Below, one piece after another: positions 1 to 60,445 of a stretch of 60,445 bases of DNA. A program made the translations under genes and the position numbers. The stretch comes from Patescibacteria group bacterium. GTDB taxonomy: Bacteria; Patescibacteriota; Microgenomatia; UBA1400; PJMF01. The notes beneath the pieces were generated by a model. It searched no databases. It was not told the DNA's origin and was given only the letters and a program-made list of their open reading frames with translations. The stretch is taken from positions 1 through 60,445 of the forward strand of contig JBPOHR010000003.1 of assembly GCA_052035325.1 (NCBI GenBank), given 5' to 3'. Numbering within the stretch: position 1 is the stretch's first letter; every line of letters starts with the position of its first letter.

Positions 1-3000
1 CATGATTCATGATTTTCTCATTGGGTGCTGTCACTTTCTCGACAAGAAGCTTCAATTCCTCATCGCTAAACTCAACCTTGGCTCGCATCAGTACCACCGA
101 GTCCACGGTGATCAGGCTTTTGTACTCAGCATATGCTTTAGGAAAAATACAAAACTCGATTGCACCGGTGTCATCCTCAAATTTACCAAATGCCATATCG
201 CTGTTGTTCTTTTTCGTCTTAACGATTCGCATTTGCGTAATTACCCCACCAAAGGTGAAAATTTGGCCGTTATGAATGCTGCCATCGAGTTCGTTGAGCT
301 TTCGATTGGCTTGTTTGCTCACCGCTTGGAGGGCACGAGCCATCGGGTGCTCGGTCAAGTACATACCAAGCAGTTCTTTTTCAAACGATAACAGTTCTTG
401 ACGAGGATATTCAGGTAATTTGGCAAAGGTATCGTCCGGAATAGCAGTACTATGACCTACGTCGGCAAAAAGATGATCTTGATTCTCGTCTGCACTCTCA
501 AACTGAACGGCTTGTTTGCGAATATCTTCCAGATTTTCCAGCATACTTGCTCGAGTAGCAAAGGCATCAAATGCTCCCACCTTGATTAGACACTCAAGAA
601 TCTTTTTATTGACTTTGCGGCTGTCTGTTTGCTGCAAAAACTGCGTAAAGGTCGCAAAACTTCCGCCAATCTCCTCTCGAGTCTTGAGTACCGAATCCAT
701 GGCAGCGGTGCCGACATTCTTGATGGCAGAAAAGCCAAAGCGAATGGCTAGGCCCTCGAGTGAGTCAGGATTCTGTTCAATGGTGAAATCAGCGTGGGAC
801 AGATTAATATTCGGTGGCAGAACCAAAATACCCATTTTCTTGCAGGTTTCGACCGCAAGCGCTACCTTTTCATCACGATTAGCATTGTGTGAAGCTGCTT
901 CGACACTCATTAAGGCTGTCATGTACTCCACGGGATAATGAGCTTTCAAGTAGGCAGTTTGATAGGAAATCATCGCGTAGCTAGCCGCATGAGCTTTGTT
1001 GAAACCGTAATTGGCAAAAGCTTCAATAAATCCCCACACTTGATCAGCCACTTCGCGGGTATACCCTTTGGCGACAGATTGTTCGGTGAAGCGCTTTTTA
1101 TTTTCATCAAGCAAGTATTTTTTCTTTTTGCCAATGGCGCGACGCAAGATATCTGCTTCGCCAAGTGTGTAACCAGCCATGACATTGGCAATCTGCAAAA
1201 TCTGCTCCTGGTACACCATTACTCCATATGTCTCTTTGAGGACAGGCTCGAGCGACGGATGTGGATACTGGATCTTATCCGCATTATGTTTGCCTTCTAT
1301 AAAGGTCGGGATCAGGTCCATTGGACCAGGGCGATACAACGCGACCATAGCAGTTATGTCTGAAAATTGGTTTGGTCGTAGCGTGCGAGCCACACGTCGC
1401 ATGCCCGCCGATTCAAGTTGAAAAACACCCATCGTCTCGCCACTCGATAACAGTTCAAAGGTTTTGACATCATCGAGAGGTAATTTTTCCAGGTTCAGAT
1501 CGAGATTTTTCTGCTGTTTGATCAGCCGCAAGGCAGTTTGCATGATGGTGAGATTCCGCAAACCCAAGAAATCAAACTTTAGCAAACCAATCGCATCATC
1601 AGCCACGTTACAGTCAAGCACGTACATGTCGTATTGGGTAACAATTTTGTCAGACTTCTGGTCTTTTTGAATTGGGGTGTACTCCGTCAATGGTTTATCA
1701 GCGATGATAACCGCAGCAGCATGTACCGAGCTATGCCGCACTACCCCTTCCACCTTTTTTGCTAGGTCAATGAGGGTTTTGAACTTGGGTTGTTTATAGT
1801 ATTCAGCTAAATCTGGCACAGTAGTCAACGCCGTATCAAGTGACGTCTTTTTGCCAGGGTCATTGGGAATTAACTTAGAAATCTTATCCGGATCTTCGTA
1901 TGGCATCCCCAGTACCCGACCGATGTCGCGAATCGAGACGCGGGCTTCCATCCGGCCAAAGGTGATCACTTGCGCGACATGATCTTCACCGTATTTTTTG
2001 GCGACATAGCCCAAGACTTCATCACGGCGATCATCTGCGAAGTCCATATCAATATCTGGGGGCGTAGGCCGCTGTGGGTTGAGAAACCGCTCAAAAGGTA
2101 AACCATGTTGTAGTGGATTGATGGTCGTAATCCCCAATGAGTACGAGACCAACGAGCCAGCTGCCGAACCACGTCCTGGTCCCACGCCAATTCCTTGGCT
2201 TTTCGCCCAGTTGACGAAGTCTTGAGTGATCAAAAAGTATGCCGCATAGCCTTTTTGCTTGATAACCCCCATTTCATACTCTAACCGTTGGATATGCTCC
2301 GGCAGAACCGTGTCAAAGCGCTTCGCTAGACCCTCTCGGGCTAATTTTTCAAAGTATGATTCTTCTGTCTCGCCTTTGGGCAAGGGAAACTTGGGGAAAT
2401 GTAGGTGACCTCGGTCGATATCGAGATTACATCGCTCGGCAATGGTAAGTGTGTTTTTAATGGCTTCTGGATACTCATGAAAAAGTTCAGCCATCTCATC
2501 CGCTGTGCGCAGATAATACGTTTGTGAAGCCATCATGCTCATACGTTTGGTGTCGGAAATCAGTTTGCGTGTCTGGACGCACAACAACGCATCTTGGGCA
2601 ACTGCGTCATCTTGGTGGACATAATGGACATCATTGGTGGCAACTAGGGGTAGATTGAGCGTACGAGCCAGCTTGAGTTGCTTTTTGATGAGTTCAGGCA
2701 ATTCGTCAACCCCATCATGCATCTGTAATTCAATATAAAATCGATCTTTGTAGACTTGGCGATACCAATCGGCCAACTCAAGTGCCGATTTTTCATCATC
2801 AGCCAGCAAGAATCGGTTAATTTCGCTGCTCATGCAGCCGCTAGTGGCGATCACTCCCTCGCTGTGCTTTTCGAGCACTTCCTTATCCATTCTTGGCTTG
2901 TACGAGAAGCCCTCCAGATTGGCGATGGAGGTGAGTCGCATTAAGTTTTTGTAGCCTTCATCATTTTCTGCCAGCAATAATTGATGAAACTGGTCTGACC

Positions 3001-3253
3001 CCATCTTGGTTTGTTTATCAAATCTTGACTTAGCAGCTACATAGGCTTCGATGCCGATAATAGGCTTAATGTCATTCTTTTTGCAGTTATTGTAAAAATG
3101 CATTGCCCCGTACATGCCGCCATGATCGGTGACCGCGATGGCGGTCTGGCCATCAGCTTTGGCAGTTTTGAGCAAATCTGGGATGCGTGACAAACCATCG
3201 AGCATCGAGAACTCGGTGTGGACGTGCAGATGGACAAATTGATTGGAACTCAC
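1..3253 (-). CDS. dnaE: DNA polymerase III alpha subunit (3' end truncated by window edge)
   Basis: Hand translation from GTG at 3253 gives MSSNQFVHLHVHTEFSMLDGLSRI...AVTDHGGMYG (PHP domain). The window-edge end, in the same frame, gives the OB-fold region KTKKNNSDMAFGKFEDDTGAIEFCIFP (1084 codons). It is absent from the ORF track because it has no stop in the window. Confidence 0.97.
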   Translation of the reverse strand, partial: MSSNQFVHLHVHTEFSMLDGLSRIPDLLKTAKADGQTAIAVTDHGGMYGAMHFYNNCKKNDIKPIIGIEAYVAAKSRFDKQTKMGSDQFHQLLLAENDEGYKNLMRLTSIANLEGFSYKPRMDKEVLEKHSEGVIATSGCMSSEINRFLLADDEKSALELADWYRQVYKDRFYIELQMHDGVDELPELIKKQLKLARTLNLPLVATNDVHYVHQDDAVAQDALLCVQTRKLISDTKRMSMMASQTYYLRTADEMAELFHEYPEAIKNTLTIAERCNLDIDRGHLHFPKFPLPKGETEESYFEKLAREGLAKRFDTVLPEHIQRLEYEMGVIKQKGYAAYFLITQDFVNWAKSQGIGVGPGRGSAAGSLVSYSLGITTINPLQHGLPFERFLNPQRPTPPDIDMDFADDRRDEVLGYVAKKYGEDHVAQVITFGRMEARVSIRDIGRVLGMPYEDPDKISKLIPNDPGKKTSLDTALTTVPDLAEYYKQPKFKTLIDLAKKVEGVVRHSSVHAAAVIIADKPLTEYTPIQKDQKSDKIVTQYDMYVLDCNVADDAIGLLKFDFLGLRNLTIMQTALRLIKQQKNLDLNLEKLPLDDVKTFELLSSGETMGVFQLESAGMRRVARTLRPNQFSDITAMVALYRPGPMDLIPTFIEGKHNADKIQYPHPSLEPVLKETYGVMVYQEQILQIANVMAGYTLGEADILRRAIGKKKKYLLDENKKRFTEQSVAKGYTREVADQVWGFIEAFANYGFNKAHAASYAMISYQTAYLKAHYPVEYMTALMSVEAASHNANRDEKVALAVETCKKMGILVLPPNINLSHADFTIEQNPDSLEGLAIRFGFSAIKNVGTAAMDSVLKTREEIGGSFATFTQFLQQTDSRKVNKKILECLIKVGAFDAFATRASMLENLEDIRKQAVQFESADENQDHLFADVGHSTAIPDDTFAKLPEYPRQELLSFEKELLGMYLTEHPMARALQAVSKQANRKLNELDGSIHNGQIFTFGGVITQMRIVKTKKNNSDMAFGKFEDDTGAIEFCIFPKAYAEYKSLITVDSVVLMRAKVEFSDEELKLLVEKVTAPNEKIMNH

Positions 3254-3259
3254 AGCTTC

Positions 3260-3265
3260 AGTATA
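3260..3265 (-). promoter_or_regulatory. -10 box TATACT 6 nt upstream of the dnaE GTG (leaderless-type promoter)
   Basis: Minus strand reads TTGGA-TATACT-GAAGCT-GTG; no SD. Confidence 0.65.
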
Positions 3266-3298
3266 TCCAAAAGAAGAGCGAAAGGAAGATGGTGGTGG

Positions 3299-4084
3299 CT
3301 ATTCTTCGGGGGTGGTGTCTTCAGGTGGTTCGTCTACCAACATTGATTTGGTAACATCACCTGGCGAATGGGCCCTACTGGTAAAACCCAGATAGATTGT
3401 GTCATCTATTGCTGACGTGCTTTGATTATGTAGAGGTGAAATACCATTCATACCTAGATCGACACTCTGATGGAATAACTCTTCAAAGAAAGGCAAGTCT
3501 CCTGTCTCAACAAACCTGTCTATTATACTTGTTTTAACGAAATGTGAGATGTCTAACTGAACTTCTTGTTGATGCTGATCATAGTATGTATTCAAATCTT
3601 TGAGACTAAGTGCAGCTTTTAGCTGACCTAAAGCCGGTTGCCAAAACATCCAGTCATTCTTCATCAATAACAACGCACCACACACCGTAAAGGTCATGCG
3701 CTCTTGATGATCATCGACAGTTTCAGCATTGGGTTTGAGGCTAGCACGATCATAAGCATACATTGCAGCAGTGGCGAGCTTTTGATCAAGTCCTCGTTGA
3801 TTCTGTTCGTCACAAATATGTATGGCAATCCGCATTTCCTTATGGACTGTCGATGCTTCAACAAACCATTCGCTAGTGACTTTATCTGACAATCTTTGTC
3901 CTTCACCAGTCAAATCAGGTGAGTGATGTACTGGAGCTGAAGTCATACCACTATTCAATGCATTCACGTCCCAGGGCACACCACTAGCAGTACTGCCATC
4001 ATCTCTTGCTGTTTCAAAATGACGTAGATCTGGTCTCGTACCTTGCTCAGCATCATTATGCTCGAGTGGATCAGCTTCAAACAT
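3299..4084 (-). CDS. Hypothetical protein (261 aa, acidic ends)
   Basis: Long ORF with SD AAAAGGAG 5 nt before ATG, directly downstream of gatB; no recognisable motif. Confidence 0.8.
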   Translation of the reverse strand: MFEADPLEHNDAEQGTRPDLRHFETARDDGSTASGVPWDVNALNSGMTSAPVHHSPDLTGEGQRLSDKVTSEWFVEASTVHKEMRIAIHICDEQNQRGLDQKLATAAMYAYDRASLKPNAETVDDHQERMTFTVCGALLLMKNDWMFWQPALGQLKAALSLKDLNTYYDQHQQEVQLDISHFVKTSIIDRFVETGDLPFFEELFHQSVDLGMNGISPLHNQSTSAIDDTIYLGFTSRAHSPGDVTKSMLVDEPPEDTTPEE

Positions 4085-4101
4085 TTTGTCTCCTTTTCTT
4101 A

Positions 4102-5433
4102 CTAACCTAACAAACGTGTTTCGAGTATCACTTTGACTTGCTGAATATCCACCTTTTTGCCCAGATTTCGCATCACTTGTCCAATTAGGAAACCAAGCAC
4201 TTCTTGTTTGCCAGCCTTATATTTGGCGACTGCATCAGAATTGGCGGCAATAACTGCTTCAACACTTGTTCGAAGTTCTGATTCGTCTACTTGGGCAACA
4301 CTCGTGTCCGCCAGCCATCGTTGTACAGCTTCGGTCGGGTTTTCTGCCATATTGGGCGACGTCTTGCCATTGATTACCGCTGCTGCATACTGGTTGGCAC
4401 GCTGACCCGCCGCTGTAAAGGCTGTTTCATACCATTCCACATCTTGTGCTTTTTCGATAAGTGCAGCACTGTACCGCTTTTCTACACCGTGTTCTTTTTC
4501 CCAACGCTCATATACCTGCTCTGGTAACTGGGGAATCTGCTGACGAATTTTATCGATATCAGCATCACTGAATCGAATTGGAGGTAAATCAGGATCGGGG
4601 AAGTAGCGATAGTCTTCAGCGTCTTCTTTACTTCGCTGCGGGAAGGTCACGTTTTTGGTTGAGTCCCAACCACGAGTTTCTTGAGCCGGCGTACGGCCTT
4701 CATTTAATTCAATAGCCTGACGCTGCATCTCAAAGGTAATTGCTTGTTCGAGAAATCGAAATGAATTAATGTTTTTGACTTCGACTTTGTACTCAGGTAG
4801 CGTGACAGGATCTTTTTTGGGACTCAGTGAAATATTTGCTTCCAGACGCATGCCACCCTGTTCCATATCACATTCAGCCACATCAAGATATCGCAATAGT
4901 TGGCGAATTGCTTTCGCATATTCTTTCGCTTGAGCAGGTGACTTGATGTCAGCCTCAGTCACAATCTCCATAAGTGGGACACTGCTGCGATTGAAGTCAA
5001 TCAAACTTACTTTTTCACCGTTGATCGTTTTGTGTAGTAACTTGCCCGTATCTTCTTCGAGATGAATGCGGTGAATCCGCACTCTACCTTCACTGGTATC
5101 TACATAGCCGTTGACACAAAAAGGAATATCGTACTGACTAATCTGGTAGCCTTTGGGTAGATCTGGATAGAAGTAGTGTTTGCGGTCAAATTTGGAGAAC
5201 AGATTAATTTCACAGTGCAGTGCTAAGCCGACTTTGATTGTCCACTCGATAGCTTTCTGGTTGGCCACCGGTAGTGCCCCTGGCATGCCAAGGCAGACAG
5301 GACAGGTGTAGATATTTGGTTCGGGTGCGCCAAAGGGATCATTTTTGCAGCCACAGAACATTTTTGAAGCAGTATGCAGTTCGGCGTGGATTTCCATGCC
5401 ACAGACGAGATGGTACGAGTTGTTTGTCGTCAT
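4102..5433 (-). CDS. gatB: Asp/Glu-tRNA(Asn/Gln) amidotransferase subunit B
   Basis: [60 protein letters not shown] motifs. Confidence 0.98.
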
Positions 5434-5439
5434 ATAAAA

Positions 5440-5931
5440 TTAAAAGATAAATCTATTATGTGTTTCTTTATCGCTTACAGCAATTTTAGGATCAGTCATG
5501 TTATCAACAAAGAACTGCACATCTGCCTTGATACTAGGGCTAGTAATCATCTCCAACGCATGAGCAGGTGATACCCATTCGTAAGCAGAGTGTTCATCAC
5601 TGATTCGTACCTTCAAGTCCGTTGTAACGCAGTGAAATGTAAAACCATAGACTTCGTTGTCGGCAGACTTTTCGCCACGATGAATGTGCCAAACACGACT
5701 TAATCGCTTAATTTCAAGCTCTGTAATGCCCACTTCTTCTTGCACTTCGCGTCGCAATGCTTCGTCAAGTTCTTCAAACTGGTCAATCCGGCCATAGACT
5801 ATTTCCCACATACCATTCTGAAAATCAGCATCGCGCTTGACAACAAGAATGTTACCACTGGCCTGGTGCTCGATGATGGCGCCTACTGCGACCATGAAGT
5901 GACCAATATGGGTATCTGAAAGGTGGGTCAT
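5440..5931 (-). CDS. NUDIX hydrolase
   Basis: Nudix box GRIDQFEELDEALRREVQEEVGI plus SDEHSAYEW. Start set at ATG 5931, which overlaps the gatA TGA (ATGA). Confidence 0.92.
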   Translation of the reverse strand: MTHLSDTHIGHFMVAVGAIIEHQASGNILVVKRDADFQNGMWEIVYGRIDQFEELDEALRREVQEEVGITELEIKRLSRVWHIHRGEKSADNEVYGFTFHCVTTDLKVRISDEHSAYEWVSPAHALEMITSPSIKADVQFFVDNMTDPKIAVSDKETHNRFIF

Positions 5932-7364
5932 AAGGTGCCTTTCGTGGTGGGTGGAGCTTGAAGATGCCAATTGGTGATTTGTTGATAGGAGTGGCCTAAC
6001 TGCAATAAAGAAGCTTCGGCAAACTTTTTGCCGATCAACTGCATGCCCACCGGAATACTTGATTTAGTAAAACCAGCTGGAATTGCTAAACTAGGTACAC
6101 CAACTACATTGATGGTAACAGTGTACAAATCTTCGAGCATATTTTTGACTGGGTCGTTGATTAATTCGCCAATTTTGGGAGCTGAACTGGGAGTTACTGG
6201 GGCAAGTAATACATCACATTTTGCCAATGCCGCCATGTATTCTTTAATCAGCATTGTTCGCGCTTGTTGTGCTCGGTTGTACAACTCATCAGCATAACCA
6301 GCTGAAAGGGCAAATGAACCAACCATGATTCGCCGCATCGTTTCAGGACTAAAATTGCTGCGATCAGCACCGTATCGAATGCCATCGTATCGAGCCAGAT
6401 TAGAACTGGTCTCACTCAGTGCCAGCAGATAATAAATTGCCACACCATGTGCCATGATGGGGATACTGACTTCCTGTAAAATGGCACCGTTTTCCTCGAG
6501 CTTGTGAGCTGCTGTCTCAACCAAAGCGCGAACTTCAGGATCAAGACCTTCACCGTAAAACTCTTTTGGTAATCCAATTACTTTGCCACGAATATCTCCA
6601 GATAAAAGTGATTCATACTTATCGACAGGTTGTTGCGCACTTGTGGCATCAAGTACGTCATGTCCTGCTATCGCACTAAGCACATAGGCCAAGTCCTCTA
6701 CGGATTTTGCCATTGGTCCAACTGTATCGAGAGATGATGCATACGCAATTGCACCAAACCTTGATACTCGACCATACGTTACTTTCAAACCAGATATTCC
6801 ACACATGTTCGCCGGGTTTCTGATCGATCCGCCTGTATCTTCTCCTACAGCAAATGATACTGTTCGATTAGCAATCGAGATTGCCGAGCCTCCAGATGAA
6901 CCTCCTGGAATATGTGCCTGATCCCATGGGTTTTTGGCGGGTGTGAAATCTGTGTTTTCGGTTGATCCTCCATGACCCCAAGCATCTTGATTATTCTTGC
7001 CAATCAACACTGCGCCCGTTTGCTTAAGTTTGCGATACACTGTCGCATCATAGGTAGGTTGGAAGTTGCCGAGTACATTGCTTCCCGCAGTCGTCCGCAG
7101 ATCTGAGGTGCAGTAGGCATCTTTCATGGAAAACGGTAAACCAAATAAAGGAGATACATCAGCTTTCACACGGTCATCAAGAAGTTTGGCTTGAGTGATG
7201 GTTTCCTCTGCTGTACGTATCGTAACAAAGTCGTGAAGAGAATTATTCCAAGCCAGCGCGCGTGTGATGGCCGCTTCAGCAAGTTCACTAACTTTAACCT
7301 GTTTCGAGACAATCAGGTGGTGGAGTTCACGGATAGACTGATCAAGCACTAAGTGATCACTCAT
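5928..7364 (-). CDS. gatA: Asp/Glu-tRNA(Asn/Gln) amidotransferase subunit A
   Basis: Amidase signature: MKD, PGGSSGGSA, GEDTGGSIRNPA, GLKVTYGRVSRFG, SNLARYDGIRYG. Confidence 0.98.
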   Translation of the reverse strand: MSDHLVLDQSIRELHHLIVSKQVKVSELAEAAITRALAWNNSLHDFVTIRTAEETITQAKLLDDRVKADVSPLFGLPFSMKDAYCTSDLRTTAGSNVLGNFQPTYDATVYRKLKQTGAVLIGKNNQDAWGHGGSTENTDFTPAKNPWDQAHIPGGSSGGSAISIANRTVSFAVGEDTGGSIRNPANMCGISGLKVTYGRVSRFGAIAYASSLDTVGPMAKSVEDLAYVLSAIAGHDVLDATSAQQPVDKYESLLSGDIRGKVIGLPKEFYGEGLDPEVRALVETAAHKLEENGAILQEVSIPIMAHGVAIYYLLALSETSSNLARYDGIRYGADRSNFSPETMRRIMVGSFALSAGYADELYNRAQQARTMLIKEYMAALAKCDVLLAPVTPSSAPKIGELINDPVKNMLEDLYTVTINVVGVPSLAIPAGFTKSSIPVGMQLIGKKFAEASLLQLGHSYQQITNWHLQAPPTTKGTL

Positions 7365-7662
7365 CTTTTTCCTTTAGGATTCGGTCTACGACAAAATAGC
7401 CCTCATACGCTCGATGGGCATTGGCCAGTGCTTGGTCTTGTGTAAATGACTCACCTACTACATCTTCACGCCAGATATTTTCTGCGTCACTGGTGCGTGC
7501 AGTAGCAATTTCAGTTCCCACATCAATGGTACTTATTTGCTCCATCAGCTCCAAAATGGAGGCCAAGTGGCCTTGGTACATCTTTTCTTGCTCGGGTGTT
7601 AAGTCTAAGTTTGCGAGTTTGCTAATGTGGGCAATGGGAACTGCCTGAACTGCTTTTGCCAT
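7357..7662 (-). CDS. gatC: Amidotransferase subunit C
   Basis: 101 aa, HISKLANLDL...WREDVVGESF...ALANA...GYFVVDRIL; overlaps the gatA start. Confidence 0.92.
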   Translation of the reverse strand: MAKAVQAVPIAHISKLANLDLTPEQEKMYQGHLASILELMEQISTIDVGTEIATARTSDAENIWREDVVGESFTQDQALANAHRAYEGYFVVDRILKEKDE

Positions 7663-7669
7663 ACCAGAT

Positions 7670-7678
7670 AGTTTAGCA
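7670..7678 (-). promoter_or_regulatory. Extended -10 TGC-TAAACT 7 nt upstream of the gatC ATG (leaderless-type)
   Basis: TGCTAAACT-ATCTGGT-ATG in a 20-nt intergenic gap; no SD. Confidence 0.6.
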
Positions 7679-7682
7679 GATT

Positions 7683-8594
7683 TTACAGCGATTTTAAGGC
7701 AGCAATTCGCTCACTAACCGGAGGATGTGTTTGGAATAGACCCGCAAACATACCTACCCCATTGTTACCCAAGTTGCGTAGGGGATCTTCAAAATACAGG
7801 TGAGCAGTCGCTTTGTTAGCAGCTTCGAGAGGTTCTTTGTCTTGACTAATTTTACTCAGTGCATTGATTAGACCTTGAGGATTCTTGGTCATGCCCACAC
7901 CAGAGGCATCAGCCAGGTATTCGCGGCGTCGAGAAATAGCTAACTTAATCAACTGGGCAATGAGTGGCGACAGCAAGGCAAGAATCAGACCTACTACAAA
8001 CAAAATCATTTGTAATTGTCCACCTTCTCCATCACGGCTGCGTCGTCGCCCACCACCCCAAGCAGAAACGCGCAAAAACCAGTCGGCAAGCAATGCGACT
8101 AAGCCTACGAGGACAGTCACGATCGACATTAATCGCATATCATAATTTTCGATATGGGCGAGCTCATGCGCGATTACTGCTTCAACTTCTGACCGATTCA
8201 ACCGTGCTAACAATCCCGTCGTCGCACACACCACAGCATGGTCAGGATCGCGGCCAGTCGCAAACGCATTCATCGCCGTATCCTCGATCACATACAGTTT
8301 CGGCATGGGCATCCGCTGGCCCATAGTCAGGTTTTCTGTCACCGTATAGAAATCAAAGAACTCCTGTCGTGTTGCCTCACGAGCACCTGACATGGTCAAA
8401 ATAATTTTATCTGAAAACCAATACGAACCAAATGAAATGAGCCCTGATACCACCAGGGCTATCCCCACCATGTCAAGACTATACCCGAGGCCCATCGCCA
8501 TCACATACGTGGCACCAGCAATGAAGGCTACAAAGAGTGCCATGATTAACCATGATTTTTGCTTATTGGCAGCAATCGCTTGGTAATGTGTCAT
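7683..8594 (-). CDS. htpX: Zinc metalloprotease HtpX (M48)
   Basis: NAFATGRDP, AHELAHIENYD (HExxH), SRRREYLAD, THPP; several TM segments. Start set at ATG 8594. Confidence 0.95.
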   Translation of the reverse strand: MTHYQAIAANKQKSWLIMALFVAFIAGATYVMAMGLGYSLDMVGIALVVSGLISFGSYWFSDKIILTMSGAREATRQEFFDFYTVTENLTMGQRMPMPKLYVIEDTAMNAFATGRDPDHAVVCATTGLLARLNRSEVEAVIAHELAHIENYDMRLMSIVTVLVGLVALLADWFLRVSAWGGGRRRSRDGEGGQLQMILFVVGLILALLSPLIAQLIKLAISRRREYLADASGVGMTKNPQGLINALSKISQDKEPLEAANKATAHLYFEDPLRNLGNNGVGMFAGLFQTHPPVSERIAALKSL

Positions 8595-8603
8595 CGACAA
8601 CTT

Positions 8604-9191
8604 TTATAGGTTGACTTTGATGTCTTTGGTTTCAGCTTCGGCCACCTCGACATGTGCTCCTGTCATGGGTGTGCTCAAGCCTTTTTCTGGCTTAAAACCA
8701 AACAGGTTGGCGACGATGCTTGAAGGAAACACTACCAACTTCTCGTTGTACTCTTGAGACAAGTCAATCAAACTGCGGCGCGAATACATCAATTTATCGG
8801 CCGTATCACTCAACTCACTCATGAAACGAGTGACTGTTTCATTACTTTGGAGTTCAGGATTGTCCTCCACCATCACATTCAAGCGCGGGATAACCGAGTT
8901 CAACTGATCAATCGCCGCATCGATGTCTTTGCCTGAACCAGAATCACTGGCTTTGGAAACAGACTTACGGGCATCAGCCAACAACTCAAAAATCCCTTTC
9001 TCATGCTTGAGAAAGCCTTTGACGGTACTTTCCAAGTTAGGAATAAGAGAAGCTTGACGCTTCAGTTGATTGCCAATTTCTTGGATGCTGGCGACGATCT
9101 GTGTCTTGAGGCGTTGGAGGGTGTTATAGATGCCAACAACGTAGAAAAAGAGTGCAACAGCGATGATGCCAATAATGAGGAGGGGTGTCAT
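8604..9191 (-). CDS. lemA: LemA family protein
   Basis: N-terminal TM, YNTLQRL, QLKRQASLIPNL, E.PELQSNE, YN..L..FPSSIVA..FGF; SD GAAAGG before ATG 9191; typical lemA-htpX pair. Confidence 0.93.
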   Translation of the reverse strand: MTPLLIIGIIAVALFFYVVGIYNTLQRLKTQIVASIQEIGNQLKRQASLIPNLESTVKGFLKHEKGIFELLADARKSVSKASDSGSGKDIDAAIDQLNSVIPRLNVMVEDNPELQSNETVTRFMSELSDTADKLMYSRRSLIDLSQEYNEKLVVFPSSIVANLFGFKPEKGLSTPMTGAHVEVAEAETKDIKVNL

Positions 9192-9254
9192 AGACGCCTT
9201 TCGATATAACTTGAGTATACCAAACAATGGTAAGATTGGTATAATTGACGCTCT

Positions 9255-9327
9255 GGTCCGGTGGTGTAGCGGTTAACATGCCTCCCTGTCACGGAGGAGA
9301 TCGAGGGTTCGATTCCCTTCCGGATCG
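9255..9327 (+). tRNA. tRNA-Asp (GTC), CCA not encoded
   Basis: Acceptor GGTCCGG/CCGGATC, anticodon arm CCTCC-CTGTCAC-GGAGG, T loop TTCGATT; promoter TGG-TATAAT at 9237-9245. Confidence 0.97.
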
Positions 9328-9339
9328 CAAGAACAATAG

Positions 9340-11058
9340 TTATTTAGTCTTTGCCACAACCGGTGGATCGTAGATCACTAAGCTATACCCGTCATTTCCA
9401 TCTTGATAGGTAGTCTTCTCCAACACACGATATGTTTGGGGAATAACGCAATTTTCTCGAATCACAAACAAAACATTTTTACGTGGTTCGATTGGACAAC
9501 TATCAGGGCTAAAATAGTACTTTCCCAGTGAGTATTCTGGCAAAGAGCGCAATGGATACGATGTTTGCAACAATTGCGGCGCGATGAGTCCTTCCAGCGC
9601 GAGATAGACATATGGTTGCCCTGTAAATCGCCCCACACGAATTGTCTCAAAGTCACTTTGACGTCCAGCAACGGCTTCTGCCATGGTGGTGTCGGCATAG
9701 TTACGATGCCACGGATGGTAATACGTCTGAAAAATACTAAACTGATGTATGAAATATCCAATTCCCCACCCATAACCAATCAACACAATGAGACCGAGCA
9801 ACCAGATAGAAAGGCGAACTATCAATGATTTATGCTCAGATCGAATGTGCTGAAGTGTCCGTTCCAACGTAACTGAAATAAAATACAGTAACGGTACAAT
9901 CATCCAAAAGCTGCGTATGGTACTTGGCACTTCTTGGGTCGTGATTGCAGCTGGCAACGGTGCAACACAAAGCCAGATCGTAAAAAAGACTGCAAGCTGT
10001 CTCTGACGCAAGGTGTTTTTTTGTTGAAAAGCTAAGACAATCCCAACCAATAGAAGCGGTAATTCAATCAAGTAGAACAACCCATGAAATGGTACTACGT
10101 AACGATTGGGTTCGCCGCCTGAGAGAAACAGGAAATCAATAGTCAGATGTTGGGTGTAAATCCCACCCATCGAAAAAAGGGCATTAATAATTTTGTTGTG
10201 ATACGCCCGAATGAGTAGTCTCGCCTCGTGGGGTGTTGCTGTCTTGATCTGTTCATCCATCAACAAAAATGCATCACCTTTGGTAAAGACATTGAGCTCG
10301 TTAAACCGCGCCAAACCAGCAGATGCCATAAATGTCACCCCAAGTGTCAGCACTGTCGTCAGTACGATTACCAATACAGGCAAGAGGATCGTCTTTTTCC
10401 ATGACTGCATCACCCACAATACCGCCACTATCAACAGTGGCAGCACCACTTTAGCACTGTGGTAGCTATACATAGTTAAAGCGGCTGTAATAGCAAATAC
10501 ACTTAGATATAGGACCTTTGTCAGCCACTTGCTAGTGGACTGCATGCTATCAATCAATCGTGTCAGCACATACAAGCTAGCCAGGCCAAAAAAGAACGCC
10601 GCAATCACTTCTTGGGTGCTCCGAGATACGATGATATGCCACGGCGATAGTGTCATCAGTAGCGTGATCAACACACTCTGCTCTTCCGAGACCTTGAGCT
10701 GTTGCAGTAAGAGATACAAGATTCCAAGCGATGCAATGCCTAGGAGTGCGGTGGGCAATCGTGCCGCCCAGATTGAAGTACCAAGCAGCGAAATAAACGG
10801 TATCTGTAGATAGGAAATCAACGCAGGTTTGGGATCAATAAATGAGTTGAGAAATAATGGGTAACCTCGTCCATCTTCATCCATGCCTGTCTGGCGAATC
10901 ATCATCGCGTTGTAGAAGAAAGAAGCCTCGTCATTGTGAAAGCCTGCAGGCAGGGAAGGCAAATGGTATAGCCTTGTCACGAGTGCAAGGATTACGATGA
11001 ACAGAGAAAGTAAGAGAATCATTAACTGAGTTTTGGCGAAAAATCGATGCATAATCAC
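9340..11058 (-). CDS. ArnT/PMT-like (GT-C, family 39/83) membrane glycosyltransferase
   Basis: RLYHL..LPAGFHNDEA..FYNA..IRQTGMDEDGRGYP with the conserved DE pair; many TM helices; SPWH motif. Confidence 0.88.
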   Translation of the reverse strand: MIMHRFFAKTQLMILLLSLFIVILALVTRLYHLPSLPAGFHNDEASFFYNAMMIRQTGMDEDGRGYPLFLNSFIDPKPALISYLQIPFISLLGTSIWAARLPTALLGIASLGILYLLLQQLKVSEEQSVLITLLMTLSPWHIIVSRSTQEVIAAFFFGLASLYVLTRLIDSMQSTSKWLTKVLYLSVFAITAALTMYSYHSAKVVLPLLIVAVLWVMQSWKKTILLPVLVIVLTTVLTLGVTFMASAGLARFNELNVFTKGDAFLLMDEQIKTATPHEARLLIRAYHNKIINALFSMGGIYTQHLTIDFLFLSGGEPNRYVVPFHGLFYLIELPLLLVGIVLAFQQKNTLRQRQLAVFFTIWLCVAPLPAAITTQEVPSTIRSFWMIVPLLYFISVTLERTLQHIRSEHKSLIVRLSIWLLGLIVLIGYGWGIGYFIHQFSIFQTYYHPWHRNYADTTMAEAVAGRQSDFETIRVGRFTGQPYVYLALEGLIAPQLLQTSYPLRSLPEYSLGKYYFSPDSCPIEPRKNVLFVIRENCVIPQTYRVLEKTTYQDGNDGYSLVIYDPPVVAKTK

Positions 11059-11182
11059 CTAGCAGTATATGCTCTGTTTTCTTACATTTCTATATATCGT
11101 ACAGGTCACCCTGCTTGCGTGGATAGGGTGTGGGTGTTATATAGAGAGTGATTTTGTTAGAATCTAAAGTTGTAGAAACAGG

Positions 11183-11256
11183 GCGGGATTAGTTCACTGG
11201 TAGAATGATTCCTTCCCAAGGAATAGAAGCGGGTCCGATTCCCGTATCCCGCTCCA
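11183..11256 (+). tRNA. tRNA-Gly (CCC), CCA encoded, T loop TCCGATT
   Basis: Acceptor GCGGGAT/ATCCCGC, U73, CCA; anticodon arm ATTCC-TTCCCAA-GGAAT; promoter TGT-TAGAAT at 11155-11163. Confidence 0.96.
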
Positions 11257-11371
11257 TAAGTAACAGAAATAAATAGCAATTTACATTGACTGATCCAAAA
11301 TTTGAAACTAATGATAGAGCTTTTATACCTGCTCATAGTAGTGCGCCTGGTGTTTTTGGTATCATTTCTGT

Positions 11372-11818
11372 ATGAAAGACATTCATTTACATGCCAAGTG
11401 GCTTATCAAAGCTCCCCAAACGGAAGTGTTTAACATCATTACTGACTTTGAAAAATGGCCAGAATACTTTCCCAAAGTTGCAGCATCCATACAAGTTACC
11501 AAGCATGTTGGAAACAATCTGGAAATGAATGTAATAATTCATTCGTTTGGTCAAAAGTTTCCAGCAAAAATGAAAACTCAGATCCTTCCTGGAAAGGGCT
11601 TCATTTCAGATAACGAAAGCCCAAAATTTGGCACTTCTGGCCACGAAGAACTATTGCTCTCTGAAGATCTAGAGGGAACAATGATCGATTACACTTATCA
11701 AGTATCTATCCATAAACGCTGGCTCCGTATCGTTGCCAAACCACTTATTGGCTGGTTTTCTATGAAATATTGGGAAAAAGCTGTCATAGATGTACTTAAA
11801 AAAAGGCTAGAGAAATAA
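11372..11818 (+). CDS. SRPBCC/START-like (polyketide cyclase family) protein
   Basis: IKAPQTEVFNIITDFEKWPEYFPKV N-terminal signature and C-terminal helix; TGG-TATCAT 6 nt before ATG. Confidence 0.85.
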   Translation: MKDIHLHAKWLIKAPQTEVFNIITDFEKWPEYFPKVAASIQVTKHVGNNLEMNVIIHSFGQKFPAKMKTQILPGKGFISDNESPKFGTSGHEELLLSEDLEGTMIDYTYQVSIHKRWLRIVAKPLIGWFSMKYWEKAVIDVLKKRLEK

Positions 11819-11948
11819 TCGTATGAAATTTTTTTGCACCCGACATCCAGCCGAAATGACGCTTGCTTTGTAATGCAAAAGATGTAACCTACTTTCAAAT
11901 ATGCTAGATTTCTCGATAGATCTACCGATCAAAAATTGAAAGGAAATA

Positions 11949-12386
11949 ATGCCAATACCACCAGGAGCAGAACGTCATCGGCAACTTGTAGATGAGCTAT
12001 CAACAGATTTTGAACTAGTAGCTCGAACGATTGATTTGGTGAGTCGTCTTGTAGAAAGGTACGATAGGCAATACCTAGAAGACACTATTAATGATGCTGA
12101 GGATAGAATTACCGAAATTTCTGCACTACTAAAAGACACAGCTGAGATGCAGTTGCTCACACCCGATCAGATTAGTATGCTTTGCCTTGGTCATGCTCAA
12201 TATCAACAGGTAATAGCTTTTTGCCAATTAGCGTTGGCTGTCCAAAGTGGTGCAATTAATATTGCTGATCTCAGGGCACAACCAAATCATCAACTGCTTC
12301 GAGATATATACTATACAAATATCTTGGTGAAGTTAGCCGAACCAACAGGTGCCCTGGGAGTTTCCATGGCATCTGTAACAGATTAA
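11949..12386 (+). CDS. Hypothetical all-helical protein (145 aa)
   Basis: ORF with SD AAAGGA and upstream TGC-TAGATT; no recognisable family. Confidence 0.72.
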   Translation: MPIPPGAERHRQLVDELSTDFELVARTIDLVSRLVERYDRQYLEDTINDAEDRITEISALLKDTAEMQLLTPDQISMLCLGHAQYQQVIAFCQLALAVQSGAINIADLRAQPNHQLLRDIYYTNILVKLAEPTGALGVSMASVTD

Positions 12387-12730
12387 ACTGAGATATTGCT
12401 GGGTATTCTACCAAACATTTCAAACCCTTCACCTGGATGACCAAAAGCTTGTTATCTCAATGAGATTATTCCTGTTTCTGCAAATTTTGCTTGGCTTATT
12501 GGTGATAAAACAGAGGTCCAAAATTCATCCTACATCAGCTCTTCATGCCTGGCAGAATCAATCATTCCATTATTTTGCAACTGTTTTAGACTTGTAATCT
12601 TAATACTCGTTTCGCTCCGAGAAATAATTGCATCTGTTCCAGACATATTGCAAGCATTTTGTACCAAAACAATATCAATGCAACTCTTTGACGTATTTAG
12701 ATATAGAGTAATAGATACTTGAACCGTCAT
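12383..12730 (-). pseudogene. Possible pseudogene: 116-codon frame with two internal stops
   Basis: The frame from ATG 12730 reads through TAG 12530-12532 and TAA 12452-12454 to TAA 12383-12385, which overlaps the stop of the convergent gene; no homology recognised. Confidence 0.35.
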
Positions 12731-12751
12731 ATTAACAAGGAAATAACAACG

Positions 12752-13132
12752 TCAGTCAGGTTCTAGAACCAAATTAAATCCAACAACTGCCGCAACGCTG
12801 ATCTCACCAAGCTCACCTGCGCCCTCTGTCTGTGGAGTTTTAAGTTGTGGGCGCTCGCGAACATACACAATCACTTCCTTTTGACGCAGTTCACGAATTT
12901 TGTTGGCTTCTGCAAATATCACAAACTTTCCATTGAGCATAACAATCAGCGCATCGGGTCCAAGTATGCTGATGATCATATCTTTTGCTGTCTTAGCGTC
13001 AAAAGAAGTATTTAACTTAATCTCCCAAGAAGGAAACTGTAATTGCCTTTCCCTAGCCCTGGCTTGTCGCTGCTCGACACGATGTGCTGCATACTCAGCA
13101 ACAGCTGACCCAATTTGGCGAAATATTTCCAT
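12752..13132 (-). CDS. Hypothetical protein (126 aa)
   Basis: SD GAGGG before ATG and a TATACT box at 13154-13159 (minus strand); no recognisable family. Confidence 0.7.
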   Translation of the reverse strand: MEIFRQIGSAVAEYAAHRVEQRQARARERQLQFPSWEIKLNTSFDAKTAKDMIISILGPDALIVMLNGKFVIFAEANKIRELRQKEVIVYVRERPQLKTPQTEGAGELGEISVAAVVGFNLVLEPD

Positions 13133-13189
13133 ATACCCTCGTATTATTCATAAAGTATATCCAATTTCTTGATATACTACATACATCTA

Positions 13190-13262
13190 GCCTGTGTAGC
13201 TCAGTTGGTAGAGCGGCGGTATCGTAAACCGCAGGTCGTCGGTCCGATCCCGACCGCAGGCT
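13190..13262 (+). tRNA. tRNA-Thr (CGT), CCA not encoded, T loop TCCGATC, A32
   Basis: Acceptor GCCTGTG/CGCAGGC, D arm GCTC-AGTTGGTA-GAGC, anticodon arm GCGGT-ATCGTAA-ACCGC; promoter TGA-TATACT at 13170-13178. Confidence 0.95.
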
Positions 13263-13315
13263 CACATAGCATACAATCTACATCTCTTCCGTAGACGAGG
13301 TATACTATATAAACT

Positions 13316-14017
13316 ATGGTGTCTTCCCGATTAGCTCGCCACGAACAAGAAAAATTATTGACCCAGACTCTCCTGTTCATTGTCGGAGCAATTGTCCTGG
13401 CATTACTCTTCATTTTCGTGGTATTACCTGGATTTGTGCGCTTAGTGACAGGTTCAAATGCCGTCTCGCCTCTTGGTAGTAGTGACACAATTCCTCCTCA
13501 AATACCGGTACTCGCTCCTCCGCCAGAGGCTACACCAAGCGCACAGATTGCTTTGACCGGCTACGGTGAGGCTAAATCATCTGTGGTACTCGTGCTGAAC
13601 GGCACACAACAAGGTGAAGCACCAATTGGTGATGATGGCGCATTTAGTATCGACGTCCCACTTACTGAAGGTGAAAACATGGTGGCAATTTTCGCACGTG
13701 ATGAAGCTGGCAATGAATCAAACACCACCAATCCCATTACCATTATCCAAGACACTACCGCTCCCAAACTCGAAGTAAACGAGCCCCAGGATGCCCAACA
13801 GGTAGAGTTGCGACGCAATCAGGTTATCACCGTCAAAGGTGCAACTGATCCAGGCACAACGGTGACATTAAATGGTCGACGCGTCTTCACACAGGCAGAT
13901 GGTAGTTTTACGACAACTTTTCAACTCCAAGAAGGTGACAACACGTTACAGTTTGTGGCAATGGATAAAGCTGGCAATAAATCAGAAAAAGCAGTAGCTG
14001 TCCACTTTAAGCTCTAA
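13316..14017 (+). CDS. Membrane-anchored protein with two bacterial Ig-like domains
   Basis: N-terminal TM, Pro-rich linker, two repeats ending LTEGEN..AIFARDEAGNES and LQEGDN.LQFVAMDKAGNKS. Confidence 0.85.
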   Translation: MVSSRLARHEQEKLLTQTLLFIVGAIVLALLFIFVVLPGFVRLVTGSNAVSPLGSSDTIPPQIPVLAPPPEATPSAQIALTGYGEAKSSVVLVLNGTQQGEAPIGDDGAFSIDVPLTEGENMVAIFARDEAGNESNTTNPITIIQDTTAPKLEVNEPQDAQQVELRRNQVITVKGATDPGTTVTLNGRRVFTQADGSFTTTFQLQEGDNTLQFVAMDKAGNKSEKAVAVHFKL

Positions 14018-15179
14018 TTTTCCGCCCAAGAAACGTTAGTATTAGTAGCCAACACCAAATAAACGGTTCAAAAAGTGACGTATTTACTAGACTGTGGATT
14101 AACACAGCCACCCACATTGCCTGTAGCCAAGTAGGCCATCCCAACCATTCTGCCCGATGCATGTACAGAATCCACAGCACAATCGCAGTACCAACAAAAC
14201 CAATTCCACTGATCAGTAAAACAACCAATGAATCTGGCACCTGACTCGTGTCAGCAAGAGCGAATGTGTCATTTTCTCTCAGAGGCTGCACAACTAATCC
14301 TCTCCCGATTAACCACTGATAGGGGCGTAGCTCACGCAACCAGGTTTGCGAAGCATCCGCACGGGCGATGACACTGGCAGTTCGTGCCAATTTAACACCC
14401 TCACCACCCGGGCGTGGTGCGATCAGGATTCCTAGTAAGACCCCAATCACCACACAACCCATACCCAGTAATTGAATTGTCCGCAGTGAGCTTTTACGCA
14501 AAATGAGCACAAGTGAAGCCACTGCCAACGCTAGCCAGCTTGCTCTCGAGAATGTCAGTCCTAGCGCAATCCCAGTCATGATTAATGCCATACTTCGCCA
14601 TGCGGTGTGACGCAAAAAATCTCGACTCCACCAGAGCCCAATCATCACCAATAGCAAGCCAGAAAAATTAGGATCAAAGAGCGTCCCAATGAGCCGAAAA
14701 TAATGATCATCCCACCCAAGTGGTGCAAGCCAACGCGTGTCAGGAAAAATAACATACTGCAAGATTCCAATACCTATCCAAATTGCAAAGAACACACTCA
14801 ACCACTTTTGTCTGGTGAAGTGCTTCAGATGTGCTGCGACACTCCAACTAGCTAATGCATAGGTTATCAATCGTACAGTCCAGAATATAGGTCTTATTAC
14901 CTCTGCTAGTGAGGTAGCTGCCATAATCCAACCAAAGCCTATCCAAATACTTACCATCAAAACCCATATCGGGATTCCCCACCATTTCTTGCTGAATCTA
15001 AGCACTGATCTGTTTTTCCAGACGGCATATCCTGCCAAGATAACTGCGAAGATGTCATGTACATACACGGCAATACTCGGTGATAGTTGTATTCTCTGCA
15101 ACTGACCCAATGTGAGCAGTGCTAGCCAACTTGCTACAGTGATAGAGCTAAGTATCAGATTAGGAGTGAGTCTTTTCAT
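14007..15179 (-). CDS. O-antigen ligase / Wzy-like polytopic membrane protein
   Basis: RLIGTLFDPNFSG, LTFSRASWLAL, LIGRG, HSLVNTSLFEP motifs. Confidence 0.8.
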   Translation of the reverse strand: MKRLTPNLILSSITVASWLALLTLGQLQRIQLSPSIAVYVHDIFAVILAGYAVWKNRSVLRFSKKWWGIPIWVLMVSIWIGFGWIMAATSLAEVIRPIFWTVRLITYALASWSVAAHLKHFTRQKWLSVFFAIWIGIGILQYVIFPDTRWLAPLGWDDHYFRLIGTLFDPNFSGLLLVMIGLWWSRDFLRHTAWRSMALIMTGIALGLTFSRASWLALAVASLVLILRKSSLRTIQLLGMGCVVIGVLLGILIAPRPGGEGVKLARTASVIARADASQTWLRELRPYQWLIGRGLVVQPLRENDTFALADTSQVPDSLVVLLISGIGFVGTAIVLWILYMHRAEWLGWPTWLQAMWVAVLIHSLVNTSLFEPFIWCWLLILTFLGRKIRA

Positions 15180-15936
15180 ATAAAAACGCTCGAACCAACC
15201 ACGAATGCCAACTCATCACTACCGTATAGACAATGCCATGCCATCCATCTCGCCATGCTTGATGACGTAGTATATTCCATACTGTTTTCCCCATGGGATG
15301 CAGTACCAACTGCCAAAGTGAAAAATGTAGTCCCTGTTCGAATCGATGTTGCGCTTCAAGTTCTGCATACCAGGCGACCGAGTGTAAAAAATCCTTGAGT
15401 GTTGCATGTGGGGCATGATGCAATACCACATGCGAATCCAGTACATCGAGATCTGTTTCCACTACTTCATGCACAGGACGCGCGAAGTGGGCAGTAGTCG
15501 TATGCAATAGTCGAATCATCCGTGGTGGACGCGCTTCACCCCAGTGTAGCGTCCGGCCATGCCACTGATCAACACGTTGGAAAGAGACTGCCCCGTATCG
15601 TGAATCAGCCTGCGCCGTATTCAATATCTTTGCATACACTTCCTGATCGTCCTCCCACCATTCGTCACTATCGATATGCAACACCCAGTCATTGATTGCC
15701 AAAGCTGAGCCTTCATTGCGAGTCTTCGCAAAATTTGTAAGCTTTGACACAGGATGAACGGTTACCTGTGGAAAATCATCCTGGAGCACAGATTGGTTTA
15801 ACTGCTGCCTACTGTCCAACAACACAATTTGACTTGCCCAAGCAACTGATCTCAAACATCGTCGCAGATCAGGAGTATCTTCATCAACAATACACACAAC
15901 AGTAATGGGCAATACAGATTTAAGGAAAGCGGACAT
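15160..15936 (-). CDS. GT2 glycosyltransferase (WaaE/KdtX-like)
   Basis: NFAKTRN, WVLHIDSDE (DxD), RLLH...F.RPVHE, Y..LEA motifs; start set at ATG 15936. Confidence 0.88.
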   Translation of the reverse strand: MSAFLKSVLPITVVCIVDEDTPDLRRCLRSVAWASQIVLLDSRQQLNQSVLQDDFPQVTVHPVSKLTNFAKTRNEGSALAINDWVLHIDSDEWWEDDQEVYAKILNTAQADSRYGAVSFQRVDQWHGRTLHWGEARPPRMIRLLHTTTAHFARPVHEVVETDLDVLDSHVVLHHAPHATLKDFLHSVAWYAELEAQHRFEQGLHFSLWQLVLHPMGKTVWNILRHQAWRDGWHGIVYTVVMSWHSWLVRAFLYEKTHS

Positions 15937-16837
15937 AAAGCGTTTCTCGGTCAAGCGGTACGCTGATCATACCGGGATGGACACGCAACGTCGAGGTGGG
16001 CCTATCGATAATTGCTACGATTTTTGCCCAATCCAAATTGGAGTCTGATACCACTGTCACCTGATGTTCGGGAGGTAATGCTTTGGCAATGAAACCATAG
16101 GTTGGCGCTAATTGTACTTGACCATCTGAATTGGTGCGACGGATTTGTACGACTTGATTTCCCACCAGCTGATGCAAAATGAACAGCTCCTGGCGGTGTT
16201 CTCTAATCGTATTTGGGATAGTTGGTACTATATGGAGTAGCCAACCAACACAAACGAAACTGTATAGTAGTGTTACACCTAGGAATACTTGTTGTCGCCC
16301 TCGAGGCAAACCACTATATCCTATTCCAGCCAACAAGCTAATCATGGGGCTCAAGAGTGTTGCGATTGTTTGCCAGGGTAGTTGTAGTATGAGAGCGCTG
16401 GCAATTGTAAGTACGCATACGGTAGCACAAACTTGACCAAGCACCTTTATTGGAGCGTGGGAGCGCTGCCACCAAACAATTCCTGCCATGAATAGCACAA
16501 GTGCGAAGAGCATCACAGTTACACCACTGAGAGTCCGCCCAGCTATGACTGCATTTGGACTAATCGCCATGAGTAGTGCAGCAATCACCGCTGCTTTTTG
16601 CTGTTTAATACTCGCTAGTATCTCGTAGACAATAATCACTAGACAAATACTAATGACCACATTGACCCAACTAACTAGTACAAGATGTTGTGTTATCGAC
16701 TTTTCAAGGTGCATTAGCTGAAGTAGATAGACAAATGTACCAGAAATATATGAATAGCGACTTAGATCAAAAGTTCTAAGTACTGTAGCAACACAAACAA
16801 CTAGTGAAATAGAAATTAGATTCCAAGATTTAATCAT
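15920..16837 (-). CDS. Membrane protein, shortened ArnT/PMT-like fold lacking an obvious DE motif
   Basis: TM1 ending in VLR, IAALLMAISP..VIAGR segment as in GT-C family 39; only 305 aa. Confidence 0.6.
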   Translation of the reverse strand: MIKSWNLISISLVVCVATVLRTFDLSRYSYISGTFVYLLQLMHLEKSITQHLVLVSWVNVVISICLVIIVYEILASIKQQKAAVIAALLMAISPNAVIAGRTLSGVTVMLFALVLFMAGIVWWQRSHAPIKVLGQVCATVCVLTIASALILQLPWQTIATLLSPMISLLAGIGYSGLPRGRQQVFLGVTLLYSFVCVGWLLHIVPTIPNTIREHRQELFILHQLVGNQVVQIRRTNSDGQVQLAPTYGFIAKALPPEHQVTVVSDSNLDWAKIVAIIDRPTSTLRVHPGMISVPLDRETLYVRFP

Positions 16838-18089
16838 GACGGCATTTTAGTTCTGACCACATCAGCCAGGCCAGTACCGGTAGTGTAGCAATGCGGGAAA
16901 ATGCTAATCCAACAACAGCTCCATAGACACCGGCGCGAGGTGTCAAGATAATAATCGCCGAGACCATACTAATAAAGCTCAAAAACTGATGGAAATTCAT
17001 AGCTTTTAGAGAATTGCGTGCCAGCAGCACACTGTAAGACACCATAAAGATAGCTTGAGTCAAACCTGCCACCATCAGCCATCGCACAAGCTCGATAGCG
17101 CCATCCCACTTATCACCAAATACCAAGGGAATGAAAAAGCCGGGTGCGACCAACAATGGTACCGAAAGCAATCCAGCAAACCCGAGTACGCCAACGAGTG
17201 ACTTCAACAATGCTCGTCGTAGACGTTGCTTATCAGTAGCGATTTGCGTCAGAGCTGGCAATGCACCGTGATGCAACGATTTGGCAACCTCATAGGTCGG
17301 CTCATGCGCCAGACTATACGTTGGTTGGTATAAGCCCAACGAGAATGTCCCTGCCAGTTTGCCAATCAACAAATTGTCTACATTTTCATTCAGATACCCC
17401 AACACACTTGAGATGGCAAAACCCTTGGCACTTTGTAAAATGACTTTCGCTCGAGCAGCACTATAGGCGAAGTGTGGCCGTGTGCGAAAGAATAGGAAAG
17501 AAATAGTGACTTCAACTACTGCTGACACAATCAACCCTAGTATCCAACCCACAACACCTTGTAGCCACCAGACTAGACAAATTGCCGCGATTGATTCAAC
17601 CACTCGTAACGTAAACTGATACAACGTATCTGCCCGAAACTTGAAGTTTTTGCGTAAATTAATAATTGCTGGATTGATAAAGCCTTTGATAACGGGTACT
17701 AGCGCAGCAATGGCGGTCAAATATAACAATTCTGGTTTTTGGTACAAATGCTGCAAACCCACACCAAGCAAAATCATTACCAAACCGACCAAAAACCCTC
17801 GCACGATTGCAATAATCCAGGCCGTACTTACGTAGTAGGAGATGCTCTCCCGTGTCCGCAGGAGTGTAGTATTAACACCTGTCTCCATTGCTGCTTCTGT
17901 CACTCCTAATGCAATCATTACCAAGGAAAACACACCAAAATCCTCTGGTCCTAACAATCGAGCTAGAATAGCGATTTTTCCGACAACAATTAGGTTGAGT
18001 ACCACTTTGAGTGCTGTTTGCCACGAAAAACCGGATAGTACTTTTGTTTGATATCCCACACTCCTATTATTCACGTTTGGTCGTTGCAT
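16830..18089 (-). CDS. wzx: Polysaccharide/oligosaccharide flippase (Wzx/WzxC-like)
   Basis: ILARLLGPEDFGVF, NVDNLLIGKLAG..SLGLY, VFGDKW motifs; about 12 TMs. Confidence 0.9.
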   Translation of the reverse strand: MQRPNVNNRSVGYQTKVLSGFSWQTALKVVLNLIVVGKIAILARLLGPEDFGVFSLVMIALGVTEAAMETGVNTTLLRTRESISYYVSTAWIIAIVRGFLVGLVMILLGVGLQHLYQKPELLYLTAIAALVPVIKGFINPAIINLRKNFKFRADTLYQFTLRVVESIAAICLVWWLQGVVGWILGLIVSAVVEVTISFLFFRTRPHFAYSAARAKVILQSAKGFAISSVLGYLNENVDNLLIGKLAGTFSLGLYQPTYSLAHEPTYEVAKSLHHGALPALTQIATDKQRLRRALLKSLVGVLGFAGLLSVPLLVAPGFFIPLVFGDKWDGAIELVRWLMVAGLTQAIFMVSYSVLLARNSLKAMNFHQFLSFISMVSAIIILTPRAGVYGAVVGLAFSRIATLPVLAWLMWSELKCRHD

Positions 18090-18118
18090 CGCTACTAGTG
18101 AAAATAGATAATGACTGA

Positions 18119-18697
18119 ATGCAAAAAGTTGGTGAGTTTTTCCTCGATTTTATGGAAACAATCGTTATCGCACTGTCCATTTTCTTGGTGGTGTACTTGT
18201 TTTTCATGCAACCACATCAAGTGAATGGCCAATCAATGGTTCCCAACTTCCAAAGTGGTCAATACGTCCTTACCGACAAAATCAGCTACAAGTTCCGCAA
18301 TCCCGAGCGCGGTGAGGTTGTAGTCTTCCACGCTCCAGAAAAAGCTCAGTGCCCTCAAGGCACAGGTTGTGACTTTATCAAACGCGTCATTGGTTTACCC
18401 GGCGATACAGTCGAGATTAGCAATAATAAAGTCAAAATTAATGGCGAAGTTCTGCCAGAACCCTACATTCCTGATGACTTTCAAATTTTGGCAGGCTCGT
18501 ACACCAAAAATGGCCCAGTAACTCTTGGTGATGATGAATATATGGTGTTTGGCGATAACCGACCGTATTCCAGTGATTCTCGTGCCTGGGGACCCATCCC
18601 AAAATCTGCCATTGTTGGCCGAGCTTTTTTCCGCTACTTACCGGTAACAGTGGCTGGACTCATTCAGAAAGCTGACTATCCAGAAGGTCAACGCTAA
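18119..18697 (+). CDS. lepB: Signal peptidase I
   Basis: VNGQSMVPNF (Ser), DFIKRVIGLPGD (Lys), GDNRPYSSDSRAWG. Confidence 0.97.
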   Translation: MQKVGEFFLDFMETIVIALSIFLVVYLFFMQPHQVNGQSMVPNFQSGQYVLTDKISYKFRNPERGEVVVFHAPEKAQCPQGTGCDFIKRVIGLPGDTVEISNNKVKINGEVLPEPYIPDDFQILAGSYTKNGPVTLGDDEYMVFGDNRPYSSDSRAWGPIPKSAIVGRAFFRYLPVTVAGLIQKADYPEGQR

Positions 18698-19528
18698 TCA
18701 CTGACCTCGTTTATTGGCAATGTCCATAATTCGTTGGAGATCTTCTTCGGTGCCTTCAGGTGGTCCACTGAGGGTAATGGTGACTCGAGTATGACGAGTC
18801 GAGCGAGATACTTTTAGTTGAGTTTTGGAATGAAAAAATGACTGCCAGCGTTTTTCCCATTTTTTGATCTGGGCATCATCAATATGAATAGAACGTGCGC
18901 CGCGTGCTGATTCCTCTTGTTGATCGCGATCACGAAATCTCCGAGACAACTCTTCAGCTCGACGGACTGAGGCATTTTCTTTCAACAAGATCTTATAACA
19001 CTCAATCATGCTTCGCTCATTATCGATACTGCTAAGAGCGCGTGCGTGTCCCTCACTGATCATTCCGCCAAGCAAACCGTCTTTGACAGCATCTGGCAAT
19101 GTCAGTAGTTTGAGTGAATTACTAATGTAAGGCGCCGACTTGCTGACTTTATCGGCAATTTGTTGTGTGGTGAACCCAAAATCACGCTGAAGTTGTTGGA
19201 ATGCTTGTCCACGCTCGATAGCGTTGAGATCAACCCGTTGGACATTTTCGACAATCGCCATCTCCAGCATCCCACGAGGAGTGGTTTTTTTGACAACTGC
19301 AGGAGCTGTTTTTAGACCTGCAATCTTGGCAGCACGCCAGCGACGCTCACCAGCAATGATCTGCATCCCAGCAGGTGTTTGTGCTACGACAAGTGGCTCC
19401 AAAATGCCATACGCTTTGATTGATTCAACGAGTTCATCTAACTGCGCCTTATCCATCTTACCGCGTGGCTGAAATGGGTTTGGTTGCAATTGAGAAATAT
19501 CGACGTGCTGAACTGAATCTTGTGACAT
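18698..19528 (-). CDS. parB: ParB/Spo0J family CTP-binding protein (no adjacent parA)
   Basis: PNPFQPR, GILEPLVV, IIAGERRWRAA, AIVENVQRVDLN.IE, HTH, GHARAL. Confidence 0.93.
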   Translation of the reverse strand: MSQDSVQHVDISQLQPNPFQPRGKMDKAQLDELVESIKAYGILEPLVVAQTPAGMQIIAGERRWRAAKIAGLKTAPAVVKKTTPRGMLEMAIVENVQRVDLNAIERGQAFQQLQRDFGFTTQQIADKVSKSAPYISNSLKLLTLPDAVKDGLLGGMISEGHARALSSIDNERSMIECYKILLKENASVRRAEELSRRFRDRDQQEESARGARSIHIDDAQIKKWEKRWQSFFHSKTQLKVSRSTRHTRVTITLSGPPEGTEEDLQRIMDIANKRGQ

Positions 19529-19575
19529 GACAATGGTATATCACATCTACTCGAGTATTGAACAGAGGGGATTTA

Positions 19576-19959
19576 TTAAGGTTTACCGACTAAGATTTTT
19601 TTTGCTTTATTAAATGCTGCTTCAAAAGTTTTAGAGAAATTGTTTTTATCTAATGTCTCATCTGTATCGTGTTCATGAAGCAAACTAGACATACCGACAG
19701 TGACAATATGTGGGTTGCCAGCAATAATTGCTAATAACTGTTTACCTGCAGTATTGTCGCCATCAATCTGGCCATCCATAAATACAATAGTGGGTTTAGT
19801 AGTACTAGCTAACCCAGTCAGCACCTCTCTAGCATTTTTGAATGTGTCACACAAGGTTACCCGCTCTTCATCTAGGTGTAGCCTTTGGAGGATTCTTGAT
19901 CCATATGCTGTATATAGTTCATCATCGTCAACAATAACTACACGTGGTGTTATTTCCAT
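19576..19959 (-). CDS. Stand-alone response-regulator receiver domain
   Basis: VVIVDDD acidic pocket, IVFMDG phospho-acceptor Asp, GMSS, conserved Lys in LDK; no output domain. Confidence 0.75.
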   Translation of the reverse strand: MEITPRVVIVDDDELYTAYGSRILQRLHLDEERVTLCDTFKNAREVLTGLASTTKPTIVFMDGQIDGDNTAGKQLLAIIAGNPHIVTVGMSSLLHEHDTDETLDKNNFSKTFEAAFNKAKKILVGKP

Positions 19960-19984
19960 ATAGAAAACAGTATAGCAAAAAAAC

Positions 19985-20236
19985 TTACTTAACGTGAACG
20001 GTGGTTTTGCCTAAGCGTTTGCCAAAGGTCACAATTCCATCCATCATGGCAAAAATCGTGTGATCTCGACCAATTCCCACGCCAGTGACTGGCTTGTACT
20101 TGGCACCACGCTGACGCAAAATGATCTGGCCGACTTTGATGGTTTGACCACCAAACAACTTCAAACCAAGGCGACGACCTTTGCGTTTACCTTGTGCATG
20201 TTGATTGACGCTACCGCCAGCTTTGACGTGTGACAT
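19985..20236 (-). CDS. rpmA: 50S ribosomal protein L27
   Basis: MSHVKAGGS...RLGLKLFGGQ...GQIILRQRG...GIGRDHTIFA. Confidence 0.97.
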   Translation of the reverse strand: MSHVKAGGSVNQHAQGKRKGRRLGLKLFGGQTIKVGQIILRQRGAKYKPVTGVGIGRDHTIFAMMDGIVTFGKRLGKTTVHVK

Positions 20237-20245
20237 AAAGACCTT

Positions 20246-21397
20246 TTACCTCGGATCGAATTTCAGGAAATGTATTTGACGCTGCACAATTGCTTGAGGG
20301 CGATGATACACCACTGGTTCGTGAAGCGTAGTGTAGCCAAATGGTGCCAATTTGTCAATCAACGACTCGAGTGAGTAAGTGTTTTTACCATCTACCACTA
20401 GTGGGAAAATCATTACGATTGTTGCACCAGGAGTCAAAATCCTAGTCCATGCCTTGAATGAACCTAAATACAGTTTTTCTAAACCTTTGAAAATGCCTGG
20501 TAGTTGCACACTGGTTGGCGTCGGCTTACCTAAGAACGGTTCTGTCACAATGTACTGCACTTTTCGACCAATTCGGTCGGCCGTGACTTGCGTAGCATCT
20601 GACATAAATATATTTCCTACAGCTGCTGAATCAAGTTTGAGACGATCTACCATCCAGGCGATGTTGGTGCGGGTGCCAGAACTAGCTTCTTGATCTAAAT
20701 CAGAACCAGCTACGTGAGAACCTCGAACCAACGCCTCGATCAAAACCGTGCCTGAACCACAAAAAGGATCATATAAAACACCAGTTGGCTTATCGGTGCC
20801 ACCAAGTGCACAGTTGACCATCATCCTGGCCACTTTGGGTGGTAGCAGTCCTTTTCGGCGATCCGCATATGGTTTACCACGGTCTCGCAATGTCCAAGCA
20901 TCGATATCTTGCACGGCGACCGTTAGTGCAAGAAATATTGAGTCTTCATTTTGAAAAACTATAATTTCTGCTAGTGATTGGTGGCTAAGTATTGATGATG
21001 AAAGGCCAGTTCGAGGACCCTCAAGATAACGCACTTTCAGCCCTTGCGCTAACAATTCTTTTTTAACTGATGCAACTGAAAGAGCTTCAAGGTGATCTCT
21101 ACCCCATTCAGCAAGACCAAACTTAAACTTTTTCAAATCAAGATTAATCAAAAACTCTATAATTTTCTCTTGAAGAATCTCATCACTTGTGTCATGGGGC
21201 AAGGTCTCGAGTAATCGAGCCGCTTTGATCAGTCCACCACTGGTATCTACCAGCGTGTTTGCGGCTTCATCATCTGGTAACTCCACAGCAATCACATTCT
21301 CAGCAAGTGAGGTTAGCTCGGCAGTGGGTAGTAAAGACTCTAACTCGACACGAGAGAGCTCGGGCGTATTGCCGAGTTGGAGCAGATAAGTTGACAT
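20246..21397 (-). CDS. Class I SAM-dependent RNA methyltransferase, Trm11/TrmG10 (UPF0020)-like
   Basis: LLPPKVARMMVN, LYDPFCGSGTVLIEA, GSDLD, IVTEPFLG; start set at ATG 21397. Confidence 0.8.
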   Translation of the reverse strand: MSTYLLQLGNTPELSRVELESLLPTAELTSLAENVIAVELPDDEAANTLVDTSGGLIKAARLLETLPHDTSDEILQEKIIEFLINLDLKKFKFGLAEWGRDHLEALSVASVKKELLAQGLKVRYLEGPRTGLSSSILSHQSLAEIIVFQNEDSIFLALTVAVQDIDAWTLRDRGKPYADRRKGLLPPKVARMMVNCALGGTDKPTGVLYDPFCGSGTVLIEALVRGSHVAGSDLDQEASSGTRTNIAWMVDRLKLDSAAVGNIFMSDATQVTADRIGRKVQYIVTEPFLGKPTPTSVQLPGIFKGLEKLYLGSFKAWTRILTPGATIVMIFPLVVDGKNTYSLESLIDKLAPFGYTTLHEPVVYHRPQAIVQRQIHFLKFDPR

Positions 21398-21405
21398 GAG
21401 ATCTA

Positions 21406-21720
21406 TTAAACAGCAATTTTCACCACTTCCCAAGTAGTGAGTTCTTGGCGGTGGCCGCGGACTTTGCGGTAGCGGGATTTAGGCTTATACGTAGCAACAC
21501 GGATTTTTTCTCCGCGGTGATGATCTGCAATCTTGAGAGTGACTTTGGCACCTTCTACTAAAGGTGTCCCAATGGTACGTTTTTCACCATCAACCACCAG
21601 CAATACGTCACTGACGGTCAGCGTTGACCCAACTTCCTCAGCAAGACGATTGGTCTCGACTGATTCGCCCTCTTGGACGCGATATTGTTTGCCGGCGATT
21701 TGAATGACTGCGTATTTCAT
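21406..21720 (-). CDS. rplU: 50S ribosomal protein L21
   Basis: MKYAVIQIAGKQYRVQEG...YKPKSRYRKVRGHRQELT; promoter TGG-TACAAT upstream. Confidence 0.97.
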   Translation of the reverse strand: MKYAVIQIAGKQYRVQEGESVETNRLAEEVGSTLTVSDVLLVVDGEKRTIGTPLVEGAKVTLKIADHHRGEKIRVATYKPKSRYRKVRGHRQELTTWEVVKIAV

Positions 21721-21784
21721 AGTTGTTGAGCTAGTATTGTACCACGAGCTTGGCAGTTCAGCAGAGGTAAATAAGGAAAGAGAC

Positions 21785-22849
21785 TTAGGATAGAAAGATT
21801 GACTCTGTCTGTCGGTAAAAATAACGAAGCGACTGTACTAATCCCAACAGCCACGAAATGGCAACAATTGAACTACCCCCATACGACAAAAAAGGTAACG
21901 TAATACCGGTAATAGGTAATAACCCCATATTCATACCTATATTGATTCCCGATTGAACCGTCAACATTACTGCTGTCGCCACAGCTATCGAGCGGCCAGC
22001 AGGATGAGTCGAGTGTTCACCAATCCACAAACAAGCAGCAATCATGGTCATATATACCATAATTACCAATACTGAACCCAAAAAGCCTACTTCTTCGGCA
22101 AAAGAGGCAAAAATGAAGTCAGTTTGACGCTCAGGTAGGAATCTTAGATGAGACTGAATACCCTCACCCAATCCTCTACCAGTCACTTCACCCGAGCCAA
22201 CTGCTATAAGTGCCTGACGAGCGTTGTAACTTGATGCGTCCTGACTGGCTTGTGGATTCGCGAAGCTATAGATTCGCTCTTTCTGATACGGTTTGAGGAA
22301 AAAGAGCCAGGCTACTAACCCAAGAACAGTACCAATACCAATCAAGCCCAAAATATAACGCAAATCTAATTTGCTTATCCACAGTACCGCGCCAAGCGCT
22401 GCGACATAAATCACTGTCGTCCCCAGATCAGGCTCAATAATAATCAGTCCAGCAGGCAACGCAATAATTGCCAAGATTTCGAGTAGTACTCGAAGATCTT
22501 TGCCATCAAATTTTTGCAAACGAGAAATTAGCATTAACACAACAGTAGGAATAGCCAATTGTGACGGCTGAATTGAAAATAAGGTACCCACATTGATCCA
22601 GCCTGTTATACCTCGAGTAGTAGTGCCTGTGACAAGCGGAATTATCAGTAGAACTATCAATGCGACATAGAGCAGTGGTGCGATTTTTAACCACCGTTGA
22701 AGACCATACCATGGCGTGGCAAAGAAAATCACCCCCGCTAATATGAGAAAAAAAAGCTGGAGCGTCGCCACACCAGGTGCAATGCTACGTAGGATGAGCA
22801 AACTCAAGCCACCCAGAATTGCCATACATGTTGGAAGCAACCACTTCAT
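21785..22849 (-). CDS. rodA: SEDS peptidoglycan polymerase RodA
   Basis: IQPSQLA, EPDLGT, LKPYQKERI, ALIAVGSG, FLPERQTDFIF, GITLPFLSYGGSS. Confidence 0.92.
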   Translation of the reverse strand: MKWLLPTCMAILGGLSLLILRSIAPGVATLQLFFLILAGVIFFATPWYGLQRWLKIAPLLYVALIVLLIIPLVTGTTTRGITGWINVGTLFSIQPSQLAIPTVVLMLISRLQKFDGKDLRVLLEILAIIALPAGLIIIEPDLGTTVIYVAALGAVLWISKLDLRYILGLIGIGTVLGLVAWLFFLKPYQKERIYSFANPQASQDASSYNARQALIAVGSGEVTGRGLGEGIQSHLRFLPERQTDFIFASFAEEVGFLGSVLVIMVYMTMIAACLWIGEHSTHPAGRSIAVATAVMLTVQSGINIGMNMGLLPITGITLPFLSYGGSSIVAISWLLGLVQSLRYFYRQTESIFLS

Positions 22850-22903
22850 GAATGGAGTATACGGGTTAATTTCAGAGATGACTAGTTTTCTCGATGTCTC
22901 ATA

Positions 22904-25723
22904 CTATGAAATCTTCAACTCTCCACCTTTTTTCAGCTTCGTATTCGTTTTTTTCTCAATTTCAGCTTGCCACTCTTCTGGCCAAGTCGGAGTTTCAATA
23001 GTAGCTTGGTCACTAGGCTTCAGACCGGCTTCGCGACGTAGTTTCTGGATAGTGCGCATGAGTTCTCGGGCTTCACCTTCTGCTCGTAAGTCATCAGTTA
23101 ATTCTGTATCAAGTACAACAGTCAGTTCACCATCACTTTTGTCCAATTCCACCGTTTTAACATTCAACTCTAACTTGATTACTTCCTCAACCGATACATT
23201 TTTCAGCACGACATTACCAGATACCGCAACCTTGCTAAGTGGTTGGCGCACTTTGATTCCACTCTCTTTACGAGCTGCGTGTCCCGCCTCCACTACCTGT
23301 CGCGCAATCACCATGTCGGCACCAAGTTTATCATTATCGAAATCAAGATATTCGTCTTTATCAGGCCACATCGTCAAGTGAATTGAAGCACTTTCACTAA
23401 CTAAAGTGTGAAACACCACTTCGCTAAAAAACGGGGCAAATGGTGCCATCAGTTGGGCTAACACAAAAAGTGCGTGACCAAAGACGTGCCCAGCTTCGCC
23501 CGTCGAATCATTCTTTATGCGTTCACGACTCAGACGCAGATACCAGGTAGAAAGATCATTCGCAAAAGCCATTAACCGTCGGCTAGCACGAACAACATCA
23601 TATGCATCCATGTAGTTCGTTACTTCTTTAACTAAGGCAGCCAGCTCATGCATCAACCACTGATCCATCACATCGGTTGGGGCAGCTGGCATTACCGTCA
23701 CATCGGCAGGTTTGCTCGCAAACTGCTCGTAAAAAGACAATACATTCCACCAAATCACAAACACATTGCGACGAATATCCGCGACCTCTTTTTCCGCAAA
23801 GTTCAAATTTTCACCCTTCATCACGGTTGAACTCATCAAGTACAAACGCAAACTATCCACACCATACTTTTCGATCAACACCATCGGATCTGGGTAATTT
23901 TTCTTAGATTTGCTCATCTTGGTGCCATCTTCTGCCAAAATCGTGCCCGTCGTCAGGACATTTTCAAATGGCTTTCGATCAAACAAAGCTGTTGACATCA
24001 CATGCATGGTATAGAACCAGGCGCGTGTCTGGGCAATGTACTCACTCACAAACTGCGCGGGTGATCGATCATGAAAGGTCTGTGCATTTTCAAATGGATA
24101 GTGTGGCACTGCAAACGGCATCGAGCCTGACTCGACCCAACAGTCAAACACCTCGGGGACTCGTGTCCCTTTGATCGTTCGCTCTTCGTTAATCCAGATT
24201 TCAATGTCGTCAATATACTCACGGTGAATATCCGTCAAATTAGCGACTCGCTCAGGCTCTACCGCCCACTCTTTTAGCTCAGATATCGAACCCACAATGC
24301 GATACTGCCCTTCAGCGCTCACCCAAATTGGCATGGGTGTACCCCAATATCTTGATCGGGAAATATTCCAATCAGGCGCATTCTCTAGACCTTTTTTGAA
24401 ACGGCCATGTTTGAGATGTTCAGGATACCAGTTAATCTGCTCGTTCAACTCCACAAGTCGCGGACGAAGTCGAGCAATATCAATAAACCAAGCGGGTAAT
24501 GGTGCGTAATACAATCTGGTGCCACACCGATAACAGGTAGCCACACTATGCGTATGTTGGTGGTGAGCATAAATCAACCCACGATCCATCAAGTGAGCAT
24601 CAATACTCTCGTTGGCTTTGAGAATAAATTGACCGGCCCATTCACCAATTTCTGGCTTTAGTTTACCTTCTTCATCGACGTGTTCAATAAGCTGGATACC
24701 TCGGTCTTTCATCACCCGATAGTCATCTTCACCATACACAGCCAACGTCACTACTCCGGTACCTTCTTCAGCGGTCACAAAAGGATCTGCAACCACGACA
24801 CCGAATTTTTCAGTTGACATTCGATCAGGATAAAAATCAAAGTGAGGTATGAACTCTAATTCTTCAAGTTCTTGACCAGTATAGGATTGCACTACTTCAT
24901 AGAATGTCTCTTTTTTTAATTCACTCAAGCGACTCTCCGCCAAAATATAGTACTCATTGCCTTGCTTGACTTTAACGTACCTCAAATCAGGATTCACAGC
25001 CAACGCAGGCGTAGCTAATTTGTTCCACGGCGTCGTCGACCAGGCCAGCAAATACGTATCAGCTTGACCTACTACTGGATACTTATATGTGGTTGAAGGT
25101 TCGCTGACTTCTTTGTAACTATTGTCCATCGCAATTTCGAAGTTAGAGAGAGGCGTCGAGCATCGTGGACAGTACAAGATCACTTTGCGACCTTCATAGA
25201 CTAGCTTTTTCTCCCACAGTTGTTTGAATCCCCACCAGACCGATTCCATGAAAGTGGTATCCATGGTTTTGTAGTTGTGCTCAAAGTCTACCCAACGACC
25301 AAGGCGACCAATGATCCGCTCCCACTCTTTATCGAGCTTCAGCACTTCTTGACGACAAGCATCGTTAAACTGATCAATTCCGAACTCCTCAATCCCTTTT
25401 TTACCACCTTTGATCTCGAGTTTTTGCTCGATCATGTTCTCGATAGGCAAACCATGACAGTCCCAACCCCAGACGCGCTCTACCCTGTAGCCCTTCATCG
25501 TCCAATAGCGAGGAATCACGTCTTTGGTGGTAGAGGCGAGTAAGTGACCGTAATGAGGTAAACCAGTAGCAAATGGTGGACCATCGTAGAACACATAGGC
25601 TTTGTCGGCTGGCCGCTCTTGAACCGACTTTTCAAAGGTCTGATCATCCTGCCAGAACTGTTGCACTTCCTCCTCAAGTTGAGGGAAAGAAGGTGGCTGA
25701 GTAAAGTTAGTTGCTTTGGGCAT
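22904..25723 (-). CDS. ileS: Isoleucine--tRNA ligase, type 2 (IleRS2)
   Basis: DGPPFATGLPHYGH, GWDCHGLPIE, WSTTPW, DWNISRSRYWGTPMPIW, QTRAWFY, KMSKS. Confidence 0.97.
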   Translation of the reverse strand: MPKATNFTQPPSFPQLEEEVQQFWQDDQTFEKSVQERPADKAYVFYDGPPFATGLPHYGHLLASTTKDVIPRYWTMKGYRVERVWGWDCHGLPIENMIEQKLEIKGGKKGIEEFGIDQFNDACRQEVLKLDKEWERIIGRLGRWVDFEHNYKTMDTTFMESVWWGFKQLWEKKLVYEGRKVILYCPRCSTPLSNFEIAMDNSYKEVSEPSTTYKYPVVGQADTYLLAWSTTPWNKLATPALAVNPDLRYVKVKQGNEYYILAESRLSELKKETFYEVVQSYTGQELEELEFIPHFDFYPDRMSTEKFGVVVADPFVTAEEGTGVVTLAVYGEDDYRVMKDRGIQLIEHVDEEGKLKPEIGEWAGQFILKANESIDAHLMDRGLIYAHHQHTHSVATCYRCGTRLYYAPLPAWFIDIARLRPRLVELNEQINWYPEHLKHGRFKKGLENAPDWNISRSRYWGTPMPIWVSAEGQYRIVGSISELKEWAVEPERVANLTDIHREYIDDIEIWINEERTIKGTRVPEVFDCWVESGSMPFAVPHYPFENAQTFHDRSPAQFVSEYIAQTRAWFYTMHVMSTALFDRKPFENVLTTGTILAEDGTKMSKSKKNYPDPMVLIEKYGVDSLRLYLMSSTVMKGENLNFAEKEVADIRRNVFVIWWNVLSFYEQFASKPADVTVMPAAPTDVMDQWLMHELAALVKEVTNYMDAYDVVRASRRLMAFANDLSTWYLRLSRERIKNDSTGEAGHVFGHALFVLAQLMAPFAPFFSEVVFHTLVSESASIHLTMWPDKDEYLDFDNDKLGADMVIARQVVEAGHAARKESGIKVRQPLSKVAVSGNVVLKNVSVEEVIKLELNVKTVELDKSDGELTVVLDTELTDDLRAEGEARELMRTIQKLRREAGLKPSDQATIETPTWPEEWQAEIEKKTNTKLKKGGELKIS

Positions 25724-25766
25724 AAAAAAACCTCCATCGCGCTATATACATAGTGCGTGAAGGTTT
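25724..25766 (-). terminator. ileS leader terminator / SD-sequestering hairpin
   Basis: AAACCUUC-ACGCACUAUGUAUAUAGCGCGAU-GGAGGUUU followed by more U's (7 in total) and then AUG; the 5' arm overlaps the antiterminator. Confidence 0.8.
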
Positions 25767-25905
25767 CTCGAGATCTCTCAAGAAAGGTACCAACCTTCTG
25801 TACTTGATTATGGCTGTATCGGGCTCCCCGGCTCGGTCTAGTGTCTATGCTTCAGCAAAGAGTTCTTCGAGCACCTCCCCTAGTGATGGCTAGGGTTATG
25901 CGGCT
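25724..25905 (-). ncRNA. T-box riboswitch leader of ileS with ultrashort Stem I (specifier AUC)
   Basis: Promoter TGG-TACACT (25912-25920); hairpin CCCUAG-CCAUCA-CUAGGG (25878-25895); T-box AGAAGGU-UGGUACC (25786-25792 bulge); antiterminator closed by CCUU; alternative hairpin followed by U7. Confidence 0.9.
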
Positions 25906-25942
25906 ATATGTAGTGTACCACGAGGCAGCTGGTAACAAAATG

Positions 25943-27484
25943 CTACTTCCCATTTGAAAATGTCAGTTCAGAGCTACTCACTATTTTTGGCGAAAGAGAA
26001 CCTAGATATCTATTCAACCAAAACTTCCTCATCAGTGCAGAAAACCACGTATCATGTTTTCGAAGTGATCTAAGATACTCTCCATGTTTTCTCCCTAATT
26101 CATCTATCTTTGTGCTCACTTCTTTTAGCTGCACAGTATGGACAACCCCAGCTTCACCAGAAAGTGCTGCACTTTCATCCACTTTTTTCAACACGTATGT
26201 TTCAACGATCCCTAAAGCCTCATCAAGTGAAAGACCTAGAGTTGGTCCCGTTAGGCCAGCAAGCACTTGAGGCAAATAGTAGTACCGGACGGCATTATTT
26301 TCTGTTGAAACTTTGCCTAGGTGCTGTACAAACTCACCATGCTTGTGTACAGCGTCGAGTAGTACTTCCATTTGTTGTTTGTTAGCCACTTTTCTGGCAA
26401 GAGCTAGACGTACCGCAGCTACTGCTACCTTTGGTTTTTTTGAATATAACTTTGTGTACTCCGCTTTCATTCCCATAGACTCCATAAAGGACTCAAGCAT
26501 CGCCAACCAGGCTTCTTCTGGTGATTTACCAGCTCTCAGGGCATCAAATGCGCTAGCAACCAACTGCCAGTTCAACCAAGTTCGCTCATTCATGACCACA
26601 CTTGATCCATCAGCTGTAGGTACAACACCGGCCATATCGACTAGATTCTCCAACAGCCACTGCGTAAATTCTTCAGAAGTCTGGAAGATTGACTCGCTTA
26701 GCAATGCCTGTAGCTGCTCGGGACCCGCTTCAAGCCCTTGTGCTAACTGGCCAACATTGGTACTGACACCGCCTTTGATAATTCGTTTAATCCGCTCTTG
26801 GACGTCTGGTGACTGTTTATTTAGCAATGGCAAGAATTGAGCACGTAGTTCAGGCGTGTCCACTAGATAAGCCAGTGCCGCATCATGATCAGTAGTCAAG
26901 TTTGTGCCATGCGACTGAGCGTTTTCATGAATAGCTTTCTCGACTATGCCCAACTTAGCAATATCATGTTGCAGAAGTAGTACTATTTCCGTAGTGAATG
27001 ACTCAACACTTGAAACAGTACTGTTGGCTCGCTCGCACATCTGTTCAAATGAAGCCCGAGTTAAACCACCTGATTTTTCAGCTGAAGTCCGCGGGACAAA
27101 AAGTCTATAGGCTTTGTCAGCCGTAGCTACTTGGTTACCCTTATGAAGCAAAAACAACACATAAATCGACTGGATTGTCTTTTTCTTTTCTGTTTGTGGA
27201 TTTTTTGGTGAATAACTGGCGGCTTCCAGCGAGCGATCAAACAGACCAAGTTCTTCTGGAAATGCACTCTGTAATTTCCGGGAGAATACATCAAAAAATT
27301 GTGTTCTTGATTCTAGCAAATCAGGATCTACCTTTTCAAATTCCTGGAACACATCATTCAGCCAAGTCACGATATCAGCAGGTTTTTCTGATGCTGCTGC
27401 TAGTCTGTCACGGACAGTTTTGGGTACATCCATCCCCCCATCAACCATTTGTCTACGAATTACATCTTCAGCAAAAGAAAACAT
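25943..27484 (-). CDS. Hypothetical 513-aa protein with HD-phosphohydrolase-like motifs
   Basis: LLLQHDIAK, TDHD, NVGQLAQ.E, LVDMAG; TATACT 7 nt before ATG. Confidence 0.7.
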   Translation of the reverse strand: MFSFAEDVIRRQMVDGGMDVPKTVRDRLAAASEKPADIVTWLNDVFQEFEKVDPDLLESRTQFFDVFSRKLQSAFPEELGLFDRSLEAASYSPKNPQTEKKKTIQSIYVLFLLHKGNQVATADKAYRLFVPRTSAEKSGGLTRASFEQMCERANSTVSSVESFTTEIVLLLQHDIAKLGIVEKAIHENAQSHGTNLTTDHDAALAYLVDTPELRAQFLPLLNKQSPDVQERIKRIIKGGVSTNVGQLAQGLEAGPEQLQALLSESIFQTSEEFTQWLLENLVDMAGVVPTADGSSVVMNERTWLNWQLVASAFDALRAGKSPEEAWLAMLESFMESMGMKAEYTKLYSKKPKVAVAAVRLALARKVANKQQMEVLLDAVHKHGEFVQHLGKVSTENNAVRYYYLPQVLAGLTGPTLGLSLDEALGIVETYVLKKVDESAALSGEAGVVHTVQLKEVSTKIDELGRKHGEYLRSLRKHDTWFSALMRKFWLNRYLGSLSPKIVSSSELTFSNGK

Positions 27485-27507
27485 ACTAGCTAGTATAGTT
27501 GATGTTT

Positions 27508-28887
27508 CTACTTCTGTCTCAAGAAAGCGGGAATTTCAAACTCATCATCAAAATCACTGTCAGCTGCTGGTGTTGGAGTCGTTGTCGTCGGTGTCACCAC
27601 TGCTGGTGCAGGCTGGACAGGTGCTGAAGCACGAGATGGTTGCACTTGATCACCAAAAGCTTGTGATCGCACAAATGGTTGTGTCGGCATATTCATGCTC
27701 GAAGAGCCTGACATTTGTTGACTCATTTGTGGTTGCGTGAATGAACTAGGCGCTCGATCAATCTTCGGTGCCATTGGCTCATCACTTGTCTGTGCCAAAC
27801 CAAAAATCCGAGGTTGTCGCAAACCTGTAGCGGGAGCTGCAGCTACGCTTGGGTTATCACCAAGACGTCGTTGTGATTCTCGACCAAACGCGCCAAAAAT
27901 AGGTCGATTGGTAGCCGCGTAACCCATTTGACGTTCATCAAAACCGGTGGCAATCACACTAATCTTGATGCTCGAGCCCATGTCTTCATCAATAGTCGCA
28001 CCAAATATAATGTTGGCGTCAGGAGCAGCCGCATTGGCAATAATGGCTGAAGCATCAGACACTTCACTCATGGTCATATCTGAACCACCAATCACGTTGT
28101 ATAAGATACCGTGGGCACCATCAATTGACACCTCAAGAAGTGGCGAAGAAATGGCCATCCGTGCGGCTGTAGCAGCCCGATTTTCACCAGAGGCTTCACC
28201 AATTCCCATCAAAGCAGAACCAGAATCAGCCATAATGGTCTTCACATCTGCGAAGTCCACATTGATCAAACCAGGTACGGTAATTAAGTCAGAAATACCC
28301 TGGACACCTTGACCAAGTACGTTATCAGCTAAGCGAAACGCATCAAGTAGCGTCATTTTCTTATCCACCACATCCATCAAACGTTGGTTGGGAATCACGA
28401 TTAGTGTATCAACATTTTCTTTGAGCAACTCAATGCCTTCTTCTGCCGACTGCATCCGGCGAATACCTTCAAATGCAAAGGGTTTTGTCACCACAGCCAC
28501 TGTCAAGGCACCAGACTCTTTGGCAATCTGGGCAATAACTGGTGACGCACCGGTCCCCGTGCCACCACCCATACCTGCAGTAATAAACACCATGTCTGTG
28601 TCAAATAACAACTCTTTGATTTTCTCTTTACTTTCCTCAGCTGCAGTGCGACCCACATCAGGGTCGGCGCCAGACCCCAGACCTTTGGTAAAGTTACTGC
28701 CAATTTGCAATTTAGTGTCAGCTTTGGACGTCAACAATGCCTGTGCATCAGTATTGACAGCAATAAACTCCACACCTTGAATCTGGCCAGAGTTGATCAT
28801 CGAGTTGACGGCATTGCCACCACCTCCACCCACGCCAATGACTTTGATCTTGGCGAACGTCGTATTTGTTGGCTTAACCAGTCCCAT
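27508..28887 (-). CDS. ftsZ: Cell division protein FtsZ
   Basis: [23 protein letters not shown] tubulin motif, LINVDFAD, C-terminal [13 protein letters not shown]. Confidence 0.99.
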
Positions 28888-28925
28888 ACATGCCTTTAAT
28901 TACTAACATACCGAAAGTTGAGATC

Positions 28926-28940
28926 AAAGTGTATCACTTT
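28926..28940. promoter_or_regulatory. Inverted repeat AAAGTG-N3-CACTTT overlapping the ftsZ extended -10 (TGA-TACACT, minus strand)
   Basis: Perfect 6-bp arms in the ftsA-ftsZ gap; -10 at 28928-28933. Confidence 0.5.
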
Positions 28941-28969
28941 TTTCTGATGCGCAACAGAGCCTTATCTAG

Positions 28970-30280
28970 TTAGGGAAGTACTGATTTAATCAAATCAACT
29001 AATTTGGTGGCAACCGAACCGATAGGTAATTTTTTGAGTACACCACTGAGATCAAAACCACTAGAGTGTACTTCTGCAATGCCCTGGCGTCGTCCATACT
29101 CTAGGAGTCCAATACATGTAGAAAACGATGGCTTTTGTATATCTGTGACAAGCCCAGTGAGACCCTTTGGCTTACCCACTCTAGCAGGCAGATTTGTAGC
29201 ACGTTTAGCCACTTCCACAATACCAATTGTCTCGGCACCACCCCCAGTAATCACCAAACCAGCGGGAACTTGCCCAACAAGACCTTGTGATTCTAACTGC
29301 TGCATAATGAGCGAAAAAATTTCCTTCATTCGTGGCACCATAATTCCATCTATCAACGTTCGTTTTGATAATGCTTCAGACGCATCTTCCAATCCAAACT
29401 TCTTAGGATCTAGTTCATCGGCTTTTTTGCGCCGCCGGTTAAGTTCTTCTTTTGATTCACCTGGATGTGGCGAAATAGGACTAAGGTCTTCTTTGGACAA
29501 TGCAACTTTAATTTTTTCCGCACTATCTAGACTGACTCGGCAACCAAGAGCAATATCTTGAGTAATGTGACGAGCACCAATCGGCAATGTACCCGAGAAC
29601 ACCAACGCATTTTCAATATAAGCACAAATTGAAGTAGTGCCAGCGCCAATGTCTACCACAAGGACACCTAATTCTTTTTCCGTTTCGGTCACAACAACTT
29701 CTGCTGAAGCAAGTCCAGAGAACACAAAACCATCCACAGTAATTCCTAAATCATGCAAACATTTTTCAAAGTTCCTCAATGCTGTAGACATACCCGTAAT
29801 CAAATGAGCTTTTGCCTCAAGTCTCACGCCTGTCATACCTACCGGATCCTTGATACCATCTTGTGAATCTACCGTAAAATCCCCTGGAATAACATGAATA
29901 ATTTCTCGGTCAGCAGGAAGCGATACCGCTCGTGCAGCCTCGATCACTCGTGAGACATCTTCGCTGGTAATCTCTTGTGATGGCGAAGCAACTGCCACAA
30001 CACCTGTGGAATTCTGTGAACCAATATGCGTCCCCGCAAATGAAATAAACGCACTGCGGACATCAAAACCTGCCATACGCTCCGCAGCGTCAAGACTTTC
30101 GGTCATAGTCTCAAGAGCCTGTTCAAGATTGATTATGGTGCTACGACGAACACCTCGCGTGGGCACGACAGAAACACCTACCACCTGCAACTGATTACTT
30201 CCTTCTGGTTGTGTAGCAATCAGGGTGACACATTTGTCTGTGCCTAAATCTATAGCGGTTATTGGTGCGACACGAGGCAT
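28970..30280 (-). CDS. ftsA: Cell division protein FtsA
   Basis: AIDLGTDK, DPVGMTGVRLE, VDIGAGTT, LVITGGGA, C-terminal amphipathic helix. Confidence 0.98.
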   Translation of the reverse strand: MPRVAPITAIDLGTDKCVTLIATQPEGSNQLQVVGVSVVPTRGVRRSTIINLEQALETMTESLDAAERMAGFDVRSAFISFAGTHIGSQNSTGVVAVASPSQEITSEDVSRVIEAARAVSLPADREIIHVIPGDFTVDSQDGIKDPVGMTGVRLEAKAHLITGMSTALRNFEKCLHDLGITVDGFVFSGLASAEVVVTETEKELGVLVVDIGAGTTSICAYIENALVFSGTLPIGARHITQDIALGCRVSLDSAEKIKVALSKEDLSPISPHPGESKEELNRRRKKADELDPKKFGLEDASEALSKRTLIDGIMVPRMKEIFSLIMQQLESQGLVGQVPAGLVITGGGAETIGIVEVAKRATNLPARVGKPKGLTGLVTDIQKPSFSTCIGLLEYGRRQGIAEVHSSGFDLSGVLKKLPIGSVATKLVDLIKSVLP

Positions 30281-30314
30281 AAAGTAAACGTACGAGCTTT
30301 AAGCATAGCAACTC

Positions 30315-31028
30315 TCATGAATTGTGTCGAGGTAGTGTTGGTGTTGTGCGCAACACGGGCAACGCATAACGAGTATCTACTTCGACAATTGGCTCCGGAT
30401 AGGTGCTCCAGTCTATACCTGACTGGATAACGTGCCAACGCTGCCAATCAAGTTGCCATTCATGCAAGTTTAAAATAACAGTACGCTCATCGCTGCGAAA
30501 CGATAAGACATGAGTATCATCATACGCTATTTCTGTAAGCGCTTGGGAGTGACTTTCGCTCAAAAATGCAGCTAGTAATTGCGTATCACGCATAAACTCC
30601 TCTGATGAGTCTTGCCAAATGTGCCAAACACTAGGTGAGACATGGACGCTTGAAATGGAAGCAGGTATTTCTTGTAACAATAACAACGTGTGGCGATCAG
30701 TAATTGCCCATGACTCTTCTTCTACTTGTGCAATAAACAGAATACGTTCATTTGCTAACGTCACGTGTAAGGTCATTGGCCACCGCCGCGCGTATTCTGC
30801 TATGTATACACCAGTATTCGCCCCAAGGGAAACTACTGGGATTTTATTAAACAACATTCGCTGACCTTGTAGTGACTTAAGAGCTCGTATCTCTGTGTCT
30901 GTACACTCTCGTTCTGGATGACTGCAAGTCACGTGATCTACTTTCCACAGCCATACGCTTCCTACCACGACAGCACTCATCAAGAACCACCAGATAATCG
31001 TTTGGGGTTGGGCTAAACGGGCTGACAT
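30315..31028 (-). CDS. ftsQ: FtsQ/DivIB-like protein (divergent)
   Basis: Position between murG and ftsA, single N-terminal TM, RRWPMTL.V.L segment, C-terminal VEVDTRY..PVLR. Confidence 0.6.
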   Translation of the reverse strand: MSARLAQPQTIIWWFLMSAVVVGSVWLWKVDHVTCSHPERECTDTEIRALKSLQGQRMLFNKIPVVSLGANTGVYIAEYARRWPMTLHVTLANERILFIAQVEEESWAITDRHTLLLLQEIPASISSVHVSPSVWHIWQDSSEEFMRDTQLLAAFLSESHSQALTEIAYDDTHVLSFRSDERTVILNLHEWQLDWQRWHVIQSGIDWSTYPEPIVEVDTRYALPVLRTTPTLPRHNS

Positions 31029-31031
31029 ACA

Positions 31032-32144
31032 CTATGGTGATGCCACATCTTCAATATGTGACCAAAGATGATGAAGTGCTTTATCATTGTAACGATGTTT
31101 CTCAAGATGGCGGCGATAATCTTGGTTTTTGTCGATTGCTTCTTGAAGTGTGTCATGCAAAACTGCTGGAGTTAATGCTGACTGAGGAATACTTCGAGCT
31201 GCACCTGTGGAAACGAGTGGTTCAGCATTTTTTGTCTGCTCATCTTGACTTGCCGTTGGTAATGGAATCAGAATCGCCGGAACGCCAAAGTGAACAAATT
31301 CTGTAATGGTATTGGCTCCAGCTCTACCAACTACAACGGTAGCATGTTGCCAAATCCAAGCTAGTTCCGACTCAGTAAACCATGACTTTGCCATGTACCT
31401 TTGTTGGAGTGCAGTTGGTAGTAATCGTACTGTTGCGTGCAATTCCTCTTGATAGTTATGTTGAATCGTTGCATTGCCACATTGGTGAATAACTATCCAC
31501 TTACTCAACATCACGGGAAGCAATTCTTTGATGACTTGGTTAATAACCAGTGCACCTTGATTGCCCCCAGTTACAAATACGACAGGCACCTTATCCTGGC
31601 ACCACCAGCCTGGCTGTGAAGCCAGCTTACGTAAACCTGGCCTCAATGGATTACCCGTTACATATGCTTTGTGTTGGAGTGAATGTGGTAGTAAACTCCG
31701 TGATGATTCAAAACTAAGGGCAATTCGCTGTGCGAATTGGCCAATAAATCGTGTTGCATACCCAATCACACGTGTCTGTTCATGCGTAACAATAGGAATA
31801 CCTCGGACTGCTGCAGCAACTGCAAACGGGACTGCTTGATACCCCCCAAAGGAAACAAGCACATCAACTTCTTCATCTTGAATAAGTGAGAATGCTTGCC
31901 AAACTGCCTTCAACATTCTGAACAAACTTAGCACCGATTTCACTCCCCTTGGTGCGGCAAATAGCACAAATCGAGTATTACGATGTTGTCCCACTTCATG
32001 GCTCTCATGACTCTCTTGGAGTAATTGATCTTGGCTATATTTCCTGCCAGCAAACACTATTTGTACGTCGCTACGTGCTTCTTCCAAGTACTCAATAAGT
32101 GCCAATGCAGGTGTGAGGTGACCACCGGGTATAAGTATTGTCAT
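31032..32144 (-). CDS. murG: Lipid II GlcNAc transferase MurG
   Basis: GGHLTPALA, SFGGYQAVP, HEQT, TGNPLR, VTGGNQGA, GRAGANT, DEQTKNA. Confidence 0.96.
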   Translation of the reverse strand: MTILIPGGHLTPALALIEYLEEARSDVQIVFAGRKYSQDQLLQESHESHEVGQHRNTRFVLFAAPRGVKSVLSLFRMLKAVWQAFSLIQDEEVDVLVSFGGYQAVPFAVAAAVRGIPIVTHEQTRVIGYATRFIGQFAQRIALSFESSRSLLPHSLQHKAYVTGNPLRPGLRKLASQPGWWCQDKVPVVFVTGGNQGALVINQVIKELLPVMLSKWIVIHQCGNATIQHNYQEELHATVRLLPTALQQRYMAKSWFTESELAWIWQHATVVVGRAGANTITEFVHFGVPAILIPLPTASQDEQTKNAEPLVSTGAARSIPQSALTPAVLHDTLQEAIDKNQDYRRHLEKHRYNDKALHHLWSHIEDVASP

Positions 32145-33268
32145 GATGCTGACTGTAGTGTACTGGATTTTCGCGATACTGTCCCGTGTCGGCTGGCATG
32201 CAATAGTACGCCGCTAGCAAATAAAATCATGATGAGAGCTGTCCCTCCATATGAGAAAAAAGGCAGTGGCACCCCCGTAAGTGGAACCAGTGCCACCACA
32301 GCGCCCAGATTAAGCACAGTTTGGGCTGTTAACCATGTCAATATGCCAAAACTTAATAATTGTGCGGTTTTATCAAGTTCACTGGTAATAATGACGCGCA
32401 AACTTGTCGCAAAAAAAGCTATGTAGAGCCCTATCAGTAGTAACGAGCCAACAAGACCCACTTCTTCAGCTATTACCGCAAAAATTGAATCAGTGCTCGG
32501 CTCAGGCAAGTATGAATACTTTTGTTGAGACTGACCAATTCCTTGACCAAACACCCCGCCATTTCCCAAGGCTAGTGTTATTTGTCTAATATGAAAGCTT
32601 GCTCCCAATGGGTCAGATTCAGGGTTAAGGTAGGTCAATAGTCTTTCGCGTCGATATGGTGCTGCCAATACTAATATGGCCAAAATCACAATGCCAACAG
32701 TTCCCACACCTAGTAAATGTTTGAATTGGCCACCCGCCACATAATACTGTGCGCCAGCAATGCTAAGCAAAATGAGAACTGAACCCAAATCAGGTTGAAG
32801 CAGTACTAAACCTGCCGGAATTGCAGTTAAAGCGAGAAAAGGGACTAATCGTTGATGTCGACTCATCCACATGGCAAAAAACGCGACTGTTGCAAACTTT
32901 ACCACTTCAATTGGTTGGAAAATAAAACCGGCAATTGAAATCCACCGGTGTGCTCCATTTAGTTCTCTGCCAATTCCAGGAATGAAAATCGCAATCAACA
33001 GTAAGATACTAAGGCCATACAACCACGGGCTTAGAGTACTCCACACCTTTGTGGGCATCAAATAACCGATTGCTAAAGCCCCAATACCTAACAAAAAGTG
33101 AAATGCTTGCTGTTTGAACAAAAAATATGGATCATTAAAGGTGACGTACGACTCGTATAAAGACGCATTCAAAACGAAAAACAAACCTAGTCCACTCAAA
33201 ACAAGAATCAAGATTAATAACACTCGACTAGACGTAAACAAGCTAACGTTTAAATGACGGCGAGCCAT
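32141..33268 (-). CDS. ftsW: SEDS protein FtsW
   Basis: NGAHRWI, FQPIEVVK, QPDLGS, PYRRERL, YLPEPSTDSIF, TGVPLPFFSYGG; start set at ATG 33268. Confidence 0.95.
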   Translation of the reverse strand: MARRHLNVSLFTSSRVLLILILVLSGLGLFFVLNASLYESYVTFNDPYFLFKQQAFHFLLGIGALAIGYLMPTKVWSTLSPWLYGLSILLLIAIFIPGIGRELNGAHRWISIAGFIFQPIEVVKFATVAFFAMWMSRHQRLVPFLALTAIPAGLVLLQPDLGSVLILLSIAGAQYYVAGGQFKHLLGVGTVGIVILAILVLAAPYRRERLLTYLNPESDPLGASFHIRQITLALGNGGVFGQGIGQSQQKYSYLPEPSTDSIFAVIAEEVGLVGSLLLIGLYIAFFATSLRVIITSELDKTAQLLSFGILTWLTAQTVLNLGAVVALVPLTGVPLPFFSYGGTALIMILFASGVLLHASRHGTVSRKSSTLQSAS

Positions 33269-34293
33269 AGACCAAATAGCGTGAGAATAATTTGTGCCAC
33301 CCACGCCCGTTGGACAATTTTAGGCTCTTCCCAGCCATACTTCTGTAAGAACAAGTGAAAAGGCGCGGCAGGAATAATCTTTTTTTTCAAAAATCGCTTT
33401 GACATCAGTTGGATAAATGAACTAGAAATTTCAAAGACGAAAATAAACCCAATCACCAGCAACGCAATCACTTTGCCCAGAAGTAAGCCGACCACAGCCA
33501 GCGTCGCGCCAAAAGCCAACGCACCAACATCACCCATAAACATCCGCGCCGGATACACATTGAAGTAGATAAAAGAGATCAAAGCACCAATCCATAATGC
33601 CAAGAAGGTTGACAAAGCTACATCCAAAATCGAGGCTGACAAAAACATTAATCCAAATAGCGAGATCATCAAAACGCCTGATGCCAAACCATCAAGCCCA
33701 TCTGTAATATTGACGGCGTTGGCAAACGCCACCACTACAAAAGCAGCAAATGGTATATAAAATAAGCCGAGTTGAAATGTGCCAATGAACGGGATGTTGA
33801 GAATTGAAATTCCCAAGTTGAAGTACAGCATACAAGCCACTATGACTGCCAAGATCACTTGTAGTACTAACTTCTGATGTAGTCGCATGCCAAAAAAGCC
33901 ACTTTTTTCGAACTGAAAGAATTTTTTAATATCATCATAGAGACCAAGCAAACCAAATGACAAAAAAGTAAAGAAGATGATGTTAATTTCAGCCTGGTAG
34001 TTACTATATACACCGGTAATATTCAGTCCTGCAAACTGCATCAACGGCACAATTAAACCAAACAAAATCGATACGACCATAATTACCAGCAAACCACCTC
34101 CGACTGGTACTCCCACTTTGTGTCCATGAAATTTGTCAAAAATTGGCGTCAATACACCAAAGGCATCTCGAGTAACTTGCTTGGCTCTTTGAAACTTTAA
34201 ACGGTATAAGGTATTGATAAAGGGCACGATTAAAACACTAGTGACAATAAAGGAGAAAAGTAGAATGCCAAGAAAAGTCGCAAGTTGGTTCAT
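33250..34293 (-). CDS. mraY: Phospho-MurNAc-pentapeptide transferase MraY
   Basis: GLYDD, NAVNITDGLDGLA, FNVYPARMFMGDVG, APFHLFL...GWEE.KIV.R. Confidence 0.95.
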   Translation of the reverse strand: MNQLATFLGILLFSFIVTSVLIVPFINTLYRLKFQRAKQVTRDAFGVLTPIFDKFHGHKVGVPVGGGLLVIMVVSILFGLIVPLMQFAGLNITGVYSNYQAEINIIFFTFLSFGLLGLYDDIKKFFQFEKSGFFGMRLHQKLVLQVILAVIVACMLYFNLGISILNIPFIGTFQLGLFYIPFAAFVVVAFANAVNITDGLDGLASGVLMISLFGLMFLSASILDVALSTFLALWIGALISFIYFNVYPARMFMGDVGALAFGATLAVVGLLLGKVIALLVIGFIFVFEISSSFIQLMSKRFLKKKIIPAAPFHLFLQKYGWEEPKIVQRAWVAQIILTLFGLWLAVI

Positions 34294-34322
34294 GTGTAGT
34301 TATCTTACAACGGATTGAATTG

Positions 34323-35651
34323 CTAGTGTCGTTCAATTTTTGCGCCCATGGCACTAAGTTGATCATCAAGACGTTCGTAACCTCGATCAATATGATCGGT
34401 AGGATCATCAAGAATTGTCTGACCAGCTGCAATTATGCCAGCCACCATCAATGTCGCTCCGTGACGAAGGTCTTTGACGGCAAAATGACCACCTGTCAGC
34501 GCAGTTGGCCCAGTTATTCGCAACGCATGTGGCTCCAGTCTTGAGTCATCATCAAGATTGAAGTTGTAAGTACTGTCCCAATTATCCACTTCAGGTTGAA
34601 AAGTCTCGAGGCTTGCTCCCATTTGCTGCAGTTCATCACGATAACCGAACCGCTGTCGATGTACCGTTTCATGCACCACACTAATTCCCTGAGCCTGGGT
34701 CATCATCGTCACCCAAAGAGGCTGCCAGTCGGTCTTAAAGCCTGGATGTATCGCAGTAGTAACGTCCGTAGCTCGCAAGGGTTGTGTGTAGTAGAAGCGA
34801 ATACCGAAGTGACCCACATCATAACCAGCACCAATCTCATCCAGCTTTGCCAAAAAGGCGGTCAGATCTTTTGCTCGAGCATTCTCAACAATCACGTCAC
34901 CTTTTGTCGCTAAAGCTGCACACGCAAATGACACAACCTGGTTTTGATCTGGCATCACCCGATAAATGGCTCCATGTAGTTGTGGAACACCATTGATGGT
35001 AATGGTACGTGGTGCGGTTCGTTTGATATCAGCACCCATTGCATTTAGAAATCCAATCAGATCATCAACTTCTGTCTCCTCGGCAGCATTTTCCAAAATG
35101 GTTTGCCCTTCAGCAAGTGCTGCGGCCATCACCAACGTTTCGGTGCCAGTATGAGAGTTTTTGCTAAATCGATAGGTCGCACCATGTAGTTTTTCAGCTG
35201 TCGTGACGATTGTGTCACCCTGCACTTCAACATGTGCCCCCAGTGCCTGCAAGCCTTCGAAGTGCCGTTCCAATGGCCGAGGGCCAATTTTGTCACCACC
35301 AGGTTGTGGCACAACTGCCCGCCCATGTCGTGCCAGTAGCACAGGAATAAATAAGGTTGATGCTCGAGAAGCCGCGCCGTGCTTGGCACTAATTTCAGTT
35401 ACATTGGCATCACTCCATGCACTCGGATCTACCATGTATGCCCTATCACCCACCTGATGTGCTGTCGCACCTAATTCGGTAATAATCTGTGCCACACGTT
35501 CAACATCACTGATATGACTGAAATTCAGCAACCTTGATGGTGTATCAGCTAACAATGCCGCAATCATCAGTTTGTAGGAAGCATTTTTTGCGCCACCAAC
35601 TCGTACGGAACCATAGAGTGGGGTTCCCCCCGTGATTAAGAAGGTACTCAT
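34323..35651 (-). CDS. murA: UDP-GlcNAc 1-carboxyvinyltransferase MurA (Asp at the active-site Cys position)
   Basis: GAKNAS, PGGDKIGPRP, HPGFKTD, ETVHRQRF, KDLRHGA, IDRGYE; start set at ATG 35651. Confidence 0.95.
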   Translation of the reverse strand: MSTFLITGGTPLYGSVRVGGAKNASYKLMIAALLADTPSRLLNFSHISDVERVAQIITELGATAHQVGDRAYMVDPSAWSDANVTEISAKHGAASRASTLFIPVLLARHGRAVVPQPGGDKIGPRPLERHFEGLQALGAHVEVQGDTIVTTAEKLHGATYRFSKNSHTGTETLVMAAALAEGQTILENAAEETEVDDLIGFLNAMGADIKRTAPRTITINGVPQLHGAIYRVMPDQNQVVSFACAALATKGDVIVENARAKDLTAFLAKLDEIGAGYDVGHFGIRFYYTQPLRATDVTTAIHPGFKTDWQPLWVTMMTQAQGISVVHETVHRQRFGYRDELQQMGASLETFQPEVDNWDSTYNFNLDDDSRLEPHALRITGPTALTGGHFAVKDLRHGATLMVAGIIAAGQTILDDPTDHIDRGYERLDDQLSAMGAKIERH

Positions 35652-35652
35652 A

Positions 35653-36615
35653 TTAGGTAGTCCCCAAGTAGAAGACTTCTTCCTGCAAGTGTACACCAAA
35701 TGTCTCAAATACGCGTTTTTTCACTAGTTCAATAAGGTCTTTAACTTGCTGAGCGGTACCGTTTCCTGTATTGACCATAAATGCTGCATGGACCTGACTT
35801 ACCTCAATATCGCCAATTCGCGTGCCTTTGAGGCCTGCATGATCAATTAAAAAACCTGCGGGCACATGACTACGATGGGCAAATTGAGGAAAACGCGATT
35901 TGAGTTCGTCTGTGTTGGGCGGATTTTGGAAAATACAGCCTGAACTAGGTACTCCGAGCGGCTGTGTGCTTGCTCGGTACTGCGTTGCCTGCTTGATCAA
36001 TGCTTGTGAAGTTGCCTCATCCCCATCGGGCAATCGGAACTCCACCGCCCAAATAATCTCGTTACTCGTTTGGAAGCGGCTATGGTCATACTCAAAATCA
36101 CACTGCTCGGCATCCAACCACTGGACATAACCATCCTCAATATCAACGACTTGGACACGTGTCACATATTCGCTTATCAGGTGCTCCATGTAGTGTGCAT
36201 TGTTAAAAATTGCACCACCTATCGTACCGGGCACCCCCAAAAAATACTCTAGCCCACTTAGGCCGGCTTGAATTACTTGGCGAACGGCGGTGGCAGTCTT
36301 GCAACCTGCGCCGATCACACACCGATGTGGATCTTCTGTATTAAAAACGATCTCGCGAAAGGCTACTCTTATCACAATACCGTCAATTCCTTTGTCAGAA
36401 ACCACTACGTTACTTGCTCCACCTAATACGGTAACTGGACAATTTTCCGCCTGACACCACACTAAAACGTGTTGCAGTACCACAAGTGTATCAACATCAA
36501 GAAAAAGCTCGGCTACTCCACCTAACTTGAAGTAAGTAATCGTCGACAAGTCAAAATCAAGTTGCCAAGATAATGTAGGAAAGTCAGTAATAATCTTAGT
36601 TTGCCATGCTGTCAT
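35653..36615 (-). CDS. murB: UDP-N-acetylenolpyruvoylglucosamine reductase MurB
   Basis: TYFKLGG, LGGASNVVV, GLEYFLGVPGTIGGA, SSGCIFQNP, HAAFMVN, LQEEV. Confidence 0.95.
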   Translation of the reverse strand: MTAWQTKIITDFPTLSWQLDFDLSTITYFKLGGVAELFLDVDTLVVLQHVLVWCQAENCPVTVLGGASNVVVSDKGIDGIVIRVAFREIVFNTEDPHRCVIGAGCKTATAVRQVIQAGLSGLEYFLGVPGTIGGAIFNNAHYMEHLISEYVTRVQVVDIEDGYVQWLDAEQCDFEYDHSRFQTSNEIIWAVEFRLPDGDEATSQALIKQATQYRASTQPLGVPSSGCIFQNPPNTDELKSRFPQFAHRSHVPAGFLIDHAGLKGTRIGDIEVSQVHAAFMVNTGNGTAQQVKDLIELVKKRVFETFGVHLQEEVFYLGTT

Positions 36616-36621
36616 AAATTA

Positions 36622-38064
36622 TCAATCTAGTTTCAGTCCATCATACACATGATAAATATCACCTGCACCTACCGTCAAACACACCATACCTTTCTCTAAT
36701 TTTGTGACCAATATCTCCCTTAGCGTCGGCAAAGTATGATAATTCGTTGCTTTGTGAGCACCTGCGTGTGTGTTGATCGAATCACACAATAAATCACTTG
36801 TCACCGTAGGATCAAGTGCCTCCCGTGCTGAGGGAAAAATATCGATCATTGCCACTTCGTCTGCTTCATCAAACGCCGTTACAAAGTCAGCAAATAAAGC
36901 TTTGGTCCGAGAAAAGGTATGAGATTGAAAAGCCACCATCAACCGAGATTCAGGAAACCACTCTCGATAAGCATGAATGATTGCTCGCACTTCATGCGGG
37001 TGATGAGCATAGTCGTCATACAGTTTTGCTCCTCGATAGTGACCAATATATTCAGCACGACGTTTAGTGGAACGGAAAGATGTCAACGCCTCAACTGCAG
37101 CAGCTACTGTTACACCGTATTTCTGGACTGCCAACACCGCTGCTAAGGCATTCAATAGATTAAAGCGACCGGGTAGTTGCAACCGCAGGGTAGCTGGCTG
37201 TCCTAAGACCAGAATGTCGGTCTCTGTCATTCCTGCATTTGCCACAACATCACCAATAAGTCGTGCATCCGCAGTGGCATCGTCACCAAAGTAGGTGTAC
37301 TGTACTTTTAGTTGATGTATTGCTCGAATTTCTTCAGCGGCTTTTCGATGGGAGACATTCATAATGATCTGCCCATCAGCCGGTACTGTCTCAAAAAAAG
37401 TTCCAAATACTTCTAGTGTATGAGCAAAGTCTCGATACACATCGGGATGATCAAACTCCAGATTGGTACACACAATCGTCTGTGGTCGCAAAAAAGAAAA
37501 GCGAGGAGTGATTGGTTCGCCTCTGCTAGGTGCTGTACTGTCGATCACGTACTCGTCTGCCTCTGCCACGAAAACTTGACTCGTCTCGCGCCACGCACCA
37601 GTACCAAGCAAACCTGGGATCCCACCTACCCCTATCGCATAACTTGGCGTGTGAGCGGTTTTTTCGAGGATCCAGGCAATCATTGCTGAGGTAGTTGATT
37701 TACCACCGACGCCACAAACTGCAATCCCTTCTTTCTGATTGAACATCCAGCTGAGTGCTTCTGCGTGTGAGGCCGTCGGAATTTCTTGCTCATTTGCCCG
37801 CACCACTTGAGGATTAAACTTACCTTGATGCGCTGCCGTATAGACGACGACATCTGTATCTGGCGGCAAAGGCGCCAAAAAATCAGTACCAATTGGTACT
37901 GACAACTGATCGAGTGCTTCTTTGGTCACAAAATCTTCCGACACGTCAACGCCAGTTACTCGTTTGCCGGCTGCCGCCAAACACTGAGCTAAAGCTGTCA
38001 TCGCCACACCCTTGATCCCAACTAAATGCCACTGGTCAAATGACTGCCACAAAGGAACTGTCAT
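36622..38064 (-). CDS. murC: UDP-MurNAc--L-alanine ligase MurC
   Basis: GIKGVAMTALA, GKSTTS, VAEADE, EFDHPD, DDYAHHPHEV, FQSHTFSRT, GAGDI. Confidence 0.95.
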   Translation of the reverse strand: MTVPLWQSFDQWHLVGIKGVAMTALAQCLAAAGKRVTGVDVSEDFVTKEALDQLSVPIGTDFLAPLPPDTDVVVYTAAHQGKFNPQVVRANEQEIPTASHAEALSWMFNQKEGIAVCGVGGKSTTSAMIAWILEKTAHTPSYAIGVGGIPGLLGTGAWRETSQVFVAEADEYVIDSTAPSRGEPITPRFSFLRPQTIVCTNLEFDHPDVYRDFAHTLEVFGTFFETVPADGQIIMNVSHRKAAEEIRAIHQLKVQYTYFGDDATADARLIGDVVANAGMTETDILVLGQPATLRLQLPGRFNLLNALAAVLAVQKYGVTVAAAVEALTSFRSTKRRAEYIGHYRGAKLYDDYAHHPHEVRAIIHAYREWFPESRLMVAFQSHTFSRTKALFADFVTAFDEADEVAMIDIFPSAREALDPTVTSDLLCDSINTHAGAHKATNYHTLPTLREILVTKLEKGMVCLTVGAGDIYHVYDGLKLD

Positions 38065-39035
38065 GTGAGTACTTCCTGAAATACAGGCGAGAGTTTGCTA
38101 GAGTCATGTCGGAGCAGTGATCGATGTGCAGTATCAACTTCTGATGTTTGGAATACTTCATTGGCAATCACCGATCGACGTAGAACTCGGGGATCATCAC
38201 CCATATCATCAACCACAGGATACTCGTGTTCTTCGGCATAGTACTTCAATGTTTGATCATCGATGACTTCAGTATTAATCAGTATGTAGTCCACTGGTCG
38301 ACCCAATGCAGACTCGATACCAGCGATATGATCATGTGCTGACATATCTGGAGTTTGGGTGTTGCGAGTCATTAAATTGAGGACATACAGCACCTTACCA
38401 GAAATATGTGCGAAGACTTCTTTCGTCCCGCCAGCAACAAGCACCGCCATCAAACTAGCATAATAATCACCTGGTCCTATCACAATCAAATCAGCAGTTC
38501 CCAGTGCGTCGGCAGCTTGTGGATTCAGCTGGGCGGGAGGTTGTAAACTAACGGAACTTACTTTTTTCGGCTTGGCACTATCCTCATCCAAAATATGCTC
38601 ACCCACTGCCATAGTTCCATCACTGTAGTTGATCTGCAATTGGACATTTTCTTTAGTCGCTGGAATGACCGTGCCATCGATACGGAACACTTTTTCGGCA
38701 ATTTCTAAAGCTTGAGTCGTATCACCAGTCATATCTTGCAAGGCAGTTAGAATAAGATTACCCAAGTTATGACCCTTGAGACCCTCACCCTTCTTGAATC
38801 GATACAATAGAATGTTTCGAATCCACTCCTCACCTTGATTTTCAGCAAGAGCTGCCAATGACTGGCGCAAATCACCCACAGCCTGAAAACCAAACTCATC
38901 TCGGATACGCCCCGTCGAACCTCCCGAGTCTGAAACAGCTATCACCGTTGAGATTGATGCTCCTATTTGTTTAAACGCCTGGATCACGGGAAATGTTCCG
39001 GTTCCACCGCCCATCACTACAACTTGTTTTGCCAT
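38061..39035 (-). CDS. yvcK: YvcK/GlmR (UPF0052, CofD-like) UDP-sugar-binding protein
   Basis: VVMGGGTG, DSGGSTGRIR, GDLRQ, GHNLGNL, IGPG, LLRHDS.KL. Confidence 0.9.
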   Translation of the reverse strand: MAKQVVVMGGGTGTFPVIQAFKQIGASISTVIAVSDSGGSTGRIRDEFGFQAVGDLRQSLAALAENQGEEWIRNILLYRFKKGEGLKGHNLGNLILTALQDMTGDTTQALEIAEKVFRIDGTVIPATKENVQLQINYSDGTMAVGEHILDEDSAKPKKVSSVSLQPPAQLNPQAADALGTADLIVIGPGDYYASLMAVLVAGGTKEVFAHISGKVLYVLNLMTRNTQTPDMSAHDHIAGIESALGRPVDYILINTEVIDDQTLKYYAEEHEYPVVDDMGDDPRVLRRSVIANEVFQTSEVDTAHRSLLRHDSSKLSPVFQEVLT

Positions 39036-39044
39036 GGTATCTTT

Positions 39045-40274
39045 CTAAGAAGTCGTTGAAGCTTCACCAAGAGCCCGTTTAACGGCTCCCAGATCACTCC
39101 ATGGATATTCGGTAGTACCAATACACATACTTGCTTCGTGGCCTTTACCAAAAATCCCAACGATATCTCCTTTTTTCGCCAATTCAGTGATAGCAAAGGT
39201 AATAGCCATTTGTCGATCGGCAATTGTGAGAATTTTGTTATGACCCGTCGTCAGCTGTTCCTTCATTTCACGAATAATACTCCAGATATCTTCTTGACGT
39301 GGGTCTTCAGCCGTCAAAATAACGTAATCTGCTAAATCACACGCGATAGCTGTCATCATGGGACGTTTGCCACGATCACGTTCACTAGCACATCCAAATA
39401 CAGCAATTATTTTTGATTTCGATTGTTTTTTTTGCATTTGAAGTGCTGTGAGTGCATTTTCCAATCCTTGAGGGGTGTGTGCAAAGTCGATCACAATATC
39501 TAAGCCTTTTTTGTTGGGGACACGTTCCATTCTGCCAGGAACAGCAGTAAAAGTCGCAAATCCTGCTGCCGCTTGCTCCGGTGTGACACCAACCCGAGAT
39601 GCCAATGCATACACAAGTCGCGCATTCGAGTGATTGTATGGCTCAAGAAATCGATCATCAATCGCTTGCGCTACTACTTTGGGTAATGTGTCTTGAACTG
39701 AATACTCCACAACTTGTGCTGCATTTCCACGCAGTTCTTTACGCACCTTGGCGTGTGATTGGTCATCCGCATTTATCACTGCCACAGTAGCTGATTTTAA
39801 CAACAAGGCCTTAGCTGCCACATATCGCTCATACGTTAGATGATAGTCAAGATGTTCATGAGCAATGTTGGTCAGTCCAGCTAGATTTGGTCGCCATCCC
39901 CAGGTGCGTGATTGATAAATACCATGCGAGGTTGTTTCGATTACCAAGTGTGTGCAACCTTCACGCACCATCTCTCGCATGAACGAGAATACTTGACTTG
40001 GCAGCGGAGCAGTAACGTGAAATCCTGTGTCAAATTGTCGATCACCAATGTACGCCGCAACTGTACTAATAAGACCCACCTTATACCCTGCCGACTTCAG
40101 TACGTGGTAGAGCATCGTCGCCGAGGTGGTTTTCCCATCTGTGCCAGTAATAGCAAGTATCTGGAGTTTACGTTGAGGAAAGCCATTTCTAATCATTGCT
40201 GGCAGACCATTGAACAAACCTGTCTTGATTATGTGAACAGGTCTTTTGAGCCAATAGAGCAATTCAGCTAGCAT
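39045..40274 (-). CDS. murE: MurE-like Mur ligase (short, 409 aa)
   Basis: ITGTDGKTT, HVTAP, ETTSHG, EHLDYH, VPGRME, DFAHTP, GCASERDRGKRP.M, TAEDPR, GKGHE. Confidence 0.85.
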   Translation of the reverse strand: MLAELLYWLKRPVHIIKTGLFNGLPAMIRNGFPQRKLQILAITGTDGKTTSATMLYHVLKSAGYKVGLISTVAAYIGDRQFDTGFHVTAPLPSQVFSFMREMVREGCTHLVIETTSHGIYQSRTWGWRPNLAGLTNIAHEHLDYHLTYERYVAAKALLLKSATVAVINADDQSHAKVRKELRGNAAQVVEYSVQDTLPKVVAQAIDDRFLEPYNHSNARLVYALASRVGVTPEQAAAGFATFTAVPGRMERVPNKKGLDIVIDFAHTPQGLENALTALQMQKKQSKSKIIAVFGCASERDRGKRPMMTAIACDLADYVILTAEDPRQEDIWSIIREMKEQLTTGHNKILTIADRQMAITFAITELAKKGDIVGIFGKGHEASMCIGTTEYPWSDLGAVKRALGEASTTS

Positions 40275-40293
40275 ATGAATGATTGATTATAGC

Positions 40294-42060
40294 CTAGTTC
40301 AAAATTGATTTATCAGGGGGAATATTCATTACTAAAAATACCTTTTTTGCCACTCGATACCAGAGCGGGGCCGCTGTCTCTGCTGCCCATGGGGAGGATG
40401 TTGGCTCAACCAACTTCACCAACATTATAAACTCGGGGTGATCAGGTGGAGCAAATCCTATGAATGTCGCAATGGTCCTATCTGTAGCATAGCCACCCGG
40501 AATCGGAACTTGAGATGTACCAGTTTTGGCTGCCACCCAATGATCATTCGACGCAATCCATTGCGCTTCACCTTTTTGAGCTGCATACACCATCATTTCA
40601 GTTACTTTTTGCGCTGTCTGGGCAGAGACTGGTTCTGATTCAATTACTGGTTCACTCATCAGGATTTCACCTGTATTGAAGTCTTCTGCTGTTTTGATAA
40701 GCGTAGGTCGGACAACTTTCCCTTGATTGGCAATTGCATTAATAGCTTTCAAGACTTGCAGGCTTGTCGTACTAATACCCTGGCCAAACGAAATCGTCGC
40801 CAACTCTACAGGGCCCCACTGTGCTGGAAATGGTGGTGAAGTATCCTCTTGCAACTCAACTCCAGCTTCGTGACCTAAACCAAATTTCTGAAGATAGCTC
40901 TTTAACTTTTCAGATCCCAACTGTTCTGCTACAAAAATCATTGCCGTATTGTCCGACTTTGCGATTGCCTCGGTCATGGTGATATTAGGATGATATTCAT
41001 TGTTCCACGTCTTCAAGGTGAAACCTGCAATTTTGCGAGGACCATCACACTGCGGGCACTGTGTTTCTGGCGTAATGACGCCTGCATCGATTCCAGCTGC
41101 CACGGTCAGTGTTTTCAAGGTAGATCCCGGCTCATATCCGCTGGAAACCGCAGGGTTTTTATAGAGTTGTGCATCAAAATCAGCAAACGCAGCAGGATCA
41201 TAGCCAGGAGCAGTTGCCATTGCCAAAATGTGACCGGTTTGGGGTTGCATAATAATAATTTCGCCACTTTTGGCACCGTACTGCTCTAATCCATACGCCA
41301 AATTTTCCTCTGCGATATGTTGTAAATCTCGTCGAATCGTTAACGTAATGTCACGACCATCCTGAGGTCTTGAAGCTAATAAACTGCTTGGAAGCTTTAA
41401 ACCAGGTAATACTCGAGGCAATATGCGGCGATCAAATGCTCCACTCAACTCACGATCCAACGCGCCTTCTATTCCAAAATATCCCACATCATCTCCTCCC
41501 TCATTTTTTCCAACAAACCCTACCACTTGTGCTGCTAAAGATGCTTCTGGATACGCTCGCGCAAAATATGGTTCTGTGCCTACACCTGTAATTTCAAGAT
41601 GCTTGACCGCACTACGATGCACTTCATCAAGTCCATCTAGCAACATCACCCACTTTGCTCCCTGCCTGGACAACTTCACTACTAAAGTATCCTCGATTTG
41701 TCGTAACTGAGTTGCCGCAGAAACTGAAGCCGAAACAGGGGCTAAATCAAGTACGAGCGGTGCCAATTGTCTTGCTACCTCTGATGGGGTAGTGGTAAGT
41801 AAATGTGGTTGGGCAAATAACCGATATCGCTGTTCTGTCATCACCACGGTATACCCATCGGCAGTTTTGATACTTCCTCGCTTACCTTGAGTAATTATCA
41901 GTTTTTCGTATTGGGATTTCGCCTCTGCTCGTAAAACAGGACCCCTAATTATTTGCCAGTAACTTAGCCGCACAACTATGGCAATCATCAGCAATATAAA
42001 TACAACCACCATCACCTGGAGTCTCTCCGGTGCTAAATGTTCCGCTGTTGATTGAATCAT
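40294..42060 (-). CDS. ftsI: Class B penicillin-binding protein (FtsI/PBP3)
   Basis: YEPGSTLK (SxxK), KSDN (SxN), AKTGT (KTG); follows ftsL. Confidence 0.92.
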   Translation of the reverse strand: MIQSTAEHLAPERLQVMVVVFILLMIAIVVRLSYWQIIRGPVLRAEAKSQYEKLIITQGKRGSIKTADGYTVVMTEQRYRLFAQPHLLTTTPSEVARQLAPLVLDLAPVSASVSAATQLRQIEDTLVVKLSRQGAKWVMLLDGLDEVHRSAVKHLEITGVGTEPYFARAYPEASLAAQVVGFVGKNEGGDDVGYFGIEGALDRELSGAFDRRILPRVLPGLKLPSSLLASRPQDGRDITLTIRRDLQHIAEENLAYGLEQYGAKSGEIIIMQPQTGHILAMATAPGYDPAAFADFDAQLYKNPAVSSGYEPGSTLKTLTVAAGIDAGVITPETQCPQCDGPRKIAGFTLKTWNNEYHPNITMTEAIAKSDNTAMIFVAEQLGSEKLKSYLQKFGLGHEAGVELQEDTSPPFPAQWGPVELATISFGQGISTTSLQVLKAINAIANQGKVVRPTLIKTAEDFNTGEILMSEPVIESEPVSAQTAQKVTEMMVYAAQKGEAQWIASNDHWVAAKTGTSQVPIPGGYATDRTIATFIGFAPPDHPEFIMLVKLVEPTSSPWAAETAAPLWYRVAKKVFLVMNIPPDKSILN

Positions 42061-42344
42061 CGCAAAGCCACGGTGGTAGGTGCTGTCACTGCAGCAACCT
42101 GTTCAATAGGCTGGAATTGGTTATACACAGAACTTGACTTAAGTTGAAGCAGCGAGTGTTGGTATGCCAACGTTCGCTCCAAATCCTGACGTTCAGAAAG
42201 TAAGTCTGCCTTATTTTTTTGTAGATCTGCGACAGATTGTTGAGATGCCAAAGCCGTCCCAGAAGTGATTACTGTACTTAACGCCTGAATAACTACAATG
42301 GCAATGAGCAAACCATAGTACAGTGCAGTGGTGCGGTATGTCAT
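42057..42344 (-). CDS. ftsL: FtsL-like protein
   Basis: 95 aa, TM plus coiled coil, between rsmH and ftsI with overlapping stop/start codons. Confidence 0.6.
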   Translation of the reverse strand: MTYRTTALYYGLLIAIVVIQALSTVITSGTALASQQSVADLQKNKADLLSERQDLERTLAYQHSLLQLKSSSVYNQFQPIEQVAAVTAPTTVALR

Positions 42345-43228
42345 ACTTCAAATATCCTTAGTTTTGCGCTGCGACTGCGAGGATTTTCCTCGAGCTCAAC
42401 AGCACCTGGTGTTAGTACGTCTTTGTTAATGCGGTGACCATATCCTGATTTTTCCCAAGCAACAAACTGTTGCTTAACCAAGCGGTCTTCCCCTTCGTGA
42501 AATGCAATCGTGATAATTCGTCCTTGTTTCAATAAATTTGGAATCTGAACTAAGACCTGAGATATGACGTCCATTTCTTGATTCACTGCCACTCGTAATG
42601 CTTGAAAAATCTTGGTAGCGGGATGCAGATGACCAGTGCGAGGATTGTGTTTAGCAATCAAATCAGCTAATTCCTGAGCACTTGGGTGCTCTGCAGCCGA
42701 AAAACGAGCAATCCACTTTTTGATGGTGGGGGCTAGTCGGTACGCCGCAAACTCGCCATGTTCTTTGAAGAGTTGTTCAAGCTGCTTAACCGGCAAGACC
42801 CTGAGCAAATCTTCGGCGGTCACACCCAAGCGATCATCCATCCTCATATCAAGAGGGGCTGAACTTGTGAAGCCAAAACCACGGTGATCGGCGAGAAGTT
42901 GATCAGAACTTGTCCCAAAATCAAACAAAATCCCGCGTAAATTATCGAGTGCGAATGTTGAGTTACCAACAGCTGACTTAACCGCTGCTGCTAGTTCAGA
43001 GAAGTTGCGACGTAGCAACACTACTTGTTCTGCAGAAATTGCTGATTTGAACTCTGTTTGACCGTACTCAATTGCTTCAGTATCTACATCCAGTGCAAGC
43101 ACTTTGCCACCTCGGCTTAAGATTTCACGAGTGTGTCCTCCTCGACCGAAAGTCGCATCTATGTACCAGTTACCTGGCTCTACTTGTAGGGCATCGACGG
43201 CTTCATGAAGTAAGACGGTTTTATGCAT
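42341..43228 (-). CDS. rsmH: 16S rRNA m4C1402 methyltransferase RsmH (MraW)
   Basis: H.TVLL.E, IDATFGRGGH, PLDMRMD, HPATKIFQALRVAVN, FHEGEDR, ENPRSRSAKLR; start set at ATG 43228 (43249 also possible). Confidence 0.96.
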   Translation of the reverse strand: MHKTVLLHEAVDALQVEPGNWYIDATFGRGGHTREILSRGGKVLALDVDTEAIEYGQTEFKSAISAEQVVLLRRNFSELAAAVKSAVGNSTFALDNLRGILFDFGTSSDQLLADHRGFGFTSSAPLDMRMDDRLGVTAEDLLRVLPVKQLEQLFKEHGEFAAYRLAPTIKKWIARFSAAEHPSAQELADLIAKHNPRTGHLHPATKIFQALRVAVNQEMDVISQVLVQIPNLLKQGRIITIAFHEGEDRLVKQQFVAWEKSGYGHRINKDVLTPGAVELEENPRSRSAKLRIFEV

Positions 43229-43673
43229 GGTGTTGTTTGAGTGTTGCATCAGGTGAATCTGTCATGTGTTCGGCAATATCTTCTGCTTGGCTCTCCAAGT
43301 TATCGACATACGTGTGATAGAGAGGCACGTCCCAGATCTCAATCCAGGAAAAGCTGCCTACAATTACCACATTTTTCTGAAGTTTGGCGAACTCAATCAA
43401 GTACTCGGGCAGTTGTACTCGACCATTGTTGTCAACCTCGACTTCGACGGCGTCATTTGTCATAAGACGAACAAAGTCACGATTATATTTCACTGTGAAG
43501 GTGCGCTCCGAGAGCTCCGCAATTTTCTGTTGAAAGTCCTGGGCGGGAAAACCAAATAGTCCCCCATCCAAACCTCTCGTCAGTATCCAGTTGGTGGTGT
43601 ACTCACGAAATGTTTTGGGCAGCGAGAGGCGATTATTCGTCTCAATGGTGTGATAAAAGCGCCCGATGAACAT
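43221..43673 (-). CDS. mraZ: Transcriptional regulator MraZ
   Basis: MFIGRFYHTIE..NRLSLP, TRGLDG.L, VDNNGRVQLP, EIWD; start set at ATG 43673. Confidence 0.96.
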   Translation of the reverse strand: MFIGRFYHTIETNNRLSLPKTFREYTTNWILTRGLDGGLFGFPAQDFQQKIAELSERTFTVKYNRDFVRLMTNDAVEVEVDNNGRVQLPEYLIEFAKLQKNVVIVGSFSWIEIWDVPLYHTYVDNLESQAEDIAEHMTDSPDATLKQHHA

Positions 43674-43684
43674 TTTTATAAGCT

Positions 43685-43704
43685 TTTTTACCAATTTTTA
43701 CCAA
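43685..43704 (-). promoter_or_regulatory. Tandem 10-bp direct repeat (TTGGTAAAAA)x2 upstream of mraZ, a candidate MraZ operator
   Basis: Perfect 10-bp period, 12-31 nt upstream of the mraZ ATG. Confidence 0.65.
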
Positions 43705-43789
43705 CTGGCATATATTTAGTAAACACCATCTGGTAGCAGATGTAAAGAGGGAGATTTAGTTTATAATATTGATCTGTTAATAAGGATCT

Positions 43790-44503
43790 ATGCCCACCTT
43801 ACTAGGAAAAGAACTGTTGCAAGAAGAAGAAGCGATGATTGCTATAGCAGAAGGGGCAAATCGGGAAAGTGAGAAAGATGAGCTTTTTCACGATGGCGAA
43901 CTTGCTGAGATTGATTCCCCCTCGCTAAATGTATTAGATCAGTTAATCAAGTCAAATGAGCAACTGAGCGAGGCTGTTTTAGAATTTTTACGTATCGCAG
44001 CACAACTAGAAAACGTTAAAAAAAGGTTGAATTACTTGAGTAAAGAAAGTGCTATTATTTTAGGGCTCTTTTTTTCGATTATTACGACCATTTTTTTCTC
44101 CACATATCCAATCCCACCTGACATGGAGGCTAGAATCGGTCAACTGTTTCTTTCCTCAGCAGCCTCATTATCTGCAACCGCATTTTTGTATACTACAAAC
44201 CTTATTAATTCAATAAAAAGAATAATTACTAAAGTTAACAGACAAAGAATCGAAGAATACAGCCTTCTGCTGGAACAGCAAGTTAGGCTTAGTAGCGAAC
44301 TGGAAGAATCAAGTGTGAGCGTTCAGCGAGCCATCGATTACTATTCAAATAAAAATGGAAAACCATTTGCCGCTAGACGTCTGCTGACACTTCTAACGAC
44401 AATTCCCCGTTTTCAAAGCTCATATCAATACAATCTCAAATACGTATTTATTGAGATAGCAAAACCTAAGGCAAAAAAAGAGGAAGGTACCTCAGTTAAA
44501 TGA
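43790..44503 (+). CDS. Hypothetical protein with a two-TM hairpin between coiled coils
   Basis: TATAAT at 43762-43767, SD AAGGA, 237-aa ORF; A/T-rich. Confidence 0.75.
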   Translation: MPTLLGKELLQEEEAMIAIAEGANRESEKDELFHDGELAEIDSPSLNVLDQLIKSNEQLSEAVLEFLRIAAQLENVKKRLNYLSKESAIILGLFFSIITTIFFSTYPIPPDMEARIGQLFLSSAASLSATAFLYTTNLINSIKRIITKVNRQRIEEYSLLLEQQVRLSSELEESSVSVQRAIDYYSNKNGKPFAARRLLTLLTTIPRFQSSYQYNLKYVFIEIAKPKAKKEEGTSVK

Positions 44504-44507
44504 GGTA

Positions 44508-45305
44508 TTACTTCGTCACCACGTAGAGCTCCATGAGTGGCACGGTTGCTGTAGCCGTTTTGCCATCTACTGCTGTCTCAAAACTCTGCCATTTCTGACC
44601 GTCCCAACCTTGGATTTTCAGGCTGCCCTCTTCGTTGGCACGCATAGTCAGCTTCACTTGTCCATTGAGGCTTGAGCTAGACGTTAGAGAATATGGATCA
44701 GAAACGGGAGTCCCAGACAAACCAGCAGGATAACCAGCAGTGTTGAAGATCACCAGGTATCGCACGGTTTTCAAACCATCTGACTCGATCTGGAACTTGG
44801 CATCTTTTGAACTAAATGCCGCTTCCTTAGCCTTGTTATCTATGTACTTCCAATCAGACTTCAGGGCATACGCTTCAGCTGCATCGTAGCGAGTAGTAAT
44901 AGAACCACCTCGTACGTCCTCATGGAATGTGCAGGCTCCACCAGCACTACAACTACCAAGTAAAATGGTCTTGCTCGCTGGTAGCGTGCCCAATGTGAGC
45001 TCACCAAAAGCACCTTGCAAGAGTGAACCTGCCTGATACTCAATTTCATACTCAACAGTGCTGGCAGTTTTGGGAACACTCAAAACTTTGAACGTAATGT
45101 TGTGTCCATCTACTTCTGGAACAATCTGCAAATATGGTCGTTCAGCGACTGAAATAGTATTGACAGGAGCAGACTTGCGTTTTTTCTCAGCCACTTTTGC
45201 ATCTTCAGTAGGCTTACCACCACGAGTTGCTAGAAAAACACCCCCGCCGATTACTAGTACAAGAATTACGATAGCACCAATAATAAGCGGGAGTTTTTGC
45301 TTCAT
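44508..45305 (-). CDS. Membrane-anchored extracytoplasmic protein (unknown function)
   Basis: N-terminal TM, Lys-rich linker, beta-rich domain with CSAGGAC; 6 nt downstream of glyQS. Confidence 0.8.
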   Translation of the reverse strand: MKQKLPLIIGAIVILVLVIGGGVFLATRGGKPTEDAKVAEKKRKSAPVNTISVAERPYLQIVPEVDGHNITFKVLSVPKTASTVEYEIEYQAGSLLQGAFGELTLGTLPASKTILLGSCSAGGACTFHEDVRGGSITTRYDAAEAYALKSDWKYIDNKAKEAAFSSKDAKFQIESDGLKTVRYLVIFNTAGYPAGLSGTPVSDPYSLTSSSSLNGQVKLTMRANEEGSLKIQGWDGQKWQSFETAVDGKTATATVPLMELYVVTK

Positions 45306-45311
45306 AGACGT

Positions 45312-46709
45312 TTAGCTTACCATGTTTGCGAGGTAGGGCTCAAGTTCGGTGATGGGCACGCGCTGCTGCTCGGCAGTGTCGCGATTTCGAACAGTCACTG
45401 CTCCATCGGTAAGCGTCTCGAAGTCAATCGTGACGCAGGCAGGTGTACCAATTTCGTCTTGATACAGATATGCCTTACCAATGTTCCCCCGATTATCCCA
45501 AGCAGTACGCATGGTGGCGGATAATTGAGTGAAGACTTCTTGTGCCTTAGCCACGAGCTCTGGCTTGTTCTTGAGCAAGGGAATCACCGCCACTCGGTAT
45601 GGGGCCAGTGCCGGATTCAACCTCAGGACAGTGCGTTGTTTGGAGTCGTCGAACCAGTAGGCATCGGTCAGGATCATCAGAAACAACCGATTGATACCAA
45701 CGGCTGGCTCGATGACGTGGGGCAAGAACTTCTCACCCGATTGTGGATCGGTGTACTCGAGGCTTTGGCCCGAGTGATCTTGATGCTGCTTGAGATCGTA
45801 GTTCGTACGATATGCGACACCCCAGAGTTCTTTCCAGCCAAAACTAAAGTTATAATCCAGATCGTAGGTATCTTTACTGTAGTGACTGCGTTCTTTGTCG
45901 GTGTGTTGACGCCAACGCAAGTTCTCTGCCTTGATACCTAGCTGTTGCGTCACAAACTCCCACATGGCATCTTTCCACTTAGCGAGCTCATCTTCCCATT
46001 TAGATTGATTAGGATTGAAAAAGTACTCAATCTCGGCCTGCTCAAACTCAATCGTCCTGAAGACAAACTGCCCCGTAGTGATTTCATTGCGGAAACTACG
46101 TCCAATGTTACCCACCCCAAACGGCAGTTGCACACGAGTGCTGTCGAGAATTTGCTTGAAGTTGGCAAAAATGCCTTGGGCCGTCTCACCGCGGAGGTAG
46201 ACCTTTGACTTCTCACCCGTGACGGTGCCAATAGCTGTTTCAAACAATAAATTAAAACTCTTGGGTGCCGTGACGGGGTTACCATCGGGGCTGAGGATGT
46301 GATGCTCTGAGATAAAAGTAGCCATCTCGTCGATCTTCATATCCTCTACTGATACACCCATTACCTCAGTGTGCTTCGCTAACCAAGCCTCAATTAGATG
46401 ATCTGCCCGATAGCGCTTGTGACTAACCGTATCCTCCACCAACGGATCGCTGAAAGAAGCCACATGGCCAGACGCCACCCAAGTCTCAGGATGTTGGAGA
46501 ATCTGGGTGTCGAGACCAACCATGTCGGTACGACGGTGAATAAAGTGAGTCCACCACAAGTTACGAATATTACGAAGCAATTCAGCACCCAAAGGACCGT
46601 AGTCGTAGGAATTGGCTAACCCGCCATAAATCTGCGAAGTAGGAAATACGAAGCCGCGGCGTTTGGCCAAAGCAACGATGTCATCTAGTTTGACAGAAGT
46701 GTCTGTCAT
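45312..46709 (-). CDS. glyQS: Glycine--tRNA ligase, homodimeric (alpha2) type
   Basis: KRRGFVFP..QIYGG, YDYGPLG, LRGETAQG, FRNEIT, IEFEQAEIE, PHVIEPAVG, RYLYQDEIGTP-like anticodon-binding domain. Confidence 0.97.
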   Translation of the reverse strand: MTDTSVKLDDIVALAKRRGFVFPTSQIYGGLANSYDYGPLGAELLRNIRNLWWTHFIHRRTDMVGLDTQILQHPETWVASGHVASFSDPLVEDTVSHKRYRADHLIEAWLAKHTEVMGVSVEDMKIDEMATFISEHHILSPDGNPVTAPKSFNLLFETAIGTVTGEKSKVYLRGETAQGIFANFKQILDSTRVQLPFGVGNIGRSFRNEITTGQFVFRTIEFEQAEIEYFFNPNQSKWEDELAKWKDAMWEFVTQQLGIKAENLRWRQHTDKERSHYSKDTYDLDYNFSFGWKELWGVAYRTNYDLKQHQDHSGQSLEYTDPQSGEKFLPHVIEPAVGINRLFLMILTDAYWFDDSKQRTVLRLNPALAPYRVAVIPLLKNKPELVAKAQEVFTQLSATMRTAWDNRGNIGKAYLYQDEIGTPACVTIDFETLTDGAVTVRNRDTAEQQRVPITELEPYLANMVS

Positions 46710-46741
46710 AGAACCCTTTCTTGCCTGAGATCAGCGTATAC

Positions 46742-46779
46742 AAAAAAGCCCCAGGCATCAATCATGATTGCCTAGGGAC
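46742..46779 (-). terminator. glyQS leader intrinsic terminator
   Basis: GUCCCUAGGCA-AUCAUGAUUGA-UGCCUGGGGC-UUUUUU; the 5' arm competes with the antiterminator. The SD GAAAGGG lies about 20 nt further downstream, unsequestered. Confidence 0.85.
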
Positions 46780-46898
46780 CCGGTGCCTTGCGGGCTAAGC
46801 AGAGACGTGTGGGCGGTTCCACCCTAGTTCTCACAGAGATCTATCGAAAACTGCGAGCACTTTTGAAAAAATGTGTTAAGACTGGTTGCCAGACCAGT
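46742..46898 (-). ncRNA. T-box riboswitch leader of glyQS with ultrashort Stem I (specifier GGC)
   Basis: Promoter TGA-TATACT (46905-46913); hairpin ACUGGU-CUGGCA-ACCAGU (46881-46898); Stem III CUCGCAG/CUGUGAG; T-box AACUAGGG-UGGAACC-GCCC; antiterminator closed by GGGUCCCU; terminator plus U6. Confidence 0.93.
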
Positions 46899-46941
46899 GT
46901 GTTAAGTATATCACGACAAAGGGACATTCCAGTACGACTAC

Positions 46942-47556
46942 TCATTTTTTTCGTCCAAGCAAGGCAGTTTTATTAGCAATAACTGATTGCTTAAGAAAGA
47001 GCACGTTTTGTCGTATGCTTCTTAATTCTTGAGGCCAAGTGTGATCAGCAGCGATTAGTTGATCCAGTTCACGTAGCAATTCCTGACAATAGGTAAGGGT
47101 TTCAATATAGTCAACACTCGTCACCATTCCCTGCATATCGTTGAGATGTCGTTTTACCAACTCGCGGTATTGAGCTGATCGAGCGGGAATGGCTCGCTTT
47201 CGCTCAAGTTTTCTCTGCATAATGGGATCTATAATGGTTTCTTTCGCCAAAACCGCATCATCTGAGGTCTTATCATGCAAGCTTAATGCCGTTTCCAGTA
47301 AATTGAGCAACCGTCTTTCTCGTTCTGTATCCTGATAGTTGTATAACGTATCTCGTATTTCCCCCAGTATTTCTGCAACCTTTGGCTGGGACTCAAAGAA
47401 GTTGGCAAATCCATAGGCTGGCTCGTCTGAATATGGAAGAGAAGATCTTTTCCTCTCACCCTTAAATAAACTTCTTACAAACGCCACCCACCTCTGCCAC
47501 CTGGTATCTAGGTGGTTGGTACTCTCATTTTTTTGAGGTTCTCTGTCTTTGGGCAT
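46942..47556 (-). CDS. Hypothetical helical protein (204 aa)
   Basis: Long ORF with TGC-TATGTT 8 nt before ATG; charged N-terminus followed by WQRWVAFVRSLF. Confidence 0.75.
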   Translation of the reverse strand: MPKDREPQKNESTNHLDTRWQRWVAFVRSLFKGERKRSSLPYSDEPAYGFANFFESQPKVAEILGEIRDTLYNYQDTERERRLLNLLETALSLHDKTSDDAVLAKETIIDPIMQRKLERKRAIPARSAQYRELVKRHLNDMQGMVTSVDYIETLTYCQELLRELDQLIAADHTWPQELRSIRQNVLFLKQSVIANKTALLGRKK

Positions 47557-47593
47557 ACAGGTTAAACATAGCAGATACTTGTACTATTTTGTA

Positions 47594-48136
47594 TTACAGT
47601 TTCAAATACTCCCAACTCTTCAGCTGCCGATCTGCTAAAGCTGATACGTACTCCGTCAATGAGCTGTACTGCGTTTCCCTCAGTGGTTGATATCCAAGCA
47701 ACTCCACCACTTCCTCAAGTTGCAACAACACTAACCCCGTCGTTGCACCTTCCGAGACAATTTCATCGCGAATTTTCAACACCAAATTAAAGATATCTGC
47801 ATCCTGCAGCTCTGCCACAAATAACGCATCAATCATCTCCAACACCTGCCATAACTGGCGAATCTTTGGTAATCGAGTTTGGATAACGTGACAATCACTA
47901 ATCAGTGTCGCTTGCGTAAGCAAGGACATCGCCCCTTCTTTTACCAACAGCTGACACTTAATGACATTGCCAAGTTCAAGCACTGCCCGCTTGGAAGATT
48001 TGAGATTTCGCGCACCTTTGGCGATGACGGTAATTTTACCCAGTTCTTCGGTCAATAAGGTAACGACACGATCAGCTTCACCCGTACTAACTCGCTTCAA
48101 CACGAGAGCCCGAGTATTGAGCGCTTGGCGACTCAC
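47594..48136 (-). CDS. recO: DNA repair protein RecO (short)
   Basis: ALVLKR...GEADRVVTLLTEELGKI..IAKGAR..KS N-terminal OB fold; SD AAAGG before GTG. Confidence 0.88.
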   Translation of the reverse strand: MSRQALNTRALVLKRVSTGEADRVVTLLTEELGKITVIAKGARNLKSSKRAVLELGNVIKCQLLVKEGAMSLLTQATLISDCHVIQTRLPKIRQLWQVLEMIDALFVAELQDADIFNLVLKIRDEIVSEGATTGLVLLQLEEVVELLGYQPLRETQYSSLTEYVSALADRQLKSWEYLKL

Positions 48137-48145
48137 AGAGCCTTT

Positions 48146-50167
48146 CTAGAAGGCAACTTCTACCATCTGATCTTTGTCCACCAAGACTTCTTCTTCACTA
48201 CCATTGACATCAAGTAATGTCTTGAATGGGCTCACACCACCTTGCTTCCAGAGCTTAATCCGGTAGGTCTTGGTGTCGAGATAAGGCACAGTGTAGGTAA
48301 GACGAATTTTGGCTTGACTGTTTGGTTCCAAGATAAAGAAGCCATCTATCACCGTTGCGTTAATCTCAGAATAGGTCAGTGGCTGCTGTGTAAAGCCTTG
48401 TGCTTCGACCAGCTCAGCACCGGGAGGTAGATACAATCTTGCCCAGTCGCGTAGTGTCGAGTTAAGACACAGTAAGCCGGCTTCAAGATTACAGTTATCA
48501 CCGCGACGATGATTGGTATAAGTGACCTCGACAGTTTTGGTAATTTTACCATTTTCTGGCGCAGAAACAGTCTGCTTCACCTCATAATCAATGAACAAAT
48601 TCGACTTAGCACCACCCAAATTAGCATCGACGATAGCTAAGAAATCTTGATCGGTGGTTGTAGGTGGAATCAGACGACCGCCTGCGTTGATTTGCTCTGC
48701 TGCACGTTGAGCATTTTCATCAAAAAAGTACATTTGGACATTGCGACCAGCGATATTCTTCAAGCCATTCTCAAACAGTAATGGCCACTGTTGGCGAGGT
48801 GCACCATACGCCTTGGTCAAAATGGCACGCATCATGGGCCCTAGAATCCCTTTGCGATCAGTCCGCATGTAGGGAGTTGGCCGAGTAATAATCTCCGACA
48901 GCGCATACACCACTTGAGGACAGTCACACTTGGGATCATTCTCAGCACTGAATGTGCCATATCCTGGTACTTCTACCGGACCTAGCACTTTCAGTAAATC
49001 GATCAACACCTGGGTGTCGATGGCAATGATACCGTCGATATCTTGAGGTTCACCCTTAACCGTTTTATAGTTTTGCAAAAATTGGTCCATCGACACACGG
49101 AAATCAGGCGACGTGTTCATATCACGAAGGTTCCAGTACTTCTCGGTGGTGAGGTAGCGACCAAGTGCATCTGGGATTGGCAAATTCTTGGTGAACTTCT
49201 TGTCGAGTTCATAAATGTCATCAGACTTATCTGGAGTAACTTTGCCATCTTCAACATAAATGACAGAATATGCTGTCAAAAAGCCTCCTGTGGGGCGTAA
49301 CTCATTGTCATTCTGGAAGAGAATAAGATATTTTTTGCGCTCTCCGCGGCCACCAGCAATTGCCGGCATTTGTTCAATGACTGGTCGGTAATCCACCAAG
49401 GTAGTCGCCAGCGTTTTACTCATTTCCTTGGCCTGCACAATGTTCGGGCGGATCGCTTTGCCTTTCAAGGTCTCTGGATAGCGTTTCTCGTTAATTTGAC
49501 CAAGCTCTTTCTGGACGGTATCCAAATCAGCGGAAATTGCATCAAGTTGTGGCGTGACTTTATCGAGTGTCTGGAGAACAACTTTCAGGCGATCTTCTGC
49601 AGTACCACCTGTGAATGTCCCAGCCCCTTCGAAACCCAATACATCCGCATATGGGGTTACTGCTTCAACTGCCTTGAGAGAAGCAGCAATACCAGCATCA
49701 GCAGCATTCAGACCATGAAGACCGTCCTGGTAGTATCCATGCGCAATCGGGATGACGTTGTACAAAGCTAGTTTTGAGTAAGTGCTACGCACTGTTTGTA
49801 GTTTGGACTGGACATCTTTAAGTTGTGCTTCAGTCTGGGGTAGGTTCTGAGCCTTAAAACTGTCATATGCTGCCCGACCAGTCGTCTGGATTTCGGCGGC
49901 TTGAGCCATCATTTGCTGTGCGACGCTGTACGTATAGAAACCTAGCACCACGCCAATCATCAGCAATACCAGGAGCACACCACCTACAATGAGAGAAATC
50001 TTACCCGCCTTCGATTTAAGAAAGCCAAATCGATCACCTAATGACCTTTTGATTGACACCGTCTCCTCTACGACTGGTGTTTCAAGAGTTTCAGGTAACA
50101 CCGACTCATTTGTCTCCAACCAAGTTGGCAAAGAAGTTTCTTCTGGAGATGGAGTGGCAGCAAACAT
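48146..50167 (-). CDS. DUF4012-domain membrane-anchored protein
   Basis: N-terminal TM, helical stalk, YLILFQNDNELRPTGGF, RDMNTSPDF, GIIAIDT, DANLGGAKSN; start 50167 or 50173. Confidence 0.85.
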   Translation of the reverse strand: MFAATPSPEETSLPTWLETNESVLPETLETPVVEETVSIKRSLGDRFGFLKSKAGKISLIVGGVLLVLLMIGVVLGFYTYSVAQQMMAQAAEIQTTGRAAYDSFKAQNLPQTEAQLKDVQSKLQTVRSTYSKLALYNVIPIAHGYYQDGLHGLNAADAGIAASLKAVEAVTPYADVLGFEGAGTFTGGTAEDRLKVVLQTLDKVTPQLDAISADLDTVQKELGQINEKRYPETLKGKAIRPNIVQAKEMSKTLATTLVDYRPVIEQMPAIAGGRGERKKYLILFQNDNELRPTGGFLTAYSVIYVEDGKVTPDKSDDIYELDKKFTKNLPIPDALGRYLTTEKYWNLRDMNTSPDFRVSMDQFLQNYKTVKGEPQDIDGIIAIDTQVLIDLLKVLGPVEVPGYGTFSAENDPKCDCPQVVYALSEIITRPTPYMRTDRKGILGPMMRAILTKAYGAPRQQWPLLFENGLKNIAGRNVQMYFFDENAQRAAEQINAGGRLIPPTTTDQDFLAIVDANLGGAKSNLFIDYEVKQTVSAPENGKITKTVEVTYTNHRRGDNCNLEAGLLCLNSTLRDWARLYLPPGAELVEAQGFTQQPLTYSEINATVIDGFFILEPNSQAKIRLTYTVPYLDTKTYRIKLWKQGGVSPFKTLLDVNGSEEEVLVDKDQMVEVAF

Positions 50168-50220
50168 AGTCATCTAGTATAGCTGATGAATGGCGTATGC
50201 TGCAACTTAGCTTTTAGCTT

Positions 50221-51873
50221 TCACGCTGACAGTAATGATTGCATCTTGTTTAGTAACTTGGGAAGCATATTTATAAAACGGAGGACTTCCGCAGGGCTGA
50301 CTGACTCTACTCCATGTAAGCGAGCAATTTCACCAATACCTGTCACTAGACCATATACAGTTGATTGGCGCTGTTTAAGCCTGGCAACCAGAGTGGCAAT
50401 ATCGGTCATATATTTAACAGTAATTGTCTCAACCTGCTCACCAACCTCTGCGCTCAAATAGTTGAGCAGCTCAGCCATGCGCTGATCTGGCTCAGTGACT
50501 ACGCAGTCTGTGTTTGTTACCTTTTCTAGTCTTAGTTCCGTCTGTGAGGTAAACGTATCTGGACTTGCCTGAAAATCAAAGATGGCAGCAACCAGAACTT
50601 CCGTATCAAGCTGTCCCCAGTTGCCAGTGACAGTTGCCAAAACCGGGTTGCTATTTTGTTTGGTTTTCTCACCCCAGGTTACTGCCTGTACCCGCGACGA
50701 AAAGTTGGTTTGTTCCAAAACACGCAATACCACATATAAAACCGGCATGATCGTTTCGTCTTGATCAAGATTATACTCAGAAGGATGCCGCTTGGTTGAA
50801 ATACTCTCGATACGAATTGTTCCATGTTGGTCAACTTCGATGCGACAGGTGCCTTCCCGGAGCAGCTCCTGACCTCGACGGATCATCTTTTCCTCTGAGG
50901 AGATTGAGTTCGAGGTCTCCCAACAACCCTCAACCTCACCAGGGGGAACCACTTCGTTTGTTCGAAAATCGAGAACTGCCCGTAGGCCATCCGCTGTCAC
51001 CCCACCATACGTGGAAGTACCAGAGGTTGGACCAAGCATGCTCGGTCTTTCAAGAGAAGGACGATACGTCTTTTCCTGGACCTCACGCAAATGGCGACAG
51101 AAATCCATTGCAGCTGTTGCAACACTTTCAATACTTAAAAGGTCGCTTTTGACAGATGCAGCATGCTTTCCGCGATGACCAATTGCCAGAGTTGGCTTTT
51201 CTCCAACTGATTCTAAAGCAATGCATGCGACAGGATGATTAGCGGAAATTAGGCTCAGTAAGGCATCTAGCATAGCTGAACTGCCACGACAACCAAGCTC
51301 TTCATGATCAGTGATATCCACTTGCACAGCCCCTGTTATGGGTATTTCGATTCTGGATAAGGTTGCCAACATGGCAGCGGCGTGTATGGTGTCATCCTGC
51401 ACAGTACGTCCAACTAAGTTTCCAGCTTCGTCGATCGATAAGCTATGATCATTATCTGGAGTAGCAATAGTATCGTGATGCACCATCAGCACGGTGGTTG
51501 GTCCAGTAGTAGGATCACCAAATGTCACCAGAACGTTGAAAGTGTTGGTGCCAGTACGAGGATCAACTGCTTCAATTTTCTCAAGCTTGATATTCCTGCG
51601 CGCAAGATCTTCAGCGTCTTTCGCACCCAGTTGCTGAAGAACTAACTCATAAACCAAATCAGCCTTGTCATTTGCAGCATTCTCTCTAGTGTTGGGGTCG
51701 TTAACTAGTTCATGAAGCTGGAGAAAAATCTCCATCGTGCGTCGAACTAGCTCTTTGAGAGCATCGCTCTCTGCGAGCTCATCACAACCCTGGAGAAATG
51801 ACTCAATTATTGCAGCTGAAGGTGACTCTGCTGTTGCGTCAACTGGTTGTCGGACATTTTCAAGTACATGCAT
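50221..51873 (-). CDS. M20/ArgE/DapE-family metallopeptidase (550 aa)
   Basis: LMVHHDT (HxD), GRTVQDD, TDHEELGCRGS (EE), ALES, C-terminal RLHGVES. Confidence 0.8.
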   Translation of the reverse strand: MHVLENVRQPVDATAESPSAAIIESFLQGCDELAESDALKELVRRTMEIFLQLHELVNDPNTRENAANDKADLVYELVLQQLGAKDAEDLARRNIKLEKIEAVDPRTGTNTFNVLVTFGDPTTGPTTVLMVHHDTIATPDNDHSLSIDEAGNLVGRTVQDDTIHAAAMLATLSRIEIPITGAVQVDITDHEELGCRGSSAMLDALLSLISANHPVACIALESVGEKPTLAIGHRGKHAASVKSDLLSIESVATAAMDFCRHLREVQEKTYRPSLERPSMLGPTSGTSTYGGVTADGLRAVLDFRTNEVVPPGEVEGCWETSNSISSEEKMIRRGQELLREGTCRIEVDQHGTIRIESISTKRHPSEYNLDQDETIMPVLYVVLRVLEQTNFSSRVQAVTWGEKTKQNSNPVLATVTGNWGQLDTEVLVAAIFDFQASPDTFTSQTELRLEKVTNTDCVVTEPDQRMAELLNYLSAEVGEQVETITVKYMTDIATLVARLKQRQSTVYGLVTGIGEIARLHGVESVSPAEVLRFINMLPKLLNKMQSLLSA

Positions 51874-51896
51874 ACATCACAAGTCTAATACATAGA

Positions 51897-52517
51897 CTAC
51901 CACTTGGAAATCATAGCTTTGGGGGTTTTGATTAAAATCTCAATATCCTTCAAGATTGACCGATTGCGCGCATACTCGGCATCCATCTTGGCCCTGATTG
52001 GAAACGGCACCTCGTTGCGCCCACCTGTTTGCCAAGGACCAGTGATCCCAGGCTTAACCGATAAAATATCTTTGATTATTTCTCTAGTTTCCGGATATTT
52101 TTGGCTTTGTTCATCAAGTTCACGACGGACATACGCCCGAGGCCCCACCATACTCATGTCGCCTTTGAGCACATTGTAGATCTGAGGAAACTCGTCTATT
52201 GTCAGAGAACGCAAGGCTTTACCGAGTTTGGTGATGCGAGGATCGTTTTGGATCTTCCAATCACCTTTTTTAAACTCTTCGAGCAGCTTCTTATCTCGTT
52301 TATGCAAGATATCATCGGCATCTTTGACCATGGATCTGAACTTATACAAATAAAATTCTTTACCATCTTTGCCTACCCGTTTGTGATAAAACAAGATCGG
52401 CCACCCCGAATCAAGAAATACCAAAATCGGCACCACAAACCAGAACGGTAAAAAGAGCACAATCAGGCCAAGTGCAACCACAATATCGAGAATACGTTTT
52501 TGCTGTTCGTACTGCAT
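51897..52517 (-). CDS. Initiating phosphoglycosyl transferase (bacterial sugar transferase, small PGT)
   Basis: KRILDIV, LYKFRSM, DPRITKLG..LR...IDEFPQIYNVLKGDMSMVGPR, VKPGITGPWQ. Confidence 0.95.
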   Translation of the reverse strand: MQYEQQKRILDIVVALGLIVLFLPFWFVVPILVFLDSGWPILFYHKRVGKDGKEFYLYKFRSMVKDADDILHKRDKKLLEEFKKGDWKIQNDPRITKLGKALRSLTIDEFPQIYNVLKGDMSMVGPRAYVRRELDEQSQKYPETREIIKDILSVKPGITGPWQTGGRNEVPFPIRAKMDAEYARNRSILKDIEILIKTPKAMISKW

Positions 52518-52523
52518 AGTGCC

Positions 52524-53627
52524 TTAGAGGTACTCTTTTTGATCTTCCTCTTTCAATCGCTCTACCAATTTTTTGACGTCTTGACTTCGTTTCTTGGGCG
52601 CGATCATCAAAATTTCAGGAGTGTCAACAATTATCATATCGTCAATACCAACCAAAGCAATAAGTCTATCGCTCAAGTGAATCATGTTATTCTTCGAATC
52701 AATAGTAAGCGTTTTGCCTTTTTGATCTTCAGCCAAAATCACTGTCCCATCAGCATTCTTTTTGCCCAAATCATACACAACTTTCCATTCACCGATATCA
52801 TCCCACCCAAAATCTCCAGGAATCAGTAATAAATTATCAGCCTTTTCTGAAATGGCGTAATCAATAGAAATTGAAGGTGCCTTCTCATAAATGCTGGGCA
52901 ATTGTGCAAAAAAATCCTTAGCAGACAATGTTGGCAGTTTCTTTGTCAGTTCGAACACCTCTGGCATATGCAGTTCAAAAGCATCCTGGAGTGCTTGTGC
53001 TGACCATACATAGTTGTTGGCATTCCAGAAGTACTTGCCCGTTGATATAAATGCTCGAGCGGTTGCTGTATCTGGTTTTTCCGTAAAGCTATCTACCTTG
53101 AATACTGATACTTTACCTGCCATTTTGCGCACTTCGGCTCCAACTTTAATGTATCCAAAAGCGCTTGATGGATAGGTAGGAGTAATGCCAACTGATACTA
53201 GATAGTGAGGGTCAGTAGCGACTTCTACTGCAGCTCGCATCAGACGCAGAAACTCCTGTTCACGGACTACGACGTGATCTGCTGCGTCATTGACCAAGAT
53301 TGCCTCTGCATCCAGAGATTTGGCATATAGTGCCGCTGTTAACATTGCGAGAGCTGTATCTTTCTTTGCTGGCTCGGCAATAATGTTTTCAATAGGTATA
53401 AGAGGAAGCTCTTTTTTAACCTCATCAACGTACGCTTTGGTTGTAATAACAATCAGCCGCTCCCAGGGAACTAACTTTGCAAAACGACTTGCTGTGACCT
53501 GGAGCATTGTGTCTTCACCAGTGAGTTTGAGAAATTGCTTGGGAGTCTTTGTACGCGACTTCGGCCATAACCGAGTTCCGCCACCACCAGCTAGAATAAC
53601 AGCATAGGCGTGATCAAGTGGATTCAT
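52524..53627 (-). CDS. manC: Mannose-1-phosphate guanylyltransferase
   Basis: ILAGGGGTRLWPKSR...PKQFL, EPAKKDTA, FTEKP, FWNAN, SIDYAISEK, GWDDIGEW; SD GAAAGGA before ATG 53627. Confidence 0.93.
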   Translation of the reverse strand: MNPLDHAYAVILAGGGGTRLWPKSRTKTPKQFLKLTGEDTMLQVTASRFAKLVPWERLIVITTKAYVDEVKKELPLIPIENIIAEPAKKDTALAMLTAALYAKSLDAEAILVNDAADHVVVREQEFLRLMRAAVEVATDPHYLVSVGITPTYPSSAFGYIKVGAEVRKMAGKVSVFKVDSFTEKPDTATARAFISTGKYFWNANNYVWSAQALQDAFELHMPEVFELTKKLPTLSAKDFFAQLPSIYEKAPSISIDYAISEKADNLLLIPGDFGWDDIGEWKVVYDLGKKNADGTVILAEDQKGKTLTIDSKNNMIHLSDRLIALVGIDDMIIVDTPEILMIAPKKRSQDVKKLVERLKEEDQKEYL

Positions 53628-54741
53628 GACGGTCCTTTCGCGAGTTTGCCTGGTGGTGCTGCCACTCTGTCGTGACATACGTTTGCCACTGGCGAACGAA
53701 GCTAGTTGTACCATATTTTTGTGCAATTTGCCTCAATTGACTAGCATTCATTTTTGTACTAGATAGATTTCTGATCGCAGCAACTACCGCTTCGACGGTT
53801 GATTCGGTAATATGGATGGCATGTTTCGCGTCAAGTATTTCTGCTACCCCACTTTTTGTATGCATAATCGTGGGTGTCCCCACAGCAGCTGCTTCTAAAG
53901 CGGTTATTCCGAAGTCCTCAATTCCAGGCATCAGTAAGGCTTCGGCATCAGTCAGTGCTGTCACAACTACATCATCTGGCTGTTGGCCAAGCCAAATAAC
54001 TGGACCATCCTTTGCTATCTGTCGTAGCCGTGACTCATCAGGACCAGTACCAATTATGACCAGTGGTTTCCCCAGTTGTGCACAAGCTTTGATTGCCAAA
54101 TCAATCTGTTTGTATGCTACCAACCTTGAAACAACTAAAACATACGGCGATGTTGGTAGTAAAATCTGACGCATTTCACTTCCTGTTATTTCACGAACCG
54201 GCGGATACATGACTTTTGCTGGCGCAAAGTGATATGACTCTCGTACTCGCGCCGCAACTAAATGTGAGATGGGTACTGTCAGATCTGGCCTCCTAGCGGC
54301 GACTTGATCTGAGGCCTGTACATATCGATAGATAAACGAAGAAAGTGGTGATGAAAAATACATGGCACGATGACTATACAAATATCGAGGAGGCGTCAAC
54401 AAATAACAAATATGCAATTGTGTGGGTGTAGTCAACACGCCCTTTGCAGTCGCACTTGTTACCGAAATAATCACTTCAAATTCGTGTAAATCAAGTGTTT
54501 CAAACGCGAGTGGGCTGAAGAGCATGACAAATCGTTGTCGACGCAACCATTCTGGCAATAGTTGCAACCAGGTAGTTCTCACATCCCATTCGTTCAACCA
54601 GGTTGTACGAGACTCGATGCGCTGCGACGTGTAGAGTGGTGCATCAGGAAAAGCTATATGTAGGGCTTGGAGCACCTGCTCTGCACCACCAACCGGAGTA
54701 TCCAGCCAATCATAGACAATTGCTACCTTAGGTTGAGTCAT
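53614..54741 (-). CDS. GT4 glycosyltransferase (probable mannosyltransferase)
   Basis: KVAIVYDWL...GGAEQVL, YLLTPPRYLY, SRLVAYKQID, EDFGITALEA; start set at ATG 54741. Confidence 0.92.
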   Translation of the reverse strand: MTQPKVAIVYDWLDTPVGGAEQVLQALHIAFPDAPLYTSQRIESRTTWLNEWDVRTTWLQLLPEWLRRQRFVMLFSPLAFETLDLHEFEVIISVTSATAKGVLTTPTQLHICYLLTPPRYLYSHRAMYFSSPLSSFIYRYVQASDQVAARRPDLTVPISHLVAARVRESYHFAPAKVMYPPVREITGSEMRQILLPTSPYVLVVSRLVAYKQIDLAIKACAQLGKPLVIIGTGPDESRLRQIAKDGPVIWLGQQPDDVVVTALTDAEALLMPGIEDFGITALEAAAVGTPTIMHTKSGVAEILDAKHAIHITESTVEAVVAAIRNLSSTKMNASQLRQIAQKYGTTSFVRQWQTYVTTEWQHHQANSRKDRHEST

Positions 54742-54745
54742 ATAG

Positions 54746-55828
54746 CTACACCCTCTGATACGCTGCAAGTGTCTGTTTTGCCATATTGTCCCAAGAATAC
54801 TGTGCTACCCACCTAAGCCCGTCTTTTCGAAGCTGTTCACGCTTTTCAAGTGTCAATTCAGCCAATGCCATCACAAGTGAATTGGCATTTTCTGGATCAA
54901 AAAATACTGCAGCGCTACCATACACTTCACGGAAAATAGCTAAATCCGATGCAACTACCGGCAAACCACTCGCCATCGCCTCAATTCCGGTTAAACCAAA
55001 GCCTTCTGATAATGATGGCTGCACCAAGGCTGTGGCTTTTTTGAGATATGGCTCAAGTTTTTCGTCAGAAACATACCCTGCCCACTCGATTTGCGATGCT
55101 ACTCCCAACCGATTTGCTTGATCTTGAACCGCTGACTGAAAAACAGAACGTGAACCAATAACAATCAGCTGCAAACTTCGAGATTGCTTTAGAGCCTCCA
55201 GTACAACTGCAATGTTTTTGTGCGGATACAACGAACCAATGTACAACAAAGTATGGTGTGTCGACCGATTCACACTAACTGGCGAATCTAACAATGCCGT
55301 AGCACCTTCCTTTGTCACGATAACTTTATTAACCTGGTCCGGATAATAGGTAGCAATTTCTCGTTGCACGGTAGCTGCAGGCACGAGAATTGTAGATGCC
55401 TGGGTAATCGCATGTCGAGCCACCAGTCGATACGCTACATATTTAAGCCAATACTGCCATGAGGGCAACGTAGTCACTTGAGTACCACGTTGGTGATGCC
55501 ACAGTAAATCATGAATTGTCACTACTAGTTTGCCAGAATAGAATAACGGCACATTGAAGTGTGGCACATGCAGGACATCAACTTGAGCCGCGGCAAAATG
55601 TCGAGGCATTTCAAATTGCTCTCTAAGACCATAATGTGGAACAGTAACAACACATTTTTGCACATTCGGTGCATCGGGAACTTCATCCGCCTGACTTTGC
55701 TCATTAAACCAAAACACCCACTCCGTTTCCGGAGCGAGTGCTGGTAATCGCAAAATTAAGTTAAGAATATACCGACCAATGCCGGCGTGACGGATCCCAC
55801 TGAGTCGACAATCGACGCCGATTTTCAT
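54746..55828 (-). CDS. GT4 glycosyltransferase (MtfB-like)
   Basis: GIGRY, VVTIHDL, GSLYPHKN, PSLSEGFGL.GIEAMASGLPV.ASD. Confidence 0.92.
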   Translation of the reverse strand: MKIGVDCRLSGIRHAGIGRYILNLILRLPALAPETEWVFWFNEQSQADEVPDAPNVQKCVVTVPHYGLREQFEMPRHFAAAQVDVLHVPHFNVPLFYSGKLVVTIHDLLWHHQRGTQVTTLPSWQYWLKYVAYRLVARHAITQASTILVPAATVQREIATYYPDQVNKVIVTKEGATALLDSPVSVNRSTHHTLLYIGSLYPHKNIAVVLEALKQSRSLQLIVIGSRSVFQSAVQDQANRLGVASQIEWAGYVSDEKLEPYLKKATALVQPSLSEGFGLTGIEAMASGLPVVASDLAIFREVYGSAAVFFDPENANSLVMALAELTLEKREQLRKDGLRWVAQYSWDNMAKQTLAAYQRV

Positions 55829-55844
55829 GGCAGGCTAGTCTCGT

Positions 55845-56273
55845 TTACTTTGCTGTACGACGAGCTTTCTTGGTTTTGGTTGTTTTCGCAGAACGAGTGG
55901 TCTTGGTAGCAGTTTCCATGTCTTTCATGGCAGCCTGAAGTGCTTTGACACTGTCTTGTTCTGTTGCAGTAGGCCATGTGTTAGCAAACAACTCTTTTTC
56001 AAGTTTACGTGCTTGCATCTCACGCATCATGTTCATCACGACAGCATAGATAAAGTACCCAGCACCAATCGCAAAGATTACTACGGGCATTAACTTGAAG
56101 ACTGCAGGTTGTTCTAGTAATTGTTGACCGGCAAATACGTATTGAATTAGTAGCTGTGGCAAGATTACCAGAGCAAAAAATGCTGCAACTATCACAGCAA
56201 TTGATTCGAGGGTTGTTTGCACATTGCGAGCTCGCAATTGCGTAATCATGAATTCATGGTGGGCGGTTGTCAT
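55845..56273 (-). CDS. Small two-TM membrane protein with a Lys/Thr/Arg-rich C-terminal tail
   Basis: SD AAGGAG, ATG 56273 overlapping the upstream TGA; tail TATKTTRSAKTTKTKKARRTAK. Confidence 0.8.
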   Translation of the reverse strand: MTTAHHEFMITQLRARNVQTTLESIAVIVAAFFALVILPQLLIQYVFAGQQLLEQPAVFKLMPVVIFAIGAGYFIYAVVMNMMREMQARKLEKELFANTWPTATEQDSVKALQAAMKDMETATKTTRSAKTTKTKKARRTAK

Positions 56274-57148
56274 ACTGCTCCTTTTTTTATTTGTAAGACA
56301 ATGTCTATCACAGAGCGAACCCATTTGGGGTACGCGTTTTGATAGTATTTGTCATAGTATTGCAACATTGTGTCAAAAAACAAGTGGTGAGTTTTGGTTG
56401 CGGTTTGTTTAGAGAGGCTGGAAATGCCTGATTTATACTTATGATGAATAATGTTCACATCTGGGTTAAAGACTATTTTCCACCCAGCTTCACGGAAACG
56501 TCGACACCAATCAAGATCTTCAGCATACATAAAGAACTGTTCATCAAGTAAGCCCACTTTCTTCATTGCTGCCGTCCTGACGATCATCGCGGCACCAGAA
56601 CACGCATCAATTTCGTGAATTGATTCAAGTGATTTGTAGTATTGGTGATATTGACCAAACCATTCACTATGAGGAAACAAACCTTCTAGTCCAAGATAGT
56701 AGGTAAAAGCAGCCCAAAGTGTTGGCTCACCTCGATGTGATGCGGGATCTATACTACCATTTTCAAGCACTATCTTTGGCGTGATCACACCCACTTCTAC
56801 ATGTGCATCCATGTATGCCAATAATACATCCAGATTGCTCGCAGTTGTCAGCTCTGTATCAGAGTTTAGCAACATTGCATAGGTTGTATCGACATGTGCT
56901 AGAGCTTTGTTATTTGCTGCTGCAAAACCCACATTTTCTGGTAATTCTATAAGTTCTACATCTCGGTATGAGCGCCGAACTAATTCTTGGCTATCGTCAA
57001 CACTGCCATTGTCTACCACCACTACCTTCACCAATGTTTTTGTTTTTGATAGATACCATTCTTGAAGAGATTCAAGCGTCTTTTTCAGCCAAAAGCTACT
57101 GTTGTAACTAACAAGAATAATAGTGAGTGAACTGCGTGTTTTTGACAT
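56270..57148 (-). CDS. GT2 glycosyltransferase (WbbL/rhamnosyltransferase-like)
   Basis: IILVSYNS, VVVDNGSVD, NVGFAAANN, LLNSD, SGAAMIVR, DEQFFMYAEDLDWC; start set at ATG 57148. Confidence 0.92.
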   Translation of the reverse strand: MSKTRSSLTIILVSYNSSFWLKKTLESLQEWYLSKTKTLVKVVVVDNGSVDDSQELVRRSYRDVELIELPENVGFAAANNKALAHVDTTYAMLLNSDTELTTASNLDVLLAYMDAHVEVGVITPKIVLENGSIDPASHRGEPTLWAAFTYYLGLEGLFPHSEWFGQYHQYYKSLESIHEIDACSGAAMIVRTAAMKKVGLLDEQFFMYAEDLDWCRRFREAGWKIVFNPDVNIIHHKYKSGISSLSKQTATKTHHLFFDTMLQYYDKYYQNAYPKWVRSVIDIVLQIKKGAV

Positions 57149-57149
57149 G

Positions 57150-58343
57150 TCAAATCGTCCCAAGTTCACGATACACCCGATCGAGCTGCTGTGAAATCAG
57201 CTTCCAGTCATATCGCGTCTGTACAAATTTTTTTCCAGCTTCAGCTAGTGATGCCCGTAATGAGGCATCTCTTAATAATCGCACCGCTTCGTTGGCCATT
57301 CCATCAGCAGTATTACTAAGCAGTATCTCCTTTTCGTGTGTAACACCTAGTCCTTCAACCGCAATAGTCGTTGCCACAATAGGTGTTCCGCTTGCCATTC
57401 CCTCGAGTATTTTGTAGCGTGTCCCTTTACCACTAAACACTGGTGCTACCAACACATGTGCGCCCTTAAATGCGTCACGAATATCAGGAATACCACCTGT
57501 TACCGTAATGCTACTATCGGTTTGCTGATACTCAAGCACTTCTTGAGTTGGTGCATTGCCAACAATCCACAGTCGAGCGCGGGGTATCTGTTTTTTTATC
57601 CTTGGCCACACTTCTTTGACTAAAAATTGTACTGCCTCAACATTGGGCAACCATTTGAATGTGCCCACCGATAAAATGGTGGGTTCGCTCGGCAGTTTGG
57701 TTGAATGCGCCTCAAACCACTCCGCATCCACCCCATTCGCTACCACTTCAATTTTACTGCTATCTATTTCTTGACTGATAAATGCTCGATCCTCTTCGCT
57801 CATTACAATCAACTTATCGCATGATTGCCAATAGAATTTTTCCCAGCGTTTAATCTTCGCGATATCAATCGCCAGTAGTTGTTTGAGAAAGGGAAACTTA
57901 CTCTTAGCTGCATAACTTTCATACCCTAAATACTCAATAGTTTGTTCAACCAAAATTGTCGGTACTGTTGTCTGCGGCAAATGAGGCATCATGTAAAATG
58001 TTTCGGCATGAATCAAATCATACTTCTCGTCTGAAAGTTCTTGCTCAATAGCACCGATTGTTTCCGGCACATAATTTCTAATTACCAAAAAAGGGAAACT
58101 TGATAGTAACGTGCGAAAAATATTCAGTGGTGTAAAAGGTTGCTTGGAGCGCTTGAAAACTCGTACCTTACTACAAAACTTTTCCAACTCAGGGATGTAC
58201 TGTTTCTCACTGTGATCTTTTATCAACGCAAACAATGTAATTTCGTGTTTTTTGGCTAGTTTCTTGAGCAAATTGTAGGTTCTAATTTGGCCACCAGACA
58301 GTAAAGGATACGGCAAATAGGGAGTAAGCATCAAGATTTTCAT
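57150..58343 (-). CDS. GT4 glycosyltransferase
   Basis: PYPLLSGGQIRTYNL, VVANGVD, GTFKWLPN, GKGTRYKILEGMASG.PIV.T. Confidence 0.92.
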   Translation of the reverse strand: MKILMLTPYLPYPLLSGGQIRTYNLLKKLAKKHEITLFALIKDHSEKQYIPELEKFCSKVRVFKRSKQPFTPLNIFRTLLSSFPFLVIRNYVPETIGAIEQELSDEKYDLIHAETFYMMPHLPQTTVPTILVEQTIEYLGYESYAAKSKFPFLKQLLAIDIAKIKRWEKFYWQSCDKLIVMSEEDRAFISQEIDSSKIEVVANGVDAEWFEAHSTKLPSEPTILSVGTFKWLPNVEAVQFLVKEVWPRIKKQIPRARLWIVGNAPTQEVLEYQQTDSSITVTGGIPDIRDAFKGAHVLVAPVFSGKGTRYKILEGMASGTPIVATTIAVEGLGVTHEKEILLSNTADGMANEAVRLLRDASLRASLAEAGKKFVQTRYDWKLISQQLDRVYRELGTI

Positions 58344-58344
58344 A

Positions 58345-59796
58345 TCACTTCAGTTGAGCACTACTGGTTGCAATAGGTTGTTGCAAATCCAAGATCGTAT
58401 ATCGCTTGCCTTTTTCCAGTGTGGTAAAACGTTGTTGAAGGCTTCGTAATTCATCGTCTTCAACCGTCGTCACGTAGTGTGTCGCACCTTCGCGAATTTT
58501 TTGATCTATATCACTTCCTAATGCCCAACCTGTCCTGTTTGTCTGGAAAAGAAATTGTGTGTCAGTAAACGCAGGAGCAATAATTTTGGCATCAGGAGAA
58601 GTCAGACGATCAATGGCCTGCCCTGCTTCTACATATTCCCAATGATTAATATTATAAAAGCCTTTAATGTGCTGCCAAGCAATTAACTCCATTGCAATCA
58701 AAAGAATTGCCACTGTCACACCTGCTATGTTGGCACTAAATCGTTTCAGCAACCAGTCGTAAACAATAATTACCCCTCTGCCAATACTGATCGATACGAT
58801 AGGCACCAGAATCACTTGATAATAATCATGTTGGACATTTCCAGTTGCCACTGCTGACAAATATGCCACCATACCCAACCACCAAGCAGCGTAAATCACC
58901 ACTTCTTTTTTCCGCCAGGCAACCAAATTGATTGCTCCAAATAACGCCCCTATTATGCCGCCTATTAATAAAGTCAGCCGCTCCCATAACAACCACCGGA
59001 ACCAGGCTGGTCGCCAACGAATACCATTGCCATTCCATAACCATTCATTGGCAGGAATACCACTTGGGTACTGCTCAATCCATTTTCGCCAAGCAATAAA
59101 AGGAACGAAAGATAACCCTGCTAATAAATAGATGCGATAATCCAAAAATCCCTTCCAACCACGTCTATACCAGGTCAAAGCAACAAACAAAGGTGCCAAA
59201 AACACCACAAAAGGCTTGAGTAACACCGCTAATGTCAAACTCATCAGTGCCACTAGATACGCTGTAAGTGTCTTCTTCTCTAACCAATAGTCATACGCTA
59301 GTAGCGCTGTCCCAATCACCCCCAGCATAACTGCTTCTGGCAAAATCGCCCGAGAATAGTACACACTGTATGGCAAAATCGCCATGACCACTGCAGTCAC
59401 CAAGGCGACCTTTTCATCTGACACTCTTCTCACTAATCCATATAGTGTCGCTATTCCCAACAATGAAAAGATAATGGATACCAATCGCCCTACCACAATT
59501 TCGTTAGCACCAGTGATTAGAATAAGTCCTGCCGTCAACCCGTTCACCCATGGAAACTCAACCATTCGCCAACCTTCAGTATTTGGGGTTCCTGATTGCG
59601 AGTTGGATAAGTCCTGATAACGAGGATGAAGCAAATCAATGCCATGCTTTACATATTCTCTGGTAACTGAGGCGGTGTCCGCTTGACGAAATGAGTGCCA
59701 GTCTGCAACAGGATTTTGCATCCAAAATAATCTGAGTACGAATGCAACAGCTAAAATCAGTAAGACCCATCGATAGCGAATCAACCAAGTTGGCAT
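58345..59796 (-). CDS. ArnT/PMT-like (GT-C) membrane glycosyltransferase
   Basis: VLRL, DWHSFRQADTA, EFPW, YSRAILPE, VLLKPF, QHDYYQ; many TMs. Confidence 0.85.
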   Translation of the reverse strand: MPTWLIRYRWVLLILAVAFVLRLFWMQNPVADWHSFRQADTASVTREYVKHGIDLLHPRYQDLSNSQSGTPNTEGWRMVEFPWVNGLTAGLILITGANEIVVGRLVSIIFSLLGIATLYGLVRRVSDEKVALVTAVVMAILPYSVYYSRAILPEAVMLGVIGTALLAYDYWLEKKTLTAYLVALMSLTLAVLLKPFVVFLAPLFVALTWYRRGWKGFLDYRIYLLAGLSFVPFIAWRKWIEQYPSGIPANEWLWNGNGIRWRPAWFRWLLWERLTLLIGGIIGALFGAINLVAWRKKEVVIYAAWWLGMVAYLSAVATGNVQHDYYQVILVPIVSISIGRGVIIVYDWLLKRFSANIAGVTVAILLIAMELIAWQHIKGFYNINHWEYVEAGQAIDRLTSPDAKIIAPAFTDTQFLFQTNRTGWALGSDIDQKIREGATHYVTTVEDDELRSLQQRFTTLEKGKRYTILDLQQPIATSSAQLK

Positions 59797-59797
59797 A

Positions 59798-60445
59798 TCA
59801 CTTCTTCTTGCGTTTTACCCGTGGCGTATCAGGTGAAGACGCTGGCAAAGACGCAGGTTTTGTCACAAAATATGCCATCACTAAACCAGCTAGTGCCCAG
59901 TAGCTCATGGCTACCTTTGATGCTGCAAACACATCAATAAACGAAGCATTAATCAGTAATCCTACCGTGCCAGCCAACCAACCAATACTAAGTGCTCTTC
60001 CCAGCACGTCCTGATCGGTAATATGACGCAGAACAAACCAAGCAACTACAGCGATAACTCCATAGAACGTAATAAAACCTAGAGCTCCCGTTTCGCCTAG
60101 GGTTCTCAGGAAATTATTGTCGGTACTCTCTGCTTCAGTGAACTGCACCACACTTTCTTTTGTGAGTGTGGCGTACCCACTACCGAGTAAAGGATTGCGC
60201 CAAAAACCGGCGATTGCCCGTGGCCACAAGGTCTCTAAACGGATGCACACCGATAGACTTTGCTTCAACGCACAATCAGACCAAACTCGAGGCCCTTTGT
60301 CTACCAATATAGTGGTAGCAGAACCAGATGCTGATATTGTCGCTACTTCTACTATGTCCGGCACGTCCACTACCACATCACTCGGTCGAGTAGCCACAGG
60401 TCGTTCATCTGACGGGACTAGGACACCTTGCGCAATCGCATCGTC
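59798..60445 (-). CDS. O-antigen ligase / Wzy-like protein, C-terminal part (5' end outside window)
   Basis: Frame open to the window edge; WPRAI.GF.RNPLLGSGY, TDNNFLRTLGETGALG, NASFIDVFAASK. Confidence 0.78.
   Translation of the reverse strand, partial: DDAIAQGVLVPSDERPVATRPSDVVVDVPDIVEVATISASGSATTILVDKGPRVWSDCALKQSLSVCIRLETLWPRAIAGFWRNPLLGSGYATLTKESVVQFTEAESTDNNFLRTLGETGALGFITFYGVIAVVAWFVLRHITDQDVLGRALSIGWLAGTVGLLINASFIDVFAASKVAMSYWALAGLVMAYFVTKPASLPASSPDTPRVKRKKK

Follow-up and report, generated by a model that had tools for sequence, protein, structure and literature searches.

T-box riboswitches are taught as two classes, one with a long Stem I and quick capture of the tRNA elbow that acts on transcription, and one with a short Stem I, known mostly from actinobacterial ileS, that acts on translation. 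The translational actinobacterial ileS T-box with its ultrashort Stem I (Mycobacterium smegmatis / M. tuberculosis) was reportedly described by Sherwood, Grundy and Henkin in 2015, and structure 6UFG is, we take it, that of an actinobacterial ultrashort-Stem-I ileS T-box. T-box reviews and TBDB sort these elements into transcriptional or translational classes and hold no dual class; the reviews tie the short Stem I to the translational class, and regard the elbow platform of the long Stem I as essential for the transcriptional one, and one review treats the evolutionary order of the two classes as not known. The TBDB translational model was run only on Actinobacteria and on truncated-Stem-I matches of the Rfam model. 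A sequestrator, once formed, barely reverts (PMC12647780), and this near-irreversibility narrows the conceptual gap between the classes. For riboswitches, platforms of “dual transcription and translation attenuation” were defined in 2007 and first noted for TPP riboswitches (Barrick & Breaker, PMC2258182). Our literature search returned no paper on T-boxes in Patescibacteria/Candidate Phyla Radiation and none describing a dual T-box, although an earlier mention is possible.

Here we describe an ileS leader on the minus strand of a 60,445-nucleotide stretch of DNA (the whole of which we call the window). Like the actinobacterial ileS T-box, this leader has a short Stem I whose terminal loop presents the specifier AUC-A, a Stem II with a GAAGAA/UAGA motif, a IIA/B hairpin, and a Shine–Dalgarno (SD) sequence in the 3′ arm of an OFF helix that is the rival of the T-box bulged helix. 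Unlike in that system, U7 comes directly after the OFF helix and gives it the look of an intrinsic terminator (the actinobacterial examples examined have no U tract after the OFF helix), and most leaders of the family have a terminator far from the SD. The window leader also shows no evident Stem III hairpin, has AAGGUUGGUACCUUU as a variant T-box sequence, and comes from a Patescibacteria host. With the Bacillus subtilis tyrS and glyQS T-boxes (RF00230) the leader shares a 7-nt UGGN bulge and an antiterminator set against a terminator plus U tract, and, as in classical transcriptional T-boxes generally, the default state would be OFF and the regulated gene encodes an aminoacyl-tRNA synthetase. 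However, classical transcriptional T-boxes have a long Stem I with an elbow-binding distal platform, which the window leader is without, and they place the SD downstream of the terminator, whereas here it lies inside.

Similar to the dual platforms of PMC2258182, the leader may attenuate transcription and, failing that, translation, but its ligand would be a tRNA sensed by a T-box rather than a metabolite. It likewise resembles the dual-acting riboswitches of Escherichia coli (lysC, thiM/thiC, ribB, tbpA), in which one ligand-dependent fold has two outputs; there, the second output is mRNA decay (RNase E) or Rho termination after loss of translation, whereas in the window the intrinsic terminator would itself be the sequestrator. 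The dual platform is therefore an established design, here joined to a T-box, and the idea itself is not new. An earlier note on this DNA had set the dual design against the either/or classes of T-boxes; this holds in so far as the reviews and TBDB recognize no dual class, but overlooks that the dual category had already been defined (PMC2258182) and that similar platforms occur in metagenomes.

The ileS leader and its decoding domain

The regulated gene (22904–25723, −; 939 aa) scores 783 bits with TIGR00392 (cut-off 621), which identifies it as ileS; it is flanked by ftsZ and an unassigned 513-aa open reading frame (ORF) upstream and by a rodA/ftsW-type gene downstream, and encodes a protein 80% identical to that of its closest relative (P0002). 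Its AUG (25723–25721) is the first possible start of the ORF and is sound, given that the N-terminus MPK is common to many relatives, irrespective of leader layout. A putative extended −10 promoter element (TGgTACACT, 25912–25920, −), co-located with TGTATAAT in the relative L081, would place the start of the leader transcript near 25905. Many relatives carry TGnTATAAT-like boxes 15–30 nt upstream of Stem I, and a consensus scan found no two-hexamer promoter at the ileS leader.

Three T-box features are present in the leader, namely a hairpin loop bearing AUC-A, the sequence GAAGGU-UGGUACC-UUU and a helix–bulge–helix antiterminator. Judged from its sequence, the leader belongs to the ultrashort-Stem-I type of ileS T-boxes, for which the best explanation appears to be a T-box specific for tRNA-Ile(GAU) from a Patescibacteria (CPR, Microgenomates-like) genome. 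Stem I (25878–25895, −) consists of 6 bp (CCCUAG/CUAGGG) closed by the 6-nt loop CCAUCA, in which the specifier AUC occupies 25887–25885 and is followed by the conserved A at 25884. The same hairpin is found in approximately 35 relatives with differing stem sequences, and an RNAalifold analysis of 33 aligned leaders shows covariation at 4 of its pairs (4–12 sequences per pair altered on both sides), the AUCA motif being invariant or nearly so across the alignment. The leader lacks a long Stem I bearing a K-turn, an AG bulge and a distal loop, as do the accepted actinobacterial members of the ultrashort subclass, and there is no space for a longer one because the −10-like box lies only ~17 nt upstream. 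Stem II (25831–25872, −; from alignment A1) has a lower helix of five pairs (GCUCG/CGAGC) that flanks GAAGAA (25868–25863) and UAGAC (25840–25836) and keeps its pairing with two-sided changes in 5–20 of the 33 sequences (RNAalifold). It is followed by the Stem IIA/B hairpin (CGGG-GAG-CCCG, 25820–25830, −), which fits the family consensus CCGGGUAAGCCCG, is near-invariant in alignments A1 and A2, and is present in Actinomycetaceae ileS leaders too.

The tRNA-pairing bulge is UGGU, the predicted complement of the tRNA 3′ ACCA; the discriminator base A73 is standard for tRNA-Ile and fits this bulge. The T-box sequence differs from AGGGUGGNACCGCG at helix positions only, and the differences are compensatory. 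No tRNA-Ile gene lies in the window. A family covariance model (R1), built from 26 relatives with the window left out, matches the decoding domain and T-box sequence (25783–25898, −) at 84.9 bits (E ~1e-16), which is its sole match in the 60-kb window and falls mid-range among the scores of the family (62–101 bits); the same model gives ~56 bits on Actinomycetaceae ileS leaders. The T-box identity given to the leader in the earlier note is thus borne out by AUC-A, UGGU, the exclusive folds described below and the R1 score. The ultrashort-Stem-I decoding domain, which is the less expected part of the leader, was missed there.

The standard Rfam model (RF00230) gives no match at the ileS leader, even at E ≤ 10, and nothing on the other Patescibacteria ileS leaders tested; its only T-box match in the window is sub-threshold (46798–46971, 24.1 bits versus a threshold of 93). 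Measured against that threshold, a Chloroflexi ileS leader with a long Stem I scores 103 bits and actinobacterial ultrashort-Stem-I leaders 34–48 bits. As the model under-scores or misses other leaders of the ultrashort type, its silence at the window leader is expected, and we rejected this silence as evidence against T-box membership. Because the standard model misses them, Patescibacteria T-boxes are probably under-annotated. Chloroflexi ileS leaders, considered as precedents for a short Stem I joined to a terminator, were discarded because they have a canonical long Stem I.

A second T-box leader (~46742–46898, −) precedes the gene for a 465-aa glycyl-tRNA synthetase (45312–46709), and carries the T-box sequence AGGGUGGAACC with a UGGA bulge. 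Its specifier GGC-A likewise sits in a 6-nt hairpin loop (ACUGGU-CUGGCA-ACCAGU), the hairpin covaries in four relatives, and no Stem II is evident in this leader. The glyQS terminator (−20.3 kcal/mol) has a U6 tract ending at 46742, and 32 nt including GAAAGGG lie between it and the ATG at 46709, so that this leader is, as had been proposed, a comparator with a terminator apart from a separate SD.

Two competing folds at the ileS start codon

Along the minus strand, the expression platform reads AAACCUUC (25766–25759), ACGCACUAUGUAUAUAGCGCGAU, GGAGG, U7 and AUG. In the OFF fold, AAACCUUC forms the 5′ arm and pairs with GGAGGUUU (25735–25728), giving a terminator/sequestrator hairpin (25728–25766, −) of −17.7 kcal/mol, whereas shuffled sequences average −5.6 kcal/mol (z −5.99; 0/200 shuffles as good). 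The outer stem comprises eight pairs, of which one is G-U and three are A-U pairs formed with the U residues that open the tract, and the inner part comprises a 1-nt bulge, CGC/GCG, an A-C mismatch, CUAU/AUAG and the loop GUAU. This hairpin is longer than previously stated. Its 3′ arm contains the SD GGAGG (25731–25735, −), which is the sole SD-like motif within 20 nt of the ileS start, is among the two best SDs of the window and is kept in L081. The U7 tract (25724–25730, −) is a candidate terminator tail and also the entire SD–AUG spacer; the claim that the 3′ arm carries the SD and that U7 makes up the whole spacer proved exact to the base.

In the ON fold, an antiterminator (25759–25798, −; −13.7 kcal/mol) is formed by helix A1, in which GAAGGU (25798–25793) pairs with ACCUUC (25764–25759), by the 7-nt bulge UGGUACC (25792–25786) and by the 9-bp helix A2 (25785–25764, loop AGAU). 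Helix A1 covaries in the family (AGAGG/CCUCU, AAGGU/ACCUU, AAAGG/CCUUU, UAAGG/CCUUA and CGGGG/CCCCG). As the earlier note had it, the 5′ arm of the OFF hairpin also serves as the antiterminator’s 3′ strand; AAACCUUC takes part in both, and the folds are mutually exclusive. The whole platform folds at −30.3 kcal/mol in the OFF state, compared with −23.9 kcal/mol when the ON state is forced; the SD is paired with a probability of ~1.0 in the free ensemble and largely freed once the antiterminator is imposed, and the AUG and four U are unpaired in the OFF fold. When the growing transcript is folded, a small hairpin from the palindromic T-box sequence (GAAGGU-UGGU-ACCUUU) is followed by the A2 hairpin and then, upon the appearance of ACCUUC, by the antiterminator, until a three-hairpin OFF state becomes the minimum-energy fold upon transcription of GGAGG.

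A simple terminator scan flagged neither the ileS OFF hairpin nor the glyQS terminator, probably because bulges and mismatches interrupt both stems. Window-wide, its terminator counts were near those of shuffled sequence (27, 20 and 20 versus 16.7, 16.1 and 17.5), and such a consensus scan is too rigid and uninformative across the window. We used in its place a ranking of the 90 runs of at least six T on both strands by the hairpin in front of them, in which the hairpin preceding the ileS U7 is the third most stable and that of the glyQS T-box the second.

Of the 48 long ORFs of the window, 6 are preceded by an SD-type motif (GGAG/GAGG/AGGA, −18 to −7), against a background of 6.5%. Many ATGs of the window lie 7–10 nt past TATACT-like boxes, a spacing that suggests leaderless mRNAs in this genome, and leadered genes bear AAAGG/AAGGA. 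Given that leadered genes, together with 18 of 32 unmerged ileS leaders (see below), carry an SD, the SD would be used where a leader exists.

Separate and merged platforms in Patescibacteria

Homologues of the window IleS (55–80% identical) come from Patescibacteria, with source names including Woesebacteria, Microgenomates and Pacebacteria (some MAG titles of relatives, for example “Pseudomonadales”, look mislabelled). The same riboswitch is found in approximately 40 of these relatives, which share the specifier loop YYAUCA, GAAGAA, UAGAC, CCGGGUAAGCCCGUAA-AGC and AGAGGUGGUACC; in L083, R1 found the T-box upstream of an extra ORF. In ~32 of the ~40, the platform is separate, that is, the terminator U run ends 10–366 nt before the start, and a distinct AAGGA/AGGAG-type SD stands at −13 to −7 in 18 of 32 unmerged leaders. 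As the SD of the unmerged leaders is out of the hairpin’s reach, their hairpin can act only on transcription, and the ultrashort decoding domain evidently works through termination in these ~32 relatives.

The merged layout (U6–7 abutting the AUG, with an SD-like 3′ arm) occurs in eight leaders from at least three clades of an IleS neighbour-joining tree. These are the window leader (GGAGG-U7-AUG), L081 (GGAGG-A-U6-AUG), L084 and L085 (both AAAGG-U7-AUG), L004 (GAGGG-U7-AUG), L018 and L038 (both AGGACGGG-U7-AUG) and L040 (GAGGAC-U7-AUG). One clade is mixed, with the window, L081, L084 and L085 merged and L086 and L087 unmerged. In L002, the sister of L004, the SD hairpin is kept and the U tract lost (tail AUCAUUUU), such that U6–7 is retained in eight of the nine leaders in which an SD hairpin is merged to the start. 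L081, with 80% IleS identity to the window and the same ftsZ–ileS–rodA context, is near-identical to it through the decoding domain and T-box sequence, and the inner terminator hairpins of the two are unrelated; despite this replacement, UGGAGG-(U/A)U6-AUG is kept in both. Ordinary SD–AUG spacers in the clade are mixed A/U and never U7, which suggests that the U tract of the merged leaders is terminator-derived, and its persistence indicates that it is probably selected.

Merged hairpins are weaker than separate ones (mean −16.0 versus −24.2 kcal/mol; Mann–Whitney p = 2e-4, or p = 0.0055 per lineage), and the gap between terminator and antiterminator is smaller (−5.3 versus −15.6 kcal/mol), in samples that are related, with some antiterminators crudely defined and with L084 and L085 as exceptions. 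Both differences fit a need for ribosome access or reversibility. Helix A2 is extended, and an extended A2 has been associated with translational T-boxes in a review. Together with the loss of the U tract in L002, we take these traits as hints that translation is also controlled. The origin of such a layout may be simple: the 3′ arm of a T-box terminator copies the 5′ strand of A1 (AGAGG, AAAGG) and therefore already presents an SD-like sequence next to U6–8, so that deletion of the spacer would give a ribosome site at once. This would account for the repeated origin of the merged layout.

Two proposed read-outs of one fold

We propose, with a probability of roughly 0.6, that the ileS leader makes one co-transcriptional folding decision that has two read-outs (that is, termination and SD sequestration). 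In the ON state, the anticodon of uncharged tRNA-Ile would pair with AUC in the Stem I loop during transcription and its 3′ ACCA with the bulge UGGU, holding an antiterminator that occupies AAACCUUC; polymerase would then clear U7 and leave GGAGG single-stranded 7 nt before the AUG, allowing ileS to be both transcribed and translated. Without uncharged tRNA, AAACCUUC would instead pair with GGAGGUUU, the hairpin and U tract would halt the majority of polymerases at the AUG or immediately ahead of it, and any escaped or tRNA-free transcripts would have their SD locked in a stem of about −16 to −18 kcal/mol. We infer from sequence that the leader binds tRNA, that transcription ends at the U tract and that initiation is blocked; such two-level control appears physically plausible and was probably selected. 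The earlier proposal that one hairpin gives two layers of control stands in that the hairpin holding the only SD also has all the sequence features of the intrinsic terminators that lie far ahead of a separate SD in ~32 relatives, but the layers are better described as two read-outs of one fold than as independent controls. Several observations count against this dual reading or parts of it. The candidate terminator stem beside the U tract has no more than five G/C-rich pairs, including a G-U, before a bulge, and the rigid scan passed over it, which would speak against termination; SD use is sparse in the genome (the 6 of 48 ORFs above); SD-independent initiation might leak, given that the AUG and four U are predicted to be unpaired in the OFF fold; and compaction of the genome might by itself explain the merged layout, as the 3′ arm of any T-box terminator reads GAGG/AAGG.

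This last point leads to a view in which control is transcriptional only in effect, the SD in the 3′ arm being a by-product of spacer deletion in a compact genome and read-through mRNAs being either tRNA-bound or opened by ribosomes. We consider it unlikely but worth serious attention, as the ~32 relatives have separate terminators, terminator 3′ arms are inherently AGAGGG/AAAGG beside a U tract and offer a ribosome site for free, the hairpins of L084 (merged) and L087 (with a 23-nt spacer) are nearly alike, and T-box–tRNA complexes can be very long-lived according to a review. Nevertheless, a hairpin of −16 to −18 kcal/mol with an SD pairing probability of ~1.0 must hinder the 30S subunit on OFF-folded RNA; the merged hairpins are systematically weaker and nearer in energy to their antiterminators, as if tuned; and the window and L081 use GGAGG, with its G-U pair, in place of the exact complement GAAGG. 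The converse view, that the leader acts on translation only, as in actinobacterial ileS T-boxes, and that the U tract, as a leftover or a convenient U-rich spacer, does not stop the polymerase of this organism, strikes us as improbable. It draws on the ultrashort-Stem-I decoding domain and the R1 scores of Actinomycetaceae leaders (~56 bits), on reviews that link the ultrashort Stem I to translational control and hold that transcriptional T-boxes need a long Stem I for fast tRNA capture, on the closeness in energy of the window’s two folds, and on the persistence of the layout without a U tract in L002. It is against this view that the family evidence argues most strongly: the same decoding domain precedes SD-remote terminators in ~32 relatives, and 8 of 9 merged leaders, from at least three clades, retain a perfect U6–7 whereas ordinary spacers in the clade are mixed A/U. 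In addition, only two sites of the window look more like terminators than, or as much like them as, the hairpin with U7.

A decaying or non-functional leader, with constitutive ileS expression, seems very improbable. The absence of an Rfam match and the degenerate decoding domain of one relative, L004 (28.9 bits with R1), would be in keeping with decay, but Rfam under-scores or misses the other ultrashort-Stem-I leaders tested, the window leader scores 84.9 bits in the middle of the family range with every functional motif intact, and its decoding region is near-identical to that of L081 whereas neutral parts have diverged.

Returning to the reading with two read-outs, what appears distinctive is that Patescibacteria T-boxes couple a minimal decoding domain of the translational type to predicted intrinsic terminators, with the window leader as a merged intermediate. 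We tentatively extend this to a broader scenario that we hold to be possible, if more doubtful than the dual reading itself, in which Patescibacteria ileS T-boxes form a living series linking the two classes (one decoding domain with a separate terminator in most members, with a merged platform in the window leader and seven more, and in L002 with a sequestrator that lacks the U tract). Translational T-boxes would then arise from transcriptional ones by spacer deletion, as the terminator 3′ arm is already SD-like; the merged form would serve as a two-stage checkpoint, with termination first and translation only while uncharged tRNA is bound; and sensing would occur co-transcriptionally without an elbow-binding Stem I. 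[quoted passage not shown]

Comparable platforms in metagenomes precede other genes, indicating that merged T-box platforms are not unique to the window. A scan with the pattern GGTGGTACCG-N25-55-T7ATG (a biased search from which no frequency can be derived) returned at least 120 loci, nearly all of those listed having a T-box sequence followed by a terminator-like hairpin, and on this basis the dual platform is apparently not rare among metagenome T-box leaders. R1 gave five weak matches (25–39 bits) among the first 100 loci, including L137 (25.4 bits), a GNAT-gene leader whose U7 is followed by a long ORF, and recognized no ileS leader among these 100; with R1 weak or silent, we rejected the assignment of the metagenome merged leaders, the freshwater ileS group included, to the same decoding family. 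In roughly 30% of the matches listed, a long ORF starts at the ATG that follows U7, and several of these ATGs only add a short extension before the usual N-terminus, leaving the start ambiguous (TyrRS, LeuRS and some IleS). Clearer merged cases among the matches listed are a freshwater group (~47% GC) with a 1036-aa IleS behind CUGGAGGA-U7-AUG, a 250-aa HD-domain protein and an Asn/Asp-type class II synthetase, each behind AAGGAGGAA-U7-AUG, and a GNAT acetyltransferase behind CUAAGGAC-U7-AUG.

T-box sequence and Stem III position of the ileS leaders

The T-box sequence of the ileS leader (minus strand, 25783–25798) is a variant, GAAGGU-UGGU-ACCUUU, that forms a palindrome, and the same palindromic variant is common to the window, its closest relative L081 and the related leaders L084–L087, L001, L003 and L037. 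In the window leader, this palindrome is the earliest self-fold as the transcript grows (−4.6 kcal/mol) and its hairpin is part of the minimum-energy OFF fold, in which UGGU is exposed in the tetraloop. The hairpin may serve as an anti-antiterminator. The stretch that separates the IIA/B hairpin from the T-box sequence (minus strand, 25801–25819) shows no evident Stem III hairpin, and the same is true of L081 and many other relatives in alignment A1 (that is, the aligned ileS leaders), in which about one-third of the relatives have an inserted hairpin at this position. In two ileS leaders of relatives (L006 at about 2596 and L020 at about 2900), the bulge of the T-box sequence reads UGGC, not UGGU, which would imply either that the tRNA-Ile carries G as its discriminator or that the contact is relaxed.

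Platforms, decoding domains and gene context among relatives

The related leader L004 (2863–3003) combines a merged platform (GAGGG-U7-AUG) and an intact discriminator with a degenerate decoding domain, which scores 28.9 bits against the family model. In its sister L002, the decoding domain is intact (84.7 bits with the same model) but the U tract has decayed. A further group of leaders is found among the matches listed from the metagenome scan for merged platforms, in freshwater contigs of approximately 47% GC (L103, L119, L123, L157, L164, L187, L190, L194 and L208, together with L155) that encode an IleS of 1,036 amino acids. These ileS leaders have a specifier hairpin of the short-Stem-I kind without the CCGGGUAAGCCCG block and end in CUGGAGGA-U7-AUG, and the family model finds no match in those to which it was applied (L103–L187). 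They represent a further merged ileS platform, with a different decoding type.

In the window, ftsZ is separated from the ileS leader by a 513-amino-acid ORF without an NCBIfam match (minus strand, 25943–27484); in L081, the leader directly follows ftsZ, with no gene in this place. In the relative L083, the family model places the T-box (238–431) approximately 570 nt upstream of ileS, with an extra 172-amino-acid ORF downstream of the T-box that overlaps the ileS start; in this arrangement, two genes may be under the control of the riboswitch as one unit.

The glyQS-type T-box, tRNA genes and start sites

The second T-box of the window, of the glyQS type (minus strand, 46742–46898), lies upstream of the GlyRS gene (minus strand, 45312–46709) and scores 24.1 bits in Rfam against a threshold of 93. 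Its specifier, GGC-A, is held in a 6-nt hairpin loop (ACUGGU-CUGGCA-ACCAGU), and this hairpin shows covariation across four relatives (L209–L212). No Stem II is evident in this leader; Stem III and the UGGA bulge are present, and a terminator with U6 lies 32 nt upstream of the GlyRS start. A glycine T-box without a long Stem I would make only two tRNA contacts. The three tRNA genes of the window, all on the plus strand (Asp-GUC, 9255–9328; Gly-CCC, 11183–11256; Thr-CGU, 13190–13263), do not include the cognate of either T-box (Ile-GAU or Gly-GCC).

An SD core is found in the −18 to −7 region of only 6 of the window's 48 long ORFs, compared with a background of 6.5%. Because many starts lie 7–10 nt downstream of TATACT/TATAAT-like boxes, leaderless mRNAs are suggested to be widespread in this genome; examples are the ATGs at 22849, 27484, 40274 and 50173 (minus strand) and 13316 (plus strand).

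Follow-up and report, generated by a model that had tools for sequence, protein, structure and literature searches.

We present here the leader of the isoleucyl-tRNA synthetase gene (ileS) in a 60,445-base stretch of DNA from a Patescibacteria-type host, referred to below as the window. Sequence comparison identifies this leader as almost certainly a T-box riboswitch, and the full explanation, in which an ultrashort-Stem-I T-box would couple ileS expression to the charging of tRNA-Ile, is very probable. The ultrashort type has so far been described in Actinobacteria only, and the window leader appears to be a stripped-down variant of it. T-boxes are the model for studying how one RNA recognizes the identity and charging state of a tRNA. 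The Patescibacteria phylum is huge but little studied; its members have tiny genomes, and few of their regulators are known.

The ileS gene occupies positions 22904-25723 on the minus strand, as do all features given below, and encodes a 939-amino-acid protein with Pfam tRNA-synt_1 and Anticodon_1 matches and an NCBIfam TIGR00392 match of 783 bits (cutoff, 621) in a profile search. The predicted T-box leader, 25907-25724, adjoins the start of ileS directly, and the neighboring gene upstream of it ends at 25943. A possible extended -10 element, TGgTACACT, can be read from the sequence at 25920-25912 and would plausibly put the start of transcription around 25907-25904; related leaders contain TGCTATAAT-type elements at an equal distance from the K-turn strand. 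An initial annotation of the window had predicted a +1 about 10 nt before Stem I, which this element makes plausible and which a consensus promoter scan did not detect. Consensus promoter and terminator scans of the ileS leader called neither element. The scan is insensitive to long or interrupted stems and was also blind to hairpins of -31 to -34 kcal/mol (RNAfold) followed by U6 in two related leaders (L016 and L024), so its empty result carries little weight. Bacterial tRNA-Ile generally has a GAU anticodon and an A73 discriminator, with which the bulge U of UGGU would pair. In leaders L006 and L020 the bulge reads UGGC, which predicts G73 or a tolerated mismatch. No tRNA-Ile gene was found within the window (its tRNA genes are Asp, Gly-CCC, and Thr-CGU only) or among 55 related loci.

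A covariance model (R1) was built from 16 related leaders, including 3 from Actinomycetaceae, with the window left out. It returned a single match in the 60,445 bases, at 25907-25801 on the minus strand (71.6 bits; E value, 4.8e-15), in which 18 of 18 modeled pairs are standard in the covariance-model alignment; for the decoding module as a whole, this lies far outside what chance would give. In the family alignment without the window, 92.6% of cells are paired and 13 of the 18 pairs show compensatory changes. The family covariation score is 0.631, compared with 0.188 in shuffled alignments, and none of 500 shuffles reached 0.631. RNAalifold found the same helices independently from the family alignment. 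The 16-sequence subset (A3) was used because MAFFT alignments of whole leaders and of all 34 decoding modules were misaligned in leaders with insertions, either of an additional hairpin that separates Stem I from Stem II or of a long Stem III. The covariance-model alignment of all hits likewise mis-assigns Stem I in insertion-bearing leaders (e.g., L019, L009, and L010); this alignment was excluded from pair counts, and Stem I sequences were extracted directly for codon and covariation counts.

Stem I is an ultrashort hairpin at 25895-25878, recognized by sequence and fold (-9.4 kcal/mol), in which CCCUAG (25895-25890) and CUAGGG (25883-25878) form 6 bp around the hexaloop CCAUCA (25889-25884). 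The specifier AUC lies at 25887-25885 and is followed by A25884. By itself the hairpin is weakly non-random (z score, -2.1; 4 of 200 shuffles fold equally well). The specifier was compared across 35 leaders upstream of orthologous ileS genes, comprising 31 Patescibacteria-type loci (the window included) and 4 Actinomycetaceae loci. AUC occupies the apical loop in 35 of 35. It is followed by a purine in 34 of 35 (A in 31 leaders and G in 3) and by U in the remaining one. The Stem I covariation score is 0.552, compared with 0.241 in shuffles, and none of 500 shuffles reached 0.552. The initial annotation had called an ileS T-box with an 18-nt Stem I that displays AUC in a terminal hexaloop before a purine, and it had proposed loop-codon conservation and covariation across collected ileS leaders as checks. 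The sequence is present as described, the Ile codon is kept throughout the orthologous leaders, and Stem I, the K-turn stem, Stem II, and helices A1 and A2 all covary; together with the match to a model that was not seeded with the window, these results uphold the identification.

Stem I is flanked by the strands of a K-turn-like junction, both located by covariance-model alignment. The 5′ strand (25904-25896) consists of C-stem GCC (25904-25902), a GCAU bulge, and AA, where the family has GA, and aligns on the family consensus aagCguUUGA. The 3′ strand (25877-25873) consists of GA (25877-25876) and C-stem GGU (25875-25873). The C-stem covaries in the family, with the combinations ACC/GGU, AUC/GAU, AGC/GCU, and UCC/GGA. 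In the window leader, A replaces the 5′-strand G of the tandem G-A pairs (UAA for UGA), as in leaders L003 and L031. A long Stem I further upstream was considered and ruled out in view of the end of the upstream gene at 25943 and of the K-turn strands, which lie immediately on either side of the 6-bp stem and therefore leave no room for one.

Stem II (25872-25831) was delineated by RNAalifold on the family and by covariance-model alignment. Its lower helix pairs GCUCG (25872-25868) with CGAGC (25835-25831), is recovered by RNAalifold, and has compensatory changes in five of five pairs across the family. The S-turn strands are GAAGAA (25868-25863) and CUAGAC (25841-25836); the GAAGAA and UAGA columns are nearly invariant in the family, and the window aligns to both. 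The distal part is a short hairpin with a UGAA loop. Stem IIA and its surroundings (25830-25812), assigned by sequence and covariance model, comprise CGGG/CCCG with a GAG loop, the F-box variant CCCGAUA, and the linker CAGCC. The element CGGG-GAG-CCCG-AUA (25830-25817) aligns to the family columns CGGG..CCCG(A/U)UA, with an IIA loop one base short and an F-box of GAUA instead of GUAA or GUCA. The family consensus of this region, CGGGUAAGCCCGUAAnAGC, is invariant, and Stem IIA therefore gives no covariation evidence. The GC of the linker may pair with the GC of the IIA loop to form a IIB pseudoknot, by analogy with the model from Mycobacterium tuberculosis and Nocardia farcinica structures (PMC11297988, PMC7583486); because the positions are invariant, conservation alone speaks for these pairs. 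The middle region had initially been described as small hairpins that include a Stem IIA/F-box-like element. That element stands, and the description can be refined to a full Stem II with an S-turn followed by Stem IIA/B.

Sequence comparison delimits a further linker, AUAAUCAAGUACA (25811-25799), that contains a conserved AAG (25805-25803). The 24 nt between the F-box and the T-box bulge hold no hairpin or self-complementarity that could represent Stem III; AAG alone remains. Linkers of 23 to 27 nt without Stem III occur in 18 of 34 family members, and the others, L006 among them, have a hairpin there. The discriminator feature 5′-RRRxG-Stem III-AA-3′ is absent from the window leader.

The antiterminator, or antisequestrator (25798-25759), folds alone at -13.9 kcal/mol, with a z score of about -2 by itself, and shows covariation in A1 and A2. 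Helix A1 joins GAAGG(U) (25798-25793) to CCUUC (25763-25759) over 5 to 6 bp, and helix A2 joins 25785-25777 to 25772-25764 over 8 to 9 bp with an AGAU loop. Between them lies the T-box bulge UGGUACC (25792-25786), a bulge that the initial annotation had also listed. A UGGNACC bulge with covarying A1 and A2 flanks is present in 32 leaders, and the A1 combinations include AGAGG/CCUCU, AAGGU/GCCUU, AAAGG/CCUUU, and UAAGG/CCUUA. The pair that closes A2 is U-A in the window leader, G-C in 18 leaders, and A-U in 7. The conserved G-U closing pair (“steric sensor”) is absent from the window leader and was found only in the three Actinomycetaceae leaders.

When the whole leader is folded, the minimum-free-energy structure contains a different hairpin at 25766-25729, which would be the OFF-state terminator or sequestrator. 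It pairs AAACCUUC (25766-25759), the 3′ strands of A2 and A1, with GGAGGUUU (25736-25729). Alone it has a folding energy of -19.6 to -21.4 kcal/mol (z score, -5.9; 0 of 200 shuffles fold equally well) and is more stable than the antiterminator. The Shine-Dalgarno sequence GGAGG (25735-25731) is fully paired inside it. A U7 tract (25730-25724) follows; its first two U residues close the hairpin, and the remainder run up to the AUG at 25723. Among the 31 Patescibacteria-type leaders (the window included), 25 have an equivalent hairpin with a U-run of at least five that precedes a separate Shine-Dalgarno sequence and AUG by 17 to 297 nt. This free-standing terminator suggests that most of the relatives are under transcriptional control. 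The fusion of terminator and Shine-Dalgarno sequence seen in the window also occurs in leaders L018, L038, and L040. Because the OFF-state hairpin of the window resembles a terminator that has been fused with the Shine-Dalgarno sequence, the term “translational” would describe only part of the likely output.

The roles of the T-box parts are taken from previous work (PMC7583486, PMC11297988), and the following steps are modeled on the solved actinobacterial complexes. The GAU anticodon of tRNA-Ile would pair with AUC and be clamped by purines of Stem II. The free ACCA-3′ end of an uncharged tRNA would pair with UGGU and stabilize the antiterminator, leaving GGAGG and the AUG accessible. A charged tRNA would be unable to pair with UGGU, and the OFF-state hairpin would form and hide the ribosome-binding site; transcription would probably also be terminated just before the start codon, given the U-tract after the hairpin. 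The Shine-Dalgarno sequence is likely to be occluded in the OFF state, and for an added termination component the chances appear evenly balanced.

Sherwood, Grundy, and Henkin reportedly described an actinobacterial ileS T-box with an ultrashort Stem I in 2015. Structures of such T-boxes in complex with tRNA are available for M. tuberculosis and N. farcinica (PDB 6UFG, 6UFH, and 6UFM) (PMC7583486, PMC11297988, PMC12990946). The window leader resembles them in its ileS target, in the short Stem I, which carries AUC plus A in its apical loop and is missing the tRNA-elbow platform, in the K-turn flanks, Stem II S-turn, Stem IIA/B F-box, and UGGU bulge, and in the Shine-Dalgarno sequence within the OFF-state hairpin. 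It differs in its Patescibacteria-type host, in its much lower GC content, in the 24-nt linker that replaces Stem III, in the K-turn G-to-A change, and in the U-A rather than G-U pair that closes A2. It also has U7 after the hairpin, and most of its Patescibacteria relatives have the terminator apart from the Shine-Dalgarno sequence. On the same covariance model, the Actinomycetaceae leaders score 70 to 79 bits (three are in the seed), Actinobacteria outside the seed score 55 to 74 bits, and Actinomycetaceae, Micrococcaceae, Nocardioides, and Mycolicibacter overall score 55 to 79 bits. The initial annotation had allowed for either a similar or an independent minimal design. The former holds: the middle region is a full Stem II with S-turn plus Stem IIA/B, and therefore the design is the same as the actinobacterial one, to which, as judged by sequence, the Patescibacteria-type element is homologous.

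Canonical class I T-boxes (RF00230; e.g., Bacillus subtilis tyrS) share with the window leader the tRNA-sensing logic, the K-turn-like junction, Stem II/IIA-B, the F-box, and a bulge in an antiterminator in competition with a terminator hairpin plus U-tract. The window leader, in contrast, has no long Stem I, with no specifier internal loop, AG bulge, or distal double T-loop platform, has no Stem III, and is unseen by RF00230. The glyQS T-box of B. subtilis and Geobacillus kaustophilus, the minimal well-studied T-box, is also reduced relative to the full architecture. It retains Stem III and a long Stem I and drops Stem II and IIA/B, the opposite of the window ileS leader.

Several alternatives to this explanation were weighed. 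The same T-box might have a purely translational output, the hairpin being a Shine-Dalgarno sequestrator and U7 the spacer between the Shine-Dalgarno sequence and AUG. This is the strongest competitor, although unlikely: GGAGG is fully paired, 7 nt is a normal spacing to AUG, Actinomycetaceae leaders L066, L073, and L080 have GAGGACGG...AUG with no U-run, and the ultrashort class has been described as translational (PMC7583486, PMC12990946). However, the homologous hairpins of the 25 leaders described above cannot sequester, because their Shine-Dalgarno sequence and AUG are separate and downstream, and in the window, too, the hairpin is joined to a U-tract. Transcription attenuation as the only output, with the overlap of terminator and Shine-Dalgarno sequence as a by-product of genome compaction, would fit the U7 directly after the hairpin and the free-standing terminators of the family majority. 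We consider it improbable: any transcript that escaped termination and then refolded into the hairpin would likewise have its Shine-Dalgarno sequence buried, which means that the structure implies a translational component, and the recurrence of the fusion in three other leaders suggests that the arrangement is maintained.

Three further readings deny a functional or homologous T-box. A decaying, non-functional remnant would account for the missing Stem III, the weakened K-turn, and the altered F-box and T-box sequences, and a T-box can be lost, since about 20 related Patescibacteria ileS loci have no T-box motif at all. This reading is nevertheless very improbable, as all helices are preserved and the 18 modeled pairs include no non-standard one, the specifier, UGGU, and mutually exclusive hairpins are all intact, the layout without Stem III recurs in diverged leaders (18 of 34), and the A1 variant AAGGU/ACCUU is compensated on both strands. 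A convergent minimal tRNA sensor in Patescibacteria, non-homologous to the actinobacterial class, has a marginally smaller chance still. The phyla are distant and the Rfam model makes no connection between the two groups, but a single covariance model covers both, they have in common the K-turn flanks UGA...GAG, the S-turn GAAGAA/AGUAGA, and an identical CGGGUAAGCCCGUNA element, and the IleRS proteins are related, with 39 to 40% identity to Actinomycetaceae and Chloroflexi enzymes. Chance assembly of intergenic hairpins, for which one could cite the z scores of about -2 of the Stem I hairpin and the antiterminator taken alone, is refuted by the single covariance-model match and the family covariation (0.631 versus 0.188) at an orthologous position conserved in more than 30 genomes, and we give it practically no weight. 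Counting against the favored explanation itself, a functional ultrashort-Stem-I T-box, are the missing Stem III, described as indispensable for binding of the tRNA 3′ end (PMC7583486), the lack of an RF00230 match, the U-A pair closing A2, the K-turn A, the short IIA loop, and the GAUA F-box.

Rfam RF00230 gave no match in the window at its gathering threshold (93 bits) and none at an E value of ≤10 on 25600-26050 (451 nt). Among 20 related loci none reached the gathering score, and leader L004 scored 21 bits. As positive controls, Chloroflexi ileS leaders L071 and L077 scored 101 to 103 bits, and Actinobacteria scored 38 to 54 bits. The suggestion that standard T-box models could miss the 5′ end was thus right about the blindness and too narrow about its extent, as RF00230 misses the whole element and not the 5′ end alone. 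The class II search of TBDB was confined to Actinobacteria (PMC7778990). Given this search scope and the blind Rfam model, T-box regulation in Patescibacteria is probably missing from annotations. A literature search found no paper linking T-boxes to Patescibacteria or the candidate phyla radiation, and a search for T-boxes without Stem III returned only a review stating that Stem III is required.

Ultrashort Stem I has been ascribed to translational actinobacterial ileS leaders, transcriptional T-boxes are generally held to need a long, elbow-binding Stem I, and Stem III is held to be indispensable to the aminoacylation sensor (PMC7583486, PMC12990946). The window leader and its relatives would be natural counter-examples or extensions on the points of Stem I, host and output, and Stem III. 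If these leaders are functional, T-box control at the level of transcription needs no long elbow-contacting Stem I, Stem III is dispensable, and the smallest natural tRNA-sensing riboswitch would be a codon hairpin of about 18 nt plus a discriminator. The compact module without Stem III would offer structural studies and engineering an appealing minimal scaffold, and such leaders could possibly serve as native regulatory parts for emerging Patescibacteria genetics.

Specifiers in other Patescibacteria leaders are GUC before valS, GAC before aspS, GCC before alaS, and UUC before aroE. Patescibacteria may have a repertoire of miniaturized T-boxes with an apical-loop Stem I (ileS, valS, aspS, alaS, aroE, and glyS), mostly acting through terminators and with about half of the ileS leaders lacking Stem III, a proposal to which we give an even chance. 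Promoter and terminator scans of the glyS leader in the window, subject to the same insensitivity to long or interrupted stems, called nothing. This leader holds a second minimal T-box candidate at about 46898-46742, with a GGC hexaloop and no Stem II.

The reading frame at 22904-25723 (minus strand) encodes an isoleucyl-tRNA synthetase (IleRS) of 939 aa, with Pfam matches to tRNA-synt_1, Anticodon_1, and DUF5915 and 783 bits against NCBIfam TIGR00392 (ileS; cutoff, 621 bits). The preceding minus-strand gene (25943-27484) ends at 25943, which leaves an intergenic leader of 219 nt; its 513-aa product has DUF6829 as sole Pfam match (E value, 1.7e-16), and an NCBIfam search of it matched no family. 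Judged from its sequence, the leader is a T-box with an ultrashort Stem I, is invisible to Rfam, and has its ribosome-binding site fused with a terminator-like hairpin. Along the minus strand, we read the 5′ strand of a K-turn (GCC-GCAU-AA, 25904-25896), Stem I (CCCUAG, loop CCAUCA, CUAGGG; 25895-25878), the K-turn 3′ strand (GA-GGU, 25877-25873), Stem II (GCUCG-AAGAAC...CUAGAC-CGAGC, 25872-25831), Stem IIA with the F-box (CGGG-GAG-CCCG-AUA, 25830-25817), a 24-nt linker, the A1 5′ strand (GAAGGU, 25798-25793), the T-box bulge (UGGUACC, 25792-25786), the 9-bp helix A2 with loop AGAU (25785-25764), and the A1 3′ strand (CCUUC, 25763-25759), followed at the 3′ end by ACGCACUAUGUAUAUAGCGCGAU-GGAGG-UUUUUUU-AUG. 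All sequence items listed for this leader in the initial annotation were found where it had placed them. Any promoter for the leader would be a guess.

Single hairpins were unremarkable (z = −2.1 for both Stem I and the antiterminator). Comparison was the decisive test. The complete leader folds more stably than 200 of 200 shuffles (z = −3.7), and its 3′ (OFF-state) hairpin is exceptional (z = −5.9). With IleRS as the query, 80 loci were retrieved. About 35 of these have (A/G)GGUGGUACC ahead of ileS, and with it CGGGUAAGCCCGUAA, a GAAGAA...UAGA motif, and a short hairpin whose loop reads ...AUCA; for the most part, they are metagenome-assembled genomes that bear Patescibacteria or Woesebacteria titles or evidently wrong labels. 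Sixteen leaders that align cleanly were aligned with the window excluded. Unaided, RNAalifold recovered Stem I, lower Stem II, and Stem IIA, with compensatory changes in 11 of 15 pairs; once the K-turn stem was included, paired cells made up 92.6% of the total and double changes were seen in 13 of 18 pairs. The covariation score (0.631 versus 0.188 shuffled) was reached by none of 500 shuffles, which ignore phylogeny, and collapsed when partners were slid by 1 to 3 columns. Covariation across collected ileS leaders had been proposed as a check, and Stem I, Stem II, the K-turn stem, and A1/A2 do covary; for the IIB pseudoknot, the sole support is that its bases are invariant in the family. R1, a covariance model built from the 16 leaders, has a single match in the 60,445-base window, at 25801-25907 (minus strand), with all modelled pairs standard and a score of 71.6 bits; the E value of 4.8e-15 is rough, coming from a quick calibration that leaves the bit score unaffected.

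Each of the 35 leaders examined (31 Patescibacteria-type, including the window, and 4 Actinomycetaceae) presents AUC within the apical Stem I loop. The base after AUC is a purine in 34 of them (31 with A, 3 with G) and U in the remaining one; loops of 6 nt are found in 23 leaders and loops of 7 nt in 9. All six Stem I pairs covary (score, 0.552 versus 0.241 shuffled, reached by 0 of 500 shuffles that ignore phylogeny); a +1 slide also scores, because some loops have 7 nt. The codon is thus conserved, as the proposal of AUC as Ile specifier demanded, and this and the R1 match bear out the ultrashort-Stem-I ileS T-box read at 25724-25920.

Helices A1 and A2 flanking UGGNACC covary across 32 leaders, A1 occurring, for example, as AGAGG/CCUCU, AAGGU/(A/G)CCUU, AAAGG/CCUUU, UAAGG/CCUUA, and CGAGG/CCUCG and A2 with many pair types. 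The window antiterminator is predicted at −13.9 kcal/mol; in the alternative hairpin, AAACCUUC is re-used and pairs with GGAGGUUU (−19.6 to −21.4 kcal/mol), and this form appears in the minimum-free-energy fold of the complete leader. By classical T-box logic, the leader would be OFF by default, and uncharged tRNA would prop up the antiterminator to turn it ON. The Shine-Dalgarno sequence GGAGG (25735-25731) lies within the 3′ strand of the OFF-state hairpin, and the following U7 directly adjoins the ileS AUG. Such fusion of the U-run to AUG occurs in 4 of 31 Patescibacteria-type leaders (the window, L018, L038, and L040), and no U-run was seen in the Actinomycetaceae ileS leaders. In another 25 of the 31, the homologous hairpin and its U-run (5 or more U) stand 17 to 297 nt upstream of a separate Shine-Dalgarno/AUG, which is, by its arrangement, the layout of a transcription terminator. 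Across both groups, these layouts argue that the window hairpin is very probably a sequestrator descended from a terminator; it may still terminate transcription.

According to reviews, actinobacterial ileS T-boxes have the same layout: K-turn, 3- to 8-bp stem, NN-AUC-A loop, Stem II S-turn, and IIA/B. R1 scores 55 to 79 bits on leaders of Actinomycetaceae, Micrococcaceae, Microbacteriaceae, Nocardioides, and Mycolicibacter, of which three Actinomycetaceae sequences were in its seed and the remaining Actinobacteria were outside it. The initial annotation had envisaged a similar or an independent minimal design; the shared layout and these scores argue for the former, and we read the window T-box as the actinobacterial kind, homologous rather than convergent, in another phylum and modified. 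It differs from that class in its Patescibacteria-type genome, the lack of Stem III, and the U7 after the hairpin. The TBDB class II model was searched in Actinobacteria only (PMC7778990), and our full-text literature searches found no paper treating T-boxes together with either Patescibacteria or the candidate phyla radiation; on the evidence available, the Patescibacteria members are undescribed. The main value of the ileS leader is as an entry point to a family of miniaturised T-boxes, probably undescribed.

The Rfam T-box model RF00230 gave no match at E ≤ 10 on the 451-nt ileS leader region and reached its gathering score in 0 of 20 related loci. The initial annotation had suggested that standard models could miss the 5′ end; RF00230 is blind to the entire element. 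On orthologous ileS leaders elsewhere, it scores 101 to 103 bits (Chloroflexi) and 38 to 54 bits (Actinobacteria); among the Patescibacteria loci, L004 alone gives a signal (21 bits). The 24-nt stretch from F-box to T-box holds no Stem III hairpin; 18 of 34 family members have such a linker of 23 to 27 nt, and a clear Stem III occurs in close relatives. Stem III is described as integral and indispensable (PMC7583486), and a phrase search of the literature found no paper on natural T-boxes lacking it. In the K-turn, UAA replaces UGA in the window, L003, and L031; the window IIA loop is GAG versus UAAG, and the window F-box is CCCGAUA. The A2 pair adjoining the bulge, the "steric sensor," is canonically G-U; it is U-A in the window and G-C in most relatives.

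A wider scan with an IIA/B consensus plus T-box motif pattern, followed by R1, also placed the ultrashort design in Saccharibacteria, Moranbacteria, Magasanikbacteria, Gottesmanbacteria, Paceibacteria, CPR2, and WS6. To our knowledge, it has been described for ileS only. In other Patescibacteria lineages, apical codons match the downstream gene in leaders of valS (GUC-A/G; L105:3370-3475, L117:7042-7134, L143:302-507, L158:728-860), aspS (GAC-A; L152:433-542, L134:606-684), alaS (GCC-G; L104:5334-5446), and the shikimate dehydrogenase gene aroE (UUC-G; L145:2411-2523). At L093:2976-3092, with aspS about 220 nt downstream, the apical loop is GAAUCG, with no GAC/GAU; the codon on display may be AAU (Asn) or AUC.

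The leaders also vary. Roughly 20 to 50 additional nt, as a hairpin or spacer, separate Stem I from the Stem II 5′ strand in L005, L006, L008, L009, L010, L014, L015, L017, L019, L021, L028, L029, L036, L048, and L083, where the insert breaks the direct K-turn-to-Stem-II junction and led R1 to mis-assign Stem I. In the ileS leaders at L004:1760-2000 and L030:1590-1800, the T-box bulge and the terminator are clear, and no GAAGAA/UAGA Stem II or CGGG..CCCG IIA/B is recognisable. The T-box lies about 300 to 380 nt upstream of ileS in L021 and L047 and about 165 nt in L007 and L036, with a long terminator-to-start-codon stretch. Two ileS-leader bulges read UGGCACC instead of UGGUACC (L006:1885-1891, L020:1902-1908); the corresponding tRNA-Ile would be expected either to have G73 or to form a C-A mismatch that is tolerated. 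UGGNACC is absent within 330 to 450 nt upstream of ileS in about 20 Patescibacteria-type loci (including L011-L013, L025-L027, L032, L039, and L041-L046); its distribution in the group is thus patchy, or other elements have taken the place of the T-box. Taxonomic labels of the closest IleRS and GlyRS relatives clash with Patescibacteria-like neighbours: L001/L201 (DASPLQ010000012.1, a 1.41-Mb contig) is labelled "Vitreimonas sp.," many others "uncultured Pseudomonadales/Gammaproteobacteria," and isolate HK-STAS-PATE-16 is filed under Pseudomonadales. These records are probably mislabelled. Placement of the window in Patescibacteria follows the titles under which its nearest IleRS and GlyRS loci are recorded.

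A second T-box-like leader lies in the window at 46742-46898 on the minus strand, where it precedes glyS (45312-46709; NF003211, 586 bits). Its Stem I (ACUGGU/CUGGCA/ACCAGU, 46898-46881) presents GGC (46890-46888), then A, in a hexaloop; a 7-bp Stem III, the T-box CUAGGG-UGGAACC (46827-46815), and a terminator followed by U6 (46777-46742) precede a separate Shine-Dalgarno sequence, all on the minus strand. UGGA of the bulge fits U73 of tRNA-Gly. RF00230 scores only 24 bits here. GGC-presenting hairpins of at least 4 bp occur in 21 of 50 glyS leaders with a T-box motif, versus 9% of shuffles, which ignore phylogeny; these 21 have 19 different stems, and further cases with 3-bp stems were seen by eye. 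Related Patescibacteria glyS leaders retain the short GGC-A apical-loop hairpin, and their stems vary. The window glyS leader has no Stem II, IIA/B, or long Stem I; of the T-box layouts examined here, it may be the most reduced.

Follow-up and report, generated by a model that had tools for sequence, protein, structure and literature searches.

In canonical T-box leaders the codon lies roughly 100 nt from the transcription start. Binding of tRNA to T-boxes is augmented by either an elbow platform or a Stem II S-turn (PMC10482949), and T-boxes that act on transcription generally require a long Stem I bearing that platform, a truncated Stem I without Stem II barely binding tRNA (PMC7583486). Two described systems are close to the leaders analysed here. 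The Class II glycine T-box (Bacillus subtilis glyQS, Geobacillus kaustophilus glyQ; structures 6POM and 6PMO, PMC7583486) reads GGC followed by a purine, has a GA/K-turn at the base of Stem I and an interdigitated T-loop platform in its upper part, and replaces Stem II and Stem IIA/B by a single-stranded linker; that glycyl T-boxes dispense with Stem II has been proposed to reflect the strength of GGC pairing (PMC11404447). The Class III, or ultrashort, ileS T-box (Nocardia farcinica, Mycobacterium tuberculosis; 6UFM and 6UFG, PMC7583486) has a short Stem I and needs its Stem II, and T-boxes of this class are mostly translational (PMC10482949). Stem III is reported to be indispensable in the T-boxes studied (PMC7583486). 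The 2023 scheme comprises four classes (PMC10482949), and according to a 2023 preprint every ultrashort T-box regulates ileS.

The window, a stretch of 60,445 nt from a Patescibacteria group bacterium (contig JBPOHR010000003.1), carries two leaders on its minus strand, one upstream of ileS and the other upstream of a glycine--tRNA ligase gene (hereafter glyQS). Both are, with a probability of about 0.8, T-box riboswitches of different architectures, the ileS leader belonging to Class III and the glyQS leader making two contacts with its tRNA. The hairpins, codons, bulges and extended -10 boxes that a first-pass annotation had described for both leaders were all recovered by a check of the minus-strand sequence; its description of the leaders as unrelated has to be dropped, since both belong to the T-box family. 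The ileS leader comprises the following elements.

25920-25912 (-): promoter, extended -10 TGGTACACT within TCGTGGTACACT (sequence)
~25905 (-): predicted transcription start
25873..25904 (-): Stem I domain (sequence, relatives)
25904-25896 and 25877-25873 (-): K-turn-like flanks of Stem I, GCC-GCA-UAA and GA-GGU
25895-25878 (-): Stem I hairpin, CCCUAG[CCAUCA]CUAGGG (sequence)
25887-25885 (-): specifier AUC, followed by A
25831..25872 (-): Stem II, S-turn-like internal loop GAAGAAC / CUAGAC (fold, covariation)
25813..25830 (-): Stem IIA CGGG-GAG-CCCG, then AUACAGC, the F-box / pseudoknot region (consensus)
25759..25805 (-): whole discriminator (sequence, relatives)
25805-25801 (-): AAGUA, without Stem III
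25798-25793 (-): antiterminator A1, GAAGG(U); the A1 3' strand is CCUUC
25792-25786 (-): T-box bulge UGGUACC
25785-25764 (-): antiterminator A2
25724..25766 (-): terminator hairpin, then U7 (fold)
22904..25723 (-): ileS, isoleucine--tRNA ligase, the regulated gene (TIGR00392, 783 bits)

Read from its sequence, this leader combines a terminator with the decoding module already known from Class III (ultrashort, actinobacterial-type), and it is devoid of Stem III. It shares with the described Class III elements the short Stem I whose six-nucleotide apical loop presents AUC, the K-turn-like flanks, the Stem II S-turn, Stem IIA and UGGUACC, but has an intrinsic terminator with U7 instead of a pure ribosome-binding-site sequestrator, lacks Stem III and resides in a Patescibacteria host. 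Conservation follows the same anatomy. Across 12 leaders, compensatory changes occur at 6/6 Stem I pairs, both helices of Stem II covary while UAGA is invariant, and Stem IIA (CGGG/CCCG) is present in 11-12; the K-turn-like flanks of relatives read ACC-GUU-UGA...GA-GGU, and in a set of 31 ileS leaders Stem IIA-like motifs occur in 22 and S-turn-like motifs in 20. All 13 CPR ileS leaders have an NNAUC(A/G) hexaloop on a stem of 6 bp, no two stems being alike. The terminator (-30.3 kcal/mol) and the enforced antiterminator (-21.8 kcal/mol) are mutually exclusive folds, as are those of the glyQS leader. Since GGAGG (25735-25731), the ribosome-binding site, is sequestered by the 3' strand of the terminator, control of ileS is probably dual, by termination and by sequestration; the U7 run (25730-25724) directly adjoins the ATG at 25723.

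The glyQS leader is organized differently, as listed below together with a tRNA gene of the window.

46913-46905 (-): promoter, extended -10 TGATATACT within TCGTGATATACT (sequence)
~46898 (-): predicted transcription start
46881..46898 (-): Stem I, a single hairpin ACUGGU[CUGGCA]ACCAGU (sequence, centroid fold, alignment to model R1)
46890-46888 (-): specifier GGC, followed by A
46863..46880 (-): A/U-rich single-stranded linker where Stem II and Stem IIA/B would otherwise be (no pairs in the centroid fold)
46828..46862 (-): 5' part of the discriminator (sequence, fold)
46862-46858 (-): AAGUG (RRRxG)
46857-46830 (-): Stem III, CUCGCAG...CUGUGAG
46829-46828 (-): AA after Stem III
46772..46827 (-): antiterminator, A1 CUAGGG/CCCUAG, 7-nt bulge, A2 GCCC/GGGU
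46821-46815 (-): T-box bulge UGGAACC, 7 nt
46742..46777 (-): intrinsic terminator CCCUAGGCA...UGCCUGGGG, then C and U6 (fold)
46720-46714 (-): ribosome-binding site GAAAGGG
45312..46709 (-): glycine--tRNA ligase, single-gene (dimeric-type), the regulated gene, ATG at 46709 (profile matches)
11183..11256 (+): tRNA-Gly(CCC), with U73 and encoded CCA

The best reading of this leader derives it from a Class II (glycine) T-box by deletion of the entire upper Stem I, which left the specifier loop terminal. It resembles Class II in the GGC followed by a purine, the single-stranded linker (about 18 nt), the RRRxG-Stem III-AA discriminator (motif as defined in PMC7583486), UGGAACC and the terminator/antiterminator switch, in which CCCUAG is common to the terminator (-37.0 kcal/mol) and to helix A1 of the enforced antiterminator (-23.4 kcal/mol). 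It differs from Class II in lacking the upper Stem I, including the platform on which the tRNA elbow stacks, and in its terminal-loop specifier; the window copy is also without the base helix and K-turn. The -10 box is 14 nt upstream of GGC (median 23 nt in relatives), and because the box is so near there is no space for a long Stem I. The codon is some 8-20 nt away from where transcription starts. The enzyme fits single-gene GlyRS models (NF003211, 586 bits; TIGR00389 glyS_dimeric, 500 bits) and not a glyQ/glyS pair. The staphylococcal glyS T-box with its stem Sa (PMC9177973) likewise serves a single glyS-type gene and has a lineage-specific insertion in the terminator/antiterminator domain, to which a 29-nt insertion (46810-46782) in the A2 loop of the window antiterminator, where relatives have a tetraloop, can be likened by position only; its Stem I, however, is long and canonical. 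The sole likeness to Class III is the apical-loop specifier, for the leader has no Stem II and reads glycine instead of isoleucine. This combination lies outside the published Classes I-IV, the leader having neither of the two tRNA-gripping elements thought necessary, elbow platform and Stem II.

The glycine element was found at 50 of 80 related GlyRS loci, one per locus and always just upstream of the gene. A covariance-type model of these leaders (R1), built with the window sequence left out, matched the window over its full length (46899-46771 (-), 36.5 bits, E=3e-8). GGC is enclosed by a hairpin of 3 bp or more in 48/49 glyQS leaders against 30% of background GGCA sites, and by one of 4 bp or more in 67% (n=49) against 12.7%. 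In the glycine alignment, which was fitted to the model and hence favours structure, 95.6% of cells are paired, compared with 64.9% after shuffling and 38-51% after sliding; the figure for the Stem I helix is 94.7%, and each of its pairs has undergone changes on both sides. Stem III shows such changes at 7/7 pairs (51 leaders), and all helices of the family covary. GGC lies inside the loop in 50/51 leaders, with a purine next in 49/50, and the UGGAACC bulge is found in 50/51; a U-run follows the bulge in 43/50 relatives, preceded, by inspection, by a hairpin. Specifier loops span 5-9 nt, with consensus CUUUGGCAA. Among 49 glyQS leaders, Stem IIA-like motifs were seen in one and S-turn-like motifs in none, an extended -10 in 19, and a base helix with GA/K-turn motif in about 30; leaders of one CPR sub-branch (L012, L013, L015, L017, L026, L027) have a second hairpin, forming a three-way junction, beside the specifier hairpin. 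The hosts, about 50 genomes from two phyla, are Patescibacteria and large-genome Chloroflexota, the latter with contigs of 6-14 Mb, which speaks against genome streamlining, the cause suggested by the first-pass annotation.

That annotation had also noted that the codon and the bulge base of each leader fit the downstream synthetase, and this is borne out by the profile matches of both enzymes (TIGR00392, NF003211) and by U73 of the window tRNA-Gly(CCC), whose 3' end, ...CCCGC-U-CCA, pairs with UGGA of the glyQS bulge. The discriminator of tRNA-Ile is A73, which fits UGGU of the ileS bulge. The window contains no gene for tRNA-Ile, nor for tRNA-Gly(GCC), the isoacceptor expected to read the GGC specifier. 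Each leader would be transcribed constitutively from its own extended -10 promoter and fold by default into the terminator, so that the synthetase gene is off. Uncharged cognate tRNA would then make two pairings, one between its anticodon and the apical-loop codon (AUC for tRNA-Ile, GGC for tRNA-Gly), the other between its free NCCA 3' terminus and the bulge UGGN (ACCA on UGGU, UCCA on UGGA). The antiterminator, which has one strand in common with the terminator, would thereby be stabilized, letting polymerase read through into the gene. In ileS the Stem II S-turn should buttress the weak AUC-GAU duplex. In glyQS only the anticodon and 3'-end contacts would be left, bridged by the flexible linker to the RRRxG-Stem III-AA discriminator; two contacts are presumably enough because the GGC-GCC duplex is all G/C.

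The original proposal was that both leaders form one streamlined, modular class whose whole sensor is a 6-bp stem capped by a C-N-codon-A hexaloop, with the codon swapped. Within the window the equal hairpin geometry, the similar promoters and the matching codon and bulge bases favour it, and its prediction that the loop codon tracks the gene across genomes came true (GGC in 50/51 glyQS, AUC in 13/13 CPR ileS leaders). The anatomy nevertheless largely refutes it already, and it has very little chance of being right: ileS keeps the K-turn-like flanks, the Stem II S-turn and Stem IIA, each of which is conserved or covaries among relatives, while window glyQS has none of them and alone is minimal; R1 gives the ileS leader a weak 11.2 bits, from the discriminator region only; and the glycine type extends to the large Chloroflexota genomes. 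The hexaloop rule stands for ileS but not for glycine, with its loops of 5-9 nt, mostly CUUUGGCAA, and an aspS T-box at a related CPR locus (L006), which has no clean NN-codon-A hexaloop, breaks it too. The glyQS leader begins with its hairpin, at about the transcription start, but in ileS some 9 nt, the 5' strand of the K-turn-like element, come before it. For ileS itself, a purely or chiefly translational role of the element, like that in Actinobacteria, with the hairpin sequestering the ribosome-binding site and U7 incidental, is unlikely. The GGAGG in the hairpin 3' strand and the AUG directly after U7 would suit such a role, as would the translational habit of Class III, an equal layout in six CPR relatives (L081, L086, L093, L094, L098, L099) and the sequestering structures without U-runs of high-GC, actinobacterial-type relatives. 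However, the hairpin and its U7 are built like an intrinsic terminator, CPR relatives have terminator hairpins with U-runs also at loci whose start codon follows only after 60-140 nt, and eight CPR relatives (L082, L084, L085, L088, L089, L095, L097, L108) retain a hairpin with 5-9 U although their start codon, which has a ribosome-binding site of its own, is 25-90 nt farther downstream. Since the run persists where the start codon is well downstream, it is selected as a terminator.

Because a truncated Stem I is published as a poor binder, a glycine T-box with two contacts may, if unaided, lack the necessary affinity or speed of binding, and I considered whether an unrecognised helper substitutes for the platform and Stem II: an RNA-binding protein (one that recognises K-turns, for instance), a tertiary interaction of the linker, or the extra hairpin of some relatives. 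The GA/K-turn motif retained by most relatives and the second hairpin of the CPR sub-branch point that way, but the window copy and two relatives (L002, L003) have neither, their linkers are A/U-rich and unconserved, and the 51-leader alignment contains no conserved extra element, which makes a helper improbable. The two-contact glycine architecture could, on the other hand, be real but already catalogued, in TBDB (INFERNAL >=15) or in comparative-genomics papers, its host phylum alone being new. TBDB does retain low-scoring matches and notes class-I matches with truncated Stem I, and glycyl T-boxes in Chloroflexi have been mentioned (PMC5622331). Prior cataloguing is doubtful all the same: the ultrashort T-boxes of the 2023 preprint are confined to ileS, none of the four 2023 classes fits, and a 2024 survey of glycyl T-boxes gives long Stem I forms only (PMC11404447). 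Literature searches on T-boxes with Patescibacteria or the candidate phyla radiation returned nothing, and no T-box paper was found that describes the glycine apical-loop architecture, in line with the first-pass view that a glycine-specific, terminator-type ultrashort T-box is undescribed. Existing Rfam coverage is deficient, as had been suspected. RF00230 gives window glyQS 24.1 bits and relatives 23.7-47.1 bits or no match, against a gathering score of 93; it aligns Stem III and the antiterminator, but places its Stem I upstream of the promoter and handles the true specifier hairpin of glyQS leaders as an insertion. Searched with the same model, the window ileS leader gave no match. The glycine leader would therefore be an undescribed T-box variant, and the ileS leader the already known short-stem type.

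The two promoters are similar in their extended -10 boxes, TGGTACACT and TGATATACT. This motif, TGNTAYAMT, also ends 9-11 nt upstream of the tRNA-Asp and tRNA-Thr genes.

Of the 28 larger reading frames scanned in the window, two encode synthetases, ileS and glyQS, and each carries a T-box leader. Beyond these two, a pattern search across the window turned up no T-box bulge in a leader position. The other genes include a cluster for cell division and the cell wall (mraW, a penicillin-binding protein, Mur ligases, ftsA, ftsZ, rodA/ftsW), recO, gatA/gatB and three tRNA genes; the G+C content is 43-47%, and a megablast comparison of ileS with plasmids gave no match. The hairpins, bulges and promoters that the first-pass annotation had placed in front of the two genes were all confirmed on the minus strand, as listed here (A1 and A2 are the antiterminator helices on either side of the bulge UGGNACC):

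22904-25723, minus strand: ileS, isoleucine--tRNA ligase (TIGR00392, 783 bits)
25920-25912, minus strand: promoter of the ileS leader, TCGTGGTACACT; extended -10 TGGTACACT
25895-25878, minus strand: ileS hairpin, CCCUAG[CCAUCA]CUAGGG
25792-25786, minus strand: ileS T-box bulge UGGUACC, with A1 and A2 helices on both sides
45312-46709, minus strand: glyQS, single-gene, dimeric-type glycine--tRNA ligase (NF003211, 586 bits)
46913-46905, minus strand: promoter of the glyQS leader, TCGTGATATACT; TGATATACT
46898-46881, minus strand: glyQS specifier hairpin, ACUGGU[CUGGCA]ACCAGU, 18 nt, about 7 nt after the -10
46821-46815, minus strand: glyQS T-box bulge UGGAACC, with A1 and A2 helices on both sides
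9237-9245, plus strand: extended -10 TGNTAYAMT lacking a clear -35, just upstream of tRNA-Asp
13170-13178, plus strand: the same, just upstream of tRNA-Thr
19969-19977, minus strand: the same, just upstream of a small reading frame
28928-28936, minus strand: the same, just upstream of ftsZ

The motif TGNTAYAMT ends 9-11 nt ahead of the tRNA-Asp and tRNA-Thr genes, and its total count is 11 against a shuffled expectation of 8.6, that is, no excess. Judging from these positions, the host probably uses it as its standard promoter form, which would set the start of glyQS transcription at about the first base of the specifier hairpin. In the ileS leader, the extended -10 is followed after about 7 nt by GCCGCAUAA and then by the Stem I hairpin. 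A simple promoter and terminator scanner detected neither element in the two leaders, because the promoters have no good -35 and the terminators have loops of more than 8 nt or mismatched stems; the calls made here rest on RNA folding instead. The specifier is followed by a purine in both leaders, GGC-A ahead of the GlyRS gene and AUC-A ahead of the IleRS gene. As had been claimed for glycine, the variable base of the bulge agrees with the discriminator: the window tRNA-Gly(CCC) has U73 and an encoded CCA, and U73 fits the UGGA of the glyQS bulge. For isoleucine, A73 is the general rule and would pair with UGGU; the window has no tRNA-Ile gene. An exact 8-nt direct repeat, CTTAACAC, lies on both sides of the glyQS hairpin (46899-46906 and 46873-46880, minus strand).

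From 5' to 3', the glyQS leader consists of the 18-nt specifier hairpin, an A/U-rich linker (46880-46863), a discriminator made of AAGUG, a 7-bp Stem III and AA (46862-46828), and an antiterminator in which A1 (CUAGGG), the bulge UGGAACC and A2 (GCCC...GGGU) are followed by CCCUAG. The discriminator corresponds to the published motif 5'-RRRxG-Stem III-AA-3' directly upstream of A1 (Li et al. 2019 via PMC7583486). The terminator is a 9-bp hairpin, CCCUAGGCA/UGCCUGGGG, that reuses CCCUAG and is followed by C and U6 (46777-46742); the ribosome-binding site (RBS) is free, 22 nt beyond it. Predicted folds of both leaders make terminator and antiterminator mutually exclusive, with a strand in common. 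In the glyQS leader the terminator is favoured, at -37.0 kcal/mol against -23.4 kcal/mol for the enforced antiterminator. Neither Stem II, nor Stem IIA/B, nor a long Stem I was found in this leader. Its A2 loop carries a 29-nt insertion (46782-46810, minus strand) where close relatives have a tetraloop (GCCC-GNNA-GGGU), a position reminiscent of the staphylococcal 'stem Sa' insertion.

The ileS leader was compared with relatives drawn from 80 metagenome loci encoding IleRS relatives, using the loci of Patescibacteria (CPR) type that have a UGGUACC bulge. These leaders open with a conserved 5' strand, ACC-GUU-UGA, followed by a 6-bp stem with the hexaloop NNAUC(A/G), then GA-GGUG, a two-part Stem II with the internal loop GAAGAA / UAGA, CGGGUAAGCCCGUAA.AGC, AAGYA, the bulge and A2, a hairpin and a U-run. 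The thirteen hexaloop stems, the window's included, all differ in sequence. RNAalifold applied to twelve leaders gave 21 pairs, of which 17 show compensatory changes; they cover Stem I, both Stem II helices and a near-invariant CGGG/CCCG Stem IIA. The flanks of Stem I in the relatives, ACC-GUU-UGA[Stem I]GA-GGU, are compatible in sequence with a K-turn; those of the window, GCC-GCA-UAA[Stem I]GA-GGU, have A where one G-A pair would have its G. In the published scheme, Class III T-boxes have a short platform-less Stem I whose penta- or hexanucleotide apical loop presents the specifier, and they require Stem II (PMC10482949). The Class III module further has an S-turn in Stem II, needed for function, a Stem IIA/B pseudoknot and a K-turn between Stem I and Stem II. 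With its short Stem I, apical-loop specifier, S-turn-bearing Stem II and Stem IIA, together with a putative pseudoknot and K-turn, the ileS leader reads as a full Class III module, a known architecture.

What sets it apart lies downstream. The high-GC actinobacterial-type loci of the same set show gACAUCAcc, GGGAAGAA..GUAGAAC, Stem III and RBS-sequestering structures, whereas the expression platform of the CPR leaders is a hairpin with a U-run. The latter is taken to be a terminator because it persists also in leaders whose start codon is 60-140 nt past the T-box bulge. The predicted terminator of the window copy reaches -30.3 kcal/mol against -21.8 kcal/mol for the enforced antiterminator. 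Its 3' strand holds the RBS GGAGG (25735-25731), and its U7 adjoins the AUG (25766-25721, minus strand), a layout common to the window and six relatives (L081, L086, L093, L094, L098, L099). Such a layout suggests that transcription and translation are both controlled, in that a single hairpin could end the former and block the latter. The discriminator of the ileS leader keeps the purines AAGUA of RRRxG-Stem III-AA and has no Stem III before A1 (25801-25793, minus strand), an element described as indispensable in the T-boxes studied (PMC7583486). Stem III is likewise absent in eight CPR relatives (L081, L082, L086, L089, L093, L094, L095, L099) and present in four others (L084, L085, L088, L097) as well as in the actinobacterial-type loci.

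The first-pass annotation had assigned both leaders to one minimal class, a 6-bp stem with a C-N-codon-A hexaloop recoded for Ile or Gly. This view is wrong, as the glyQS leader has a different architecture. The Class III Stem II with its S-turn, together with Stem IIA, is present in the ileS leader and missing from the glyQS leader, which shares a single Class III feature, the apical-loop specifier on a short platform-less Stem I. The glycine leader had also been flagged as the unusual one of the two, correctly so.

The closest GlyRS relatives of the window are found in CPR genomes (70-80% identity) and the next in Chloroflexota (65-70%); the T-box leader goes along with GlyRS across both groups. 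Many of the contigs with the closest GlyRS are titled Pseudomonadales, Gammaproteobacteria, Vitreimonas or Methylococcaceae, yet group with Patescibacteria by sequence, so that these titles are likely taxonomic mislabels. GGGUGGNACC stands no more than 450 nt ahead of the gene in 49 of the 80 loci with a GlyRS relative, and two more leaders were recognised later. Rigid counting of hairpins and codons (stem of at least 4 bp, loop of 6-10 nt) missed many real cases and muddled the codon ranking; it was replaced by a codon-anchored search with a background control and by a covariance model. In 48 of 49 leaders (the window and 48 loci) a stem of 3 bp or more closes a loop that contains GGC, as it does at 30% of 3,287 background GGCA sites; for stems of at least 4 bp the values are 67% and 12.7%. 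The 49 leaders have 27 different stem sequences around GGC, and the distance from GGC to the bulge is 53-155 nt (median 69). A U-run stands 3' of the bulge in 43 of 50 leaders, preceded by a hairpin that on inspection reuses the 3' strand of A1. In three leaders (L064, L072, L016), between bulge and start codon, the U-run is missing and the region of the A1 3' strand pairs with the RBS; they look like translational, RBS-sequestering versions.

Aligning 35 glycine leaders with MAFFT and RNAalifold brought out Stem III and the antiterminator; Stem I was lost because variable loop lengths misaligned it. The Stem I alignment of the glycine covariance model (R1) was therefore seeded with leaders of equal loop length. 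R1 has 107 positions and 21 pairs and was built from 15 relatives (13 Chloroflexota, 2 CPR), the window being left out. With filters off, its best match in the window is 46899-46771, full length and with Stem I (36.5 bits, E=3e-8). The second best, 38737-38866 (14.7 bits), was dismissed since it lies inside a Mur ligase reading frame; the ileS discriminator scored 11.2 bits. Over the window and all 80 loci, R1 gave 51 matches, one per locus, each on the coding strand and immediately 5' of the GlyRS gene. Standard pairs fill 95.6% of the paired cells of this alignment, against 64.9% after shuffling (reached in 0 of 500 shuffles) and 38-51% with slid partners, it being understood that fitting to the model favours the structure. 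For Stem I the paired share is 94.7%, and each of its three pairs has varied on both strands, under the same bias of a model-fitted alignment; the A1 and A2 helices covary in the 51 leaders. The bulge is UGGAACC in 50 of 51. GGC is in the loop in 50 of 51 rows, the exception being a leader with a long insertion and probably a placement artefact; GGC is followed by A in 46 leaders, by G in three and by C in one (purine in 49 of 50). With AUC as the specifier in 13 of 13 CPR ileS leaders, the window counted, the expectation that the codon tracks the gene across genomes held in both families.

The Rfam T-box model does not capture these leaders. At the gathering threshold Rfam calls only three tRNAs in the window, and none of 20 glycine loci or 20 ileS loci. 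In E-value mode RF00230 gives the glyQS leader 24.1 bits against a gathering score of 93, and no match to the ileS leader; six glycine relatives score 23.7-47.1 bits and three have no match. On glyQS, only Stem III and the antiterminator are aligned, the real specifier hairpin is taken as an insertion, and Rfam's own Stem I falls on sequence upstream of the promoter.

Transcriptional T-boxes are held generally to need a long Stem I with an elbow-binding double T-loop motif, ultrashort or intermediate Stem I occurring mostly in translational T-boxes, and a truncated Stem I without Stem II barely binds tRNA (Zhang 2020, PMC7583486). In the four-class scheme of 2023, binding is strengthened by one of two aids, the platform or the Stem II S-turn (PMC10482949). 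A Stem II hidden in the linker was rejected: Stem IIA-like motifs occur in 1 of 49 glycine leaders against 22 of 31 ileS leaders, and S-turn-like motifs in 0 of 49 against 20 of 31. A long Stem I built with upstream sequence was rejected as well, the conserved -10 box lying only 14-51 nt ahead of the codon. An extended -10 box is found in 19 glycine leaders, at a median of 23 nt ahead of GGC, so close that there is no room for a long Stem I. Glycine specificity and a single-stranded linker in place of Stem II are features of Class II, the glycine type, and strong GGC-GCC pairing has been proposed to let glycyl T-boxes dispense with Stem II (PMC11404447). The 2024 glycyl survey describes long Stem I forms only (PMC11404447). 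The leader departs from Class II in that its hairpin begins at about the predicted transcription start and the codon sits in a terminal loop 14 nt past the -10, and a terminal-loop codon near the promoter recurs in 50 relatives. The best description of the leader is a Class II T-box that has lost its upper Stem I, an architecture that lacks both known aids to tRNA binding.

This architecture is apparently undescribed. A literature search, with Sherwood 2015 and Vitreschak 2008 outside its reach, found no paper on T-boxes in Patescibacteria or the candidate phyla radiation and nothing equivalent to the glycine leader, and according to a 2023 preprint ultrashort T-boxes all regulate ileS. TBDB retains low-scoring matches and mentions class-I matches with truncated Stem I, so that individual glycine leader sequences may sit there undescribed. 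Anatomy and conservation point to tRNA sensing, and I put at roughly 55% the probability that the glycine leaders form a fifth, undescribed architectural class of natural, mostly transcriptional T-boxes. Such a class would read tRNA through the anticodon (apical-loop GGC) and the 3' end only, with neither elbow platform nor Stem II, and would be widespread in Patescibacteria and Chloroflexota and invisible to Rfam; the window copy, lacking the K-turn and spanning about 127 nt from transcription start to antiterminator end, would be among the smallest natural tRNA-sensing riboswitches.

A base helix with a GA motif surrounds the hairpin in about 30 of the 49 leaders, nearly all Chloroflexota included (...GAUGA-N-CGC[CUUUGGCAA]GCG-G-GAG...), and resembles the basal K-turn of a canonical Stem I. 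The bare hairpin alone is found in the window copy, L002 and L003; the further loss of base helix and putative K-turn appears so far confined to CPR copies such as the window's. Genome streamlining, which had been offered as the origin of the proposed common class, is not borne out for the glycine architecture, since Chloroflexota on contigs of 6-14 Mb carry the same architecture; it did not arise from CPR genome reduction.

A conserved glycine T-box that has neither aid and ends in a terminator contradicts three current generalisations, namely that elbow stacking or an S-turn is needed, that fast transcriptional binding takes a long Stem I, and that ultrashort forms are only translational ileS T-boxes; it also offers a compact natural RNA for testing them directly. 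T-boxes of two large phyla escape the standard covariance model, which leaves synthetase regulation in Patescibacteria and much of Chloroflexota currently unannotated. An element common to these phyla, whose GlyRS are 65-70% identical, bears on their kinship or on gene transfer, and a two-contact tRNA sensor of roughly 130 nt would suit engineered tRNA-responsive switches. The ileS leader is notable for its terminator, embedded RBS and missing Stem III.

Several relatives depart from the common glycine plan. In one CPR sub-branch (L012, L013, L015, L017, L026, L027), a long base helix encloses the specifier and a second hairpin in a three-way junction, located from about 20 nt before to 60 nt after GGC; the second hairpin, often followed by AAGUAAC, might play a Stem II-like role. 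In six Chloroflexota loci (L039, L040, L044, L053, L056, L075) the promoter-like box and Stem I are set apart by additional sequence, 50-100 nt upstream of the latter; this sequence contains repeats such as CACAGAGAACACAGAG...CTCTGTG. In L070 (Anaerolineaceae, at about 2937) UGGGACC replaces UGGAACC, a change that would call for C73 as the discriminator or for a contact outside Watson-Crick pairing. Finally, the CPR locus L006 has a T-box ahead of an AspRS-like gene (minus strand, about 5330-5560 of the reverse complement), uncalled by Rfam, with the bulge UGGCACC (which fits G73), a IIA-like element and a terminator; its Asp codon, GAC-A, lies partly in the stem and partly in the loop of the predicted hairpin and forms no clean NN-codon-A hexaloop.

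Follow-up and report, generated by a model that had tools for sequence, protein, structure and literature searches.

A YvcK/GlmR homologue set between murE and murC in the division and cell-wall cluster of a CPR bacterium

GlmR of Bacillus subtilis, a member of the YvcK family, is tied to the supply of UDP-GlcNAc and peptidoglycan precursors and is encoded in a yvcJ-glmR-whiA operon. GlmR has been shown to bind UDP-GlcNAc, to stimulate GlmS, and to synthesise UDP-GlcNAc in vitro (PMC7525490, PMC6171935, PMC10128056, PMC13046274). Activation of GlmS is not a general mechanism, as GlmR of Listeria monocytogenes fails to bind GlmS (PMC10128056). GlmR also has no acetyltransferase activity (PMC10128056), which limits any replacement of GlmU to a route that salvages GlcNAc. 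The proteins of L. monocytogenes and Staphylococcus aureus act as accessory GlcNAc-1-P uridyltransferases in vitro, but the in vivo relevance of this activity is disputed for S. aureus, where GlmR at its native expression cannot take over from the uridyltransferases GlmU and NagU (bioRxiv 10.64898/2026.06.23.733835). It is thus disputed whether the main role of GlmR/YvcK is enzymatic or regulatory, with in vitro activity and mutant phenotypes from Listeria and Bacillus on one side and the failed substitution in S. aureus on the other. Escherichia coli has a homologue outside any yvcJ-whiA operon, YbhK, which is not linked to mur genes and is reported to complement B. subtilis glmR (PMC13046274).

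We analysed a 60,445-nt stretch of DNA (the window) from a small-genome wastewater bacterium belonging to the CPR (Microgenomates-like). It contains an ORF that an earlier note on this DNA had identified as YvcK/GlmR, and that identification is correct. The product scores 251.9 bits against the NCBIfam YvcK-subfamily model TIGR01826 (curated cutoff 196) over residues 5-323 of 324, and it matches PDB YvcK sequences with E=1e-48 (approximately 32% identity to the Bacillus-type structures, and 29% to YbhK). Its AF2 model (pLDDT 87.7, pTM 0.89) was matched by Foldseek to the YvcK structures 2O2Z (TM 0.88, rmsd 2.0 Å), 2HZB (0.86), and 2PPV (0.84). The sole Pfam match is CofD PF01933 (240.5 bits), the superfamily fold that is also found in CofD/FbiA, the 2-phospho-L-lactate transferase of F420 synthesis. 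However, the true CofD model (TIGR01819) gives just 20.8 bits against a cutoff of 257.45, TM-scores to CofD/FbiA structures (3C3D, 6UVX) reach only 0.50-0.61, and there are no F420 genes in the window. The gene is an orthodox YvcK/GlmR member encoding a soluble CofD-fold protein, and the label ‘gluconeogenesis factor’ carried by CPR YvcK proteins misleads genome annotation.

Table 1. Coordinates of yvcK, its junctions, and neighbouring genes in the window.
Feature	Position	Strand	Description
dcw cluster	27508..43694	minus	All genes co-oriented; from ORFs and domain matches
murE	39045..40274	minus	409 aa; Mur_ligase_M and Mur_ligase_C only; TIGR01085 326 bits vs 257
murE-yvcK spacer	39036..39044	minus	9 nt, AAAGATACC, read directly
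yvcK/glmR homologue	38061..39035	minus	ATG start, 324 aa; central finding
yvcK stop/murC start overlap	38061..38064	minus	ATGA (stop TGA, start ATG), 4 nt; translational-coupling type junction
murC	36622..38064	minus	480 aa, all three Mur-ligase domains; TIGR01082 338 bits vs 335
murB	35653..36615	minus	NF010480 269 bits
murA	34323..35708	minus	TIGR01072 406.7 bits

What sets this locus apart is its context: the B. subtilis gene lies between yvcJ and whiA, whereas here yvcK lies between murE and murC (Table 1). The embedding in a peptidoglycan-precursor operon described in the earlier note is borne out, and both flanking Mur ligases score above their TIGR cutoffs. So are the two junctions it had reported, a 9-nt gap after murE (stop TAG at 39045-39047, yvcK ATG at 39033-39035) and a 4-nt overlap with the start of murC. 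The gene order in the surrounding dcw cluster is mraZ, rsmH, a small ftsL-like ORF, ftsI, murE, yvcK, murC, murB, murA, mraY, ftsW, murG, an ftsQ-like gene, ftsA, and ftsZ, with no murD, murF, or ddl among them. MurA is the first enzyme that consumes UDP-GlcNAc. MurE lacks the N-terminal domain 1, its TIGR01085 alignment beginning at approximately model position 98.

Within the cluster, promoter-like sites (25 vs 30.4 in shuffled sequence) and terminator-like sites (20 vs 14.8, sd 4.2) were in no clear excess. Rfam and tRNA scans had no relevant hits there, and a glmS ribozyme was not found anywhere in the window. A search for RNA-seq runs containing the locus found none, the runs listed being wastewater DNA only.

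CPR relatives were gathered by an alignment-based genome scan (a single-protein scan gave no relatives). The murE-yvcK-murC adjacency is present in 30 of 80 species-representative CPR loci, as well as on further metagenome contigs, and yvcK is linked to mur/fts genes in 52 of the 80. The arrangement recurs and is therefore not due to chance; the earlier note had made its proposal depend on conservation of the linkage, and the linkage is conserved. In a neighbour-joining tree of YvcK, the loci with direct adjacency form a monophyletic group (hereafter the clade). Neither yvcJ/rapZ nor whiA occurs in the window, yvcJ/rapZ is absent from every CPR yvcK neighbourhood examined, and neither RapZ nor WhiA is a recurrent neighbour, so the earlier remark that the context departs from the usual yvcJ(rapZ)-yvcK-whiA arrangement extends to the CPR relatives. 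At CPR loci outside dcw clusters, yvcK lies beside glycosyltransferases and other sugar nucleotidyltransferases. A short MurE without the N-terminal nucleotide-binding domain is encoded at most of the related loci, as in the window. It is likewise found at loci where several genes separate it from yvcK, so short MurE and yvcK position are not tightly correlated. The paper on dcw-cluster evolution that we consulted did not include the CPR.

The residues that hold the UDP-sugar in B. subtilis GlmR are known from mutagenesis: T14, N218, Y265, and R301 (PMC5482804). All four are kept in the window protein as T12, N220, Y266, and R309. T12, N220, and R309 are invariant in a 20-sequence alignment of the clade, and every full-length CPR YvcK compared has Y266 and the R309-H310 pair, with a single exception (H310 to G). 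YbhK, in contrast, lacks the segment containing Y265.

The residues predicted to carry out uridyltransfer in L. monocytogenes GlmR (D40, D41, and N198; PMC10128056) are less well kept. The N-terminal nucleotide site is homologous, D40 corresponding to D36 in the motif 34-VSDSGGSTG-42, but the second catalytic Asp (D39 in B. subtilis) is replaced by S37 and N198 by V198 (motif 187-GPGDYYASLMAVL-199), so one of three predicted catalytic residues remains. This mismatch is weak evidence, because other homologues deviate too: YbhK has D, N, and I at these positions, and Staphylococcus epidermidis YvcK (2PPV) has DN rather than DD. We considered loss of the N198 equivalent as a sign of lost catalysis and dropped the idea, since YbhK has Ile there and still complements glmR.

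The earlier note had also drawn attention to a loop in which GPGDYYAS replaces the usual GPGSL(Y/F)TS. The replacement is real: the window’s IGPGDYYASLM aligns with IGPGSLYTSVL in the YvcK structures from B. halodurans and S. epidermidis and with GPGSFYTS in YbhK, which keeps GPGS; the motif of B. subtilis GlmR is GPGSLYTS. It is not, however, specific to this gene, as GPGD occurs in all 86 CPR YvcK sequences examined and is thus a phylum-level variant, with the acidic residue D190 invariant in place of the canonical Ser. The only clade-specific changes in the loop are L to Y/F/H and T to A, not S to D. As every CPR sequence examined has GPGD, we rejected it as a marker of neofunctionalisation.

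A tie to UDP-GlcNAc supply, as proposed in the earlier note, has strong comparative backing in the sister lineages. At 22 sister loci, yvcK has glmS (9), a stand-alone GlmU N-domain gene (8), or an Arch_glmU-type gene (9) within 3.5 kb while still residing in a mur cluster, and PgeF is also among the neighbours. The stand-alone GlmU N-domain scores 202 bits against TIGR01173 (model positions 2-240), and the Arch_glmU-type genes score 215-290 bits against TIGR03992. At three loci (L032, L038, and L055), the start and stop codons of yvcK and the GlmU N-domain gene overlap. GlmU, Arch_glmU, and NagU/UAP1, the established producers of UDP-GlcNAc, possibly share a reaction with YvcK (UTP + GlcNAc-1-P) but have an unrelated fold. 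The hallmarks of GlmU-type pyrophosphorylases are the NTP_transferase fold, the LAAGKGTR, GTGHA, and EYYLTD motifs, and the LbH acetyltransferase domain. True GlmU-type motifs are found in these sister-locus neighbours and not in the window YvcK, which has no NTP_transferase domain, LAAGKGTR motif, or LbH acetyltransferase domain.

The window’s own clade looks different. In its nearest outgroups (L032, L035, and L037), a stand-alone GlmU uridyltransferase gene directly follows yvcK, and at the corresponding site in the clade this gene is gone. We searched the window and all loci by tblastn using E. coli and CPR seeds, and glm matches were confined to the sister lineages. The 60-kb contig has no glmS, glmM, or glmU, and the 10 kb on either side of yvcK in the clade are free of glm genes (approximately 35 loci of 20 kb each, covering approximately 2-6% of each genome); one locus searched by tblastn, L015, had no glmS. 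The glm association of the clade is therefore drawn from its sister clades. As a weak and indirect check, none of the 120 best matches to the GlmU N-domain of L032 (identities as low as 46%), and none of the 120 best GlmS matches, shared a contig with a clade YvcK. An alignment scan of the genome collection with the GlmU N-domain returned at least 600 matches, those listed being mostly from unrelated phyla, and a literature search on CPR/Microgenomates with glmU, glmS, or GlcNAc found nothing.

From these comparisons, we favour, with some confidence, a reading in which the window YvcK is a UDP-GlcNAc factor of the GlmR type, expressed together with the Mur enzymes and left over from an ancestral module of glmS, yvcK, and glmU. 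An ancestor would have had a UDP-GlcNAc module (glmS, yvcK, GlmU-type nucleotidyltransferases, and PgeF) inserted among its mur genes. In the window’s clade, the glm genes would then have disappeared from the cluster, either relocated or lost, while yvcK stayed between murE and murC, becoming a fixed part of the division/cell-wall operon in this Microgenomates-type lineage. The function would be as in Firmicutes, i.e., matching UDP-GlcNAc supply to peptidoglycan demand: the presumptive ligand, UDP-GlcNAc, would be bound through the conserved T12/N220/Y266/R309 pocket, and the protein could aid its putative partners, the enzymes that form UDP-GlcNAc, serve as an accessory GlcNAc-1-P uridyltransferase itself, or do both. 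We also infer a single transcript, from which YvcK would be made in step with MurE, MurC, MurB, and MurA, and this fits a supply-matching role. Since relatives have yvcK next to the genes for making UDP-GlcNAc, the protein probably assists or tunes this supply. Counting against this reading is the absence of the usual partner gene, yvcJ/rapZ, from all neighbourhoods examined, as are the failure of L. monocytogenes GlmR to bind GlmS, the lack of glm genes near yvcK in the clade itself, and, weakly, the two changed catalytic positions.

How far YvcK could go beyond assistance was the boldest point in the earlier note, which had proposed a dedicated supplier, possibly replacing GlmU. This part of the note is unsupported. 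In sister clades, GlmU-type genes are present alongside yvcK, often with translational coupling between the two, which suggests a partner rather than a substitute; in addition, YvcK has no acetyltransferase part, retains a single predicted catalytic residue, and belongs to a family whose in vivo uridyltransferase role is contested. A form of the proposal limited to the clade is that uridylylation of GlcNAc-1-P (or MurNAc-1-P) came to rest mainly or solely on YvcK when the GlmU-type gene was lost, with salvage (GlcNAc to GlcNAc-6-P to GlcNAc-1-P to UDP-GlcNAc) feeding MurA, MurB, and MurC. The vacated GlmU site next to yvcK, the lack of GlmU-type genes in the window and the clade loci, the contig check, and the synthesis of UDP-GlcNAc by GlmR homologues in vitro (PMC10128056) all point this way. 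We nevertheless consider it unlikely, given that the absence spans a small fraction of each genome, that YvcK and GlmU-type enzymes occur together wherever glm genes can be seen, and that S. aureus GlmR is no replacement in vivo. The missing acetyltransferase activity and catalytic residues also weigh against it, and a GalU-like nucleotidyltransferase adjoining the cluster in several clade members could serve instead. The strongest version holds that GlmU was lost genome-wide and that YvcK, with a remodelled GPGD(Y/F/L/H)(Y/F)AS loop, alone provides GlcNAc-1-P uridylyltransferase activity in a GlcNAc-salvage route that supplies MurA and MurG. This seems quite improbable to us, but if true it would be a natural case of GlmR as the primary UDP-GlcNAc synthase.

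Two other readings dispense with a role in making UDP-GlcNAc. YvcK could be a pure sensor/regulator that binds UDP-GlcNAc (or UDP-MurNAc) and modulates MurA, MurC, or the domain-1-less MurE rather than GlmS/GlmU. Such a role would suit its tight coupling to both neighbours, by the 9-nt spacer after murE and the ATGA overlap with murC, throughout the 30 loci with direct adjacency, the retention of ligand residues alongside the loss of two of three predicted catalytic positions, and the missing nucleotide-binding domain of MurE in the window and most related loci. Set against these points, the literature examined describes no Mur ligase that interacts with YvcK, short MurE is also found with yvcK several genes away, and the sister context picks out glm genes, and not mur genes, as the specific partners, so we regard this role as quite doubtful. 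Chemistry like that of CofD, which moves phospholactate from a GDP-linked donor, is very unlikely. By that analogy, YvcK would use a UDP-sugar as donor, pass its phospho-sugar to an acceptor, and release UMP, giving a CPR-specific envelope precursor. The common fold, the invariant D190 of the loop, and the glycosyltransferases and sugar nucleotidyltransferases near non-dcw CPR yvcK genes are compatible with this, but we identified no acceptor-binding features, the CofD model score is far under its cutoff, and the conserved residues are those of the YvcK UDP-sugar site.

The YvcK family was already known, but its mur-operon context is new and informative. The CPR loci, which come from a very distant phylum, bring independent evidence from evolution to the dispute over GlmR. 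Because CPR yvcK lies outside the yvcJ-whiA operon, in a mur/dcw operon, and repeatedly beside glmS and split or archaeal-type GlmU genes, its genomic context argues that the conserved core function of the family lies with the production of UDP-GlcNAc itself and not with RapZ/YvcJ or WhiA. A natural test set is available in clades that do or do not have a uridyltransferase gene next to yvcK; should the window’s clade truly have no other uridyltransferase, no cleaner system would exist for showing that GlmR can act as the primary enzyme. Elsewhere in the window, the first 3.3 kb seemed to be free of ORFs but is in fact dnaE running off the contig end.

The window protein is a further member of the known YvcK/GlmR family. 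It scores 240 bits against Pfam CofD (PF01933), 251.9 bits against the NCBIfam YvcK subfamily model TIGR01826 (cutoff 196) and 20.8 bits against the genuine CofD model (cutoff 257), and it matches five YvcK-type crystal-structure sequences (E down to 1e-48). Its AlphaFold model (pLDDT 87.7) reaches TM 0.84-0.88 to 2O2Z, 2HZB and 2PPV, but just 0.50-0.61 to CofD/FbiA. Its nearest homologues, at 59-71% identity, belong to metagenomes and MAGs that carry the labels Patescibacteria, Pacebacteria or Microgenomates; the host is a member of the Microgenomates group within the CPR.

The contig is complete at 60,445 bp (GC ~45%) and of wastewater metagenome origin. With this family profile and exact junctions read from the sequence (yvcK begins 9 nt past the stop of murE, and its own stop overlaps the murC start as ATGA), the earlier note's placement of yvcK within a peptidoglycan operon is confirmed. 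Inside the division/cell-wall (dcw) cluster, neither promoter-like sites (25 vs 30.4 in shuffled sequence) nor terminator-like sites (20 vs 14.8, sd 4.2) are in clear excess. The cluster is missing murD, murF and ddl, and a Pfam scan of window ORFs turned up none of the three; in sister loci, murD follows mraY (TIGR01087 332 bits in L035), and MurF-like, FemAB, DegT and Ddl genes lie within the cluster.

Features of the window and of related CPR loci (L numbers)
Sequence	Feature	Position	Strand	Details
Window	dnaE	1-3298	(-)	DNA polymerase III alpha
Window	gatB	4102-5433	(-)	
Window	NUDIX hydrolase	5440-5970	(-)	between gatB and gatA
Window	gatA	5928-7364	(-)	amidase
Window	small ORF	7357-7662		upstream of gatA
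Window	PMT_2, GT2, flippase genes	9340-18089		
Window	FtsW/RodA family, second gene	21785-22849	(-)	354 aa; outside dcw cluster, downstream of ileS
Window	dcw cluster, co-oriented	43694 to 27508	(-)	in order: mraZ, rsmH, small ftsL-like ORF, ftsI, murE, yvcK, murC, murB, murA, mraY, ftsW, murG, ftsQ-like ORF, ftsA, ftsZ
Window	FtsW/RodA family, first gene	32141-33304	(-)	in dcw cluster
Window	yvcK/glmR homologue	38061..39035	(-)	324 aa; profile matches
Window	murE	39045-40274	(-)	409 aa; Pfam: only Mur_ligase_M + Mur_ligase_C
Window	surface-glycan locus, co-oriented	48146-60397	(-)	
L002	GalU-like nucleotidyltransferase	2474-3355	(-)	293 aa
L032	split GlmU	6009-6767		
L036	split GlmU	10975-11730		
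L077, L079, L082	tandem yvcK	~10000-12070		326 + 367 aa

The window MurE lacks the N-terminal, uridine-nucleotide-binding domain 1, with NCBIfam alignments beginning at model position ~98; ftsI ends 19 nt upstream, which precludes a longer start. Short MurE proteins (358-436 aa) are the norm in related Microgenomates loci. The adjacent YvcK, from a UDP-sugar-binding family, would be an obvious candidate to supply UDP binding for MurE.

One genome from each GTDB species was scanned by an alignment-based method, which gave 80 CPR loci; their genes were labelled by tblastn with the window dcw proteins. Genes of the mur/fts type lie within 10 kb of yvcK in 52 of the 80, and murE-yvcK-murC adjacency is exact in 30, the same order appearing on independent metagenome contigs. 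The members with direct adjacency (35 tips including the window) form a single clade when YvcK proteins are placed in a neighbour-joining tree; the arrangement therefore arose once and was kept across many species.

In sister lineages (YvcK 40-51% identical to that of the window), yvcK is still inside the cluster, but extra genes lie between it and murE or murC. We identified these genes using E. coli GlmS and GlmU as queries and by profile searches. One is glmS: it immediately precedes yvcK in L047, L050 and L078 and lies no more than 3.5 kb from it in L038, L043, L049, L051, L057 and L062. Another is a stand-alone GlmU uridyltransferase domain of ~250 aa (TIGR01173 202 bits, model positions 2-240; motifs LAAGKGTR, LGTGHA and EYYLTD), which directly follows yvcK, with a start/stop overlap in L032, L038 and L055. 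Others encode an archaeal-type bifunctional nucleotidyltransferase/acetyltransferase (TIGR03992, 215-290 bits), PgeF, NagB-like, MurF-like, FemAB and Ddl proteins. Outside the direct-adjacency clade, a glm gene lies 3.5 kb or less from yvcK in 22 of 50 loci, and an Arch_glmU-type gene adjoins yvcK even in some loci without dcw linkage (L059). Such a "split" GlmU, i.e., without the LbH acetyltransferase part, occurs in many Microgenomates (L032, L035-L040, L048, L050, L055), often followed by PgeF and sometimes joined by a separate archaeal-type NTP-transferase/LbH protein (~400-427 aa). In the protein database, 4,569 homologues of the L032 domain reach E<=1e-20; among the best 120, 119 are 239-282 aa long.

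Residues were mapped using B. halodurans, S. epidermidis and E. coli homologues and published mutagenesis. The UDP-sugar contacts of B. subtilis GlmR (T14, N218, Y265, R301; PMC5482804, PMC7525490) align with T12, N220, Y266 and R309. T12, N220 and R309 are invariant in a 20-sequence clade alignment, and Y266 and R309 occur in every full-length CPR YvcK of the motif comparison. The proposed L. monocytogenes uridyltransferase site (D40, D41, N198; PMC10128056) corresponds to D36, S37 and V198, so only the first residue is kept. We give these losses little weight because the same positions vary in homologues reported functional: S. epidermidis has DN, and E. coli YbhK, reported to complement glmR (PMC13046274), has DN and Ile. 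The motif described earlier, GPGDYYAS in place of GPGSLYTS, is real; its Ser-to-Asp change is present in 86/86 extracted CPR YvcK sequences from any context, and only the aromatic residue after GPGD, the Thr-to-Ala change and the Asn loss are clade-specific.

Our best reading of these sequence comparisons is that the window YvcK would be a GlmR-type UDP-GlcNAc factor made in step with the Mur enzymes. It may sense UDP-GlcNAc via the conserved predicted pocket, and either aid or supplement the UDP-GlcNAc-forming enzymes. In the simplest history, an ancestral Microgenomates dcw cluster would have contained a UDP-GlcNAc module centred on yvcK, and the window's clade would have lost the glm genes from this site, retaining yvcK between murE and murC.

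The earlier note had suggested a UDP-GlcNAc supplier, possibly replacing GlmU. This interpretation is partly borne out: the operon linkage is conserved (30/80) and the glm neighbours in sister lineages strongly favour its tie to UDP-GlcNAc, but replacement is unsupported and we consider it improbable. No glmS, glmM or glmU-type gene occurs in the window contig, a few percent of its genome, or in ~35 clade loci of 20 kb, which likewise cover a few percent of each genome; as a weak negative, the clade's YvcK contigs had no length in common with the contigs of the best 120 database homologues of CPR GlmS or of the L032 GlmU N-domain. However, where GlmU-type genes can be seen, YvcK is always present alongside them, and the translational coupling of the two in relatives argues for partnership, not substitution. 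GlmR also has no acetyltransferase activity (PMC10128056), and in S. aureus it is unable to take over from GlmU and NagU in vivo (bioRxiv 10.64898/2026.06.23.733835). Furthermore, several clade members carry beside the dcw cluster a GalU-like sugar-1-phosphate nucleotidyltransferase, a possible alternative uridylyltransferase, which is absent from the window. In these members (L002, with TIGR01099 191.7 bits, below the 326.8 cutoff, and equivalents in L010, L012, L021, L022 and L083), its gene is on the strand opposite to mraZ and a short way upstream of it; L002 has a branched-chain aminotransferase alongside.

A published statement holds that yvcK "seems always associated" with yvcJ (PMC7525490). 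The CPR loci are at odds with this, as no RapZ/YvcJ or WhiA gene was recurrent beside yvcK in any locus examined. This absence, the fixed dcw position and the glmS-yvcK-glmU neighbourhoods are new, and we found no description of them in the literature. While nothing in the window yvcK case is mechanistically unprecedented, the pattern across loci is relevant to the question of whether GlmR acts as enzyme or regulator, and it supplies a natural test set.

A second conserved, dcw-unlinked context (L046, L060-L064, L067, L069, L072, L075, L076) has a RadA-like ATPase, a small ORF and an RfaE-domain-II-like nucleotidyltransferase (~160 aa) upstream of yvcK, and a solute-binding protein, a VanW/PG_binding_4 protein and others downstream. 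Parcubacteria-like genomes (L077, L079, L082) carry tandem yvcK copies beside GT4 glycosyltransferases, both retaining DD, GPGDLYTS and Asn.

Elsewhere in the window, the apparently ORF-free start was rejected as an anomaly: it is dnaE, unlisted among the ORFs because it runs off the contig end. The long surface-glycan locus encodes a DUF4012 protein, an M20 peptidase-like protein, a Bac_transf initiating sugar transferase, GT4 and GT2 glycosyltransferases, PMT_2-family and Wzy_C-like proteins and a ManC-type mannose-1-phosphate guanylyltransferase (TIGR01479 297 bits, below cutoff). The small ORF preceding gatA is probably gatC.
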